A stretch of DNA of 63,992 bases, filler included, from Stramenopiles sp. TOSAG23-3 (taxonomy: Eukaryota): the NCBI GenBank assembly GCA_900128585.1. It is 5 parts of 5 records of this genome, joined end to end, with 100 filler letters (N's around TTAATTAATTAA, not from the genome) between each part and the next. Parts side by side here need not be neighbours in the genome. Positions count along the whole stretch, not along the records: positions 1 to 13,094 come from LT642644.1; positions 13,195 to 26,272 come from LT642645.1; positions 26,373 to 39,445 come from LT642646.1; positions 39,546 to 52,604 come from LT642647.1; positions 52,705 to 63,992 come from LT642747.1. One strand, written 5' to 3'. Shown one piece after another: positions 1 to 63,992 of the stretch. A program made the position numbers and the translations under genes. The notes beneath the pieces are model-generated. The model searched no databases. It worked only from the letters and a program-made list of their open reading frames with translations, and was not told the origin of the DNA. Each line of letters begins with the position of its first letter. The first letter of the stretch is position 1.

Positions 1-204
1 TTTCTTAAAGAATTCTGGGTAACTCTTACAAAATTAAAAGAAAACAAGACTCCTTTTTTAATTTAAAGTAGTTCATTACTAATATTTAATGAACAAAGAC
101 TTCATTAATAAAGAAATCATTTCATCTCTTTTACTACACTCTCGTCAGTTGGGGAAAAATATTTTATTTTTTTAAAATATGTTTTTCGTATTATGTACAA
201 ATTC

Positions 205-756
205 TTAGTGGTTCGTTCGAAGTTTTCTTTTTACAAGCTTGATTCGTGGATTGTTGTGCTCCTTTTCTTGATGGGACCAGTACGCAGTTTCGGTGTACCC
301 AACCTCATTTTGACATCTTTCACACCAGTACTTCATCGTTCCTGTTGTTTTAAGACCCCTGCCAACGCTCATACCATCGTTATTTCTTGCAGCAGAAGAT
401 GGCGTGTTTTGTGTCGTTCGTATTATTTCTGTTGTATAACATTGCCAGTCCTGCTGCTTGATTCGGTTTATTGCAGCATTCATCGTAGCTGAATTGATTA
501 TATTTGAAATGAAAGATTGCTCTTCGATCCCTTTGAAGTGTTTTTCGAGCGGCAAGAGTGTGCCATATACAAAGCAAGCCCGGTGCTCAAAGGTTTTGTA
601 TCGATCAGTTATCTGCGTTGTGATGTAGTTTTCGATGGCGCTCGTAAATGTTCTGCGGCTGATCTCATCAGTCAAAAATCCCGGTGTTCCGATTAAAGAG
701 TAAATGCCATTTATTCTGTTGTATACTATGCTTTTCCAAATGTCTATATTGTTCAT
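205..756 (-). CDS. Hypothetical protein with C-terminal C2H2-type zinc finger; N-terminus weakly resembles a TFIIS-central-like helical domain
   Basis: 183-aa ATG..TAA ORF; YWCERC-x12-HQEKEH motif; higher GC than flanks. Confidence 0.6.
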   Translation of the reverse strand: MNNIDIWKSIVYNRINGIYSLIGTPGFLTDEISRRTFTSAIENYITTQITDRYKTFEHRACFVYGTLLPLEKHFKGIEEQSFISNIINSATMNAAINRIKQQDWQCYTTEIIRTTQNTPSSAARNNDGMSVGRGLKTTGTMKYWCERCQNEVGYTETAYWSHQEKEHNNPRIKLVKRKLRTNH

Positions 757-1781
757 TTAAAGGTTTAATTCTTTGTTGGCTTTTTTTTTATTTAAATTTA
801 TACAATAAAACAAAAATATATAAAATTGGTTGTTATAAAAAAAGTAGAGTAATTAACAACCACCTTCCTGCACATGATGCGGCGGGGGTCTTCTCTTCTT
901 CATTTCATCATTCTTCTTCTTTTAGTTAAATTTAATTTTAGAGAAGAAGAAGAAGGTTGTTGTGACTGAATAATCTATGCTGTCTCTATATTAATGTAAT
1001 ATATAAAAGACGACATTTCGGCGCCTTCTTCTTTTCTTCTTCTTCTTTTTATTATTTTTTAGCGAAAAAATTTTAATTAAAAAAAAAGAATTTTCTTTTT
1101 CTTTCTTCAATGCTATTTCTATATATACTAATACTAATACTTGGAATATCGCACAAACCATCATTTTTTTAAAATTTTATAAAATAATCTAAAAAAGCTG
1201 TTTGTGTACTTGTATAATATAAAACCTATATAAATTGGTATAGTAAAAATAAAAGAGGTCTCGTGACATAATAAAAAGAGCAATAATTAGATGCTAATTC
1301 CATCTATTTATTTATTATTAATTAATTAAAATATCATCCTAATGGTATGTCAATGTAATATTAATACTCCTTTTCCTTCAAATGAAAAAAGGATTTTCGT
1401 TCTTCTTATCTTTGGATACAAAACATCGTCAACAACATCGCACAGCATAAGATATAAGCAGGGGAACCTGACGACTGAGAAGAAGAAGAAGAAGAAGAAT
1501 GATTATTATCTTCATTTTTTCTAAACTTCTCTCTCGCCTTATTACCTGGTATTAATACCTGTACATCTTCTAACCACCCATTATGGTACAAAAAAACTTC
1601 TTCTTTCTATAATTTATTGTAGAGCAAATAATGTTAATACTAATATAACAGATACCATGCATTGATCGAATACCTTTAATTGTTCGTAATATTCAAGATA
1701 GAGTATTGATGGATTTCTTGCACAGTTGAAAACACTTTGACGCATTTCAGAGTGAATGGTACACCTGGCAATTGTACCACT

Positions 1782-2858
1782 ATGGCTTCGGCAAATGCAA
1801 ACACCCCTGGCAAGCCGCACATAGGGAATGACTCCGACCCCGAGGACAACTACCCTTTGCAACCGCAAGGAAGTGAGGAGAGCTTTCTTTTTGAATTCGA
1901 TCCGAACGAGCCTGTACCTGTTCATGAAGGTGGTACTACTGATGATGATGCATCTGATAGTACTGACACTGACGAAGATTATCTTCAGGAGGAGATTGCG
2001 GAGATTCCTGGTCTGTTATCCAACTTGGAATTGAAAGTGCTTTGTAAAAGCAAGGATCACTACCTCAAAAGTGGGAGTAATTGTTTAATAGTTCGGTCCT
2101 CAAATAGCGCATACAACCTTGAGCTACGGGACGATGGTAAAAAGGTAGTGATGGGAAATGGAGAGTACTTTCTAATAAACAGCAAGACCCATGACAAACT
2201 AACGAAAGACGACCTTGACGAATTGAAACCGAAACTGATGAAAATTCGCGAAGCTGCCAAGAAGAACACGTTTAAATTTAAAACCAAAGGTCCGTACAAT
2301 TGGCTTTTGTATAGGTACGATGCAAATACAGAGTCGTATAACCCTGTTAAAACAGAGAACATTCCGAACGGTATCAAAGTAGAGATTGGTTTAAAAGAAG
2401 ATGAAGGTTCGAAATCTCGAAACATGGATCAATGTCGTGTTGTCTTGAATGTAACATGCCGGAAGACATCTGAAAATGATAAGGAACCGCCTTCTGTCGT
2501 CGAAGAAAAGGGTTATTATCGGGTGAGATCTACGTCGTCAACCTACGATGTTGAACTTCTAGTTGATGGTGTAAAAAACCTCATGAAAAAGGATGAATAT
2601 TACCTGGTAAAAGATGAAACGCAGCCCATTGAAGAGAAGTATTTCGAAAAATCGTACAAGCATGTGCGAATCAAGAATCAGGGTAAGCGAAACTCGGCCC
2701 AGCTAAACACTCTTGGCAATTACTTTTTGTACAAGTATGTAAAAGAGAAGAAAGTGTACGAACCTGTTAAAATTGAAAATGTACCGAAAGGGGTTAAAGT
2801 CGAGAGCAAAGACTCGCATAAGCCTCAAGAGGAACCCGGGTATTGTACAGTATTTTGA
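1782..2858 (+). CDS. Hypothetical protein with acidic N-terminus and two tandem ~105-aa repeats
   Basis: Long ORF, first ATG at 1782; internal repeat VRSSNSAYNLEL..DG..EYFL..YNPVKTENIPNGIKVE vs VRSTSSTYDVEL..DG..EYYL..YEPVKIENVPKGVKVE. Confidence 0.75.
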   Translation: MASANANTPGKPHIGNDSDPEDNYPLQPQGSEESFLFEFDPNEPVPVHEGGTTDDDASDSTDTDEDYLQEEIAEIPGLLSNLELKVLCKSKDHYLKSGSNCLIVRSSNSAYNLELRDDGKKVVMGNGEYFLINSKTHDKLTKDDLDELKPKLMKIREAAKKNTFKFKTKGPYNWLLYRYDANTESYNPVKTENIPNGIKVEIGLKEDEGSKSRNMDQCRVVLNVTCRKTSENDKEPPSVVEEKGYYRVRSTSSTYDVELLVDGVKNLMKKDEYYLVKDETQPIEEKYFEKSYKHVRIKNQGKRNSAQLNTLGNYFLYKYVKEKKVYEPVKIENVPKGVKVESKDSHKPQEEPGYCTVF

Positions 2859-2950
2859 AGAGTAACAAGTATTTTATATTTTTATATTTTTTTAAAATAA
2901 ATATGCTATTTATATTTTGGTGCAAACATACACATCACTATCTCGCGAAA

Positions 2951-3835
2951 TCACCGCAAGGAAAAGGTACTGGCTATCCAATGACGGTCATCGTCAGAGA
3001 GATGCGTGTCCTGTCGGTCGGACAAAAAGCCCAGCTGGAGACAGTTGGTTGGTTCCAGAGAACTCATTCTACTTTCCATTCCACCGCTGGAGAACTCAAG
3101 AAGCATCGTACCGTCATCGCTGCAGTCGTCAATTAGAGGAAGCGTTAATCCGAGCAACTCCATCGTCTCTGGTTGGACGGCTACTTTACCACCTTGCATT
3201 TTAGCGACATCCAACTCGGAAATTTTTTTCTTGCAGAACGGCTCTAAAACGTTTTGAACATCATCGTTGCCTTCTGCAATCCCTTGTTTCAACGTCTTGA
3301 ACAAGGCATCCCGCACGGTCTCGTTATTTTCGTTTCTAACTTTGTCCCACCCAGGTTTGCTTGCCACCTTCTTTTGGCTGTGAAAGCTGGCAATTTCCTT
3401 TGTAAAGCCACTTAGCGATCCAAACTTGTGTAGCTCGCTGTCGTCTGTTTTTTCAACACTCGGAGATTTGCGTTTCCTGCCACATTCTTTCAGGTGGGCG
3501 ACCAAATTTTCGTCCCTCCTCCTTGGACTTTCAGGCTCTCCCCTTTTGTTAATCGTTGACACATTACCAGTAGGAACAGTGAACCCACCTTCGGTGAAGT
3601 ACAACCAGTACTTTTTGTGCCGTCCGTTCCCAAGACGCATTCTAAAGTAATAGCTCTCTTCATTGGGCGTTAAAAACCCCGCCTTAACTGCTAGTGTTAT
3701 TGGCTGCCTCCCTTTTTTGGTCTCTTCCCTCGTTACTCTGCGCGCTGCACTCGTTGCTTTCCTGCCATTTGTCTTTGGCCCCCGCCTCTTGCGGCCCCGC
3801 TTGGCAAGATTACTGCCCTGGTTCATTTTAACCAT
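2951..3835 (-). CDS. RAMA-domain-like DNA-binding protein with basic N-terminus
   Basis: First ATG 3835; AVKAGFLTP...FGSLSGF...PGWDKVR matches the pattern of the RAMA (MPND-type) domain; NLS-like KRGRKRR. Confidence 0.6.
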   Translation of the reverse strand: MVKMNQGSNLAKRGRKRRGPKTNGRKATSAARRVTREETKKGRQPITLAVKAGFLTPNEESYYFRMRLGNGRHKKYWLYFTEGGFTVPTGNVSTINKRGEPESPRRRDENLVAHLKECGRKRKSPSVEKTDDSELHKFGSLSGFTKEIASFHSQKKVASKPGWDKVRNENNETVRDALFKTLKQGIAEGNDDVQNVLEPFCKKKISELDVAKMQGGKVAVQPETMELLGLTLPLIDDCSDDGTMLLEFSSGGMESRMSSLEPTNCLQLGFLSDRQDTHLSDDDRHWIASTFSLR

Positions 3836-4739
3836 GGTAGATTTCTTAAGTTGAATTAAAATAGTGTGAACGAAGTAATTGACCAACTATGCAATTCGTA
3901 GTAAAGATTGTTTTTCTTTTTAAAACCTTTCTGTTGTTTGATTAAAATTACAAACAATTCTTTTTGTGATTGGTACGATATTAATTTATTATGCAAAAGA
4001 AAGTAATACTTGTATTCGATTTACGATGACTCATTATTTATAGACGAAGAATAGAGGTAGCATTATATTGTCGAAATAAAATAATAATAATTAAAAAATT
4101 CTTCTTCTTCTTCCATTTTTGATGATGGTGCTGTGGTTATGTATTTGTGCGTGTTTTTCTGGTAGCGAAGATTGAAGCTGACAAAACAACCGAATAAAAA
4201 GAATTTCAATTTTATATAACATATGCACAGCATTAAAAATTCTTGTTTAATTTATTACCCAAAAGATTTTAAAAAATAGAAAAGAAAGCAAATCAATAAA
4301 ATCCCAAATAAAAGACCAAACTCATTAAATCTGTAACCAGAATTTTCGGTCTTGAAGTCTTGAAAATTGAACTTGAGACAAAAAGAAAAATGAAACCAAA
4401 TATTATTTAAGATAAACACAGCATTTAATTATGGAAATTGATTTTGGCAAAAAAAATAGGAGGAAAGTATTAGGTATACACAGCATAGAAAATAGAAAAT
4501 AGGAAGAAAAAAATGAAGCAAGAAGAAGAAGAAGATTAAAATGCATCAGAGGAGGGGGGAGGACGTTATGTATCCTCGTACGATCGAATTAGCTAATTCA
4601 ATGCACATTGAAAGTACACAAACATTTTGAACAAATCAATTTCGTGGAAGAATACATAGTCTCATGCAAAGAGAGAAATAAATTGTTAAAACGTTAAATT
4701 ACTTTGAATTGTTAACATCTAAAAGAAAGTCAACAGAAT

Positions 4740-6731
4740 ATGTTTGCGACTGTACAGGAACGTACCAAAAGTGAACACGGTGATATGGAAGACGCGAAGA
4801 CCATGCGCGACGTCCACCAGCAGTTGAACCAGCTTGGGGGAATGTTGATTAAATTACAAGTGCGTATGGAGAAGATGAAGCCGATCGAAGAAGATTTTTT
4901 TCCAGCTGCGGACAATGAGGTTGATTTTATGAACGATGTTAACGAGCCCGAGCGCTCCCAGAGCGGGATGGAATACGGTTCCTCTGACGTGTCTGCGGAG
5001 CAGGCAACGCCCGAGGAAGACGTAGTAGAAACACATCAGCAAAAGGCGTCCCTCTTCGTCGGCAAGTACACCACTGACTTGGTCAAAAAAGAAAGCAAAA
5101 TTCATGGGAAATGTACCACGACCTTGTTCAAAATATTTCAAAGCGACGATAACACGACCATGGAATGCATTTACACTGGGAAAAGCCTCTTTCCAACGAA
5201 AATGGATGGGGAAATAGTGGACAGTGAAACTAATAAAAAGGAGCTCGTCGAGAAAAACACCGAGTTCCGATTCAAAAAGAGGGAAGGCACTCCCAACGAG
5301 TTTGTAGTCACCGGGCACGGACGAGACGGTTCCGGAGCATTTCGCATCAAAGGTTTAATGGTGTTTGACAGAGACACATGCCGTAGTGATATCGTTTTTC
5401 TTAAAATATACCAGCCAGAAGACCAGCGCAACGCAATAAACGAACAGAAGCTCCGGAGGGATTTAAGGAAGGAAAAAAGACAATTATTAAAAGATTGCGC
5501 GGGGACCCCGGAATGGTCAGTTCAGAATTCAATTGGGATTGTACGCTCGAAACTTCGTGCACTCGATAATGGAATAAAAATATGCTGGAAACCTGATGAT
5601 GTAGCACAATTATCTCATGACTTTCATCAGTTGGGTTCAAGCATCGCGGAGTCCATGTGGGGGAAAATTGAAGGCCACCTATTTCAAGATTATTGTAACA
5701 TCAGCACTCTGGATCATTTTGCGGGGGAGCTCAAGGAGGTGGATGATCTTTGGGCTCTTGGCGAGCTTGACGTCTACATTAAGGCCATGAGCGCGATGGT
5801 CGCTGGAGGGGAAAACCTATACTGGTCGAACGAAGACAAAGCGCGTCTTTTCCGAGATCTCGATCACTTTGTTCCAGCGAATCAACAATTTGAGGCGCAA
5901 GACATCCTGTCGACGTTCAACCCTCATCTTCGGGAAACTATCGGGAGGGGGCCTCTTGAGCAATATTCAATTGTAGGTCTGCACGAGCTTGAGAAGTTCG
6001 TGGAAACAGTAAAAGAGCTTGCCAAAGTCCTTGAAATCAGGAAGAGTACCATGTGCGCGCATTGCCATGAACCTCTTTCGTGCAAGACAAGTGCGGTCCC
6101 CGTCTGCAGCACTGTAGGGTGCGTGCCTTGCAGAATGCACGAAGAATGCTGGGTAGTATCCAAAGATTGGGGCAGAGGTTCTAATTGTCTGAACTGCATG
6201 CGGGGAACGATTCACAGGAGCAGGACAAGAGGATTATCGTGCCGTCAAGAAGCAACACAGGAACGGGCACCGCTGCAAAATTCAGGCACAAAGTGCACCA
6301 TGCTAGGGCTGTTGAACAAACTGAACGATTCCGTGTCTGACGTTTCATTGAAGCGGCGCGTGATGAGCCTCACCAGTGCCGTTGATAAAACGGCGGGCGA
6401 AATTATCCACTCCCGTTGGGGAAAGACGTCCGTGTTTGATCATTCGCTGTTTAAACCAGGCCACGAGTGCCCTTCAACTGTAGCAAAAAGCACTAAGAAG
6501 AGAAAGCGTCCCGCAGACTGTGCTCCGACAAAGAAAAAGAGGGGGAAACTTGAGTTTTCCACCACAGCACCTCGAATAGGACCACAATACCAGGCGTGTA
6601 TACCTCCGTACCAAGGGCCCGTAACCGCACCACCGAGTCTTGAGTGCACCAGGATTTTCACCCCTCCATTTGAAGCAACTCTGGAAAAAGACGGTCTTGA
6701 ATTCTTGGGGTCGCGGAAAATAAAACTGTAA
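4740..6731 (+). CDS. Multidomain chromatin-associated protein: ET/NET-like domain, C4HC3-type (PHD/RINGv-like) zinc finger, ELM2-like motif
   Basis: 663-aa ORF; WSNEDKARLFRDL...LHELEKFV (ET-like); CAHC..C..C..H..C..CLNC; PRIGPQYQACIP (ELM2 N-terminal signature). Confidence 0.65.
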   Translation: MFATVQERTKSEHGDMEDAKTMRDVHQQLNQLGGMLIKLQVRMEKMKPIEEDFFPAADNEVDFMNDVNEPERSQSGMEYGSSDVSAEQATPEEDVVETHQQKASLFVGKYTTDLVKKESKIHGKCTTTLFKIFQSDDNTTMECIYTGKSLFPTKMDGEIVDSETNKKELVEKNTEFRFKKREGTPNEFVVTGHGRDGSGAFRIKGLMVFDRDTCRSDIVFLKIYQPEDQRNAINEQKLRRDLRKEKRQLLKDCAGTPEWSVQNSIGIVRSKLRALDNGIKICWKPDDVAQLSHDFHQLGSSIAESMWGKIEGHLFQDYCNISTLDHFAGELKEVDDLWALGELDVYIKAMSAMVAGGENLYWSNEDKARLFRDLDHFVPANQQFEAQDILSTFNPHLRETIGRGPLEQYSIVGLHELEKFVETVKELAKVLEIRKSTMCAHCHEPLSCKTSAVPVCSTVGCVPCRMHEECWVVSKDWGRGSNCLNCMRGTIHRSRTRGLSCRQEATQERAPLQNSGTKCTMLGLLNKLNDSVSDVSLKRRVMSLTSAVDKTAGEIIHSRWGKTSVFDHSLFKPGHECPSTVAKSTKKRKRPADCAPTKKKRGKLEFSTTAPRIGPQYQACIPPYQGPVTAPPSLECTRIFTPPFEATLEKDGLEFLGSRKIKL

Positions 6732-6775
6732 ACAATCTTATAAGTAATTTATAAATCATGAATTTAATTACTTAA

Positions 6776-6798
6776 ATAACAGCCAATTTTCTTGTTTT
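6776..6798 (-). promoter_or_regulatory. Conserved gene-3'-associated element AAAACAAGAAAATTGGCTGTTAT, copy 1
   Basis: Identical to copies at 21084, 28309 and 62328; lies between convergent genes. Confidence 0.6.
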
Positions 6799-7068
6799 TT
6801 TAAATCATGAAAAGAGTATCATCCTACGTAGTATAACACAATCGGTGAAATGTTGGTTAATATATATATATTGAACCTAAAAAAAATAGGAATTTTCAGT
6901 ACAGGAGCACACCATTAGGGTGATTTTTAACTAATACATAGAAATAGCATCATGTGTTTTTTTATTCACAAAAAATGGTTTAGTTTATTTTCACTATACC
7001 AATTTATATAGGCTAATATTACAAGTACAAAAAACATTGAATTTTGTAGTTTAAGAAATAGTATTGCC

Positions 7069-7107
7069 GGAAAGAGCTGAAGAACAGCGAGGTGAAGCCC
7101 TATACGG
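7069..7107 (-). repeat. 39-nt duplicate of the signal-peptide-coding segment (8207-8245) of the adjacent gene
   Basis: ggaaagagctgaagaacagcgaggtgaagccctatacgg matches 8207-8245 with 2 mismatches. Confidence 0.8.
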
Positions 7108-7224
7108 CCAGAATATTAATTGTAATGTTAGGAGATCTTCTACATGAACACGAAAGATTACATCTAACATTAAAAAAACGAATTATATAGTATGTTTTAA
7201 GACTCTCAATCTAACAAATTGCCA

Positions 7225-8265
7225 CTAATTAGCGACGGTATTGCACCTCCATTCACCGACCGTATCTTCTGCTTCATTACAGTAGTCACCATGAGGATGG
7301 CCTACACAATCTTCATTGCGCCAACAATCTCCAACACATCTGGCTTGTGCATCTTCGGTGGCTTTTTCACACCTTTGTGAGGCGCAACCATTTAATCCTG
7401 TATGTTCTAGACACTGATTGCTCCTATAGCACCTTATTGCTATGGGATAATCAGCCTCATTAGAATTATCCCATACATAATCCCTTTGGGGGTCAGGGTT
7501 GTTTTCCCAGTCTATTGCAAAATGTTTAAACACCATTCTTTGGTTCCAAATTTCCCAGTTATTGCCGTCGAAGGTACTGTGGAATGTAGTGTGAAAGGAG
7601 TTCTCGGGGTCCGCCCCCGGTCGCGGAATGGCGTCGATATGGGTGTAATCCCCCCAAGTGCCGTCGACACACACCTCGTCGTGTATTTTTTTATCTTCGC
7701 ATTTGTTGTTTTTGTTGCATACTTGTGGTCTTCGCAGCTCAGCTGGTTCGCCTTGTCCTGCAGGACAATGACTCTGTTCGGTACAATAACCATTACGATT
7801 CGACTCAACATATTGACCTCTTGGAGGACCCCACGTACATACTAGTTTAGATGCAGCTGTGCCAAGATCTCCACAATTATCAAAATCGTCCCCATAACAT
7901 TTAAACTGTTCTCCCGAATAAGAAGGGCTTGCACAGGGTTGAAGTGCCACTTTAGATACTTTAGTGCAATTATTGTGGACATGGTCACAATAGAACCCCT
8001 CCGGACAATCAGCATTGTGAAAGTAACCGTTACTTTGAAAGAATTCTCCTAAACCAGTTCCGCAGGAGTTTGCGCACTCATGATGAAACCACTTGTATGC
8101 ACTACTATCGTTTGAGAAATAGTGGTTCCAGTTGTTATAGTATGTCCAATTCGCGATGGTAGGCTCAGTAAGTTGGTCGCAAGGGTCGGAGGAGTACGTG
8201 GGCGTTGGAAAGAGCTGAAGAACAGCGAGGAGAAGCCCTAGACGGAGTTTGTTCCTTGAAAGCAT
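7225..8265 (-). CDS. Secreted cysteine-rich protein with repeated small disulfide modules
   Basis: ATG 8265; hydrophobic signal LRLGLLLAVLQLFP; many Cys in repeated C-x5-C-x4..6-C clusters. Confidence 0.75.
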   Translation of the reverse strand: MLSRNKLRLGLLLAVLQLFPTPTYSSDPCDQLTEPTIANWTYYNNWNHYFSNDSSAYKWFHHECANSCGTGLGEFFQSNGYFHNADCPEGFYCDHVHNNCTKVSKVALQPCASPSYSGEQFKCYGDDFDNCGDLGTAASKLVCTWGPPRGQYVESNRNGYCTEQSHCPAGQGEPAELRRPQVCNKNNKCEDKKIHDEVCVDGTWGDYTHIDAIPRPGADPENSFHTTFHSTFDGNNWEIWNQRMVFKHFAIDWENNPDPQRDYVWDNSNEADYPIAIRCYRSNQCLEHTGLNGCASQRCEKATEDAQARCVGDCWRNEDCVGHPHGDYCNEAEDTVGEWRCNTVAN

Positions 8266-8468
8266 TTTGTATTGTAACAGTTGTAAGCTTCTACTTTGCA
8301 AACCTGTAAGACACTAATGCTTACAGATGATAAAAGTCGTCTATACGACTATGTTTTAACTGTACGATGTTTCTTAACTTTCATCGACGACTCGACAGAA
8401 AAAGAGGGAAGAGAGAGATTTTGATATTAGACGCAAAATCACCAAGTTAATATCAGAATCTAGGCTCT

Positions 8469-8845
8469 AAAACGCCTAGATATGAATAAATGATGCAACG
8501 ATACGACATAACTATATGAGATAATAGTACATAATAAAAGTATACAATTAACCAAAGTAAAATGCCTATGAATAAATGATGCAACGATACGACATTACTA
8601 TATGATATATTAGTACATAATAAAAGTATACAATTATCCAAAGTAGAAGTACATGTCCAAAGGATTGTATCGTTCCGCTACCTTCTTCAAGTGGCCACTA
8701 ACTCGAAGGTCAATTAAACGACTAAAATGCCTATGAATAAATGATACAACGATACGACACAACTATATGATATAATAGCACATTAAAAGACTATACAATC
8801 ATCCAACGAAGAAGTATATATCCAAAAGATTGTGTCTTTCCGCTG
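8469..8845. repeat. Three degenerate direct repeats of ~86-120 nt
   Basis: tatgaataaatgat(g/a)caacgatacgaca..actatatga... units begin near 8469, 8559 and 8724. Confidence 0.85.
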
Positions 8846-9475
8846 ATTTCTATTTTAATCGTATGTTATTTAAACAATTGCGATGACTCCTCTACGTTAA
8901 AATGACCTATCAAGGAAGGAAATGCATTTTATAGCGTCGTAATTGAAATCATGAGTGAATTGAATAGTACTGTATCCATATACATAAATCATAATTGATG
9001 TTGGAAATTAAAAGGAACACACCATCATTTTAGTTTCAGCTCCATTCATTTGCTCACCCAAATTTGATTGTGCTTAGTCTATATTCTTATTCCTCGAATT
9101 GAGAATTTTATTACATCACACTGCACTAAATTAGATACTGTGTATATACTATATACGTTGTGATATGACGAAGATTAAGAGATGTTTTTGACTGTAATAT
9201 ATTCTTATTACTCATATAGACTACATACCCTGGTAAAATGTAACGTCTGAAACGTCGATTCAAATATTAATGTTAGTAAATACAGTTAAAATACAACCTG
9301 CAATACGTAGAGTATTGAATAGACTAATTAATTAATTAGTCGGTCTAGCTAAAATATTTTCATCTACATAAATGGAATACGAGGACAACAAGTAAAAATG
9401 GTAGGTATTTCATAGGAGAGTCAATGTGATAGTATAGTCTTTCCTGTACTAGAGCAGTGTTCTTATTGACAGCAA

Positions 9476-9884
9476 GAAATGTTTTTTTGCCCTCCCTATT
9501 GGACGCTAGCAACATGCAATAGGCTTGGATTAAAAAAAACATTTCGTGCTCGGGAGTTCTCAGCCGACGAAATGTTTTTTTTTTGCCCTCCCTATTGCAC
9601 GCTAGCAACATGCAATAGGCCTGGATTGAAAAAAAAAATTCGTGCCCGGAAGCGCTCGGCCGACGAAATGTTTTTTTCTCGCCCTCCCTGTCGCACGCTA
9701 GCAACATGCAATAGGCCTGGATTGAAAAAAAAATTTCGTGCTCGGAAGCTCTCAGCCGACGAAATATTTTTTTGTTGCCCTCCCTGTCGCACGCTAGCAA
9801 CGTGCAATAGGTAGGGCTAAAAACAAACCCAGCCTATTGCATGTTGCTAGCGTGCAATAGGGAGGGCAAAAAAAAAACATTTCG
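9476..9884. repeat. Tandem array of 93-96-nt palindrome-containing units (3.5 copies) followed by an inverted half unit
   Basis: Units start at 9476, 9569, 9665, 9761; core cct(att/gtc)gcacgctagcaacatgcaatagg; reverse-complement copy at 9833-9884. Confidence 0.9.
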
Positions 9885-10180
9885 TGCTCGTTCTATTTAC
9901 TATGAGTTTCATAGTGAAGTGTGGTAATTTATAAAATTCGACTTTTTATTTCTATTTACTATAGGAGTTCAATACTTACTTCATAGTGAAGTGTGGTAAT
10001 TAACAACACATTAGCATTTATTTTGCTTTTCGTTTAATTTTTATTTTTTAGAAAAATTCAAACACGACGAGGTTTAAGAAATACGAAGTAGGATTTTAAT
10101 GAAACGGTTTTATTTAAAGCGCACCTAACAGTGCTAGTTTTTTAACTATTGAGATTATATTATTATTTTCGCAAAATAAA

Positions 10181-13093
10181 TCACCCTTGGGCATTCTTCT
10201 TCCGAAGGCTTCTACAACTCTGCAGAATCAAGAGTCGCCTCTTCCACTCCTTGACGTTTTCACAATTCCCGCATTCACAGCTGCCTTTGACCTCGCAGAC
10301 TTTTTCCTGAATCAACATTTTTTTCATCCCCTTGCAGTGTTTAACGACGCAATTGCCGTCCACGCACTTACTGGCATGAGAGAGAAGATACAGAAGCGCC
10401 TTCCATTGGTCCTTCGTTAGCTTCAAGCGGCGACGGGGCTGCGATGGCTTTGGTCCGTGTCCGCTTTCGCCTGTCTTGCTGCAGCTGTCGCGCCCTTGAC
10501 TGCTCGCATACTCTTCGGGATAATGCAAATGGTGAACAACCATCATGGACGTATGTTTAGCTCGGCGCAGCTGGTCGTACTGGTAAAAATTTCTCTGGCA
10601 CATGCTCAAGAAATTGGAGCGGGTAGCGAACATTTCACTTTCGCGCTTGGGGTTCGGGTCATTGCTAGGATTGGGGATCATTTTGGGGAGTCGCTCTCGA
10701 ATAAATTCGCGGCACCCATGAAACGTATGGTCTCCAAACGTTTTCTTAAAATTCGACAGTTCTTTCTCCTTCGCTTCTTCGCTGCGTACGGCTACCACAT
10801 TCCCCCCAGAGGTACCGTCAGAACTTCCAGCGCCATTGTTCCCCAGCAACGTTCTTCGATCGACAGACGTAGTGACAGAATTGACGAGCTCGACCGTGCT
10901 TACAACAGCTTTGTTCTCTTGAGGTATAACATCAAAACAGTCTTGGCACAGAACGTAATTTTTATCGCCCCATTCTCTGCTACGCTTACACGCATAACGA
11001 TCCACTGAAAGAATGTACTGTTCGCAGCACCAGCACCTTGGGGTCAATTGAACCACAATAAAATCGTCCTTCATCTGGCCCATCGCCGTTGCCAGCTTGC
11101 ACATCAATGCGTCCGGAGTGCCGGGCTCATGGACTCCGTAGCTGCTGTCCTCGTCGGGAACACTGCCTGCCTGCGTGCGTGTTTTGCAGCGCGTCGGACG
11201 ATGGTTTCCCTTGCTTGCCCGTTTTGCTTGAATCTCCGCCCTTCTTTGTTTCTGTTCTTCGTCTCTTGAAATTTTTTTAATCAAGTCCTCCGCCATGCCG
11301 TTCCAACAATCCCCGCTGTAGTACGGCAGCCTCGTCGCGCACGCGTCTTTCCGAACGAAATTATTTTCCTTTTTCTTTGAAACACGTCGACCAGCCTGAG
11401 TCCCACTACCCTCTTCTCCTCTGGACTGCTGAATCGGGTCAACTTTGGTGCCAAAATACTGGTTCCATAAAGTATCCGCGTTGTAGACCAGTCCCTTTCG
11501 TTCCGCCCGGCTCAGCATAGCACGGTACCATTCCCTTAAACGAGCTGCTTTGGGGGTCTTCTGATCTCGAGGTTTGCAGTGCAAAATATAATTGTCATTT
11601 TTCAGCGGCGGGCACGCCCAGAGAAAACCATACACGAACCCGCGTTCGCGTGCGTACGATAGGTATGCAGTGATAATCTCTTGCCAGATCGCAGTGCGCC
11701 ACCTGCTTGGCTGAAAATATTTTACACTGTCGACGTACGATATGTACACGGATCGTTGGTTCGGACCCTCACACCGCTCATCGAATTCATGGGCGTACAT
11801 TACAAAGAGCAAAACATCGGCACCATCGATTCGCTGGAAGAGAAGGATACACTTGCTAGAATAGCTAAACTCGTGCGGGCAATTGTGTTTTTTGTACCGA
11901 CGAAGCATTTCCTGTTGAACGGCTACCGGCTCGTCGCGATTCAAGGCTGTTCGCACAAAAATCTGGGGCAAAGCGGCGCGCGTCTCCACGCCGCACCCTG
12001 CGCTTTCGGCATCTTTTCCCTGAAGCTCTTCCATCCGACGAAACAAGAATCCTTCGATGTAATCCGTCATGCCACTCCTGTCCAACTCGGCTGCGGATTT
12101 CAGCATTTTCGAACGTAAACGGTCCTGCTTACCTAAATTCTTGGCGGCCATTTTCTGCAACAAACACGCTGGGCAATGGAATTCAGTTGCCCGTCCCCGC
12201 TTCTCAAGGTTGGGATTGAAAAGACCGCATACCTGGTGCACCCATTTGTTGCATGTATCACAGCATACCCAACCCTCTTTCCAGTCATTGTTTTTGACGT
12301 GCCTCGTCTTGATAAACTTGGACTTGCTAATGGTGTGTTTGCTGATTGTAATCTCGTCCGGCAAGGCCTTGAAGCAGCTATTGCAAAAAGTAAATTTGTG
12401 ACGTACGTCGGCGAAGTAGTACGCCTTCCGTCGAATGTTCTTGCCGCAAGTTCCATTGCATCTGTACACGGGCATCTGAAATTCCAAATCTTTGCCATTG
12501 CATACCGCGCATACACTGCCGGACTGGCACGTTTCAACGCTTCTCTGCATGCTATTTTCACTATGCCCTTGGGGGCTTGGTGGTGCAGAAAACTCTTGCT
12601 GCAGCGCGTTCAGGTGCTGCTCGATTTGGCCCTGAGTAAAATTAGTCAGCATAGACGAGGGATGACGGAGAAACGTTTCGCGTGAAGAACACCTTGGCTT
12701 CTTTGCAGCTGGACAAAGTCGTCCTTCAGCCCCTCGTTTTCTTGAATCAGAAAGGGATTCACATACACCCAATTGTCGAAGGGAGCGGCAAATGTTGCAT
12801 CCTAATTTTTTGCAGTGCTGCAGATGCTCCAACGCGACCGAGGAAAACTCGCTGTCGATGTCGCCAGTCCTCCGTCCTACCTCCTGCTTCATATTTTGCG
12901 GCATTCCCCGGCTTTCGCATAGTTTTTGTATCCTATTCTTGAGGTAATTATCCTGACGCATTCCCATGCATCTTATCATGCGTCGTTTTAACGTGTTTCG
13001 GTCTTCATAACTGGCTCTCGAACTTGCAGAGTCATAAAGTGACCGTTCTAGTTCCATCGCTATATTATCTTTCGTACCCTGGTCAAGGCTCGC
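10181..13093 (-). CDS. CBP/p300-family histone acetyltransferase (KAT11 HAT, PHD, ZZ/TAZ-like fingers); 5'-partial, frame open into the scaffold end
   Basis: VYISYVDSVKYFQP, FLWACPPLKNDNYILHCKPRDQKTPK, LPYYSGDCW, YQYDQLRRAKHTSMMVVHHLH motifs; PHD WVCCDTCNKWVHQVCGLF. Confidence 0.93.
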   Translation of the reverse strand, partial: ASLDQGTKDNIAMELERSLYDSASSRASYEDRNTLKRRMIRCMGMRQDNYLKNRIQKLCESRGMPQNMKQEVGRRTGDIDSEFSSVALEHLQHCKKLGCNICRSLRQLGVCESLSDSRKRGAEGRLCPAAKKPRCSSRETFLRHPSSMLTNFTQGQIEQHLNALQQEFSAPPSPQGHSENSMQRSVETCQSGSVCAVCNGKDLEFQMPVYRCNGTCGKNIRRKAYYFADVRHKFTFCNSCFKALPDEITISKHTISKSKFIKTRHVKNNDWKEGWVCCDTCNKWVHQVCGLFNPNLEKRGRATEFHCPACLLQKMAAKNLGKQDRLRSKMLKSAAELDRSGMTDYIEGFLFRRMEELQGKDAESAGCGVETRAALPQIFVRTALNRDEPVAVQQEMLRRYKKHNCPHEFSYSSKCILLFQRIDGADVLLFVMYAHEFDERCEGPNQRSVYISYVDSVKYFQPSRWRTAIWQEIITAYLSYARERGFVYGFLWACPPLKNDNYILHCKPRDQKTPKAARLREWYRAMLSRAERKGLVYNADTLWNQYFGTKVDPIQQSRGEEGSGTQAGRRVSKKKENNFVRKDACATRLPYYSGDCWNGMAEDLIKKISRDEEQKQRRAEIQAKRASKGNHRPTRCKTRTQAGSVPDEDSSYGVHEPGTPDALMCKLATAMGQMKDDFIVVQLTPRCWCCEQYILSVDRYACKRSREWGDKNYVLCQDCFDVIPQENKAVVSTVELVNSVTTSVDRRTLLGNNGAGSSDGTSGGNVVAVRSEEAKEKELSNFKKTFGDHTFHGCREFIRERLPKMIPNPSNDPNPKRESEMFATRSNFLSMCQRNFYQYDQLRRAKHTSMMVVHHLHYPEEYASSQGRDSCSKTGESGHGPKPSQPRRRLKLTKDQWKALLYLLSHASKCVDGNCVVKHCKGMKKMLIQEKVCEVKGSCECGNCENVKEWKRRLLILQSCRSLRKKNAQG

Positions 13094-13094
13094 A

Positions 13095-13194
13095 NNNNNN
13101 NNNNNNNNNNNNNNNNNNNNNNNNNNNNNNNNNNNNNNTTAATTAATTAANNNNNNNNNNNNNNNNNNNNNNNNNNNNNNNNNNNNNNNNNNNN
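13095..13194. other. Artificial scaffold linker (N44-TTAATTAATTAA-N44)
   Basis: 100-nt spacer with six-frame stop core, identical at four sites. Confidence 0.97.
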
Positions 13195-13649
13195 GAAGAA
13201 GAAGAGATATAATAATAATAATAATTTTTTTTTTTACCCGCCTCGCCTCTCTTCTTATTAGTGTTATTATCAGGGTTAAAGTGATTTTAATCACTTCATC
13301 CTTCACCATTCATTATCCCTTCCTATTCTATTTCCTTCCAATAAACTATATTTATACTTATGTATATAATAAGAATACAATATTAAATAGAGGGCTATGA
13401 GATATGAGCTATGAGCTCTCTGTTCAAGAAGCGAGCAGCAAGAAGAAAAAGAGAGAAACAAACTAACTAAGAAGAAAAGGAAGAAAGGAAAAAGATAATG
13501 AATAAATGAATGAATGAATGACTGAAAGCGGAAGAATGTTAGAAAAGTACTGATTCGTTCGTAAACGGATCCTTCAATAACAGCAAAGGATTAACAAACA
13601 AATTGTTAAAGAAAGGATTTAGCTCTATTAAAACAATTGTACACGTATC

Positions 13650-14483
13650 ATGGCTGCTTTAGGAAATTGGGGCGACGAAGACCACGACGACTACCTTCCC
13701 CCTCGTCAGGTAACCGGCCCAGATGCCAACGGTGTAAAAACTGTAGTCGAATACAAACACAACGAAGACGGCAAAAAGGTGAGGATCACGACGAAGATAC
13801 AGGAGAAGAAAGTAAGCAAAAAGTTGTCGAAGAAAATTGCCGAGCGAAAGCAATGGGTTAAGTTTGGCGACGTCGCGGGAAAAGGCGAACCGGGGACTAT
13901 TGACGAAAACTCAACAATAGTGTCGATGGACACCGTACGCGTAGAGGGCCCGCACGAACCAAAGAAGGATTCCTCGGACGATTTGATCGAGCGGTTAAAA
14001 GAAATGCAAATCAAGAAGGCGATGGGAGGAGGCCTTAGGCGAATGCCAAGGGCCGAAGATGTGGAGAGGGAGCTTGCTGCGGATGGCTCCGGGACACGGT
14101 ACGTGCCGCCTAGTTTGCGAGGAGGCCGTGGGGAGGGCGAAAAGATGCGCACCCGGGACGACAGCGCCACGCTCCGTGTCACCAATTTGTCCAGCGACGC
14201 CACGGAGCAAGACGTGCGCACTTTGTTCAACCACTACGGCCAAGTCACTCGTGTCTTCATTGCGGTTGATCGTGAAACGAAACTATCTCGTGGTTTTGCA
14301 TTTGTTAGCTTTTTTGACCGTGCTGGTGCAGCCCAGGCAAAGGAGAAATTGAATGGGTATGGATACGATCATTTAATCCTGAAAATCGACTGGGCCGAAC
14401 CGTCGAAGCAAAAGGACCCAGGGGTGGACAATGCCATGAAGTACGCGTCTGGGTACGGAAAAGCTCTCCCCCAAGGATTGTAA
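13650..14483 (+). CDS. EIF3G: Eukaryotic translation initiation factor 3 subunit G
   Basis: N-terminal eIF3g domain (GVKTVVEYK..ERKQWVKFG), YVPPSLR, C-terminal RRM ending LNGYGYDHLILKIDWA. Confidence 0.96.
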   Translation: MAALGNWGDEDHDDYLPPRQVTGPDANGVKTVVEYKHNEDGKKVRITTKIQEKKVSKKLSKKIAERKQWVKFGDVAGKGEPGTIDENSTIVSMDTVRVEGPHEPKKDSSDDLIERLKEMQIKKAMGGGLRRMPRAEDVERELAADGSGTRYVPPSLRGGRGEGEKMRTRDDSATLRVTNLSSDATEQDVRTLFNHYGQVTRVFIAVDRETKLSRGFAFVSFFDRAGAAQAKEKLNGYGYDHLILKIDWAEPSKQKDPGVDNAMKYASGYGKALPQGL

Positions 14484-14621
14484 ATGTCTGGACCGGCAGC
14501 AGTAGAGTAAAATTAGTTTTGAACACCATGATCTCCTTTTGATAATTGGAGAATAAATGTAAGATATCATACGTTACGTCGCTCGACACCTCGCACGACC
14601 CTCCCTAATCTCTCTCTCTCT

Positions 14622-16799
14622 TTAGTCCTCCTTCAGCCATGCCAAAAACTCTTCGGTGTCAATTTCACCGCTCTCGTCTTCGTCGATGTAATCTAGCGCG
14701 CCTGCCAGCTCCTCCTCGGTCAAGTGGACACCCATGTCTTTCACCAACAGGCCAAACTCTTCCCCGTCAATGGCCCCGTCCCCGCTCTCGTCGTACTTGC
14801 TGAACGCCCGTGTCGCTATTGTATCAATGTCGCTGTCGCTCCCTGCTGCTGCCTGCGTAAAGACCCGGAGCAAGGTGCCCTTCACCACGGCGCCGACCCC
14901 CAGCTGACACATCGTTAGGTTCCCATTCAGCTGCATCTCTTTCAAGACACCCGGGCGTCTAGTTATCAAGTTTCCTTGAAGGTACAGGGTATGCAAGCTG
15001 GTCATGTAAATCATTTCTTTCGGGACGCTCGTGTTCACCATACGATTCGCCGACATGAACAGCTGCTCTAAGTTCCGCAGGTTCCCAATCTCGGGGGGCA
15101 GGGTCGAGATCTCGTTCCCGCTGAGTTCCAGGCGCTTTAATTTTTGGAGTTTCTGGATGGTGTTTGGAACGATCGCTATCTTGTTGCCCTGGCACCACAA
15201 ATCGGTCAACGACGTCATTCCAAAGCACTGCGGGGGAATTTCTTGGAACCGGTTGTCGCCGATTTGCAGCTCTTCCAGCTTCGTCAGCACCCGCATCTCG
15301 TAGGGCAGCGTGCTGATCTTGTTTCCGTCCAAGAACAAGTTCCGCAAATTGGCCAACCTCGCCAGCTGCCAATCTACTTCCTTTATCAAGTTGTTGCTGA
15401 GCTGCAAGTTCTGGAGCAGCACAAGCTTTTCAATCCCGTCCGGGACGCAGGTCAGATCGTTCCCGCCCAGCATCAAGGTCCGCAGGTTGCGCAGGTTCCC
15501 GATGTCTGTCGGTATTGTGGCAAAATGGTTCTCGTTCAGCATCAGCAGGGAGACCCCTGCGCACCGCTCGGGGGGCTGGAAGAGCATCCCAGGGCATTTA
15601 TCTAGTTCTCTGTAGGACAAATCGATGTGCCCTTGCTTCCCAAAGGCACTCCCGTCTTCGATTTCTTGGTACACGGAGCAGTGGTGCAGCACCCGGAGGC
15701 CGGCGGGGGTGTCTTCGTCCTCTTTCTGGCCGTGGGCCTTCACGCCAACAAGGGTCTTGCGTTTCGCCTTTGCTTCTAAAGTTTTTTTGTTCATGCGCAC
15801 TCGCAAAGGCCTCAAAATCCCCTGCTCTTTCAACGTTTCTTCGTAACCGAGCCGCCCGTTGTAGTGGACGGAGCTGTAAAGCTCGTACGGCTCGTCTATC
15901 CTTAAGGGCCGGCCCTTCTCGTCGATCACTGCCATTTTCCCTTGTTTCCGCCTTATCAAGCGTTCCAGGTCCCCGACCTTGGTGTGCACCCCAATGTTGA
16001 CCGTCCCGGCGGTCAGGTCGTGCTGGTGCTTCCCCCCAGGGGCACCGCTGCCACTGCTTCTTTTTAACTCCTCTAAACGTTTTCGCTTTTTCTCGTCCTC
16101 CGCCTGCTCGTTGTCGCTCTCGCCGCTGTCTACGTCCGATTCGTCGTCGTTGAATATGTGAACAAAGCACATTCGGGGGTAGCAGCCGTATTGCTTCGGG
16201 ACGGGCGCGCTCGGGTCCGTAAAATCCCACTTTACCGGGACGTGGCTTGTGACGATATTTGCCACCAGCAAAGGCGCTTTCCCAGTGCTCACAGAAACGA
16301 CGGTCGGGGAGCCGGGCTCCTTCGGGGCCTGCGCATCGGCGTTGGATTTCTTTCGCAGGGAACGGACTGCGTTGGAGGGACTTCCCGACGCCACCGGCAC
16401 GGGAAGGTGTGGGTCGCTTTCTTTCTCCTCTTCCGCGGGCTCCCGCGGGGTGGGAGCGGCAGGGTTGTCCTCGTCTACGCTCGACAGCGAGGCCTTCAAG
16501 GCGGTCGTGTTCCTCAGCGCTTCCTCCTTGTCTAGTTGGGCCTGCTTCAGCGCGGCCTCCACCCGGGCCATCTCGGCATCGATCGACTCGTTCAATTCTT
16601 CGTTCTTTTCCAGCCTGACGTGCGACAGCGGAAAAATCCCTTCGGTGCCGTCGTCAAGCCTCCCTTCCATCCATTCGCCAGAATCTCTAACAATCTTTTT
16701 CTGGGCGTCCTTGATCGTGACAGCATCCCCTTTAATAAACGTTAACTCATTTTCTTCTCTAGCGATGTAATCCTTGGTCACGACAGCTTTCGACGCCAT
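14622..16799 (-). CDS. SH3 / ubiquitin-like / leucine-rich-repeat / EF-hand protein
   Basis: ATG 16799; SH3 DYIAREENELTFIKGD..WMEG..GIFP; ~9 LxxLxLxxN repeats; two EF loops DESGDGAIDGEE and DEDESGEIDTEE. Confidence 0.85.
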   Translation of the reverse strand: MASKAVVTKDYIAREENELTFIKGDAVTIKDAQKKIVRDSGEWMEGRLDDGTEGIFPLSHVRLEKNEELNESIDAEMARVEAALKQAQLDKEEALRNTTALKASLSSVDEDNPAAPTPREPAEEEKESDPHLPVPVASGSPSNAVRSLRKKSNADAQAPKEPGSPTVVSVSTGKAPLLVANIVTSHVPVKWDFTDPSAPVPKQYGCYPRMCFVHIFNDDESDVDSGESDNEQAEDEKKRKRLEELKRSSGSGAPGGKHQHDLTAGTVNIGVHTKVGDLERLIRRKQGKMAVIDEKGRPLRIDEPYELYSSVHYNGRLGYEETLKEQGILRPLRVRMNKKTLEAKAKRKTLVGVKAHGQKEDEDTPAGLRVLHHCSVYQEIEDGSAFGKQGHIDLSYRELDKCPGMLFQPPERCAGVSLLMLNENHFATIPTDIGNLRNLRTLMLGGNDLTCVPDGIEKLVLLQNLQLSNNLIKEVDWQLARLANLRNLFLDGNKISTLPYEMRVLTKLEELQIGDNRFQEIPPQCFGMTSLTDLWCQGNKIAIVPNTIQKLQKLKRLELSGNEISTLPPEIGNLRNLEQLFMSANRMVNTSVPKEMIYMTSLHTLYLQGNLITRRPGVLKEMQLNGNLTMCQLGVGAVVKGTLLRVFTQAAAGSDSDIDTIATRAFSKYDESGDGAIDGEEFGLLVKDMGVHLTEEELAGALDYIDEDESGEIDTEEFLAWLKED

Positions 16800-18962
16800 T
16801 CCGAAACGTGCCAAATCGTCGTATCAACCGCCTGTGCGTAAAACTACCCTAACCCGACTGATACGTTAAGATTAGTTGGAAAACGTGAACTCAAAAATGA
16901 CAGATAGACAGGTATACTATGTTTATTTATACGTACGATGGATCTCGCTGTGTTTTTATACAATGACACTTAAAGTGGTGATAATTGTGTACACTAATTG
17001 ACACGAACGACTGACTTTGAAGTTGTTATTCTTCTACTTTTCTTCTTTTTAATCTTTTACACTCTCTATTTCCTTATTATTATTTATTACATAAATTATA
17101 GTTTTTCTTTTATTGAGATTTTAAACTCACTCATTCCGTATAAGCTAGGCTATATAACGGTATTTCCCCAGGAGGATATGATTATTTTTTTTTTAAATAA
17201 TTTATTTTTAGATATTTTTTTATTTTATTATTATTAAAAGCTAAAAGCTTTCTCCACAGCTTAACAACAAGCTCTTATTATAATTAGAAGAAAGAAGAAA
17301 GAAGAAGAAAGAAGAAAGAAGAAGGAAGAAGGAAGAAGGAAGAAGAAGAAAGAAGACAGATCAAATTACGGAGAGTTCAGTCTTTTCAAAATTAAGGATA
17401 TCTTCCTTCCGTCTAAATAAAAGTGTGCCTCTTCGGTATGGTATAGTAACGACATGGAGTTTAAATTCATACTCCCTAAATAAACAAATCTTGATTGCCT
17501 TAATTATCATAGTGGCTTCTTTCGTCCATAATAGAACACACCATCACTTCTCTGAAAAATCATTGTCTATACTTATGTTTTGTATTAAATCTCCTATTAG
17601 TTTTAGTACAATACAAGGAAGGCAACGGAAACATGAGAAAAAAGAAGAAGAAAATTAAAAAAATATGCAAGAAGAGAGAGAAGAGAAGAGAATCTGAGAA
17701 GAGAAGAGAAGAGAAGAGAAGAGAAGAGAGAAGAGAGAGAAGAGTGGGCTCAAGGAAGATGGAATGTCATTATGGTGTACTATGGAATAAAATAATAGGA
17801 GCTGGTATAGATAATAATAATACTTATACAAATACGAATTATTTTAATTGTAATTCTTGAGGGGGGGGCACACGGTCGGTGGGCACACGGGCACAGGGCA
17901 CACCCACCCACCTTCCATCCTTGATTCCTTTTCTCTCGCCTCGGCTCGGCATTCCCTTCCGATTCTTAAATAGAACCGACTATTAAACCTGGTTTTGTTA
18001 CATAATTATTTTCTACCACCGTACGTAACTCTTTTCTACGATCTCTAGTCTCTAATCGTGTATGAAGGTTAGTAAATTCTTTTAAATGGGCACATCATAG
18101 AATTTAAAACATTTGGAATGAGTGCCAACTACCGTAAACGTACAAAGCTATAATAATATACCACAACCGAATACAGTGCCAGTACCGGTATAAAGAAAGA
18201 AGTAATAAAAGAAAACAACAGTCTGTCTCAGATCAGAAGAAGAAGTTGGCGTTACTCGTCTGTAGGTCACATTAATTATAAAATATTAATTAATATTAAT
18301 ACAGCATTGCATTACTTACAGAAGAGTGTTAAATAATTAAAAAATCTTTTTTCTTGCGTTCCGTACTGTACTGTACCGTACCGTACCGTACCGAACCATC
18401 CTCCTCCCTCTAGAAGCGGAAGAGAAGGGAACAAAACAAAATCATAACATTACACAGCATCTATTCACCCTCATCCACCCACTACCCTTTTTTTCTTCAT
18501 GGATCCGATTATATATATAATTAAGGTAAGTAATTATAAAAATAAAAAAGAATTTATAAACAGTACATAAAGATAATATATAATACTTTTTATTCAATTA
18601 TTTGTATATTACTTAATATATGTATAAAATGTGGCGAAGCACTTTCATCATCAGTCTTTCAGATATCTAAAAAAAAAATTAACATGAAAATAGAATCAAA
18701 AATATTATAATAATTTTATTATTTATAATATTTTATTTTGGCGGTGCTGTTGGCAATCACTATTTTATACCAACTACACATACTTTGACTTCACCACCAA
18801 TCAACTTACTTCGTTCTACCCATTCAGTAATTGAGAAAGAAACATCGTGTGAATAGTTCAATGGAATTTACAGAGAAAAGAAGACAAAGAAAATTGTAAT
18901 TGTTGCATTAGACAAAAATAACTGAAGAAAAATCTAACACGCTAAAAACAACACCCATCACC

Positions 18963-21005
18963 ATGCCAAAAACTTACTGCACCGAGGCAAACGAAGTCTT
19001 TCCCATCAAGGTGGGGACCGACGAGGCGTCCGACGGAATGGAACTTCAAACTTTCTGGAATGCATTCAGCAAGACCCGAGAGGACTATGGGGACAAGTTG
19101 GCTTACTGTGCATGTGAGCAAAAGCAAACCGACACCGGGTACTACACCTCCGGCAGTTTGGAGCAAAAAACCTTTAACGAAACCTACGCCGATGCGCACA
19201 GTTTCGGACGTGCCCTGATCGCAACTGGGTTAAAGAAGTACCAAAGTGTAAACATCATTGGCTTCAACTCTTACCAGTGGGTTATTGCAGACATCGGTGG
19301 AATGATGGCTTCCGCCCTTGCCGCCGGTGTATACGCAACGAACAACGAAGACGCCTGCCAGTACCAAGCGGAGCACAGTGAAGCGCACACCGTCGTTTGC
19401 GAAGGCAAAATGCAGCTGGGAAAGTACCAGGCCATCCTCGACGACAAGGTAAACGGTGGTTTGCCCAAACTGAAGGTGGTTGTCGTGTACAACATGAGCC
19501 CAGACGACGCCTCCGCCCAGAAAGCTGCGTTTGCAAAGCACAACGTTCAGCTGTACGAATTTAACGAGTTCTTGGCGGTTGACTCGAAAAAGGACTTTGC
19601 GGAAGAGCTTGACGCACGCTTGAACGCCCAGCAACCAGGGAACTGCATCAAATTGATCTACACCAGTGGGACCACCGGCCGCCCGAAGGCCGTCATGATC
19701 AGTCACGACAACATGGTCTGGACGTCCAAAATGATGGAAAGGCACATGGGAGGGGTGTTCGCCACCGACAAAATGGTCAGTTACTTGCCACTGAGCCACA
19801 TCGCGGCCCAGCTGCTCGACATTGGGCTGGCCTGCTGCTTCGGCGGAGCCATCTACTTTGCACGACCAGACGCGTTGAAAGGGACCATCGGCGAGACCCT
19901 CCGGTCCGTGCAGCCAAACATCTTTTTCGGCGTGCCCCGTGTATGGGAAAAGATTGCCGCGAAGATCAAAGCTGCCGGTGCCGGAAACACTGGCATCAAG
20001 AAGGCCATCGCGACCTGGGCCAAAGGCCTTGGCACCCAGTACAGCGAAGCCCGCCAAGGGTTCTCTGACGGACGGCCAAACTACAACAACGCCAGTGCCC
20101 CGTGCGGCTTTGGGTGTGCCAACTGCATCGTGTTCAACAAGGTTGCCACTGTCCTCGGCCTGACTAACTGCCGCATGGGCATTACCGGCGCCGCCCCCAT
20201 CGCAAAAGAGACATTGGACTTTTACAGCGCCCTGAACTTTCCAGTTATGGAAGTCTACGGCCAGTCCGAATGCACTGGTCCAGCAACCTGCACCACCCCA
20301 GAAGTTGGCTGGAAAGCCGGCACCGTCGGTCCCACCCTCCCAGGCACGACCATGCGCATCGACCCCAACACGCAAGAAATCCAGTACACTGGTCGCCACA
20401 TTTTCATGGGATACTTGAAGAACAAGACCAAGACCGAGGATACCTTCTGCGACGACGGTTGGCTTGCGTCCGGAGACCAAGGGAAACTCGACGAAGACAA
20501 CTTCCTAAGCATTACCGGTCGTATCAAGGAGTTGATCATTGGTGCCGGCGGTGAAAACATTGCCCCAGTCCCCATCGAGAAGAACATGAAGAAGGCCATG
20601 CCATGGCTGTCCAACTGCATTGTGTTCGGAGAAAGAAAACCATACCTGGGTATGTTTGTGTCCTTGACCTGCACCATGGACCCGGCGACAATGCGACCAA
20701 CCGACCAACTGGAAGGTGCCTCGTTGCAATTCTTGAAATCTATCGGAAGCGACGCAACCACTTACTCGGCCGCCAAAAAATGCGAAAAATTAGCTGCGGC
20801 ATTGACCGCTGGTATGGGCAAAGGAAACGAAGAAGCCATCTCGCGTGCCCAAACCCCAAGGTTCTGGGTGTTTTTGGATGAGGACCTCAGCATGCCCGCT
20901 GATACCCTCGGTCCAACGTTGAAGATGAAACGAGGAAACGTTTACAAGCAAAATGCCCAACAAATCGAAGCCGCATACGAAGCCAACAACGCGAAGAGGC
21001 GTTAA
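18963..21005 (+). CDS. ACSBG: Long-chain fatty acid-CoA ligase, bubblegum (ACSBG) type
   Basis: YTSGTTGRPKAVMISHDN, YLPLSHIA, YGQSE, ITGRIKELIIGAGGENIAP, GPTLKMKR. Confidence 0.93.
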   Translation: MPKTYCTEANEVFPIKVGTDEASDGMELQTFWNAFSKTREDYGDKLAYCACEQKQTDTGYYTSGSLEQKTFNETYADAHSFGRALIATGLKKYQSVNIIGFNSYQWVIADIGGMMASALAAGVYATNNEDACQYQAEHSEAHTVVCEGKMQLGKYQAILDDKVNGGLPKLKVVVVYNMSPDDASAQKAAFAKHNVQLYEFNEFLAVDSKKDFAEELDARLNAQQPGNCIKLIYTSGTTGRPKAVMISHDNMVWTSKMMERHMGGVFATDKMVSYLPLSHIAAQLLDIGLACCFGGAIYFARPDALKGTIGETLRSVQPNIFFGVPRVWEKIAAKIKAAGAGNTGIKKAIATWAKGLGTQYSEARQGFSDGRPNYNNASAPCGFGCANCIVFNKVATVLGLTNCRMGITGAAPIAKETLDFYSALNFPVMEVYGQSECTGPATCTTPEVGWKAGTVGPTLPGTTMRIDPNTQEIQYTGRHIFMGYLKNKTKTEDTFCDDGWLASGDQGKLDEDNFLSITGRIKELIIGAGGENIAPVPIEKNMKKAMPWLSNCIVFGERKPYLGMFVSLTCTMDPATMRPTDQLEGASLQFLKSIGSDATTYSAAKKCEKLAAALTAGMGKGNEEAISRAQTPRFWVFLDEDLSMPADTLGPTLKMKRGNVYKQNAQQIEAAYEANNAKRR

Positions 21006-21083
21006 GCGGCTACTACGGCGATCGTGCCCCAGCGTGTTGTTAATCGGCATACCACGCCGAACCCAACGCGCACTCTTTTTTAG

Positions 21084-21106
21084 AAAACAAGAAAATTGGC
21101 TGTTAT
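21084..21106 (+). promoter_or_regulatory. Conserved gene-3'-associated element, copy 2
   Basis: AAAACAAGAAAATTGGCTGTTAT ~80 nt after the ACSBG stop, sense strand. Confidence 0.6.
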
Positions 21107-22394
21107 TAAAAAACGAAAAAATTAAGTAGTTTGCTCACCGGAAGAAGGTGAAAATGTGGACACAATTAATTTAAAACTTACGAGTGTACTGTTTGTTACT
21201 ATGATAGAAAGGGTTCCCCATCCCCCCCCCCACACACACACACGCGCGAACGCGAACACGGTTCGTATCGTGCTTCCTCCTGAATAATATCTATGGAAAG
21301 GTCTCCCATCATCCCCCATATAAAAAAACAAATTATACAAGTATAATAACACGGTATAATACCAGGTGGTACTACTAATACCAGGTCAAAGAAGTAACAA
21401 TAAGAATTTTACCTGTCCGTCTCTATAGTCTAGTTATTTTATGTACATTCTGTCAAATGAATACAACGAAGTCCGAGTAAAAAAGATGGAAGAAAGGTGG
21501 AGAAGGAAGAAGAGGAGTCAATTTTTTTAATACTGTAGTATTATTTTATTTTTTTACTATATTTATTTATTGGAATTAAGTATGCACCGTAGTAGTAAAT
21601 AGTTTTAATAAAAAATAAAATAAAAATAAAAACTTCAATATTTTTAAATTTGAAATAACAGGAACATAGCATTATTTTATAGTGAGTGCAGAGGAGGCAC
21701 ATAAGGCCTTCTGTGTAATGTATTGTTTTGCCTTTTAGTTTTACGGTACCTGAACTTTTTTCATTAGAATAATCTTATTATCTATGCTGTGTAATGTAAA
21801 TGTAATGGGGTTTATTCTTCTTATTTTAAAATGAATGCTCTGTCTATATTATATTAAATTATTTTTGGTTGTACTTTCTCTTTTTTTTTAAATTATTTAT
21901 TATTTATTATTAAATAATATAGACTAATAATAACACCACATCAACAACATGATGATTGATGATGAAAGACTCCAAAAGAGATGTTGATATTAATGGTGTT
22001 TCCTCCTTATTTATTTCTTCCCAACGACGCTGCGGCGCGATGAGATGGACGATGATGATTTCCATCCAAATTAATAATAATATATAATGAAATAGCTACC
22101 GTACAGTAAGTAATAATGCTGAATAATTATTATAATTTTTTATTATTGAATACTACCAAGGTACCACCACATCATTCTTCAATTCAACGACACATGTTGT
22201 TGGACAGCTTCAATTCAGGTATAATTATACCGCTGACTGCAACGCAATCACAGAGATGCATAGAGGATTTTGATCTGCCAGCAACAACAACAAAGATTAG
22301 CGAAAGAAGTGGTTGAAGTTATTTTTCCGTACTTCTTGGAAATTAGTTAGGAGAGGGTCGAAAATTAATAGTAGTAGTGTGTTCTGTCAAAGCG

Positions 22395-23069
22395 ATGTCG
22401 GAGTTTCCTGCAATAAACTACGGCGACTACAACAGAGGGTACCAGTCGTACCGCGGGGATTCGGGGGGTATGGAAGAAGAACAACCCAATTTACATGAAA
22501 ATCGTCAAGCAAAAATTGAACCAAGGCGCCCGAGGCCAAGGAGCTGTAGTGTTGCTGCAGCGTTCCACGTCCACGATGATGCCGACGCAGCGAACGCCCT
22601 CCTGTCGATAATGGCTTCGCCAACTGTTACTTTGTCAGAGGAGACGACGCACTCCCCAGTCTCCGTAAATGACTACTTGTTTTCAATCCCAACGATCCTT
22701 ATGCCGCATGACAAGAAACCGTCCCCATCCGCTTCATCTTTCAGCAACTACAAAGTCAACTTAGACGAAGGTCTGGGAGGCTTGCCCTCCTCTCGTCGTT
22801 TGCGGGCATTTTCCGACCTCACTGGCATGTCCACAGAAGCCAAGTTCAAGCCGGAGCGCTCCCGCGTCAAATTCATCGGTATATATAGCCCTGGTTCGCG
22901 CCGCAAACGAATAGGGAGGTTTATGGCAAAGCGTAGAGCAAGAGTGTGGGGCAAACGAGTCGAGTACAATGTGCGGAAGGATTTTGCTGATTCCCGTTTG
23001 AGGGTCAAAGGGCGATTCGTCAAGAAAGAGGATGAGTACATGTTACGTATGGCAATGGAGCTGTGCTGA
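22395..23069 (+). CDS. CCT-domain protein
   Basis: RRKRIGRFMAKRRARVWGKRVEYNVRKDFADSRLRVKGRFVK; first ATG 22395. Confidence 0.92.
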   Translation: MSEFPAINYGDYNRGYQSYRGDSGGMEEEQPNLHENRQAKIEPRRPRPRSCSVAAAFHVHDDADAANALLSIMASPTVTLSEETTHSPVSVNDYLFSIPTILMPHDKKPSPSASSFSNYKVNLDEGLGGLPSSRRLRAFSDLTGMSTEAKFKPERSRVKFIGIYSPGSRRKRIGRFMAKRRARVWGKRVEYNVRKDFADSRLRVKGRFVKKEDEYMLRMAMELC

Positions 23070-23747
23070 AGGCCTCTCCTGCTCGCTCACGTACCCGTGG
23101 CAAGTCGCGTGTGAAAAATATTGCTTTTTGGCGCGCTACACTAAAATGTATGCTCTTATTGTACATTCAATGGTCTGACTCGAGTTGTTCTTTGTTACAA
23201 ATGTTACATAAGGGGCACGCAAAAGGTAATTCTTAAGTTTATCGTAACTTATGCAATATCATATGATACTTTATACTATATATTTTGTTTTTTTACTTTA
23301 TATATATGATAATTAGTAAGACCAAAAGAGCAAAGATAAGTTCGCAGTTCATGAAGGAATGCAAACCTAGAATGTCTAAATCTAGATTTCNNNNNNNNNN
23401 NNNNNNNNNNNNNNNNNNNNNNNNNNNNNNNNNNNNNNNNNNNNNNNNNNNNNNNNNNNNNNNNNNNNNCTGCGGGTTAGTTGGGAAAACTTTAACACTA
23501 TATAATTTGTTTTTTTTTAAGGTTAACAAGAGAGTACCGAACTCTTTAATCCAAATTAATACAGCGCGCACAATATCTTTTTTGTTTGTTCAACGAGGTT
23601 CCTACACATGATAACATACATACCCAAATCTCTTCAAAGGACGTAACCTGTGACGGGGCCAGGCTTTCGCCCCAAAAGTATTTGTGCTACGCTCCCACGC
23701 ATTAAACTAGTGCTTCTCTTATATTACTTTCCCCCATAATTAGTTTT

Positions 23748-25007
23748 TTACTTTTTCCTAGGATCATTCGCTTCTCCCTGGGTCTCCCGCGTGCCCGCGC
23801 CCGACAGGGCCGCCTCTTCCAGCTGCTTCCTTGCATCCTCCACGCCCTGGTCGGCGGCCGCCTCACCGCCTTTGTGGCAATCCTTGATCTCGTTCACCAT
23901 CAAGCGTCTGTATTCCCCCTCCGATAAAAAATGGTTTTCCCACGCCATTCGGCTCGGGGGGATCGGCTTTCCCACCGGCTCGTCTTCAGGACAATGCAAC
24001 GCTTCCAAATACTTGTGATTCAGGCACTCTTCCGTAGTCAAGCGGTTCGCTGGATTGAACACTAGCATTTTTTTCAACAGGTCGAGAGCGTCGGGGTTCG
24101 CGTCAGGGAAAACTATTGGCAGGTTTGCAGGCTCGCGCTTCGACAAACCCTCTAGAAATGATTTGGCTTTGGGCTGCTTGATTTCCTGAATATCCTCCGG
24201 CTTCGGGGTGCCCAAAAAGTCTAACAGTAAGGACATTTGCGCCTGCGAGTCCGATCCGGGAAACATTGGTTTTCGCCCAAGCAACTCCCCAAAAATGCAT
24301 CCAACGGACCACAGATCGATGGCCTTGGTGTACGTTTTCCACGAAAGAATTATCTCCGGTGGCCGGTACCACCGCGTTGCCACGTAGTCCGTCATGACGG
24401 TAGTTTTCTTACGTTTGTCTTTTAAATCTACACGAGCCAACCCAAAATCACAAATTTTCAGGTCGCAGTTGGAGTTGACCAGCAGGTTCCGTGGCTTCAA
24501 GTCGCGGTGAATAATGTTACAAGAGTGGATGTACTTCAAACCTCGCAAAATTTGGTACAGGAAAAATTGTACGTGCTCGTCGTACAGGGGCTGCGGGCTC
24601 TTTATGATAGAGGAAAGGTCCGTTTCCATTAAGTCAAAAACGACATAGATTTCCTGAAACTTGTAGGGGTCTATGGGGCGCAAAATAGTCTTCAGTGCAA
24701 TTACATTTTCGTGCTTCAGGGATCGCAGCAAGATAAGTTCCCGCAGGGTCCGCTTCGTAAAGGTGGCGTGATCAAAAACCTTTTCCATTTTTTTGATTGC
24801 AACGACCGTGTCCTCCACGTCGTCGCGAGCGGCGCACACTATCCCATAGGCACCTTGCCCGACCGAGTCCAATATGGAGTACCTGGAGTCGATATCAAAA
24901 CGAGTCCCCAAGACCATATAACTATTGACCTCTACATTAGTTTTAGAGTCCTCATGATTCAACGACGTTACGGCATCTTTGTTAACTTTGTTGCTAATTG
25001 CGGACAT
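23748..25007 (-). CDS. Mitogen-activated protein kinase (TDY activation loop)
   Basis: GQGAYG, HRDLKPRN, DFGLAR, MTDYVATRWYR, LHCPEDEP CD motif. Confidence 0.96.
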   Translation of the reverse strand: MSAISNKVNKDAVTSLNHEDSKTNVEVNSYMVLGTRFDIDSRYSILDSVGQGAYGIVCAARDDVEDTVVAIKKMEKVFDHATFTKRTLRELILLRSLKHENVIALKTILRPIDPYKFQEIYVVFDLMETDLSSIIKSPQPLYDEHVQFFLYQILRGLKYIHSCNIIHRDLKPRNLLVNSNCDLKICDFGLARVDLKDKRKKTTVMTDYVATRWYRPPEIILSWKTYTKAIDLWSVGCIFGELLGRKPMFPGSDSQAQMSLLLDFLGTPKPEDIQEIKQPKAKSFLEGLSKREPANLPIVFPDANPDALDLLKKMLVFNPANRLTTEECLNHKYLEALHCPEDEPVGKPIPPSRMAWENHFLSEGEYRRLMVNEIKDCHKGGEAAADQGVEDARKQLEEAALSGAGTRETQGEANDPRKK

Positions 25008-25226
25008 CTTCACCTTCAAAACGCCACCGCGAAAACCTCGTGTTGGTCTTGGTTTGGGTGTTCGGTTCCCAGCTCACGAGCAACTCAACTATAGCTGCTG
25101 TGTAAATACCGAATATGACAGATCTGCAGGGTGGTGGGGGGACCTTGATTTAATAGCCTTTTAGTTTCGCCTGGATGAGATTTACTGTGAAAAGAAAAGG
25201 TTTGCATGTAACTCCTTTACTAATAG

Positions 25227-25325
25227 AAAGAAAGGGAGACAGAAAGAAAGAGAGAAAGAGAGAAAGAGAGAAAGAGAGAAAGAGAGAAAGAGAGAAAGAG
25301 AGAAAGAGAGAAAGAGAGAAAGAAA
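25227..25325 (+). repeat. Purine-rich GA microsatellite
   Basis: (agaaagag)n-type run. Confidence 0.85.
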
Positions 25326-26272
25326 GGTCCCCAACATGTGGTGATATAAAATTTAAAAAAAACAACATTTTCTTCTTCATAATTTAAGGTATCATTATCA
25401 AATATTTATCTTGTTATTAATGTTTCATAGATATTATATAATGTGCGGATTTAGGGTTTTATTGTATTACCTATTAAAATCAACCAAGGATGTGCTCAAC
25501 TAAGTATATATACTTGAAAATATATTATTCTATTATATACATATATTCTACCTTAATAAAATCGCCCCCCCCCTTCTTGTTCATTTCATCTTCAACAATC
25601 GTCCAATCCTCTGCTATTTCTATATATATTTACAATTTAATTTTTTTTACCATTAATTATTGCTCAGAGAAACTATACTTCTTTCTCTATATCTAGATGC
25701 TATGCCCTCCTTATTTTACCCTCATCTTTTCTTCTATTAATTATTTAAAATAGTAAATAGAAGAAGAGATGAATAGATCATATGGAATGAGCTGAGCTTC
25801 TTACGGTCTATTTAGAAAGAGATACTGTGGAGTACAAAATTCGGAGGAGAGAGGGTTATAATAAGGGTTGGTTAGGTTGGGTAGGGTAGGTTAGGTAGGG
25901 TAGTAAGTAGGGTAGGGAGGGGTAGGTTAAAAATAATTCTATTTCTTCCATTCGATATATAGAAATACCAGGTTATGTTAATTCCGGTATATTCAATCGG
26001 TACGTACCAGGATATAATCTCAACTACTACGTATGCCATTGTAATAACGAACCACCTTATTTAGTCTAGTCTATAATGTACGTAATAGACAAACTAGACG
26101 ACTACTAAACTTGATAAAGTAGGGGTTAGTCTATTTTATACAGTACGAATACTCGTACTCTAAAGAACTCTAATTCTTTTTCATCTTCTCTTATTTTCAT
26201 TTCTTCTTTTTTTTTTATAATAATTATTTTATAATTTTATAATTTAATCACCAACACTTCCTCTTTTTGGGC

Positions 26273-26372
26273 NNNNNNNNNNNNNNNNNNNNNNNNNNNN
26301 NNNNNNNNNNNNNNNNTTAATTAATTAANNNNNNNNNNNNNNNNNNNNNNNNNNNNNNNNNNNNNNNNNNNN
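26273..26372. other. Artificial scaffold linker
   Basis: N44-TTAATTAATTAA-N44. Confidence 0.97.
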
Positions 26373-27031
26373 TTATTTTATATTTTCTTCTTTCTTCATC
26401 TTTTTCTTCTTCTTCTTCTTTCTTCATCTTTTTCTTCTTCTTCTTCTTTTTCTTCTTCTTCTTCTTCTTCTTTTTATTAATTCTTCTTTTTCTTCGCGCA
26501 TTTTTTTTTTGTCTTTTTTTTCTTCTTTTTCATAATACTTAGATATAGTATTATAGTGTATTATAGGGTTAGCGGTTTTTGTGGTGATGAAGTAATATTT
26601 ACTAATCAAATACAAATATTCATATTGTTTACTCTATTTTTCCTATTTAATAGACCTACTAACAATTCGTATATTTAATTATTCCACACAGTACCAGGAA
26701 CGGAACGGAACGGTGCATTGGATTATTTTTATTGATGTTTTTGTTGTTGTTATTATTAGTTGTTGTTGAAGAATGTGATAAAATTATTCACGATGATACA
26801 GTATTACTGTAAGAAGATCTCTACTACACTAAATAAAAAAATAATAATAATAAAAAAAATCCAACAAGCAATCGTTCTTCACAAGTATTCAAGTTGAACT
26901 TTTTGGTTGGGTTGAATGTGATTAATTAATATATATATGGATATTTATATAACTATATTTTACAGTTTTTGTACGAAGAATGCGTAGGAAACTAGATCGT
27001 ACAGATGTTAAAGTTATAAACCATTGCAGCT

Positions 27032-28204
27032 ATGCAAACCTTGCTTCAACAATTCCACAGAAAAAGTGTTTCCTTTGCCAGTTTGATGTTGTTTGGCAGT
27101 CGTGTAGTGGGTCTTCTAACTTTGCTCGTCGGGGTCGCCTGTGCCCAGAGTGTTGCTAAGGGGTCTGTGAAACTAGTCGTGGGGTTTTGCCCCTCGGCAT
27201 TTTCAGGAAAGGGCGCTGTGGTTTCTGTGGGGCCAACAAGCCCCCCGTCGTTTGATGTTGTTGGGGAGTTTTCCTACCCTGATGGAATCGACGAAGAGTG
27301 CCTTGTGTTGGAAGATATGACCATGACTCCGAGTGATCAGGAGAAGGAAACGTTTTTGTCTTTTTCAACGCACTGGGGGCTTCTTGCAGCAGTTAACAGT
27401 TCGAAGGGAATTATGCAACATTCGGCCAAGGGTCATTCGTTGGACGAGTATTTATTCGATGGGTTCTCTTCAATGCACACAGCAGAGAATTCAAAATCGA
27501 TGATTGGGCTCACCCCTCACGTCACCGAAGATGGATTTTGCAGCGACGGCTGCTTTCGCTTTGGCAAACAAGATATTCAAGACGGTGGCTTTGTTGGGCT
27601 TCAGGGCGACGGCCCCGGGGGTGCTTTGCCGTTCAAAGCGGTGATGAGCCAAGCGTGCCACTACGATGAAAAAAAAGGTATATACTACGCCCAAGGATCG
27701 TACGGCCTGAACTCAAAGGCGCTTTGTGATCGCGACGAAACGACCGAGTGTTTGTACCAAATCAATGCTTCCGACGGAAAGTTACTGAGTTCGAAGAAAT
27801 TTCCGGACGGTATCGTGATCTACAAGTACTCTTCGGCCGATTCCAGTGACGGTACTACTTTGGCTTGGGTGTATGGTTTCGAGGACGTCTGCCATAATCC
27901 ATACGATTCGTACGCATTTGTGCGCCTTCACTTGGCAAATGGCACCGTTGCATCCAAGCCCGTGTGTATTCCCAAGGACGTGGTCGTCCACGAAAAGCCG
28001 GAAATGGGAGCGTTCTCCCCCGATGAAAAATACTTTGCGCTTAGCTCGGGAAACTCAGAGGGCACGCCGCTTCAATTTTTAGTGTTTGATACCCAAACCG
28101 GAAAGGCCGTGGTGAACAGCGATTTGGCAGGGCTGAAGAAAGCGTTGAAGTTAAGCAGCATTGCACCGTTTGTACAAATATGGGGCATATCTTGGCCTTC
28201 GTAA
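27032..28204 (+). CDS. Secreted hypothetical protein, probable beta-propeller
   Basis: 390-aa ORF; hydrophobic VVGLLTLLVGVACA signal (start may be the second Met); AFSPDEKYFAL..VFDTQTGK blade-like motif. Confidence 0.7.
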   Translation: MQTLLQQFHRKSVSFASLMLFGSRVVGLLTLLVGVACAQSVAKGSVKLVVGFCPSAFSGKGAVVSVGPTSPPSFDVVGEFSYPDGIDEECLVLEDMTMTPSDQEKETFLSFSTHWGLLAAVNSSKGIMQHSAKGHSLDEYLFDGFSSMHTAENSKSMIGLTPHVTEDGFCSDGCFRFGKQDIQDGGFVGLQGDGPGGALPFKAVMSQACHYDEKKGIYYAQGSYGLNSKALCDRDETTECLYQINASDGKLLSSKKFPDGIVIYKYSSADSSDGTTLAWVYGFEDVCHNPYDSYAFVRLHLANGTVASKPVCIPKDVVVHEKPEMGAFSPDEKYFALSSGNSEGTPLQFLVFDTQTGKAVVNSDLAGLKKALKLSSIAPFVQIWGISWPS

Positions 28205-28308
28205 GTGAATCTACTTTCACTTTAGTAAAAACCAAAAAATATATGCTACTTTTTACACCGTTTGATCTGCTTACTTCTCCTATTTATTACTTTAAAGTAA
28301 AATGAATA

Positions 28309-28331
28309 AAAACAAGAAAATTGGCTGTTAT
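28309..28331 (+). promoter_or_regulatory. Conserved gene-3'-associated element, copy 3
   Basis: Exact 23-mer ~105 nt after the stop at 28204, sense strand. Confidence 0.6.
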
Positions 28332-29099
28332 AAGAATTCTTAATACGGTACAATATATTGAGATGCTCCTCGTATATAAATTGGTTTGGAAAACCACACA
28401 AGGAAATGATTCATCTATGAGTGAGAAACTGGAAGAGGAAGTTGATTATGGGTCTTAATGGCGTTAACGCGTTTTCACTCGCCGATTCGGGTTATGCATG
28501 GAGTACATATATGAAAATGATAGTCAAGACTAAGTGACAAGAGGGTATATTGATTTACTAAAATCACAACAGTAAATAATAGCGACTGTCTCAAACAATC
28601 TTCTGGTAGTTTGACATATCAGAATATTTTTTCGTATTCTGAAACAAGGAGGAGTGTGGGTTCTTGAACGGTTTTACCTTCTTTTTTTTTCTTTCCTTTT
28701 TTGACTTATTAAAACCAAACTAACTTACAAATTTATAAATATTTATTATTCATATAAACCTCCTTATTATTTATATATATTCCTTTGTATTTGGATATTA
28801 TTATTTTAATATTCATCAGTATAATATAGACTATATAATAGACTATGCTATATTAAACCTATGTAAAAAAGAAGAGATCGTCCACCCACCAACCATGACA
28901 GAGGTCAGAGGTCAGTCACATCAGATATCAGATGTCGTACCTCATATTAGAGTAACAAACAATTCAAAAACCTTTTTTGATTAATTACTACTTCGTGTGT
29001 TACAAAGGAACCAATCAATCTGCGTATATTTTATATCCTCGTTTAAAAAGACATTGGTGCGCACTGAATTGCAAAGGTTCGTAGTCGGGCGAATTTACA

Positions 29100-31295
29100 A
29101 TGGTCCTGCGTGGCCGATTCCTGTTGCTCTTTGCCTTTGCAAATGTTTTACGAAGTATTGCGCTTTCTCGACCCGATCGGCTCTGCCGATGGGATGTGTT
29201 TGAGGAGAAACCCGTTCAGTGCAAGGTGAAATTAGAAGCCTTTCTAGAAGATTGCAGCAACCCGGGTAAGTTCTTTTTGATGGGTGATTCAAACGTTGCA
29301 AGGCTGTACATGTCGTCGTTTTTGTTTTACCACCGTGCATTTGAAAATTCGTGCAAGACAATTGTTGGGGGTCGATGCAACCTGCTGGATTTAATCGATT
29401 CACCCAAAGTAGAATCATGGAAGCAGCCGCGGGCGGGACTAGAAGGCCCTGCAAAATTTGGGGCCCAACACCCTTTTTGTACAGACTGCTCCGGGTGCAA
29501 TCCGTTTCTTGTAGACTGCAAAAGCGCGGACAAGTCGGAGTCAGCAACGACACCGGTCGTATCGTACCTACCCTTAGAATATTCACGCGATGTTGAGGCT
29601 CAGTCTAGGGATCACAACACGACTGTCGAAAACATTGCAGCTTACTTAGAAACCGAGAACGTTGACGTGTGCGTGTACAACGCCGCAGTACACGATGTGA
29701 ATGTCCCTGGCATCACAGATAAAGTGTACGTCGAGAATATCGAGTTCTCCGTGAGGGAGTTGCTGAAAGGGTGCCAGAAGCTCGTCTGGATGTCAACACC
29801 AGCTGTAGACGAGCGGTTCAACCGGGGCGGGCGCTGGCTTCAGAACAACACTATTATAAAGCGGTGGAATGGGTTGGTTGAATCGATGATTCTTAAAGTA
29901 TTTCCCGAGCGCGTGTTTGTGCTAGACACCTTCCTTTGGAGCGTGGGACAACGGCATCCTCAGGACCATGTTCACGCGCGTGATTTTTTCTACAAAACGC
30001 TGGGCATTTTCCTGCTCGCTCCTACGTTTCTGAAAGGGGCTGCCTTCGATGGGCCGTTTGCAGGCGATGAAGAACTCCTGGGTATGTACGAGAAAGGCAT
30101 CATTCGGTGGAAGCCTACTACGGCGGAAGTCCCATGTTTTTCGCCGTTTGCGAAAGAAGTATTTGGTCTTCAGTTTCCCATGGGAGGGGGTGGAAAGATT
30201 TGTGTAGACATGTCCGCCTTGCCGAAAAACGTATCGTTGCGGTGCAGCGTTGTGGGGAGTGCGCCCTGGAAGTCTTACGTCTCTGGCGACGGCAACAGGT
30301 TTTACTGCCAGGTACCGGCAAGTCGTCAGCAGCTAGTTCAGAAAGTGAGGATAGAAACAGTGTCTACAAGGACGGGTTCGATCAGTGTGAGCAGCACGTA
30401 CACAATCTTGGTGCGGAGCTTTGAGTTCGATTTTGACAAGTTGAATTTGTGTTCAGGAAAAAATGTAATACTCAGCGAGGGCTGGATGAACTTTGACCTC
30501 TTCACCAACATGGACGAGAACATTAAGCGAGATTGGGGGCATCCAGATAACTTAAACAGGGACCCGTTTCAAACGGTCATGTGGAATGCGCTGGATGGCC
30601 TGGGGTTTGTTTCTACGCATTCAATAAAGCGCATTGTCATTAGTCATGCCTTGAACTACCTGTCACCCTCGAACCTACAGATGCTCGCCGAAGAGATGGC
30701 TCGCGTGCTGGTTCCCGGTACAGGCATACTCCGAATACAACAGGCCAGCAATGTCAAATTCAGACGTATTGTCTTTGAAGTCTTTGCTGCTCTAAACGTT
30801 CATTTGGTTGACGTAGGGTCTTTTAGGACCCGCACCGCAGATCCTGAAGTCTTGTCCGTCCTACAGCCGGAATGTTTGAAATGTGTCCATTATGTATTGA
30901 GTATGCAAACCGAGGGCCTGTTCGAGACTTGGCAAAATATAACGCACGAATGCTGGATTTGCCACATCGACCGTTCATGGATAAGAGACCTCGGGGACCA
31001 AAGCAACAAAGAGCTTGACATTCATAGTGCCGGATACCATGTCGACGAAATCCTTTCACAACGGAAAGTTCTTGTCTACGGAACTGACGTCCATTTTCAA
31101 TGGGTGCTCGAAGGAGGCGTTGGTGGTTCCCTTGCTGACATTGATTTTTTTCGTCCTATAAATGTGCTGCAGATTTGGCCATATACTGATTTATCAATTG
31201 TGAGCTCTCTGGTACGAGAACTAAAGAACTCTCCGTCTTGGCCAGACAAGGAAGAAGTGATTTGGACATTTCATGCAGAAGAAGAATACAAGTAA
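29100..31295 (+). CDS. Secretory-pathway SGNH/PC-esterase-like protein fused to a class I methyltransferase-like domain
   Basis: Signal peptide; MGDSNVA (GDS) and DHVH (DxxH); LNLCSG..SHALNYL..EMARVLVPG.GILRI. Confidence 0.7.
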   Translation: MVLRGRFLLLFAFANVLRSIALSRPDRLCRWDVFEEKPVQCKVKLEAFLEDCSNPGKFFLMGDSNVARLYMSSFLFYHRAFENSCKTIVGGRCNLLDLIDSPKVESWKQPRAGLEGPAKFGAQHPFCTDCSGCNPFLVDCKSADKSESATTPVVSYLPLEYSRDVEAQSRDHNTTVENIAAYLETENVDVCVYNAAVHDVNVPGITDKVYVENIEFSVRELLKGCQKLVWMSTPAVDERFNRGGRWLQNNTIIKRWNGLVESMILKVFPERVFVLDTFLWSVGQRHPQDHVHARDFFYKTLGIFLLAPTFLKGAAFDGPFAGDEELLGMYEKGIIRWKPTTAEVPCFSPFAKEVFGLQFPMGGGGKICVDMSALPKNVSLRCSVVGSAPWKSYVSGDGNRFYCQVPASRQQLVQKVRIETVSTRTGSISVSSTYTILVRSFEFDFDKLNLCSGKNVILSEGWMNFDLFTNMDENIKRDWGHPDNLNRDPFQTVMWNALDGLGFVSTHSIKRIVISHALNYLSPSNLQMLAEEMARVLVPGTGILRIQQASNVKFRRIVFEVFAALNVHLVDVGSFRTRTADPEVLSVLQPECLKCVHYVLSMQTEGLFETWQNITHECWICHIDRSWIRDLGDQSNKELDIHSAGYHVDEILSQRKVLVYGTDVHFQWVLEGGVGGSLADIDFFRPINVLQIWPYTDLSIVSSLVRELKNSPSWPDKEEVIWTFHAEEEYK

Positions 31296-31821
31296 AATAT
31301 GAACAGGTTATGAAATACGGTACCTACCGTACCTGGTACCAGGAACCAGGAACCTGGGTGCAACAAAGTGTGTTTAATTTTTAAAATCGCATATTATTAT
31401 TATATACTAAATCCTATCACTTTCGCGTAATTAAATTAACATCCGGAAGACATGATGATCTTTTTTTTTATCATCATGTCTTTGTATAATTAATATTGGA
31501 TCTATGCTATGTCAATGTAATTTATAATTTGTGGCTTCGCTTCTTCTTCTTTTCGCACACCACACCAGACCACACACACACACACTTCTTCTTTCTTCGC
31601 ACAACTTTTCTTTTTAGATGCAGCAAATTTATATTTATTCTGTCTTTTTTAGTCAGAGAAACATATGAAACGATAATTAAAATGAAATGTACGCGGTTTT
31701 AACACCCCTGTAGAAGCACTAGGTCAAATACGTGAACGGATTTTCCAACAGCCCGCTCGCATAGTTTTTACGTTAGTGTCTAGGTGATTCAATCGTTCGC
31801 CAACCTTATCATCGCTGCAAT

Positions 31822-32871
31822 ATGGCAACTGCAGAGTACGTCCCTGGAAGTCTTGCAGTGTCGCTGACGGACTCTACCGTGAAGAACGTCGCGCCCGTGC
31901 TGGTCAAGCAGGCGCTGGACGCAAAGTTCAAAAACAAGAAAAAGAGAAAGTCCTCTGGTCCCGACTTTGAGACAGCCGATTCCTCCGAGACGAGCAAAAA
32001 GAAGCGCGTGAAGCGGTTGAGCAAGGAGGAGGCAAAAGAAAAGGACGAGCGCACCATTTTTGTCGGCAACATTCCAGTGGAGGCGACCCGAAAAGACATC
32101 AAGGCGTTCTTCCAAAAGGTTGGCGCCGTCGAGAGCGTGCGCATTCGATCTGTTGCAATTGAGCTGACAAAAATATCAAAGGCAAAAAATTACAAATTAT
32201 CTAGAAAGGCAAGCTACATAACTGGGAAAATAAACACCGAGGTCAAAGACAATATCAACGCGTACGTGGTGTTCAAGAAGAAAGAGTCCGTGGAGAAAGC
32301 TGTCGGGCTCAACGGGGTCTTGTTCAAAGGGAACCACTTACGGCTCGATACAATCGTGAAGGATACTTCCTCTGCTATCGGTTCGCACAAAAAAACTGCA
32401 TTCATCGGGAACCTGCCCTTTGACACGTCGGAGGAAAAGGTCCGACAATTCTTTGCGCTATCCGTGAGTGGCGGGGACGAGTGCATCTCGAACGTTCGCC
32501 TGATTCGCGACCGAGCGACGAACAAAGGGAAGGGCTTTGGGTACATTCTGTTCGCCGAGCGAAGCCTTGTGAAAGAAGCCACCGCCCTTAATGGCGCAGT
32601 GTTCGAAGGGCGCAAACTGCGCATTTCTAAAGTAGACCCCAACTTCAAAGAATCGCAGAAAATGAGGCGCTATCTGAGCAAGGACGAAAAGTCGGGGTCC
32701 AAGCAGGCCTCGCGAAAGAATAAATTCCAAGGGGACACGGCAAAGTTCGGGGCCTACATGAGAATTAAGAGGAAGAAGAAACGTGGGGAAACCTCCTCAT
32801 CCGTTAAGAATAACAAAAAGTTTCGAAGCGATGGTCGGGGAGGGGGAAAGAGGGGCGGTCCAAGGCGTTAG
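31822..32871 (+). CDS. RBM34: Nucleolar two-RRM protein, RBM34/Nop12 family
   Basis: ERTIFVGNIP, VESVRIRS, INAYVVF, FIGNLPF, VRLIRD..GKGFGY. Confidence 0.9.
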   Translation: MATAEYVPGSLAVSLTDSTVKNVAPVLVKQALDAKFKNKKKRKSSGPDFETADSSETSKKKRVKRLSKEEAKEKDERTIFVGNIPVEATRKDIKAFFQKVGAVESVRIRSVAIELTKISKAKNYKLSRKASYITGKINTEVKDNINAYVVFKKKESVEKAVGLNGVLFKGNHLRLDTIVKDTSSAIGSHKKTAFIGNLPFDTSEEKVRQFFALSVSGGDECISNVRLIRDRATNKGKGFGYILFAERSLVKEATALNGAVFEGRKLRISKVDPNFKESQKMRRYLSKDEKSGSKQASRKNKFQGDTAKFGAYMRIKRKKKRGETSSSVKNNKKFRSDGRGGGKRGGPRR

Positions 32872-33558
32872 AAAGAAGAACTCAAGAACTGTCTGGGTAA
32901 GGGCTTCCATGGTCTGCGATCTGAAAGAGAGAGAAGAGGAGATGAGAAATATGATTTTGAGATTTACACACTTTCGAGTTGTTTGTTATATTTCAGTATA
33001 ATTATATTTATATATATTTTTTTTTAAAGAGTAAATGCATGATAGACACCTGTTATAAAAAGTGGCGAAATCGCAACTCGTTCATCTCCATCTTTATGCT
33101 GTGTGTATATTAAATTCTGTAGGTGGGTGGGGTTGTTATTACATTAGATGACTATTTATATTTGGTTGGACGGTCGGCGGTGCCTTTTGCCTTTTCTTCT
33201 TTTTCTTCTTCTTCTTCTTTCTTTTTATTAATTATTATTTTTATTCTTCTTGCTTCCACATCATTCATCATCATCATATGGTTTTTGGTGGTATCTTTAA
33301 ATTTCATCAAGCCAATTTAAAAGAGATAGACGACTATACGGCTATAAAATATAGACTATGTATGCATCTTTTTCACCGAACATTGAACATTGTAATTTAA
33401 AGAACAAAACTTAATGCGGGTATATTGTCGTGACGGGAACTTAAGCTTTGAAGGTGTTGCACAATTTGGAGTGCGGCAAACATTTCCCTTGTTAATTTTT
33501 TCGTGCGCGGTTTTTTCTTCCCTCCCTCCTCACAGTGTATAGTCGGTTCCTTTTCTAT

Positions 33559-34467
33559 ATGAACAAGGTTGTATCGTCCACCGTCTCCGGGAGAATTCGT
33601 CCGTTTCTTGCAAACGAAACCTTTCGATTGCTTCGAGAATCGTCTCCATTATTTTTGATTGCCGGGCCGTGCGCTTTGGAAAGCCCTGATCTAGCATATA
33701 AAACCGCAGAGACTATTCAAGAGATTGGGGAGAGACACAACATTGTGACAGTTTTTAAAGCGAGCTTCGACAAGGCAAACCGACAGAGTATCAGCAGTCC
33801 GAGGGGGGTGGGGTTGGAGAAAGGATTGGAAATTTTGCAGCGCGTAAAAGATAAGTTTGGGGGCATGTTGATCACTACAGACGTTCACGAATCGAGCCAG
33901 TGTCCGCATGTTGCCGAAGTTGCCGACATCTTGCAGATCCCTGCGTTTTTGTGCCGACAGACGGATTTAATAGTTGAGGCGTCGCGGACCGGTCGATTGG
34001 TGAACATAAAGAAGGGGCAATTCGCGAGCGCCCGCACGATGCAATTGGCAGGGGGGAAAGTTTTTGAAAACAGCCTAAGTTCGGGGGGCGGTGCGGGCCT
34101 TTTGCTAACCGAGCGAGGGACCATGTTCGGGTACAACGACTTAGTGTTCGACCCCCGCAATCTTGTCACCATGCGGGGGCCACAACAGCTGGTAATTCAA
34201 GACATTACCCACTCCGTTCAGCGTTTGGACGGGGGGGCGTCCAGTGCGCCCTCGGACGGCACAGTGACGGCAGGTTCGAGACACCTCGTTCCGACTATAG
34301 CAAGGGCTGCAGTTGCCGTCGGTGTGAACGGTGTGTTTGTCGAGACCCACCCTGAGCCAGAGTCGGCAACCTGCGATAAACAAAACCAGTGGCCACTGGA
34401 CAAACTGGACGGTCTGGTGGCCGAGTTGGTAGACATTGCCCAAGTCACGAGGGGGCTTGCGGCGTGA
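33559..34467 (+). CDS. kdsA: 3-deoxy-D-manno-octulosonate 8-phosphate (KDO8P) synthase
   Basis: IAGPCALES, KASFDKANR, LQIPAFLCRQTDL, NIKKGQF, ERGTMFGYNDLV, DITHSVQ, FVETHP. Confidence 0.95.
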   Translation: MNKVVSSTVSGRIRPFLANETFRLLRESSPLFLIAGPCALESPDLAYKTAETIQEIGERHNIVTVFKASFDKANRQSISSPRGVGLEKGLEILQRVKDKFGGMLITTDVHESSQCPHVAEVADILQIPAFLCRQTDLIVEASRTGRLVNIKKGQFASARTMQLAGGKVFENSLSSGGGAGLLLTERGTMFGYNDLVFDPRNLVTMRGPQQLVIQDITHSVQRLDGGASSAPSDGTVTAGSRHLVPTIARAAVAVGVNGVFVETHPEPESATCDKQNQWPLDKLDGLVAELVDIAQVTRGLAA

Positions 34468-34807
34468 GGGGACGGTGCGCGAGGCAGAACGTGGGTGCTG
34501 CCCTGCCGCTCCGGGCAACGACCGCAGATTGTCGATGATGATGAATTCATTGTGGATATTATAGTTTAAATTAATTCTTTACATACATATAACTGTGACT
34601 CAGCATAAACAATTGTTGTGAAAAGCTATATATTCTACGTTGTATACGTAAGCGTCCATTAAAATATCTAAAGCTGTAATAAAATTTAGCTCTCCTTGTA
34701 GTACTATATTTAAATCTATGCTATTCTATGAGAACTATTTTAAATATAAAAAACCTTTTAATAAGTCGTAAATAGTGAGTATTAGTATTAAACTGGTAAG
34801 TATTTTT

Positions 34808-35125
34808 AGAAGAAGAAGAAGAAGAAGAAGAAGGAAGAAGAAGAAGAAGAAGAAGAAGAAGAAGAAGAAGAAGAAGAAGAAGAAGAGAAGAAGAAGAAGA
34901 AGAAGAAGAAGAAGAAGAAGAAGAAGAAGAAGAAGAAGAAGGAAGAAGAAAGAAGAAGAAGAGAGAAGAAAGAAGAAGAAGAAGAAGAAGAAGAAGGAAG
35001 AAGAAGAAGAAAGAAGAAGAAGAAGAAGAAGAAGAAGAAGAAGGAAGAAGAAGAAGAATTAAAAAGAAGAAGAAGAAGAAGAAAGAAGAAGAAGAAGAAA
35101 AACCAAAAGAAGGAAGAAGGAGGAA
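34808..35125 (+). repeat. (GAA)n microsatellite
   Basis: ~300-nt gaa run with variants. Confidence 0.95.
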
Positions 35126-35551
35126 GTACTCACTTGTGAAGAGAGGGTACTTATTGGGGGAGGGGATATTCTCTATTTAAATTATATATAAATACAACTA
35201 TATAATATACATAACAGCTATATATAAATAATATATAATCAATGATTGTTAATTATTTATTTATAAAAAAATAGAAGAAAATATAATAAACGACTTTGTG
35301 ACAAGCAAGAACAAGAGTATATTTATTATAGTCGTCTATACCAATACGAAATAATTATCCAAAATGAATAATATATAAAAGGAATGTATAAGTGTACACA
35401 AATTAGTAGAGCATAGGTACGGAATCGATTCAGAACAGGAAGGGTTAAGAAATCTGTACGTTAAGAAAGGTTTGTGTCTGTGAGTGTTGGCTAATTTTGA
35501 TTACACTTTTTAGACCGACCGACCGACCGACCGGTTGTGCGTTCCAGCAAA

Positions 35552-36668
35552 ATGATCATCATCGTAGAGACCGTTCGGTTCTTTTTGTTTGCCTTTTTCA
35601 TACTGTCGCGAACGAACGTTCGGGCCTCCAATTTGCTATTACAAAGGAACGCTAAATATCTTCTTTTGAAAAGAAAACAGAAAAAGAGCGTAGAGGTTCA
35701 ATACGGTGCATTAGACGACGTTTCCAAAAAGCAGCCCGAGGAGGCAGAAAAAGAGCTGAGTTTGGGAGCCACAACTGAGCCAAAGGGAAGCGTACAAAAA
35801 ATGTTCAGTATTTTCGAAGACAGGGCCGAAGGAAGGCACGGTGCATTGAGCGACGACGAGGGCAGGGACGAGGATGGTGAGGAGTCTGAAATTGAGCCTG
35901 AAGATGGGGATGGTGATGAAGAGGACGAGGAAGTCCAAAACCTGCACGTATATGCATGCGGTATGCGGGCGTAGAATTTTGGTATTTGATATACTAGAGA
36001 GCAATGCAGCGCAGAAAAGTTTAAACATTTCTAACGTTGGTGCCCAGCAAAACAAGCAGTTGTCTTCTACAAGTCAGCGTCGTATAGTTAAGGGGTTGAC
36101 GTGTGGGATTCCTTCAAGGAATGAAGACAATTTGCTACTGCGGTCGACCAGCATTAAATCAACGCGCAGCAAAGGCAGGAGTGTTCATGGTTTGAGCAAG
36201 TTTGGGAGGCCCAAACGAGAGCAGAGTATGTCCTACGTCCCTTCGCCTCGAAAGATTCGTCATTCGATTCACCTGCGTCGCATGGGTTACAAGGCGCACC
36301 ATCGTTCTTCGGTTGGGGTTTTGCTGAGAATTGTCAACGTGCATCATGAAAACCAATGGTTTGCGGAACAGTCGAGGGGCTCAATAAGGAACGGTCTCAG
36401 TGCGCAGCAGAGAGCCTTTGAAAAGGAGAGGACCGTTCACTTGGATTTCATGGCAAATTGGTTAGACTGCAGCAAAGCCAAAGTCAGCGAAGACCTCTCT
36501 CAATGGAACACGCGCCCGGACCCGACATTTCTGCTAAGCGCACTTGTTGGGCGTGAGGGCATGAAGGTGCTGTGGGATGAAGTGGAAGAGAAAAATGTAG
36601 GAAGCAAGAAAATCATGTCGGAAAAAGAGCTGGAAAACGCAAGGCGTCAAGTCGTCAAGCGACAGTGA
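35552..36668 (+). CDS. Hypothetical protein split over two frames at TAG 35972-35974 (short intron or +1 shift)
   Basis: Acidic ORF ends at GCG-TAG; overlapping +1 frame stays open to 36668; GTATGC..ATACTAG (35961-35997) would also restore the frame. Confidence 0.6.
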
Positions 36669-37219
36669 TATAGATGAATAAATAGATGATACGAAATAGA
36701 TTATAAATTATGAACTATTTATTTAGTATTGTAGCGGTTCCTCCTGGTCTGCTGCTGTACTGTGTGTAACGAATAAACTATACTAATAATAATATATAGA
36801 TAAAACTGTTTTTTTTTTTTTTTTTTTCAAGATCTTCTTCTTCGTTCTTCTCTCCTCCTCTCTCTATAATTATATTATAATATTTTATCTCATCTCTCCT
36901 CTCATTTTTTTTTTTTTGTGTTCTTCATTTATTATTATTTTTTGTTGTATTTGTGGGTACTCCTCTGCTGCTGTTGAGTTTGTTTGTTGTTTGTTGGAAA
37001 AAAAAAACGACCGGTCGTTTTTTTTGTTGTCGGTCGTCGATGAGAAAACAATGGTTTCAAACTTTCAATTCTATTCTATGTTCAATCTATTCTATTTCAA
37101 TTGTTAACATTTGATAATCTTGTCGAACGAAAGGACGGGTCGTTGATGAATTTATACTTATAATTTTTCTGGTTGGTTTAGCTGATTCGCATTGTTATTA
37201 CGTTTCCCCCCGGAAGATA

Positions 37220-37495
37220 ATGGAGTTTGTAGCGTCCGAGAATGGGAAAGCTGCAGAGAGCGCTCCGTTGCAAACGAAGAACTCCTTCGTCGTCTCTGAA
37301 GTGAGTGGGGGACTGTGCACGTTGGTGTCCGACTGCCTGCATGTGGTTGAGTGGCCGTTGTCTTTGCTACCTTTTGACGTGAAGAAAGGCATGGTGCTGA
37401 GCCTCGATATCGTACGGGACACGAAAGAAGAGGCGAAACGAGAAAAAAATTTGAAAAACATGCAGGCGGACCTTTCCAAGTCAAGCGAAGCGTGA
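37220..37495 (+). CDS. Small stand-alone Chs5 N-terminal-like (exomer dimerisation domain) protein
   Basis: FVVSEVSGGLCTLVSDCLHVVEWPLSLLP.....GMVLSLDIVRD..EE.....LKNMQ matches the CHS5_N pattern (..LIEFPS.LLP....G.IV.I.V.RN..E). Confidence 0.7.
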   Translation: MEFVASENGKAAESAPLQTKNSFVVSEVSGGLCTLVSDCLHVVEWPLSLLPFDVKKGMVLSLDIVRDTKEEAKREKNLKNMQADLSKSSEA

Positions 37496-37869
37496 TCCAT
37501 GTTCAAACTGTACATACAATTAGCACCGAACGCCCCACAAATTTAACACCACGACGCAGGGCACGGAAGGCAGGCGCGACTGGTCTTGCACAAGAAACGG
37601 CTATGTCCACAATACATCATTGCTTAAGACTTTTTATAAAATAATTACTTCCAAATTCCAAATTAAAAAATTCGAATACTCTTAATAAAATTAGAACTTG
37701 GTTTTGTGTGGTGTTTCTTTAATTTAGCCACAAGACGGCGCACGCTCCATGGTGTTGCCAATTCCACGCAACACGGTACGTGCCTTTTTAATTAACTTCA
37801 AAATCTCTCTATGGTTCCCTCTTCACAAAAAAGGCAACCGCAACTTTGTTGACATAGGGTCAACGCAAC

Positions 37870-39012
37870 TCATTTTTCTAAAAAAAAGTCAACGCCAGAC
37901 TCCGTATCATCAAGAGTAAACGTGAAATCGTGACGAACCGGCAAGGGGCTCAGCTTCACGAGCGCACCGTTCCCTGGCGATCCAAACTCTGGGGTGGAGC
38001 CGAACATGCTTGGGGAGAAGGCGCTGTTGGCCGGCGTAGTGTTGACGCTTCCAGACTCGTTGTGAGCCTTTCCACTTTCGCTCTTCACCTGCGTTTGCCC
38101 TCGCTTCACTTTTCCACCACTATTGCCACCACGCTTCCCGTTCTTGCTACTATTGCTACTACTATTGTTCCCAGCGTTCATTAGCCCGTTTGCGCTTTCG
38201 TTACTATCATTGCTTACCAGGTAAACATCAATGCTCCCGTTGTTGGGACTCTTCAGGAAGATTTGAAACCTCCTTCTCCCCGCTTCCATGCCCTCGTCCG
38301 GGTCTGGGACTTCCAGGTTCGTCCCGGACGGGGCCCTGATCGCGAGCACCCGGTCGTTCGCGAAGCACGGCAGGTTGCGCAGGTCGTCCGGGGTGGCGTA
38401 CGCGAGCTTTCGGTTGCTTGGCTTGTCCGCCGCAGCATTCAGCTCTTTGGTCACCAGCAGGGTATCCAGGTCCAACTCTTTCTCCTCTTCCTTGAGCTGT
38501 TGTATCGACTCGCGAAGATCCTTTAAAATGACCTCCTTCTCCGGGGAAATCTTTGAGCCTGCACCTTTCCACATAATTGTATTTTTTGATTTTTTCTCCA
38601 AAAGGCCGATGCCCTCGAGGACGTTTGTAATATCGTAAATCCTGCGCTTCTGGACCCCGAGGTCCTGGGCGGTCGAATTTAGGTCTAACGCGCCATCCGG
38701 CGCGCATTTCAGTAGTTTCAAAAACTTACGAGTGAGCAAACCCAGGGAACTGTCGTACCGCGAGCCCGTGCCCCCCCTTTTTTTTCTGCCAGAACTATTG
38801 GGGGGAGACTTGGTCGTTGAGGACTTTTTCTTCTTCGATGCGGGGGTGCCTTTCGCCGACTTTCCCGTCTTGGCCGCCTTGGTCGTTTTGGTCGTCTTCG
38901 GGGACGACTTGACTACTTTCTTACTAGCTGTTAACGTTTTTGACTTAAGGGGAGATATGGACTTTTTTGAACCAGATCGCTTTGCCGAGACCGGTGGGGT
39001 GGATTTCACCAT
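37870..39012 (-). CDS. E2F: E2F transcription factor
   Basis: [30 protein letters not shown], marked box [16 protein letters not shown]. Confidence 0.97.
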
Positions 39013-39445
39013 CTTCGGGATCTATGACCAAGAGCCCGCAGTAAACGGAGGGAAGGGGGGAGGCGAGTAACCGAACGAAGGAACCAGCTGCGGCGCGTTA
39101 AAAAGAAAACCAGACTTTAAAAATTCTTCCCTATCCTAAATATATTCCACGCGTTGAGATCGATCGTATTCTACAAGACTAATGTCAGTTATCAAGTGTA
39201 TCGTCTCCCTTCCCTTTTCTCAAAATACCTTTCTTTTATTTGGATGCCACAGCTGTAAGAAAAAGATATTAATTTGTTTAAATGAAAGAACGAACAACAC
39301 AGTTGTTAAATTATTATATATAAATAATATTATTATAGAAGAAAGATAGATGAAAGAGAGAAGAAGGAAGAAGAAGAAAAGATAGAAGAGAGAATCAACA
39401 AAATAATGTCACCAACCACAGAGTATGATTTTGAAGAAGGCTATA

Positions 39446-39545
39446 NNNNNNNNNNNNNNNNNNNNNNNNNNNNNNNNNNNNNNNNNNNNTTAATTAATTA
39501 ANNNNNNNNNNNNNNNNNNNNNNNNNNNNNNNNNNNNNNNNNNNN
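39446..39545. other. Artificial scaffold linker
   Basis: N44-TTAATTAATTAA-N44. Confidence 0.97.
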
Positions 39546-42098
39546 AGCAACCAAAGAAGGGTGAGTCGCCAATCTGCGGCGCGTGCTGCCCGTGCTTTGA
39601 ACCGCCGGACAAACAGCGCCTTGAGCACAACAACGAGGGGGGGGTCTTCTGCGCTTAGGCGTAAAAATAACAAGCGGAAAGCGTCAACTAGTGGGTCTTC
39701 TGCTCGTTCTGCGCGTGTATTGCGCCGCCGTACGAACAGTAGCACTCTCATTGCCGAGGGGGGCGATCGTGCTGGGGGTGCATCGCGCAGCCGTAAAACA
39801 AATAGTGTTGTACGAAGGGGCGGGGGCAATGCTTCCCTTCCGATGTTGACTGAGAACGGGGTAGGGATTATTAGGAATGGAAGCATCAGTAGAGGAGGGG
39901 TGACTGTGCAAGTACTGGCAATATACAGGTACCTGATCGACAACAGCTTTCCCGCGCGTACAAATTTCAACCATGTGCGAAATTCTGGGCTTCTTTTTGC
40001 ATACGATGTCGTTCTCAGTGATGGAATATTCAAAACAAAGTGTTTGCTAGACCCATCCCAGAACAGCATCGTCAATGTTGGAGAGCTGCGGAAACTATCA
40101 ATCGTCAATGTCTCCCAAGCGGAAGGTTTCATCGACGAACTTACGCTTGGGTCTGAGGAGCAAAGTAAAATTATGCAGATCGATGTTTTGAATAACTCAA
40201 TTGACTTTCCCGTGAAACGGAGCGAGGGTCAGCTAAGATATGGCCCGGAGGGGGGAAATGCGCGTGTTCGGTCAACGATACCCCTGGTAAAAGGTCAAAT
40301 GTTTTACCTCCCTTTCGGGAACGAAGACTGCATGGATTTGGCTTGCGAACATTTGAGCGAGATCCCCGAAGCGTACAAAGATTCGCCGTGGAGCAACGAA
40401 GATAAGACCGAGATCGACGGGGATCAGGCCGTATCGCTGGATTGTCTCTCGTTGGCGAACGTCATCGCGTTCGTTTCGAAAGGCAGCCTGCCAGGGGCGA
40501 TCAACCCCCCACCCCCGCTGGTTGGTCGCATAGTGGCAAAGACACGCCTGCTGCAATTGAAAACGACTCATAAAAAATGTCCGTACTATTTTATGGTCGA
40601 TATCTTTGACGAGTCACTCTCAAACCCCCTCAGGGTTGTGTTTTGGGAAACGCTGTGCCCTCGCTTTTTCAATGTTTTGCGCCCTGGGCAAATTTTACGC
40701 ATTAAGGGGTACAGTTATGGAAAAGACCGCGATGGAAATTTAGAGTTCAAATTAAACCCCGGCAAGCGCAACCTGCGTGTGGACATATTGAACTCAGGGC
40801 ATTTTCAGCCATTTTTGGCATCATCGCAAGAGAGCAGGAGGGCCATTTGTACACGGCTCCCGGGCGTGAATTACGCGTTCAAGCAAACTAAGGACATCGT
40901 TGTAATGGAAAGACAGCCAAGCGTTGGCGCGAACATTTTTGATTTAGCAGGAATCGTGTCGTATGTTGGCCCAGTCACCAGAGTTCGGGCGCTGGGTGCT
41001 GAGCGTAGAGGTGGGACAGACGAAGAAAACTCCCGTTTTGAACTGTACAGCGTCGGAGAGAATTCAAATGTCTCCGGACTTAAGGATTTTTCGCAGGATG
41101 CAAGGATGAGCGAGCGGCGGTGGATAAAAGTTCGAGATGGGTCCTCGGGTGTAGATTTGGTCATTTTGGTGTACACAAATTCCCAATCCTACGAATTTTC
41201 CAAAATCCAAGCTGGCAAGTTTATGGCATTCACGAACTTGAGGTTACAAACGTCTAGCAGGGTTTACCGGTCCTTTGAGCCCCGTTCCATTTGGGCCGTT
41301 AGCACGTGGAAAACGCGTTACGTCGACGAAGGGGGCATCGGAGATAAAAAGCCGGCTAGCCGTGTGCCAAGCACTACGGAAGAAATCTGTGGGTCCCCTT
41401 ATGTTCGAGCAGTTCGGACATGGTGGGCAGCAACGAAGCAGGTTTACACGGTCTCAAATGGCCGCCTCATTGGCCCAGAAGAGGCACTGTACATCCCTAG
41501 CCGTTTGCGCCCGTCAGCCCTCAGTGAGTATTCGGCGTCAGCCGAAAATAGCATCAACAACTCGTCCCAAAATGGTAGGCAAGTCTATGCCCCTATTGTA
41601 CGTTTCCGAGACATTGGCACAATCTTGAAATCGTTGCATTGGTCTGAGTCGCGCCTGCTGACAATCCAGGCGGTCTTTGTATCTCTTTCTGTTGCCAAGT
41701 TATCGACAGGCGAGGTAAGTAGTGACAATATGGTTCTAAATGTATCTGATGTAAACCCAGGAAGATCTAGCGCGTTAGATATCAGATACAACGCCAACGA
41801 CGATACATGTGGCATTCCATTTTTGCCGTTTGGCTTGGAGAAGAGGCACCGAAGTGGTGAACTTCCAGATTTTCTTGCCGGTATGATTGCACCTTTTTGC
41901 TCACGGGGGGTGTTGTCACAAGCTTGTTGCGTCGCGCTAGGGAAAATGAGTAACGGTGTTAGTGCTCAAACTGCCTTGGGAAAAATTTCCAAAGATTTGA
42001 AAGGGAAGCGGTTACTGCTGCATGTGGTAGCGGAGGGGGTGAATAGAGAATCGATCTACCTGGAATCTGCATTTGTCCCTCCGGCAGTTTCATTGTAA
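39546..42098 (+). CDS. RADX-like multi-OB-fold ssDNA-binding protein; 5'-partial
   Basis: VQVLAIYRYL..YDVVLSDG..KCLLDPSQN and FYLPFGNED resemble RADX OB1; LVGRIVAKTRL and DLAGIVSYVG mark further OB folds; frame open to the scaffold start. Confidence 0.72.
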   Translation, partial: SNQRRVSRQSAARAARALNRRTNSALSTTTRGGSSALRRKNNKRKASTSGSSARSARVLRRRTNSSTLIAEGGDRAGGASRSRKTNSVVRRGGGNASLPMLTENGVGIIRNGSISRGGVTVQVLAIYRYLIDNSFPARTNFNHVRNSGLLFAYDVVLSDGIFKTKCLLDPSQNSIVNVGELRKLSIVNVSQAEGFIDELTLGSEEQSKIMQIDVLNNSIDFPVKRSEGQLRYGPEGGNARVRSTIPLVKGQMFYLPFGNEDCMDLACEHLSEIPEAYKDSPWSNEDKTEIDGDQAVSLDCLSLANVIAFVSKGSLPGAINPPPPLVGRIVAKTRLLQLKTTHKKCPYYFMVDIFDESLSNPLRVVFWETLCPRFFNVLRPGQILRIKGYSYGKDRDGNLEFKLNPGKRNLRVDILNSGHFQPFLASSQESRRAICTRLPGVNYAFKQTKDIVVMERQPSVGANIFDLAGIVSYVGPVTRVRALGAERRGGTDEENSRFELYSVGENSNVSGLKDFSQDARMSERRWIKVRDGSSGVDLVILVYTNSQSYEFSKIQAGKFMAFTNLRLQTSSRVYRSFEPRSIWAVSTWKTRYVDEGGIGDKKPASRVPSTTEEICGSPYVRAVRTWWAATKQVYTVSNGRLIGPEEALYIPSRLRPSALSEYSASAENSINNSSQNGRQVYAPIVRFRDIGTILKSLHWSESRLLTIQAVFVSLSVAKLSTGEVSSDNMVLNVSDVNPGRSSALDIRYNANDDTCGIPFLPFGLEKRHRSGELPDFLAGMIAPFCSRGVLSQACCVALGKMSNGVSAQTALGKISKDLKGKRLLLHVVAEGVNRESIYLESAFVPPAVSL

Positions 42099-42339
42099 AT
42101 GATGATACGACTGAGATTTTTGTGTGTACTTGGTTCGGGTTCAGTGTTGAGAAGCAAGGTTAGAGTGATTTTACAACTAAATATGTAATACTACGAGGTA
42201 AGCCCGTAAAAGTAAAGATCTTAAGAGTCTTACCAGTACCGTGTAATAATAGTCAAACGAGACTCATAAGCACATCTCTTCCCGACAACCCAAACACCTT
42301 CTGAGATGTTCTCGACGACTCTCGTCTTACGTCCTATAG

Positions 42340-42417
42340 TAAACCTTTCGGCTTTGGAAGAAGCCTGGTTGAAACCAGCTTAAATTTTCTTCTCCCAACG
42401 CGTCATAAAAAATCCCT
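42340..42417 (-). promoter_or_regulatory. SECIS element (type II) in the selenoprotein K 3' UTR
   Basis: Minus strand ATGAC-GCGTTGGGAGAAG-AAAA..CTGGTT/AACCAG..CTTCTTCCAAAGC-CGAA: AUGA/GA quartet, ~13-bp helix, unpaired As, apical mini-stem. Confidence 0.85.
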
Positions 42418-42466
42418 GCAAGACGTTACAATATGGTCCGTTTCCAATTCATGGAAAATAAACCGT

Positions 42467-42766
42467 TTAACTACCTCAGCCTCCAGCTGCCGGGGGGGCA
42501 ACTCTGCCTATACGGCGTGTTCCGGAATCTGGAAAACCTCTCGGTTTAGGACTGCCGCCGCCGCCGCCAGGGCCCCCACCTCCACCGGGTCTTCTTCGTT
42601 GTTGAATCCTCCCACCACGGCTAGCACTACTTTTAGCACCCCCAAACATAGTTGAAAAGAAGAGCCCAAAAAAGTTAATTATCGCCCAAAATATTTCGGA
42701 GAAAATTGACAAACGAAACAAGGACTGCTTCTTCTGAACTGACCCACTACTGTTTATGTACACCAT
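42467..42766 (-). CDS. SELENOK: Selenoprotein K (TGA 42476-42478 read as Sec; ends GG-U-GS)
   Basis: MVYI..G.V, IFWAIINFFGLFFSTM TM segment, Gly/Pro/Arg-rich tail, GGA GGC TGA GGT AGT TAA, downstream SECIS. Confidence 0.93.
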
Positions 42767-43584
42767 GGTGTCAGAAATAGAAATAGGAAAAATCTCCCAA
42801 AGGCAATCCAGACTGTTGTTTTCCTTACTTTTCCCTGTGAACTATTCGTACGTATGTGACTTTTTTTATACTCTGTCCGCTATGGATCGTGAATTATAAA
42901 GACTTCCTCTTATTTGTAGAATATAAGTAACAAATTAACTGACAAATGCAATCACAAAAATTCATGAAATGATGATGATGTGAAGAAGTATTATACCAAC
43001 CGTATAGTGTGAGAAGAGAAGGAGGAGAGTGATTTTGTTTGTTGTTTATTCTTAATTAATCTTAATTTATTCCAATAATCGCTTTGTTGTTGTTGTTCTC
43101 TTTGTTTTGTTAAAAATATAATTTAAATTATATAGTCTAATATTACATGCTTCGTGGCTTCAATAATAATTGCCAAAAAACAGCTTTCTTTATTAGTACG
43201 GTGCAGATTCCTAGAGCTGGTAAAGGAATTTAAACCAGGTATTAATACAGGCACGATACCAGGTACCGTACAGGTATTAATACCGTAGTAAGCAAATAAA
43301 AAAAGAAGCAGCAAGCAAGAGGAGGGAGAAAAATAATAAAATAAGAAAATACGGAAGAAAAAAAAAGGAGACACGAAGACACAGTGAAGAAGAATAAGCA
43401 AAGTTTTATGTGAGTGAGTGAGTGAGCGAGCGAAGAATATACGGAACATATAAAAACTAGCGGCGATTAACCATGAACGAGAGATCCTACGGACGGTATT
43501 TGATCGAAAAAGACTAGCGTGAAAGCACTGTATTTACTATTCGTGGAACCATCGCCATTCTGCTTTCGTACATATAGTCATAAA

Positions 43585-44304
43585 ATGCAAGCAACAAGTC
43601 GTGTTACTCGTACAGTTTTATTGCTGGGTATCATACTAGTCGGAGCTGATGGCGCTCGTTTGGGTAGGATTGTCGAAGGGATTGCTAAGTCGAGGAAAGA
43701 TTTTACCTTTATATCTATGATTAACCATGGGATCGTGGACGATGGCGCAATAAAATTAGCAAATGCGCTGAAAAATAATAATGTTGTAGAAAGAATTGAT
43801 TTGAGAGGAAATAATATTGGGGACGAGGGAGCCCTAGCATTCGCAGAAGCATTGAAAGTAAACAGAAAATTGAGATCCTTAAACTTACAAGACAATGACA
43901 TTGGAGACGAGGGAGCGAAAGCGATAATTCATGTTATGCAGGAGAACAGGGTATTGAATGAACTGCATCTCTATGGAAACCCCAGGGTACACATCGATTA
44001 CTTGTACGCGGCAGAATATTGTGGCCATAACGAGGATAGTTGTCGTGACCTGCATACATGGTCTCGAGAAAAACTAGGTACTAAAAGCCATGATCATCAC
44101 CATGTTTTTTTTGTACCAAAGGACGAAACGTTGATGGACGCATATCTCCAAAAGCACAGCCACGATCAGGACAAACATGATGTGTTGGGACACATAGAGA
44201 ACGAAAGACCAGCTGAGCATGTACTTGACGATAGCATTCCAATCCCACAGTTGTTCGGTAAACACAGCGGGATCGACACAACCACCGGCAATTGGGAGTT
44301 GTAA
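43585..44304 (+). CDS. Signal-peptide-bearing RNI-type LRR protein with His-rich tail
   Basis: ATG 43585; VLLLGIILVGADG signal; 28-aa L..N.IGDEGA repeats; ends NWEL. Confidence 0.8.
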   Translation: MQATSRVTRTVLLLGIILVGADGARLGRIVEGIAKSRKDFTFISMINHGIVDDGAIKLANALKNNNVVERIDLRGNNIGDEGALAFAEALKVNRKLRSLNLQDNDIGDEGAKAIIHVMQENRVLNELHLYGNPRVHIDYLYAAEYCGHNEDSCRDLHTWSREKLGTKSHDHHHVFFVPKDETLMDAYLQKHSHDQDKHDVLGHIENERPAEHVLDDSIPIPQLFGKHSGIDTTTGNWEL

Positions 44305-44346
44305 CCCTCCGCAGAAGAATCTTAAGAATTATTATTTTTAAAAAAC

Positions 44347-44367
44347 AACAAGAAAATTGGCTGTTAT
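44347..44367 (+). promoter_or_regulatory. Conserved gene-3'-associated element, copy 4
   Basis: AACAAGAAAATTGGCTGTTAT ~43 nt after the stop at 44304, sense strand. Confidence 0.6.
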
Positions 44368-44658
44368 TTATAAGTATAATTAAATTAAGCTTCCTCATAC
44401 CCTAAACCTAACTTGGTTCTGTAATTTTGTTTCAACAATTTAATTCCTTTTGTCCGGTAACGGCCTCATCCGATATCTCACTCAGAGATAACTCAATCCT
44501 TGTATGATACCATCTTCCAAGCAGCCGCCGTTGGGATCTCGTCCTGCTGTCACGCTATTATTATTATTTTTACCCGAGCATGGACACGCGTAGCTCTCAT
44601 AGTACTTTGTATGTTTGTCGCAGAGCAAAAAATATTTTAGTTTAAATTATACGAAATT

Positions 44659-46630
44659 CTATCGAATATGTTTTGCCATACCATGACTAGCCCTCGCTGC
44701 TGCAATGACAGTCTGGCTTGGATGCTGACGAAGGCGTAATTTTCCTCGCCCCTTGTTGGTATTTGAAGCAGCGGATATTGACGCTGATCTATTTGGCTTA
44801 ACTAGACTAGGAAATAGCTCAGATCGTTCTTTTCCGTTGTTTGCTGTGGATTTTGAGGCAGGTTCCCCATTGAGAAGAGACGGCATGGACCGATACTGTT
44901 TTTCAATCTTTTTCCGGTAGCTGCCAAAACTCCCCGACCTATTGTTGAAGGTCTTGACGCGAGATTTATGATGCTTCCCATACCGTGACCTTTTGCTGAG
45001 AGCACTGCCGGATTCAGTACCGGACTCCGACTTCGATTCCATCCTAGATCCTTTCAAAACTATTCCTTTTCCGCGGCCATCGCGACACTTGCCAATTGTT
45101 GACGGAAACATGGCCTTTCGTTCGCTCAAAGCTGCTGCAATAGCATCCAAAGCCGATCGTTTCGTGCATTCTTTTGATTCTGACATATTTAAGTCATCAT
45201 ATATCTTCTGGGAGGAAGCGCTACTGGTGGTATAGTTTGGTCTCTTCCGTTTTGGCTTTTTACTTGCAAACGGCGCACTCTGTGCCTTGTGTGCGCTCTT
45301 CATATTGGTGCCTGAGATTTCCATGAGTGGTAGCTGGGCATTTGAAGCTGGTTTTCCGCGGTATTCTGGGATGTAAGAAACGCTTTGGCCCCCATTATCC
45401 AGTCCATCCAAATGGGCTGCTTCTGCGGAGGGCAACCACGAATGTCCACCGTATTGCTTGGACCTGATGCTAGTGAAACTCTGAACAATAGTAGCTGGGC
45501 CCTGGAAACGAGAGGTCGACCGTTGTATATTTCGTGGCTCGCCTTTTATCCCACAGAATGCCCAGGAACCACCAAAACCAGGCCTAAACGAGCGCGCCCC
45601 TAGTAGCTGTAGGGCCCGGATGCATTCCCCGCAGACATGCGCGGTCGCATCCGTCCGAACTGCAATCAGAACTATGACCCCAAGGGGCAAGTTATGGATA
45701 TACCTCGCCATTTTTAACGAAGCCGCGTCATTGTCGTGTGTATTGAACGATTGGACATCGCTTACTTCTAGCGTCAGTGGTTTGACTATCACCACGTTAA
45801 ACCCCCGGGCATTTAAGCTATGGTTTACGTTGTTGATATAAATTTTTGCGGAATCACCATCGTGCATCCCTGCCGACACAACACGTGCGACCATGACTTG
45901 TGGGGGCGATGACTCCGACGTTACCTTTGTAGTCTTTTCGATTTTTTCTAATAAATGTTTTACTTTTGACGAACGACGCGGCGGGGTCAACGTGTCTATT
46001 TTATTTTCTCTTTTCAGGCGTGCCGAATCTTGCACAGGGGGCCGTTGTATTTCAGTATTGCGGTCTATGGCCGTTTCCTTTGTTTCCTCTGACGTTATAA
46101 CTGTCATGGGCTCGGCTTGACAGCTTGCTGCTGTTTCGCCAGTTTTCTTTTGACCACTTTCTGACGGCCCGTTGTCTGCAATGCGTTTGGCGCTGGATAT
46201 GAATACAAATGAAGACTTTTCACTAGCGCGCCTCCTCAATTCGTCGTTCGCCTTGAAAAAAACTGGTGATTGTCCCGTCTATGTCAATCTTATTGTGAGA
46301 TTTTCGCATGGCGGCTTCTGCTAATTTTGCACCGCGGTGAATAATATCGTCTTGGCCTCTAGTCCAAGGCCGTATGTGCCTGCTACTTGATCCACTGACT
46401 GGGGAAAATTGTGGAGCATATTTGATGAGCATTGCTGTCGGGTCACGTTTCGGATTCAGCGGTGGGGGGGAGGCATGTTTTTTTTCAATGGACTTGGTTC
46501 TGTCTTTGGTGCATTTTTTATTATTCTTTTTTACGCGCACTGGAGGCACGTAAAAATCATGATCTTCTTCCCCCCACCCGCCAGTGAATTCACTCCACCC
46601 ACTTTCTAATACCAAGGCGTCCGCGTCCAT
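44659..46630 (-). CDS. ILEI/PANDER (GG)-domain protein, split over two frames at TAG 46223-46225
   Basis: RGFNVVIV..SFNTH..IVLIAVRTDA..SWAFCGIKG is ILEI-like; upstream ATG ORF overlaps the long ORF, which is in the +1 frame. Confidence 0.65.
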
Positions 46631-47506
46631 TTTGACGCCACTTGCAACTTGTTTACAATCAACCTACTTGGCCAAAAGTACGGTTTGTTTCTCTATGTCG
46701 CTCTACAAATTGAATTGAACCACGGAAATGAGCAGTAGGGGTGTGTTAATAAGTTGTATATATAATCTAATTGAGAGTGTTTGTTGTACAAAAAAATAAT
46801 CGCAGTTTTTGCGCGATAAAAAAATATAATATGGTGTGATTGATGATGATGATATTAATTAATTAATAATGGTCATAATATATAATACTACTACCGGTAC
46901 AAACAACACACACCACAGTTGTTTGAGTATGTATCATGTAAATTAATAAATTCGTTACAATGTAATATATGATTGCCAATGATAGAATATCTAATAAAAA
47001 AATAACAAAAAAATGAAATACCGGTACCGCACACCGCACTGCACAACTAAAGTGACACAAAGGGGAGGAGTCCAACTTTGATGATCTGTTTATCTATTTT
47101 AAATTAAATAAATGCGTCGATTCTATATATTATTGCAATTATTATAACACATAGATAAATGGGATTGTAATTAGTATAGAATAATGTATATTATTAAAAT
47201 ACATAAATAATAGTATACAAACTATAGTAATTTAATTAATAATAAAATCTATATACAAAACCCTTACTATAACTCTTACAATCATTTTAATTCGATGGTG
47301 TTTTGTTGGTGTTTGTTGTGATGGTTGGTCGGTGGTGGTGTAAATGAATAACTAATAATGGCATCTGTCCATGAGTGTACGGTAGAGAGAGAGAGAGAGT
47401 GCTACAAATTCGATATAAATGCAAACATGATTACCAACAAATGGACTTAAACTATTAACAGAGCCAGTGCATTTGTCGGGACCTCATTACAGCTCAAAGT
47501 TTGGCA

Positions 47507-48232
47507 ATGAACGATGAAACGTTGAATAGGAGGCTGGATTCGCGGGCGAGTGTATTTGGCGCCGACACCCCGTCCGTCGACACTCTTTGTAAAGTGTTTT
47601 TGGACTTTCAAGCTGCGTTTAAAAAATGGAGATCGGGTGCAAATTCTTCGAAGACTGGGGAAGTAGATATTAATTCTACAAAGAGGGCCCATAGTGCACT
47701 TGTTAAAGAGATCCTTAGGCACCAGCACGATATTGAAAAAGCTAACAAAACACTTTTACGGTGCCGAAAAGAAAGTAAATATTACGCTGACCTGACTGAA
47801 AACACTCACACAGAAATGTCGAATACACAGAAAGAAATCGACGTGCTGAAAGTCAAATTGCAGGAAGCGAGAAAACGAAGGGAGGAAAAAATAGAATACG
47901 AGAAAAAGTGCCGCATAATTAACCAGTACCCCTCCAGGGAGAGACTGAACGAGCAAATTGGTGGTTTGAAGCAGAAGCTGCTTTCTGTACAAAAAGAGAC
48001 GGAGGAGGCGAACAAAAACTTACAATCGTGTCTTGCAAAGTCCAAGGCATTTTTCAAAGCATATCATGAATTAGGGAAAGAATTTGGTATCAGTGAATAC
48101 ATTGTGCAGCAGGAGAATGCATTGTTAAATGATACTATTGAGGAGGAAGAGGACAACGTAACTGGAATAGTTGGGCGGAAGCGCGTACGAGATGACGAGG
48201 AGGAGACCGAGCTTCAGGAGAATGAAGAGTAA
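47507..48232 (+). CDS. THOC7: THO complex subunit 7 (THOC7/Mft1)
   Basis: DETLNRRL N-terminus, coiled coil, RREEKIEYE...INQYPSRE. Confidence 0.8.
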   Translation: MNDETLNRRLDSRASVFGADTPSVDTLCKVFLDFQAAFKKWRSGANSSKTGEVDINSTKRAHSALVKEILRHQHDIEKANKTLLRCRKESKYYADLTENTHTEMSNTQKEIDVLKVKLQEARKRREEKIEYEKKCRIINQYPSRERLNEQIGGLKQKLLSVQKETEEANKNLQSCLAKSKAFFKAYHELGKEFGISEYIVQQENALLNDTIEEEEDNVTGIVGRKRVRDDEEETELQENEE

Positions 48233-48538
48233 AGAAGGTGCTGCTGGAGGCGTTACTGCAAAGAAAACCAAACAAGGGCGCGAGCTGGCTCGGGCTATAT
48301 TTAATAGCCTGTACAAGCATTAAAACGAATTGCACGTTGTATCTGTTTTCTATGGTTGCAAAGTCCATGATGCGCGAAGAGCGAATGCAGATTTTAAAAT
48401 AAGATTATGGCCACGATGAATTTTTTAAGCTAAGCACATACGACTCTGTACAAACATGTAAACATCCCAAATGTGAAAAACCACCTTCTCACCAAAATGT
48501 AATTTTACAGCGCACACACTAATTTTCGCGGTGCGAGT

Positions 48539-49696
48539 TCACTTTAATTTTGGAGAGCAAGGTGTCAAACGAGGGCTCTCAGGGGGTATTGCGACTTCAT
48601 TTGAATAGGCTGCCCCACTGATGTACCATTCCCTAAGGAAAAAAGAAAAGTCCAAAGACTTGAGTGCGTACTTTGCCAGAGATTGCTTCATATCAAGCTT
48701 GTGTACGAGCAAAGTCTCTGCCTCTGGCGACGCCTCTTTTACCACATGTCCTTTCGGGTCGACAATTCTACTCATCCCGTGGGAACCACGACTTCGATCT
48801 TTCAAATTAGCCGCAGCATTTGCGTGAACTATCCAAACTCCATTTTCTACGGCACGAGCCTGCACTTGTGCCCTATACACAGCGAGTTCGTTGGTGTTAT
48901 CGAGGGGGATTTCGCGATCATTTGCTGACGTTTCCCAACTGCAATAAAACACAACTCGCGCCCCTTGCAAGACTGGCAACCGGACCAGTTCAGGGTGGCG
49001 TACGTCATGGCAGATAATAGCACAGCATGGTGTTCCCGCAATACGGAATACGAGCATGTCCTGGCCCGGTGAAGCCCAATCATCCGTGGGCACAAGTTGC
49101 CTCTTGGTTTGCCTGCATACACGCCTTCCCTTTTCATCTACTACAAGGACCGTGTTGTAAAATGTCCCGTGGCGTTCGCTAAAGTGTGGAGTCCCGACAA
49201 TACAGGCTATACTATTCGCTTTACAAGCAGCACAAATCTTGCTTTCGCACTCTCGCAACTCCCTCCCACTTTTCAGAATGACGGCGGGGAAGTACCCCGT
49301 GGTAGCAGTTTCGTGAAAGTGCACGACTTGTGCGCCTTTGGTCGCCGCGTTCTTTATACATTTAATGATTTCTTCTGTGTTCTTTGATATAGAACCCCGG
49401 TCCAAAAACTGCGCAGCGGCTACGGTCAAGCGGGCTGGAGGTGGTGGGTTTGGGCGACCAGGGTTCATCGGAGACGTTGGCGTTGGAGACGGCGACGTTG
49501 GTGGTCGCGGATGATGATGATGCACTTTCCTTCTCTTTTTATAGCTAGGACCCAAAGTAGCAGGCGGTAAAGGCCACGTTAATGGTGGCAGCTCATCCCC
49601 AGAAGAAGACGAAGCGTAGGAAGAGGTTGAGGCAGGATAAGTCGGTGTCGTGGACCGAGCTGGTCTAGCAGTTCGATCTCGCTTCTTTCCGTCCAT
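48539..49696 (-). CDS. Carbon-nitrogen hydrolase (nitrilase superfamily)
   Basis: Catalytic triad motifs FHETA, KRQLVP, ICHDVRHPE; QARAVEN; GMSRIVDPKG. Confidence 0.92.
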   Translation of the reverse strand: MDGKKRDRTARPARSTTPTYPASTSSYASSSSGDELPPLTWPLPPATLGPSYKKRRKVHHHHPRPPTSPSPTPTSPMNPGRPNPPPPARLTVAAAQFLDRGSISKNTEEIIKCIKNAATKGAQVVHFHETATTGYFPAVILKSGRELRECESKICAACKANSIACIVGTPHFSERHGTFYNTVLVVDEKGRRVCRQTKRQLVPTDDWASPGQDMLVFRIAGTPCCAIICHDVRHPELVRLPVLQGARVVFYCSWETSANDREIPLDNTNELAVYRAQVQARAVENGVWIVHANAAANLKDRSRGSHGMSRIVDPKGHVVKEASPEAETLLVHKLDMKQSLAKYALKSLDFSFFLREWYISGAAYSNEVAIPPESPRLTPCSPKLK

Positions 49697-50884
49697 CGCT
49701 GCTGTAAACTGGCTTTGCTTACTTTCGATTTTTTTAATGTATGAGAGAGCTATCTTGTTCTTCTATCTATTTCCTTCTTGAGTAAATATGACTCGCCTTT
49801 TGAAATAGGAGAACTGTGGTGGGATTAGCTTTTTCTAACAGAGTCAACTAAAGTGAAAAGATAAAATAGAAATAGATTGTTGTAAAATTCTTACTAACTA
49901 TCATACTACTCTACTAACTTTCTCAAACTCCTCGGTAGTAGTACGTACCTGTACATAATAAGATAATAATAAAATAAAAGAAGAAGAAAGAAGGAGAAGA
50001 AACAAGAGGAAGATTATTATTTTAAAAAAAGGAAAACAATAATACAGTAATAATCCTGGTTAAAATAATTTAATATTATTAATAATATTTAATACATCAT
50101 TGCAGCAGCATAAAAAGAAGGTTGATAAATCTACATTTTACTTCGTCGTATTATATTTATTATTATTTTCACAAACTTTAGTTCTTCAAACAGTTTGACT
50201 AGATGTTCACAGTATTAAATTAATATTCATATTTATACTTATACTTCTTTTCTTGACTGAGGCAATTATTATTATAGTAGGTAGGTAGGTTAGGTAGACA
50301 GAAGAAAAAAAGGGGAGGATCCTGAGATCCAATCCATAATCCCCTGCTGATACTAGTCCAGGGACCAAAAATTAACGAAAACGAAAACGAAATATATGAA
50401 AATAAGGAAATAATNNNNNNNNNNNNNNNNNNNNNNNNNNNNNNNNNNNNNNNNNNNNNNNNNNNNNNNNNNNNNNNNNNNNNNNNNNNNNNNNNNNNNN
50501 NNNNNNNNNNNNNNNNNNNNNNNNNNNNNNNNNNNNNNNNNNNNNNNNNNNNNNNNNNNNNNNNNAACCTCTGTCATATTTCGTATATAGAAATATCAAG
50601 AGCGATTTGTCATATTTCGTATATAGAAATATCAAGAGCGATTTGTGCTTTCGTACGAACTACAACACATAATTTGCATAAAGATAATATAGTAAAATGT
50701 AGTAAGAAAACATCATTTCGTGACTCCTAAAAATTATTCTAGTCATCTGTGATGTATTATATATGGTTATATCATCAACGATTTGTTATTTTACAAGAAC
50801 TACAACACATAATACCGGTATTAATATCTCCTGCTGCTGTGTGTAGCAAAACACCAATGGTTTGTCATCAGGTCTATCATTTAT

Positions 50885-51568
50885 TTATACTTTATTGTAA
50901 CCAGAGGCATCCGGATTTACGATCGGTTGTGACAGAGATTGAGCGCCGTCTTCGAAAAGAGGTTCTGGTTCGGTCATATTACAAACGGCGTCTTCCGCCT
51001 CTACTTCTGCTGCAAGCTGGGTTAGAGAGCAAGGCCAGCAAAATACTGATAAAAGTGCATCTTCACCGCCATCTCCCCGTAATTGGCGGCGTTCCCGAAT
51101 CTCAGTACGAAGTTGAATTAGGACGTACCACGTGAGAACACAATCCAACGTGTATACTATACCCTGGAATGGAGAAGAATAACCATAATAATAACCATAA
51201 TTAAAATCCATTCCGATGATGGTCGCACCAACGCAAAGTAGCCAGAGTACCAAGAAAGCCCAAAGAAAACCGGTGAAGGTACCAAAGAACAGATATTTTC
51301 GCAGTCGTCCAGCAACTTGAGCGAGTACAAAAGGAAGGCAGCAAAGCGACTTGCAGAATAAACTCAAGTTGTCGCCACAACCGAAAACCTCCTGCTTCCA
51401 TTGTCTTGTGTGTGGTTGCATCATACCCACATGTGCCTGAGGATCATATTGGTATTGGTGTCCATCCGGAGGCCCTGTATACACGGGTGGTTGTACAGCT
51501 GTGGCCGGAGGCGCGCCATCGTCCTGACCTTTACCAGTAGGCACAGGCCTGTAAGTACTTTCTGACAT
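50885..51568 (-). CDS. PLAC8-family Cys-rich membrane protein
   Basis: WKQEVFGC..LCCLPF..R.EIRERRQL.G...D......FCWPCSLTQL; ATG 51568. Confidence 0.88.
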   Translation of the reverse strand: MSESTYRPVPTGKGQDDGAPPATAVQPPVYTGPPDGHQYQYDPQAHVGMMQPHTRQWKQEVFGCGDNLSLFCKSLCCLPFVLAQVAGRLRKYLFFGTFTGFLWAFLVLWLLCVGATIIGMDFNYGYYYGYSSPFQGIVYTLDCVLTWYVLIQLRTEIRERRQLRGDGGEDALLSVFCWPCSLTQLAAEVEAEDAVCNMTEPEPLFEDGAQSLSQPIVNPDASGYNKV

Positions 51569-52604
51569 ATTGAAGGTAAAAGGGTGAGTGGTGAGTTTTT
51601 CTTGAAATGGAGTGGCGGTGCACTTAAGTTGCCTTATATAATTTTTACAAAGCAAGAATGAGACTAAACTATTTTGGTTAGAAAGGTTTCGTCAAGTTAT
51701 AAGCGTCGCGTTGCATGTCTTCAGTCTACTATCTCAACAACAAAAAAAGAAGAAGGGAGGATGATAAAATAATATAGTACTACTACTGGTAGTATGATGG
51801 ATAAAATATCTAATAAAAAAAGATCAACAAAAGGGAGGGGAAATATTTTAATATATAATAATACTACAGTGTCTAATAATAAAATAATATGACTGACTAC
51901 CAGGAATATATAAAAAAAATAATAATTTAAGCACAACACTAGTCGTCTATTAGTGTCTAGTAATACCAAAGCTTCAATGTTTTTTTTTTTATTACACTAT
52001 AATATCATCATCATCAACAACGAAAAAAAAGACAAGGGCAACTCAACTAGAAAAAGAAGAGGGAAGAAGAATCCAAAGATAAAAGGGAGTACCATACGAA
52101 GCCTTTAGAGCGGACCACCTTTTGTAGCGGGCTCGAGCTGTCCACGGCACTTTCCTCCACGCCTGTTATGTTCAACCCTTTGAGGGTCTTGGTCAATCGC
52201 CCATGCTCGAATGGGCGACGGGCACTGACATATCAAGCGTTCACAACGGCCGTTCAATGTTCAAAAATTGGAGTCGGTCACGGCATGCTGCTGAAGAAAT
52301 CTGAAATCAGAAATCATCAGCTCTAGTATAGAAAAACTAACACTCTAGTAGTTTAAGAAGAAATTATTAAACACACTCGGCCACCAACACAGAACCACAA
52401 CCCAGCAGTGATCAATCCAGCAGTGAGCAACTCAGCATTGCATCGACCTTAATAGTGCTATCCTCGGATGAAGACACAGGGAATCAGAGCGTTGCCAGCA
52501 GGACGAGACCCCAACGGGCATGCCGACGAACCACATCTACCGCACCGCTGATCGAAAATGACACAAACGACCCTCCCCCGACATCTCAACCCACAGATGA
52601 CAAT

Positions 52605-52704
52605 NNNNNNNNNNNNNNNNNNNNNNNNNNNNNNNNNNNNNNNNNNNNTTAATTAATTAANNNNNNNNNNNNNNNNNNNNNNNNNNNNNNNNNNNNNNNN
52701 NNNN
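52605..52704. other. Artificial scaffold linker
   Basis: N44-TTAATTAATTAA-N44. Confidence 0.97.
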
Positions 52705-53005
52705 TGTACCTGTACCTACATAAAAACCGGCACAGGGCGCACAGTGCGCACACACAGTTGACCTCTTTCTAATAATAATAATAAAATCCGTAGTTCAATT
52801 TACTTGACCTAAAATAATAGATATTCACTAACAACCATGCACAAGGGACAATAGTCGTCTTCTAATAGTCAATTATTCATTACATACGATGGAGCAGATA
52901 TCTACTCCATACATTTATGCTCGAAAACATTTATAACATCTAGTTGTTTTATTTTCTAGGTAAGTGATCGGCACAGTAACAACGAACGAAGGAATTGGCA
53001 CAATA

Positions 53006-55327
53006 ATGTTGGCACCCGTCGTCCTCGTCGCTGCCCTCCTTGCAGCGGAAGTTTACTCTTTGGCCCCGGTGCAAAAAAATATGAACGGGGACTATTTGAC
53101 CTCGCAGTCGACAAATTTAAACGGGAAACAGACGTTTAATACCGACTTTGCCTCGAAGGGGCACGAGTATTTTGACGTCTACTCCCCCGTCATCAACAGT
53201 ACCTACGGAATGGTGTACTGGACGCAGATGAAGGACGTGAGTCTGCCCCCGGACATAAAGGAAAGGTTCGACGGGAAAGTAATCGCAATTACGGGCTATG
53301 AAATGGACCAAGTCCTGAAAGATGAGACTTCTGTGCCTATCAACTGGGCATACAACCATCACTATGTTGGCTGGATCCAAGGCAAGAACAGTGAAATGGT
53401 TTTGGCCCCTGTTAGGGAAACAGAGCACTCGTACTGGATGAGAGGGGACGGGACCAAGTACATGGCCAGGACGAAACAGCCCGACGCGGACCCAACCTCG
53501 GCAATCCCAACCAGTCAGATATTTGCGGAAGGGAACGGGGGGGAGAGCCGGAAGTCTTTCCATGGCTACCCCGATGGAGTTGCCCAGCTGGTGGAAAGCC
53601 CCGTCAAGTTCGTGCTAAACCCGATGCAGATAGATACGTACAACCGTGATTTAAAGCTTGGCGAGCCGTTCAAGGCTGGCCCCTTGCCGCCGGAGGCGGA
53701 GTCTCCCCAGGATGCAGACTACAGCGGATTGCTAGAATGCCCGTGCACCGACCGGTTGTACAAGCAAATATCGCTGACGTACAGCACCCGAAACGCCGGA
53801 ACATGTGGCTCGCAAAACCGAATATACAACGCCACCAAATGCTTCGATGGTATCAAGCAGTTGGACAATGGCATTGCCTTGAAAGACACAAAAATCATAA
53901 ACGACCCAAACCGTGCCGCCGGCTGCACATTTGACAAACGAGCCTCCGTTGGTTATTTCAACAATGCCGCGCAGGGGAACGACTGCGGTGGCGGGAGCGT
54001 TTCGGACGTAGTCGCGTCCGGAATCGCAGAGAACAAGCTGACGGGAGTCCAGCTGAATGTCACGCTAAAGGAGAATGATGCATTCATTCAGCTGAGTGGC
54101 CCTGCGGCAGTCTGGTTTGGAGTAGGTTTGAATGCAAACCAAATGAGTGACCTTCCTTACGCATTAATTGTGTCTGGCAACAACGGAAAGGTCACTGTAA
54201 CCGAGCGGAAGCTAGGCTCTCATGCACCAGGCTCCGAATTGAAGCCTAGCATTAAAGTAATCTCAAACACTGTGACGGGAAAGACGCGCACGGTGCTGGT
54301 CCAACGCCCGATGGCCGGCCTGACAAACGACTACTACACGTTCGACCTCGACCAAGACAATACAATCCCCGTCATTGTGGCGGCCGGATCCTCCTTGACG
54401 TTTGCCTACCACAAAGTGCACGACAGTACGTCCCTATCTTTGTTTAATGAAGCGGCGAGTACATGTGTCTGCAACACAGGCACAAAAGGTGAAATCTGTG
54501 GGAACGTGGTCGGGGGCTGCATTCCCTTTGGGGATACAGGAGGACAGGATTTGAGAGGGAAAAGGTGCCCCGATGAGCCGCTGTCAGATTTAGCAAAACA
54601 GGACAACTCCATATGCACGGTACAACAGTACCAAGGTGGATTGCGCTGCTGTCACCACAAAAATATCCTCTTGTCGAAAGCCCAGAACCCGTGGCCGGGG
54701 CAAATCCTGTCGTACCGGATGAAATTTAGATTTTGGTTCCAGGAATACAAGCCAGAGACGAAATCCAAGAAGGCATCGCATTTGAATTTAGTCCGATTTT
54801 ACTGGCAGACAGAGTCTTTTGCAGGTGAGTACAACGTACCGAAAGGTAATTTGAACAGGCCTGGGACACGAAAAAATGCTAAAACGGGGGGATACGAGTA
54901 CCAAATTACGTCCCAATGGCAAGTGGAGGACATGGTGTGGGGATGTGATCCTCGAACAAGTTCCGACCATTGCACAGGAAATGTCAACGGGACTCACAAC
55001 ACTGGGATACAATTGCGGTATGCGGGGGGCCATTGCCACGCCCCATCTTGCGCCTACATTGAACTTAGCACCAACGCAACCGGTGAATGGAAGCAGTTGT
55101 GCAGGCAATTGCCACACATCGGCGAGGGAAAGATTGACAAAGACAAGTACGACGAAAAAGGATATATAGCATTGCCGCCGTGTTTGTGGGGAACGAAGGA
55201 AGAAGGGCTTCTTGAGCCTGTTACCTTGCCGTTTGGATCTTGGTTACGGTCTGTCAAAATCAACAACTCAACCAACGGGCACTACGGTGAGATGGCATCG
55301 TGGCAAATGAGAGGGGTGATGGTGTAA
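53006..55327 (+). CDS. Secreted Nod19-like / DOMON-like protein, putative copper monooxygenase fold
   Basis: Signal peptide; AYNHHY, GNGGESR, GGLRCC, GGHCHAP, HYGEMA; DOMON-like WFGVGLNANQMSD..ALIV. Confidence 0.75.
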   Translation: MLAPVVLVAALLAAEVYSLAPVQKNMNGDYLTSQSTNLNGKQTFNTDFASKGHEYFDVYSPVINSTYGMVYWTQMKDVSLPPDIKERFDGKVIAITGYEMDQVLKDETSVPINWAYNHHYVGWIQGKNSEMVLAPVRETEHSYWMRGDGTKYMARTKQPDADPTSAIPTSQIFAEGNGGESRKSFHGYPDGVAQLVESPVKFVLNPMQIDTYNRDLKLGEPFKAGPLPPEAESPQDADYSGLLECPCTDRLYKQISLTYSTRNAGTCGSQNRIYNATKCFDGIKQLDNGIALKDTKIINDPNRAAGCTFDKRASVGYFNNAAQGNDCGGGSVSDVVASGIAENKLTGVQLNVTLKENDAFIQLSGPAAVWFGVGLNANQMSDLPYALIVSGNNGKVTVTERKLGSHAPGSELKPSIKVISNTVTGKTRTVLVQRPMAGLTNDYYTFDLDQDNTIPVIVAAGSSLTFAYHKVHDSTSLSLFNEAASTCVCNTGTKGEICGNVVGGCIPFGDTGGQDLRGKRCPDEPLSDLAKQDNSICTVQQYQGGLRCCHHKNILLSKAQNPWPGQILSYRMKFRFWFQEYKPETKSKKASHLNLVRFYWQTESFAGEYNVPKGNLNRPGTRKNAKTGGYEYQITSQWQVEDMVWGCDPRTSSDHCTGNVNGTHNTGIQLRYAGGHCHAPSCAYIELSTNATGEWKQLCRQLPHIGEGKIDKDKYDEKGYIALPPCLWGTKEEGLLEPVTLPFGSWLRSVKINNSTNGHYGEMASWQMRGVMV

Positions 55328-55427
55328 AAATTCGAGGAAGAGCGAGAAGGACGACACTAAAAACAAAAAAATGGTTGTGTTATTTAAAGTAATTAAAATT
55401 TAAGAACAAAAAAATTAGTTGTTATAT

Positions 55428-56834
55428 TTATAAATCACAATAGCAGTGATCAGCTCGTAGTTCATTAATTTTAATTACTAAAGTTCGCAGCAGTTCGTCT
55501 TCTTCGTCCTCTTCGCTGCTGCTCCAATTGTAAAAGTGGTCTTTATCAATTTCCAGCATTCGGTCTGTCGAGTGAAACTGTGGGTCGTTTCGTTTGGCTT
55601 GGTCGATCGCTTTTCTAGATTTTTCGAATTCAACAGGGTACGCTTTATCAACCCAGACACGACGAGAGGCTTCCTGCTTCCTCTGCCACCGCTTCAGGGC
55701 TATTGCAATTTTCCCATAACGAACTCGCCACCTGGCCTGTATCTTGACCGCCGCCACCTGTCGAGCAATTTTCTCGTTCTCAATGTCCTCGAGCATTTGC
55801 CGATACCGGCGTCGCTGCACAATGCCACGGTAAATAGCCTGAAACGGAATAAACCCGACAAACTTTTCCTTGTTTTCCTCCACACGTTTCTTGATAATCC
55901 TCACGGCATGAAAGAGCGCCGTGCTTACTATATGACCATTCCACAACACTGCTAGGGTATGGGACATTTTTCGGTGCATAATGCGGTTGTCCCGCTGTAC
56001 CCGTAAATACTGGACGTACCGGCGACAAACGTGCTGACGATACCAGGACTGTACGCACACAACTTTTCGAAGCCGCGCCACGAACGTTCCCCAATGAACT
56101 GCTTGCATTCGGCAGGACCTTTCCATCTTTGCCAGAAATTGGCGGGTCAGGCACTGAATCTTTAGCGCAAAGGTGCTGTAGTGTTGGTAGGATTTTTTGC
56201 GGCAGTGCTGCCGGGCTTTGAAGCCCCGAAACAGGGATTGCATGGCCGTGGCTGCGTTGTATATCTGTTTGTTCCTTGCCTTTGCGGCCAAAACTTCACC
56301 TCGGTGCCTTGAAAATCTACGCAATGTAGCGCGGCGTTTTAGTTGTTGGTACGATAGGGCTCTGCTCACTTTATCTCTAATCCTACACCCACGAAGAAAC
56401 GCTTGGATGATAACAACGGGGCCCCGGGTCTCCGTGGCCAATTTAACTCTATGCGGCTTTTTTTCCGCCTCCTCGGCGTCCTGCGCCGGCTTCTCTTTAC
56501 TTTGCTCCTCGTGCATTTTTCGTATGTTCTTCAGTGTAACTTCAATATCAGATAACCGCTCTTCTTCGTTGTTGTATCGATTCTCGCCGTCCGTGTATTC
56601 TTCCTCCCACTCGTTCAACTCTTGTGCAAGTTTCCACTGCTCCTGCCGCAAGAACGCACTGATACCACCTATTTTATCCGTCGACCCGGGAGACCCCTTA
56701 CTATGTTCAAAAGGAAAGTGGATATTGTATTCCCTTCCTTTTTTCTGCCATTTAATATGCCGCGTTCTTATTATTCGGTTCAACTGGGATGCGCTAGGCT
56801 TCATCCTCGGAATTTCACGCTTTTTGTACCTCAT
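55428..56834 (-). CDS. IQ calmodulin-binding motif protein
   Basis: IQAFLRG, MQSLFRG, IQCLTR, VQSWYR, FQAIYRG, IQARWR; ATG 56834 preceded by a pyrimidine tract and CAG (possible upstream exon). Confidence 0.85.
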   Translation of the reverse strand: MRYKKREIPRMKPSASQLNRIIRTRHIKWQKKGREYNIHFPFEHSKGSPGSTDKIGGISAFLRQEQWKLAQELNEWEEEYTDGENRYNNEEERLSDIEVTLKNIRKMHEEQSKEKPAQDAEEAEKKPHRVKLATETRGPVVIIQAFLRGCRIRDKVSRALSYQQLKRRATLRRFSRHRGEVLAAKARNKQIYNAATAMQSLFRGFKARQHCRKKSYQHYSTFALKIQCLTRQFLAKMERSCRMQAVHWGTFVARLRKVVCVQSWYRQHVCRRYVQYLRVQRDNRIMHRKMSHTLAVLWNGHIVSTALFHAVRIIKKRVEENKEKFVGFIPFQAIYRGIVQRRRYRQMLEDIENEKIARQVAAVKIQARWRVRYGKIAIALKRWQRKQEASRRVWVDKAYPVEFEKSRKAIDQAKRNDPQFHSTDRMLEIDKDHFYNWSSSEEDEEDELLRTLVIKINELRADHCYCDL

Positions 56835-57941
56835 CCTGGAGACGACAAAGAACCACAAGGAGAGGACCGCTCGCCACCCGCCGCGCCTCGTTCAACTCAA
56901 GAGTGCCCCCTCTAGACCGCTCGTTCTCTCCTCTATCGTCGATCGAGTATAGTATAACTTCTCCCCGTCCAAATCCCAAAGAAGAAACCGACAAGGAACA
57001 TGTAAACTTCCCGCTTTTCTTAAAGTTATAAACACTACTCACACGCACACATATTATAAAAAGTAACAAGCAAAGTATAAGTAATTTACCAATCGAATAA
57101 AAATATAAATATCATACCGAGTCGTCTATTTTTTTTTATTGACCCAATAATTTATTATTAGCTACCGTATTATGAGTAGTAATTATATTATACCTGTACC
57201 TACCATATTGTTGATAAATATAATAATATTATAGTAGAGAAGACGAAATAAATCCAAGAAGAAGAAGAAGAAGGAAGAAGAAGAGAACACAATAGAAGAG
57301 CAACGGTTACCTTTTTTTAATACGAAGTTCTTCCAATAAATAGTCGTCTAGCTATTCATACTACTTGGAATAAAATAGGACTAAGTCTAGCAAAAAAATT
57401 ATTAACTCGAACACTCGAACACAATGTAATACGAGGAGACGACTTCGTCCTGATGAATGATGTTTGTTGTACGTATGTAATCCATCCATTATCTAAATAA
57501 CTTCCCCACAAAAAATATTATTCCATCGAAGCTTCATGTCGAAGAATAATAATTAATTCTTCTTCTTCCACTTCTTCTTCTTCTTCTTCTTTCTTCTTCG
57601 CGAAAATCGAATAGACGACACAACAACTATTATTATTATTATTATTAAAATTATGTTACTGTAATATTAATACCGTAAATATAATAATATTATTATAATA
57701 ATAATAAAAAATAACAATAATAATATTTTTTGGTTCATTTACTCTCTTGCTCTTCTTCTTATTTTTACCAAACAACAATCCAACCACCACCACCACAAAC
57801 TATCATTCAATTAATTTATGTTTGAACTTTTGAACGGGTAAGAGAAAACACTTCATTTGATATTAAGTTTGTTTAGCCGTACACAGAGAACGGATTTTAG
57901 TGCAGCCAGTGTTTCAGCGATAGGCAATAACAACAAACACA

Positions 57942-59213
57942 ATGTCCACTGCCGGGCCCTTGGAAGTGTCTCCGCCGGCGAAGAAACGCAAAGTAACCAC
58001 GGGCGAACACGTGCCAAATTTTTTGTATACGGACAAGCAGAACGTAGGGGTTAAAGAAGGTGGGGTGTACTTCTCCAAGCAGGGGAATGAGTTAGAACTG
58101 TTGAACGCTTTGTCGATGAATGACTGGGAGTGCCTGCAGCGAGGTCTCTCTGGCTTGCGGGGGTTCAAGGCAAGAATAAGCGGGGAGAATCTGCGTTCAA
58201 TATCGCAGTTTCTTTTGAAGGGCGAGTTTGCCAACGCCGAAATGGAGGCTTACGGCATCGGGCAACGTGAGTGGCGGGGCGAAACTTCCACCAAGAAGGC
58301 AAAAGAAAATATGGGGGCAATAATGAAAAGCATTGTGACGGAAGGCCTCGGAGAGGGCAACGACAAGACCCTTGACGCCAAGGCAAACGAACGGGCCCGC
58401 TTTCGGTACGCGCTGGAGCGATCGAAGATAACCAGCTGCCGGGACACTGCGAGGAAGCAGTGCCGCTTGTCCGCGTATTTCGTTGGCGTAGGAACAACGG
58501 TCCATGGGACGACGTTTGACTCAGACTTACGGAAAATATTGTGCCTTTTGTTGGCGCACAACAAAGAACCGTTCCGTAAACTAGCGGCTTTGTTGCCAAC
58601 GCCTATTATTGATCTGCTGTTGGACAGGCAGCTGCTGCCCTCGTCCAACACCCATTGTGACGTAAAGATCCCAACCCCACAAGCGATCAAGGAACATAAA
58701 CTGTACAAAATAATGTCGATAATCTACAACGTAGCGCTGAAGGGAAATCAAAAGGGCGCAAAGCACGGGGCAGTGCTGTTTGATAATCGCGGCGAATTGC
58801 TTAGCATAGGGTGGAACCATAGGTACGACGTCCCCTCGACGCCGTTGGGGTACAAAGTAATCCACGCCGAAGTCCACGCTTTGGCGCAGTTACGGGGAAG
58901 CCCTGAGAAAAGGAAACGGGCCATTGGGGGCACCATTTACATTGGGGAAATTGATAGGAACAATTACACATTTTGCCATGCCCAGCCGTGCAAAAACTGC
59001 ACCCCTGCGCTGGCCAAAACAGGAGTTGCACGGGCACTGTACACTTCCAACAGGGGGGAATTGTGGGAATTGAATGTAAAGCACAACACCGAAGTAGAAG
59101 CAGCATCGTACGACCTTGCACTAAGGTTCCCAAACTTCAAAAGTGTGGACATGGACGCCTATGAAAAATTGAACATCCCATCGCCCCAAGAACAGAAAGC
59201 TGAGAACGATTAA
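57942..59213 (+). CDS. Cytidine/dCMP deaminase-domain protein with unknown N-terminal region
   Basis: KHGAVL..SIGWN, IHAEVHAL, QPCKNC zinc motifs; NLS PPAKKRK. Confidence 0.85.
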   Translation: MSTAGPLEVSPPAKKRKVTTGEHVPNFLYTDKQNVGVKEGGVYFSKQGNELELLNALSMNDWECLQRGLSGLRGFKARISGENLRSISQFLLKGEFANAEMEAYGIGQREWRGETSTKKAKENMGAIMKSIVTEGLGEGNDKTLDAKANERARFRYALERSKITSCRDTARKQCRLSAYFVGVGTTVHGTTFDSDLRKILCLLLAHNKEPFRKLAALLPTPIIDLLLDRQLLPSSNTHCDVKIPTPQAIKEHKLYKIMSIIYNVALKGNQKGAKHGAVLFDNRGELLSIGWNHRYDVPSTPLGYKVIHAEVHALAQLRGSPEKRKRAIGGTIYIGEIDRNNYTFCHAQPCKNCTPALAKTGVARALYTSNRGELWELNVKHNTEVEAASYDLALRFPNFKSVDMDAYEKLNIPSPQEQKAEND

Positions 59214-59562
59214 AAATCTAAGAAAACAATATACTCTTTTAAAAAAAAACAAACATTTATTATAAGACTCTCTTCATCATTTTAAATCAATTACTATTTC
59301 AATTCCAACCCTAATCCTATCTTGATGTTTTAATTTGATTTTTTAATAGGAACTTTTGACAAGGAAATACTAATTTGAAATTTTAAACTACAGCATAGTC
59401 TCTACGAACTTACGAAGTATATTTTTTGGTAATTTATTTCGTACGAAGTAAAACTAAGAGTTTTTTAATCAAAAGACACGCACAGAGATTATCTTTACGA
59501 AAACATACAAGACACAGATATATTCACACATTTCATTCACAGAAACACAAGTTCGTGTCCCG

Positions 59563-60943
59563 TCAAGTCAGCAAGTTTGCAACGCTATCCCAAGACTCTA
59601 TCCCATTTATAGGAGTACTGTCACGGCCACCATTGGTAAAGTCTAGGAGCCGGCGAGTCGGCGTTGGGGTCTGTCGAGAACTGTATGCACTTCCACTAAT
59701 GGGTAGAAAATCCATGACCCCATCCGTGGGGTATTCCCCAAGGTTCATGTTGTGAATGTTGCTCTCCATCAAATCACTATAGAATATCGGGGACGGGGAA
59801 CGGCGATAAGGATCGATTTGTTCGTAGCCTTTCTTTTTGGTATTGTTGCTTTTGGATTTCTTGTTGCCATTCGCGGCGCTTTTCTTTGAGACTGTTGAGT
59901 TCGCTTTGCTGACTTTTGCCCGCTTTCGTTTCTTCGCTGGGGGCTTGGTGGCCTTTTCTTTTCCCTTTGCGACCTTGCCTTTGCCCTTGCGCCCCTGTAC
60001 CGCCGGTTGCCGCTTCCTTTTCCCGCTGCCTTTCGAAAAGGGGCTATTTTGGCTAGGAGTCCAGTGTCCTTTTTTTTCTTCGGTCGTTTGAATGGTAATA
60101 TTTCGCATATTCTGAGGTCTCCCAGAGGCTTTCTTTCGGACGGTTTTGCTTTGCGCTGACGATTTCCCAATTTTCGTCTGAATACCTCTTTTTGTGGGTA
60201 ATTTCCGGACGGCACCTGCCGTTGCGGGTGTTTTCTTGTTGGCGCCGTCCTTTAAAGCTACTTTCTTGATGGCACCTGTTTTCGTGGGTGCTTTCTTCTT
60301 TGCGCCATTTTTTATGGGTAGTTTTCTATTTGGCCGATGCAGCCTTCGCTCGTTTCGTTGTTGTCATCGTTGGAGCTTTTCCTTTGGCCATGGATGCTTT
60401 CCCTTTGGCCGCCCCAACTTTCTTCCCCCCCGCGCTGCTATTGGCCAGGCTTTTCTTCCCTTTTGCATTTATCAGGTTCATTATTTTAGGGTTCCCCTCC
60501 AGCAGCTGCCGTCTTATCTCCAGATACGTGGGGTGGGTCAGCGGGTCACGCTTTATATCTTCTGTCTTTTTCTGCAGGCCACAGTGCCAATGGTTCTTCA
60601 CCGAGTTGTCGGTGCGACCAACTAAGACTTGGGCAATAAGGCTCCACTTGTTTCCAAACTTCTCTTGCATAGCAATTATTCTACAATTCTCCTCCGCTGA
60701 CCAGTTTCCCTTTCTTATGCTTGGATCGAGCTGGTTGAACCACCGTTCCCGGCACTGTTTCGGGTTTCGCAGCTTTTTCAGCGTACAGAGGTGCTCGCTC
60801 ACTTTCAACCAGCAGTCCGCGACTGGGCGATACTGTGCAACGAAACGACGAAGAATGGCGTCTTCGTCATTCTCCCATTTCTTTCGATTTTGCTTCGGTT
60901 TTCCGGCGGCCTGAATTCGCTTTATTGCTACCATTTTTGGCAT
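59563..60943 (-). CDS. R2R3-MYB transcription factor with Lys/Ala-rich tail, interrupted at AAA-TAG (60326-60331) and continuing in the +1 frame
   Basis: W.NDED..L, RNPKQCRERWFNQLDP, WSAEE, GRTDNSVKNHW; +1 frame open from the TAG to TGA at 59563. Confidence 0.85.
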
Positions 60944-61519
60944 TACCAACGTTTCGTATGAATGAACCAACGAGTTGGTCCTAAACCCACGTACTCCCAC
61001 CTAACCCTTTTCGTGCAAACAGCAGGTGCTATGTTGTATAGTGTGCGTTCGCAATCCACCCCGTGGTTCAACTCTTGAAGGGAGGCGTGGAGACGAGGGA
61101 AAAAACGGTAGTATTAGACACGGTTGGATGACACACGTTTAACAAACAAACACGTTTAACAAACAATCACGTTTCCTGTTCAAATCTTACGAACCGTTTA
61201 ATATAATAATAATGATTTCTTCTTTTTTTTGAGAAGACACTAAAAATAATAAAAAAAATGTTTTCTTCTTCTTCTTCTTCTTCTTCTTTTTTCTTCTTTT
61301 TTTCTTCTTCTTCTTCTTTTATGGTGGTACATTAATAATAGTCGTTCTAGTCCTACACCGTGGTTTAATTGCTTAGTATTTTTTATTATTATTATATTTT
61401 TTATAATAATTTAAAATATAATCAACTGTATACCCTTTATTATTGTAATACTATTTCCTTATTATTATAATTATTTACCCTCATCATCATACGGTACATC
61501 ACTTCTTTTTTGTAGGAAC

Positions 61520-61569
61520 CCTTCCTTCCTTCCTTCCTTCCTTCCTTCCTTCCTTTCTTTCTTTCTTTC

Positions 61570-61612
<43 letters not shown>

Positions 61613-61730
61613 GTTTCTTTCTTTCTTTGTTTCTTTGTTTCTTTGTTTCTTTCTTTCTTTGTTTCTTCCTTCCTTTCTTACTTCCCTCCTTCCTTCCCCC
61701 TCCCCCTTCCCTTCTCTTCTTCTTCTTCTA
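61520..61730 (+). repeat. Pyrimidine-rich compound microsatellite
   Basis: (cttc)n, (cttt)n and (ctttgttt)n runs. Confidence 0.9.
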
Positions 61731-62327
61731 CATTTTTTTAAAATTAATTTTTCATAATAAACTTGTACACATTCTTCTAGTCGTCTAATACTAGACTATA
61801 TATTATTATTATTAGACTATTTATAGTCTTAGTATTACGTAGTCTAATAAGTATAATAATATAAATAATAAAAGAGAACACAGCATTCCTACCCTCTTAT
61901 GTTATTTAATGCTATTTGCGATAATGTTGTGTGTATGTAATTGCGAACATATTTTTTTGTCCTTTTGAAGTACCAAGTAGTTGAGTCCCAAATAATAGTC
62001 GTCTCCTCGTATATAAAATAATACAACAAAATAGCCAGATAGCCAGGCATGTGTCTATTTCGGATGTCAGCCGATATAGATTTTACACCTTTCTCATTCA
62101 CTATAAAACTATAAGTACATATAAACCAATACCAGACAACACCAGTTTACGAGGGCCGTCACGTAAAAGTCGAGTCAGTTTTGATTTCGGATGGCAGACA
62201 GTCAACACACACCACTCACTTGAAACAAATAGAGAGAGATAGAAATAATGGAAAAATTGATGCCTCTTTTATTTACCTTCTATTTTTTATTAGACTATAT
62301 TTATTGTTTGTATTTATATTACTTTAA

Positions 62328-62350
62328 ATAACAGCCAATTTTCTTGTTTT
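62328..62350 (-). promoter_or_regulatory. Conserved gene-3'-associated element, copy 5
   Basis: Exact 23-mer starting 5 nt after the MAP3K stop, sense strand. Confidence 0.6.
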
Positions 62351-62355
62351 TATAT

Positions 62356-63450
62356 TTAACGCCCAAGAACAAAACGTTGTCCAAGCAAATGTCCACATGA
62401 TGGTCTATCTTTAGGCTCACGACAAACGCAGGAAGAAATGAAAAGTTGGAGTGTGTTCGGGAGTTCGTCGGGGATTGCTGGGGTAGCCGTATGCTCTGTG
62501 GCCACGTACAAAAACAGCTGGGGAAGACTTTTGAACCCTCTCTCGTGCCACGGGGCTTTGCTGGTTGCCATCTCCAAGATTAAGCAGCCGAGGCTCCAAA
62601 TGTCGGCGCGCAAGGCATCGAATCCTACGGTCTGGCTGATCACCTCGGGTGCCATAAAGTACGGCGTTCCAATGATTTCCGGGCGGTCCTCTTCTCCAAT
62701 CCTGAACTGCTTGCCCTCCGACCGGAATTTTCGCTTCACTGCCTGCCCAAAATCCGCAAGCTTTGCCATTCCACTGTCCGAGATGAGGACATTGTCACAC
62801 TTCAAATCCCGATGGGCTACGCCCTTGTCATGGAGGTACTTAAGACCGCACAGGATATGCGTCGTGTACAGCCGGACGACTTCGGTCGGCAGCCTGTTGA
62901 AGCTTTTGTACACGCTTTTCAACGACCCCCCAGGGAGCCACTCGGTAAATATAAGTATCGTTTCCATCTGTTTGCCCTCGATACGAGACCCCAAGTACTG
63001 GACGATGTTGGGGTGCTGGAAGGCTTTCAGCATGGCTATCTCTTTGCTGAGCTTTGGGGCGTCCCTTTTGTCGTGGAGCTCAACCTCTTTCACGGCCATG
63101 ATCCTTCCGGTTGTTGACGAGAGTGCCAAAAATACACGCCCGTACGTTCCAGCACCAATGAGCGCTCCCTTGATGTAATCCCCGATCCTGTCGTTTTCGA
63201 GGGTTCGCGAACGGCGGGCGTTTGGCGTCTTGGTCGGTGACGAGCCCCGAGGTGGTATAACGCCTGCAGGGAGTACAGTGTAGCGCGAGGACGGTCGAGC
63301 GTGGGACGGCCGGGACGAAGCCGCTTCAAACGATTGAACCTGCCGTGCCTTCTTCTGGGACGGCACGACTTCGTTGGCTCGCTTTTCACGCTTGTATTTT
63401 TCGTACGAAAACCCTAGCACGTCGCCCTCGCCCTTTGCCTCCGATGCCAT
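62356..63450 (-). CDS. STE11/MEKK-type MAP kinase kinase kinase
   Basis: IGAGTYGRVFL, MAVKEV, HPNIVQYLG, HRDLKCDN, GTPYFMAPEV, ADIWSLGC. Confidence 0.93.
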   Translation of the reverse strand: MASEAKGEGDVLGFSYEKYKREKRANEVVPSQKKARQVQSFEAASSRPSHARPSSRYTVLPAGVIPPRGSSPTKTPNARRSRTLENDRIGDYIKGALIGAGTYGRVFLALSSTTGRIMAVKEVELHDKRDAPKLSKEIAMLKAFQHPNIVQYLGSRIEGKQMETILIFTEWLPGGSLKSVYKSFNRLPTEVVRLYTTHILCGLKYLHDKGVAHRDLKCDNVLISDSGMAKLADFGQAVKRKFRSEGKQFRIGEEDRPEIIGTPYFMAPEVISQTVGFDALRADIWSLGCLILEMATSKAPWHERGFKSLPQLFLYVATEHTATPAIPDELPNTLQLFISSCVCREPKDRPSCGHLLGQRFVLGR

Positions 63451-63992
63451 CGTTGCCTATATAACAACGAGTTGCCAAAACGGCGCCCAGCCTTCAACTC
63501 CCATGCACTACCACAGCAAGAGTGCAGAACTAAAGCGTTAAAATCGCTTGGATGAATTATAAAAAATGGTAGATGGCATTTCAAATTCATAGGCATGAAG
63601 TGTATTAATAGTTAAATAAAGTCTTAAAGTACTTCTTTCCTTCTTGCCTGAAGGTCTGAAGAAAGTCCTGAGTCCTGAACATCCTCTTCTCTGTCCCACC
63701 GGGGGCCGGGGGGGGTCGGTATTAATTATTATTTATTATTGGCTCATCCTCCTCCTCGCGCTTCTTCTTATCATATTAAAACTTATTAATATTAATTAAT
63801 ACCTGGTAGTCTATTACCTCCTACTATTCATACGCTATAATAATAAAAATGAAATAAAATATCCTTCTTCTTTCTTCTTTCTTCTTCTTCTTCTTCTTCT
63901 TCTACTTGGTACTTCTTCTACTTAATTCTTTTTTTTTTTATAAAAAATAAATATAAAAAAAAAAAAGAGAGCTGACAACGACGACGAACGTT

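Follow-up and report, generated by a model that had tools for sequence, protein, structure and literature searches.

The window considered here is the whole stretch of DNA that was analysed, 63,992 nucleotides from five scaffolds of Stramenopiles sp. TOSAG23-3. It contains five exact copies of a 21-nucleotide sequence (the 21-mer), one on each scaffold, at 6776-6796 (−), 21086-21106 (+), 28311-28331 (+), 44347-44367 (+) and 62328-62348 (−), where 0.02 would be expected by chance. An earlier note on this DNA had reported the same exact core on the five independent scaffolds, and it was found at all five sites. Reverse-complemented, the 21-mer corresponds to the final bases of a non-LTR retrotransposon, and the copies are described below as 3' stubs of this element, with strands given in the sense of the element.

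The copy at 6776 lies in a 39-nt stub (6761..6799, (+)), which is 100% identical to the 3' end of L228 (39 nt) and of the metagenome contig L227 (38 nt). The stub is flanked by an 11-bp target duplication (6752-6762 / 6801-6811), found by script as a direct repeat, it sits between convergent ORFs at 4740-6731 (+) and 7225-8265 (−), and it shows a depth spike in 4/4 metagenomes. The same convergent spacer holds a stub of a second repeat family with a fixed end (7170..7208, (−), the strand being assigned by analogy) with an 8-bp duplication (7162-7169 / 7209-7216). This second family appears to follow the same gene-end pattern in the genome; its parent ORF was searched for and not found.

The copies at 21086 and 28311 belong to stubs of ~27 nt (21084..21110, (−)) and ~25 nt (28307..28331, (−)), located 80 nt past the stop of an AMP-binding-enzyme ORF (18963-21005 (+)) and 106 nt past the stop of the ORF at 27032-28204 (+), respectively. 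No duplication of at least 6 bp was found at the flanks of either. A degraded piece of the element, comprising the ORF end and 3' UTR, is found at 28386..28575 (+), in the direction opposite to the 28311 stub, with blastn matches to L070 (78%, 187 nt) and L227. The copy at 44347 is part of a ~220-nt 3' copy with internal deletions (44341..44559, (−)), consisting of subfamily A UTR and ORF end, which has a 13-bp target duplication (44328-44340 / 44560-44572) and lies between convergent ORFs at 43585-44304 (+) and 44659-46107 (−). Finally, the copy at 62328 is in a ~40-nt stub (62312..62352, (+)), 7 nt past the stop of a kinase ORF (62356-63450 (−)); the 8-bp direct repeat at this stub (62313-62320 / 62349-62356) overlaps in part with the AT-rich element end.

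The earlier note placed four of the copies in gene sense behind stop codons, which agrees with the measured distances of 80, 106, 42 and 7 nt from the ORF stops. The fifth, at 6776, is indeed antisense between convergent ORFs, 44 nt from a stop, but it is not alone in such a spacer, since the copy at 44347 is also between convergent ORFs. The flanks, described as unrelated, are so on one side, while on the other the shared sequence runs on, to 39 nt in total at 6761-6799 and ~220 nt at 44341-44559.

Other pieces of the element are also present. A cluster at 55360..55482 comprises degenerate stubs (55360-55400 and 55405-55425) together with a UTR piece of subfamily B (55450-55482), and lies where the convergent ORFs 53006-55327 (+) and 55428-56834 (−) meet. 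The degenerate copy that the earlier note gave at 55405-55425 has 3 mismatches to the 21-mer, while the one at ~807-836 has 5, is unmatched by the parent element and is uncertain. A fragment of the coding region from the Ser/Asp-rich C-terminal part (52372..52604, (+), 86-87% to L228/L227 over 206-232 nt) is cut by the scaffold end. A subfamily B 3' UTR piece (23312..23390, (+), 84% to L070), between convergent ORFs at 22395-23069 (+) and 23748-25007 (−), runs into an assembly gap, in which its 3' end is probably concealed.

In the 28.4-Mb assembly (G000, 7,088 contigs), the exact 21-mer occurs 577 + 562 = 1,139 times, while the reversed 21-mer, used as a control, has 0 copies. The expectation of very many copies genome-wide was thus correct, but the density is ~1 per 25 kb rather than one per ~13 kb. 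With an environmental assembly as fragmented as this one, a library adapter, a primer or an assembly artefact has to be considered. However, the copies in the window are 1.7-6.3 kb away from the nearest scaffold end or gap, and in other assemblies the motif is found within a coherent 3' UTR. Furthermore, its summed depth is 400-7,600 in 4/4 metagenomes from 4 studies, whereas it has one occurrence in 185,579 prokaryote genomes and 0 matches in viral contigs. The probability of an artefact is practically negligible.

The parent element

The earlier note proposed a search for longer parent elements, and one was found on L227, where a 1,748-aa ORF (3-5249) is followed, on the opposite strand, by the motif (5340-5360). 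The 3' UTR of ~110 nt closes with the motif, and the ORF encodes, in order, RT, thumb, zinc knuckle, endonuclease and a Ser/Asp-rich tail. The element is longer than 5.3 kb; L227 is open at the 5' end, with the 3' end read, and the 5' end was not seen in any sequence recovered. No full-length copy is assembled in G000, in which RT-end pieces are located at contig ends (L183, L184). The motif is 3' of the protein match in 23 of 41 metagenome loci, some of which are the same DNA as G000, and in 16 of the 23 it lies 88-98 nt past the end of the match. Reading the motif as a host stop codon or C-terminal peptide was rejected, as the parent ORF stops ~90 nt before it. The element end is T-rich and without poly(A), with a T run of 2-8 (mode 5).

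For the RT domain, PF00078 is found in all five distant homologues (P0268-P0272), the NAFN/QGDP/DD columns are conserved, and the best Atlas matches are RVT_1 clusters (0.96-0.97). A structural model of low confidence (pLDDT 57) matches the RTs of DGR, LINE-1, group II intron and R2 (Foldseek E ~5e-4), and a profile match to R2 with E 1e-26 is driven in part by the added homologues. The parent protein itself gives nothing significant against Pfam (zf-primase alone, E 0.02) and no match to PDB sequences, and the 8 matches of an RVT_1 profile search of G000 are all to other elements.

Downstream of the RT, the C-terminal part holds a zinc knuckle and a restriction-like endonuclease. The model of the endonuclease (pLDDT 85, own family only) has R2Tg as best match (Z 11.0, rmsd 3.5, 193 aligned, R2Tg residues 1169-1390), followed by 8ibw 889-1107 with Z 10.2, the next row being at 7.1, and the top six Foldseek matches are R2 chains. 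A long linker precedes the knuckle, and the motifs read PHN and QAD.

We now turn to the terminal ~35 nt of the element. They are common to subfamilies whose remaining UTR differs, the motif core also occurs in the 3' UTRs of L230, L235, L236, L243 and L274, and relatives at 54% protein identity retain it. Because of this conservation, the terminal ~35 nt are probably the RNA recognition signal of the element's protein. As regards RNA structure, 0/5 UTR ends fold better than shuffles (z −1.2 to 1.3), and the 9 Rfam matches are all far under the gathering score and mostly arise from a hairpin formed by chance with an adjacent inverted stub.

Taken together, the 21-mer very likely represents first-strand cDNA made from the very 3' terminus of a restriction-like-endonuclease non-LTR retrotransposon with R2-group architecture. 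This is a new element family of a familiar kind, and its host is an uncultured marine protist, stramenopile-like. Among the readings offered in the earlier note was the footprint of a tiny mobile element at gene ends; a mobile element it is, but not a tiny one, as the copies are what remains of a sequence of more than 5.3 kb after extreme 5' truncation.

Copy ends and target duplications

Genomic copies have one end fixed and the other ragged, and loose ends are seen in the metagenomes too. The stub length is ≤45 nt in 37 of 73 copies, and going 5' along the element the matches in G000 number 1,139 (21-mer), 374 (32-mer), 22, 11 and 10, a gradient that is exaggerated by assembly collapse of long repeats.

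Target-site duplications, another check that had been proposed, are present. At least 10 bp are duplicated in 16/73 copies, compared to 1.1 ± 1.0 in shuffled pairings, and at least 8 bp in 24/73, compared to 6.0 ± 2.4; the lengths are 7-17 bp and locus-specific. Two filled/empty pairs were found, namely L302 vs L030 of G000 (23 nt plus an 8-bp duplication) and L286 vs L132 of G000 (22 nt plus a 10-bp duplication), in both of which the copy is in one assembly and missing from a near-identical one. For the copies of the window, no empty allele is found among the metagenome matches listed, and no contig among these bridges an empty 6776 site. The suggestion of a small-RNA target finds no support, given copies that bear target duplications, two of them polymorphic between assemblies.

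Inward-facing pairs of copies at L024, L018 and L003 could suggest the terminal inverted repeat of a MITE or another DNA transposon. However, adjacent pairs at unbiased loci are same-direction in 32 cases, inward in 16 and outward in 12, and the ragged inner side leads into the RT-endonuclease ORF. Moreover, the duplications are variable in length and flank single stubs, also in the filled/empty pairs, which refutes a MITE and makes this class of explanation hardly credible.

At the insertion sites, TT precedes an A run in 42/73 copies, the nick contexts vary, and 30 aligned flanks share nothing but A/T at −4..−1. The copies do not share a single repeated target gene (rRNA, spliced leader, U2, telomere), and a fixed TTAA target with a 4-bp duplication is ruled out by the length and locus-specificity of the duplications. 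Copies are nested in older stubs in 11/73 cases, compared to 275/1,268 control sites, and there is therefore no enrichment that would indicate self-targeting. Across the 45 convergent spacers, copy clustering is barely above Poisson.

Another option considered was that the shortest stubs are RNA-templated patches, made by the element RT at existing DNA breaks in break-prone terminator regions, independently of the endonuclease. Junctions are often untidy, showing extra bases and small indels immediately within the motif, the priming end is not always A (L286 pair), and a clear duplication is wanting in two thirds of the copies (none of at least 8 bp in 49/73, including those at 21086 and 28311 in the window). 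On the other hand, the 7-17-bp duplications and the bias for nicks after T or TT and ahead of A suggest staggered enzymatic nicks. We consider break patching unlikely; being a variant of the retrotransposon explanation with the same RT source, it may account for a part of the copies.

Position relative to genes

The earlier note had set a position bias beforehand as the test of its reading, and the bias is present and strong toward gene 3' sides. Between convergent genes we find 21 of 28 copies (6 expected), between divergent genes 1, and in ORFs 0. In terms of spacers, a copy is present in 15/45 convergent, 6/55 tandem and 1/32 divergent ones (22/132 in total). The nearest stop is 4 to 511 nt from the copy. 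Stubs less than ~120 nt from a stop are mostly antisense, and the 21-mer is therefore on the sense strand of the gene; for single copies at ≤120 nt this is the case in 17/20 (p 0.003, with a threshold picked after seeing the data), and in 11/14 of the unbiased subset (p 0.057).

Both the 3'-side bias and this orientation would fit a signal of the host for 3' processing, poly(A) or termination, or a small-RNA or protein target, carried by design. However, such a signal would be missing in 30/45 convergent and 49/55 tandem spacers, the copies in tandem spacers are 11 sense vs 12 antisense, and the distance to the stop varies widely. With most spacers devoid of a copy and both orientations present, the motif is therefore not, in contrast to what had been suggested, a poly(A) or termination signal of the host. 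The target duplications, the polymorphic presence and the identity of the motif as a retrotransposon end also argue against a host function, which we regard as highly improbable. Single stubs may nevertheless be co-opted as poly(A) signals.

Two other origins were examined. Base composition as the cause of the position bias is not supported by the comparison of divergent and convergent spacers (AT 0.68 vs 0.65, TTAA 10.4 vs 12.1 per kb). Twin priming as the source of the orientation pattern is disfavoured by the numbers of inward and outward pairs, 16 vs 12 at unbiased loci and 26 vs 14 at all loci, and by the near-stop bias, which holds in single copies.

As to the cause of the pile-up at gene ends, we lean slightly towards purifying selection that removes insertions from ORFs and promoters as the main factor, a real preference for terminator zones being nearly as probable. 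A more specific proposal, that the element actively targets RNA polymerase II gene termination zones and primes near the stop on the non-template strand, is possible but tentative. What can be cited for it is that copies occur in 1/32 divergent vs 15/45 convergent spacers despite the greater length of the former (~1,160 vs 420 bp on average) and similar AT and TTAA contents. R-loops or tethering to the 3'-end machinery would be possible routes, and the ~35-nt terminal RNA signal would suffice to direct insertion.

Proposed mechanism

Target-primed reverse transcription is the established pathway of R2 and L1. By analogy, the endonuclease would nick AT-rich DNA, in most cases behind T or TT and often ahead of an A run, and the RT would then prime on the U-rich RNA end with 1-4 A:U pairs or none. 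Synthesis would commonly end after 20-100 nt, and the stub would be joined to a second, staggered nick, giving rise to the duplication.

The results thus reveal a retrotransposon family that is undescribed and still polymorphic, in a stramenopile-like marine protist that is uncultured. The stubs of this family could be taken for a regulatory motif and are missed by Pfam, and they constitute presence/absence markers for wild populations. If the targeting proposal is true, the element would spare the genes of a compact genome in a manner new for R2-like elements. It would then be a LINE with a restriction-like endonuclease that uses gene ends as a safe harbour, a Pol II equivalent of the targeting of tRNA genes. 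Since recognition seems to need no more than a very short end of the RNA, the element could also be of interest for gene-insertion engineering with R2 proteins.

Comparison with known systems

A search of mostly openly accessible literature returned nothing on this family or on elements with a restriction-like endonuclease (RLE) behind Pol II genes. The nearest distant homologues found (P0268-P0272) have the CRE-type pattern, with RHN/RHD and R(P)AD. The RT motifs of the element may be CRE-like.

According to the accessible part of PMC4640811, RLE-type non-LTR retrotransposons (CRE, R2, R4, NeSL, HERO) have a single ORF in which the RT is followed by a zinc knuckle and a PD-(D/E)xK endonuclease, and they show a fixed 3' end, 5' truncation and target duplications, all as observed here. 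The differences, as far as these elements are described there, are that site-specific ones use a repeated target gene, while here there is none and more than 1,100 sites are dispersed; that most copies here are shorter than 50 nt; and that the protein of the element carries a long linker ahead of the knuckle and ends in a Ser/Asp-rich tail. Also, the RLE-type pattern RHD/N and R/KPD is replaced by PHN and QAD. The CRE-type elements named in the accessible text of PMC12857005 are CRE1/2, SLACS, CZAR, Cnl1, MoTeR1 and FoTeR, with the knuckle C-x-C-x7/8-H-x3/4-C-x9/10-RHD/N. The knuckle spacing of the element is close to this pattern.

The element lacks the 3' poly(A) tail and the AP endonuclease of the poly(A)-tailed LINEs (L1, TRE), having a T-run end and a restriction-like C-terminal endonuclease. 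A restriction-like endonuclease is also present in EhLINE. EhLINE1/EhSINE1 of Entamoeba histolytica are, like the element, dispersed and exclusively intergenic in a compact protist genome, and their T-rich 3' tail is proposed to pair with the A-rich target strand (PMC1635306, in part). In contrast to the element, they are described in that portion without a gene 3'-side bias or a mass of 20-50-nt stubs.

With respect to gene ends, the likeness is to TRE3 of Dictyostelium, a non-LTR element of a likewise compact genome, where its insertions fall 40-150 bp downstream of genes. From what is accessible of PMC5911963, TRE3 belongs to the L1 clade, has an AP endonuclease and an oligo(A) tail, and targets tRNA (Pol III) genes in the same direction, whereas the neighbours of the present element are protein-coding ORFs and its near-stop copies are mostly antisense.

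Results and Discussion

The earlier note had reported an identical 21-nt motif on all five scaffolds of the window, which are joined by N spacers, and this holds: exact copies, one per scaffold, are found at positions 6776, 21086, 28311, 44347 and 62328, against a chance value of 0.02 from shuffles, and one further copy has three mismatches. In the assembly of the same organism (28.4 Mb, 7,088 contigs), the exact 21-mer gives 577 forward and 562 reverse matches, 1,139 in all, and its reversed-sequence control gives none. An adapter origin of the 21-mer is very unlikely: the motif occurs once in the 185,579 prokaryote genomes searched and has no match in the viral contigs searched. The flanks had been described as unrelated. 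At the 30 loci compared, this is correct for the side before the motif, a short A run excepted, but on the other side a common sequence continues, falling into three types called A, B and C. It stops at a variable point, 29 to ca 480 nt inward, in 120 of the 128 copies that aligned.

The parent element

Stepwise inward extension from the motif reached an ORF that runs antisense to the 21-mer, and a metagenome scan returned 80 loci. On the metagenome contig L227, a 5'-open ORF of 1,748 aa has its stop at 5249 and is followed by the motif at 5340-5360 and then by unrelated DNA; a cluster member of 1,655 aa is arranged likewise. Among 41 of the 80 loci, picked for having the ORF end or being divergent relatives and including some that are the same DNA as the genome assembly, the motif lies downstream in 23, and in 16 of these 23 it is 88-98 nt past the end of the protein match. 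The proposed footprint of a tiny mobile element comes close, but with the ORF of L227 the element is not tiny.

The motif core is retained in the 3' UTRs of relatives at ca 54% protein identity, which suggests that the element's protein may recognise the motif as an RNA signal. RNA folding of the 3' UTR did not reveal a stable fold. Relatives of this kind from other metagenomes (L230, L235, L236, L243 and L274) have a shorter 3' UTR, and stub-like copies are seen near some of them; the stub-forming habit may be common to related hosts. The genome assembly also has, at L143 (6677-7498, contig C2323), a sequence related to the endonuclease C-terminus but more diverged, and after it a stretch that, we presume, resembles a Ulp1-type protease motif.

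Pfam and PDB sequence searches with the element protein both missed it. A region search, on the other hand, yielded six homologues, five of which have PF00078 and align with the element protein at the NAFN, QGDP and DD motifs, and the Atlas returned RVT_1 clusters (0.96-0.97). With a pLDDT of 57 the RT model is of middling quality, yet it matches the RTs of DGR, LINE-1, group II introns and R2. The best matches of the C-terminal domain, whose model draws on its own family alone (pLDDT 85), are R2 proteins (Z 11.0, with rmsd 3.5 and 193 aligned, and Z 10.2, the next being 7.1), and Foldseek ranks six R2 chains at the top, with weak E-values of 0.04-0.14. The motif order is similar to the pattern printed in an excerpt of PMC12857005, with PHN and QAD here as variants. 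Because of the PF00078 homologues, the RT and R2 fold matches and the motif order, we assign the element to those with an RT and a restriction-like endonuclease (RLE), an assignment at the RLE level.

Truncated copies and insertion

Matches in the assembly fall from the 1,139 of the 21-mer to 374 (32-mer), 22 (endonuclease region), 11 and 10 (thumb), a gradient partly inflated by assembly collapse of repeats. We surveyed 73 distinct exact copies, namely the first-listed genome matches and those of the window, with length being no selection criterion. The extent is at most 45 nt in 37 (4 of which did not align and were judged by eye as ca 21-31 nt), 46-80 nt in 15, 81-150 nt in 9 and longer in 12. 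Many copies have small insertions or duplications concentrated at positions 22-30, just inside the 21-mer, an AT-rich stretch where many of the 5'-truncated stubs also end; our guess is RT slippage or re-priming.

Flanking direct repeats of at least 10 bp are found at 16 of the 73 copies and repeats of at least 8 bp at 24; the corresponding values from 100 shuffled pairings are 1.1 ± 1.0 and 6.0 ± 2.4. In the window, the repeats are 11 bp at 6776, 13 bp at 44347 and 8 bp at 62328, and none was found at 21086 and 28311. Three pairs of near-identical loci were aligned between the genome assembly and another one, and in two of them the former lacks the motif insertion (23 nt with an 8-bp duplication and 22 nt with a 10-bp duplication). 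The element terminus is a T run of 2-8 (mode 5), with TT before it on the priming strand in 42 of the 73 copies, and at the 20 copies with duplications of at least 9 bp the target mostly continues with A. For a T-rich tail that pairs with an A-rich strand, EhLINE1/SINE1 provides a precedent (excerpt of PMC1635306), and 5'-truncated copies are standard for R2 (excerpt of PMC7650587).

Target-primed reverse transcription that is aborted very early would account for the fixed end as well as for stubs, duplications and polymorphism, and we regard this as very probable. Of the 73 copies, 49 have no flanking repeat of at least 8 bp. That some stubs are instead RT-made patches of pre-existing breaks is compatible with early-aborted target priming, but we consider it unlikely.

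At the 6776 stub, the summed depth is 400-7,600 in all four metagenomes, from four studies, whereas single-copy DNA has ca 6 in three of these; loose ends occur where the element end is fixed, with continuation into subfamilies A and B. In the metagenome run X5, the stub and a second family are at high depth with nearly no single-copy window coverage, so that another strain or species is the probable carrier of these ends. The host is a eukaryote with few introns. Close relatives of its eIF3g are found only in environmental data, and oomycete and plant proteins are ca 40% identical to it; we infer a stramenopile-like marine protist.

Position relative to genes

For the positions we used 373 kb of whole contigs (C47-C64 and the window), with ORFs of at least 120 aa as genes and up to two mismatches in the motif. 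The earlier claim of a bias to gene 3' sides is borne out in these contigs: of 32 copies, 21 are in convergent spacers, where 6.0 are expected from length (p 2e-9), 1 is in a divergent spacer, where 10.4 are expected (p 4e-5), 6 are tandem, 4 are unclassifiable and none is in an ORF. Counted by spacer, a copy is present in 15/45 convergent, 6/55 tandem and 1/32 divergent ones (Fisher p 0.001, convergent vs divergent), classes that may be blurred by missed short or spliced genes. All assembly loci examined, a set partly chosen by likeness to the element, comprise 212 copies: 117 convergent, 23 tandem (19 of them closer to the stop than to the next start), 1 divergent, 71 unclassifiable and none in ORFs. 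Neither AT content nor TTAA density explains the bias. Since most spacers are without the motif, its proposed role as a general 3'-processing or termination signal is ruled out. The MITE and host-signal readings do not pass the above tests.

As to the sense orientation noted earlier, single copies are 17 sense and 3 antisense within 120 nt of a stop (11 and 3 in the unbiased subset), a threshold set after the data were seen, and 14 and 15 farther away; tandem spacers have 11 and 12. Relative to the nearest convergent gene, the counts are 73 and 44.

The ordinary answer to the gene-end bias is selection against insertions in ORFs and promoters, and EhLINE is likewise intergenic only. However, divergent spacers are long and equally AT-rich, yet nearly empty, and the second repeat family also lies behind genes (of 6 copies, 4 between convergent ORFs, 1 tandem and 1 unclassifiable). 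This family has a fixed end, a ragged other end, its own T-rich end and 122 exact genome copies of its 25-nt pattern; it occurs in the window at 7170-7208, where the copy has a duplication of 8 bp, and near 23272-23293, 23498-23519 and 28575-28720, as well as at L152, L256 and L260. A search for its parent ORF found none.

Other repeats and ORFs were also observed. The genome has additional RT-type ORFs, which by their motifs we take to be Ty3/gypsy-like Pol ORFs (L172-L174, with frames open over 1,309-1,549 aa) and DIRS-like RT ORFs whose frames overlap (L175-L179). A dispersed repeat of ca 500-840 bp (74-83% identical), which has no relation to the masked element, is found at L153, L154, L159, L016, L273, L279, L283 and L296. 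By eye, the window has three imperfect tandem copies (unit ca 90-150 nt) at 8480-8810, in the long spacer upstream of the ORF at 7225-8265, and a ca 35-nt sequence both at 7069-7105 (spacer) and at 8212-8245 (inside that ORF); in one metagenome run, 8 nt are inserted at 7071. Window ORFs with domains are 39843-42098 (RADX-like), 33559-34467 (DAHP/KDSA-synthase) and 22395-23069 (CCT).

Comparison with known elements

In a literature search of limited coverage, the family was not described in what was found. We consider the result real and well explained as a new family of a known element kind, whose copies are unusually strongly truncated and biased to gene ends. RLE elements comprise the clades CRE, R2, R4, NeSL and HERO and are mostly target-specific, HERO largely not (excerpt of PMC4640811). 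Among the described cases of targeting, TRE3, which is found behind tRNA genes, comes nearest (excerpt of PMC5911963).
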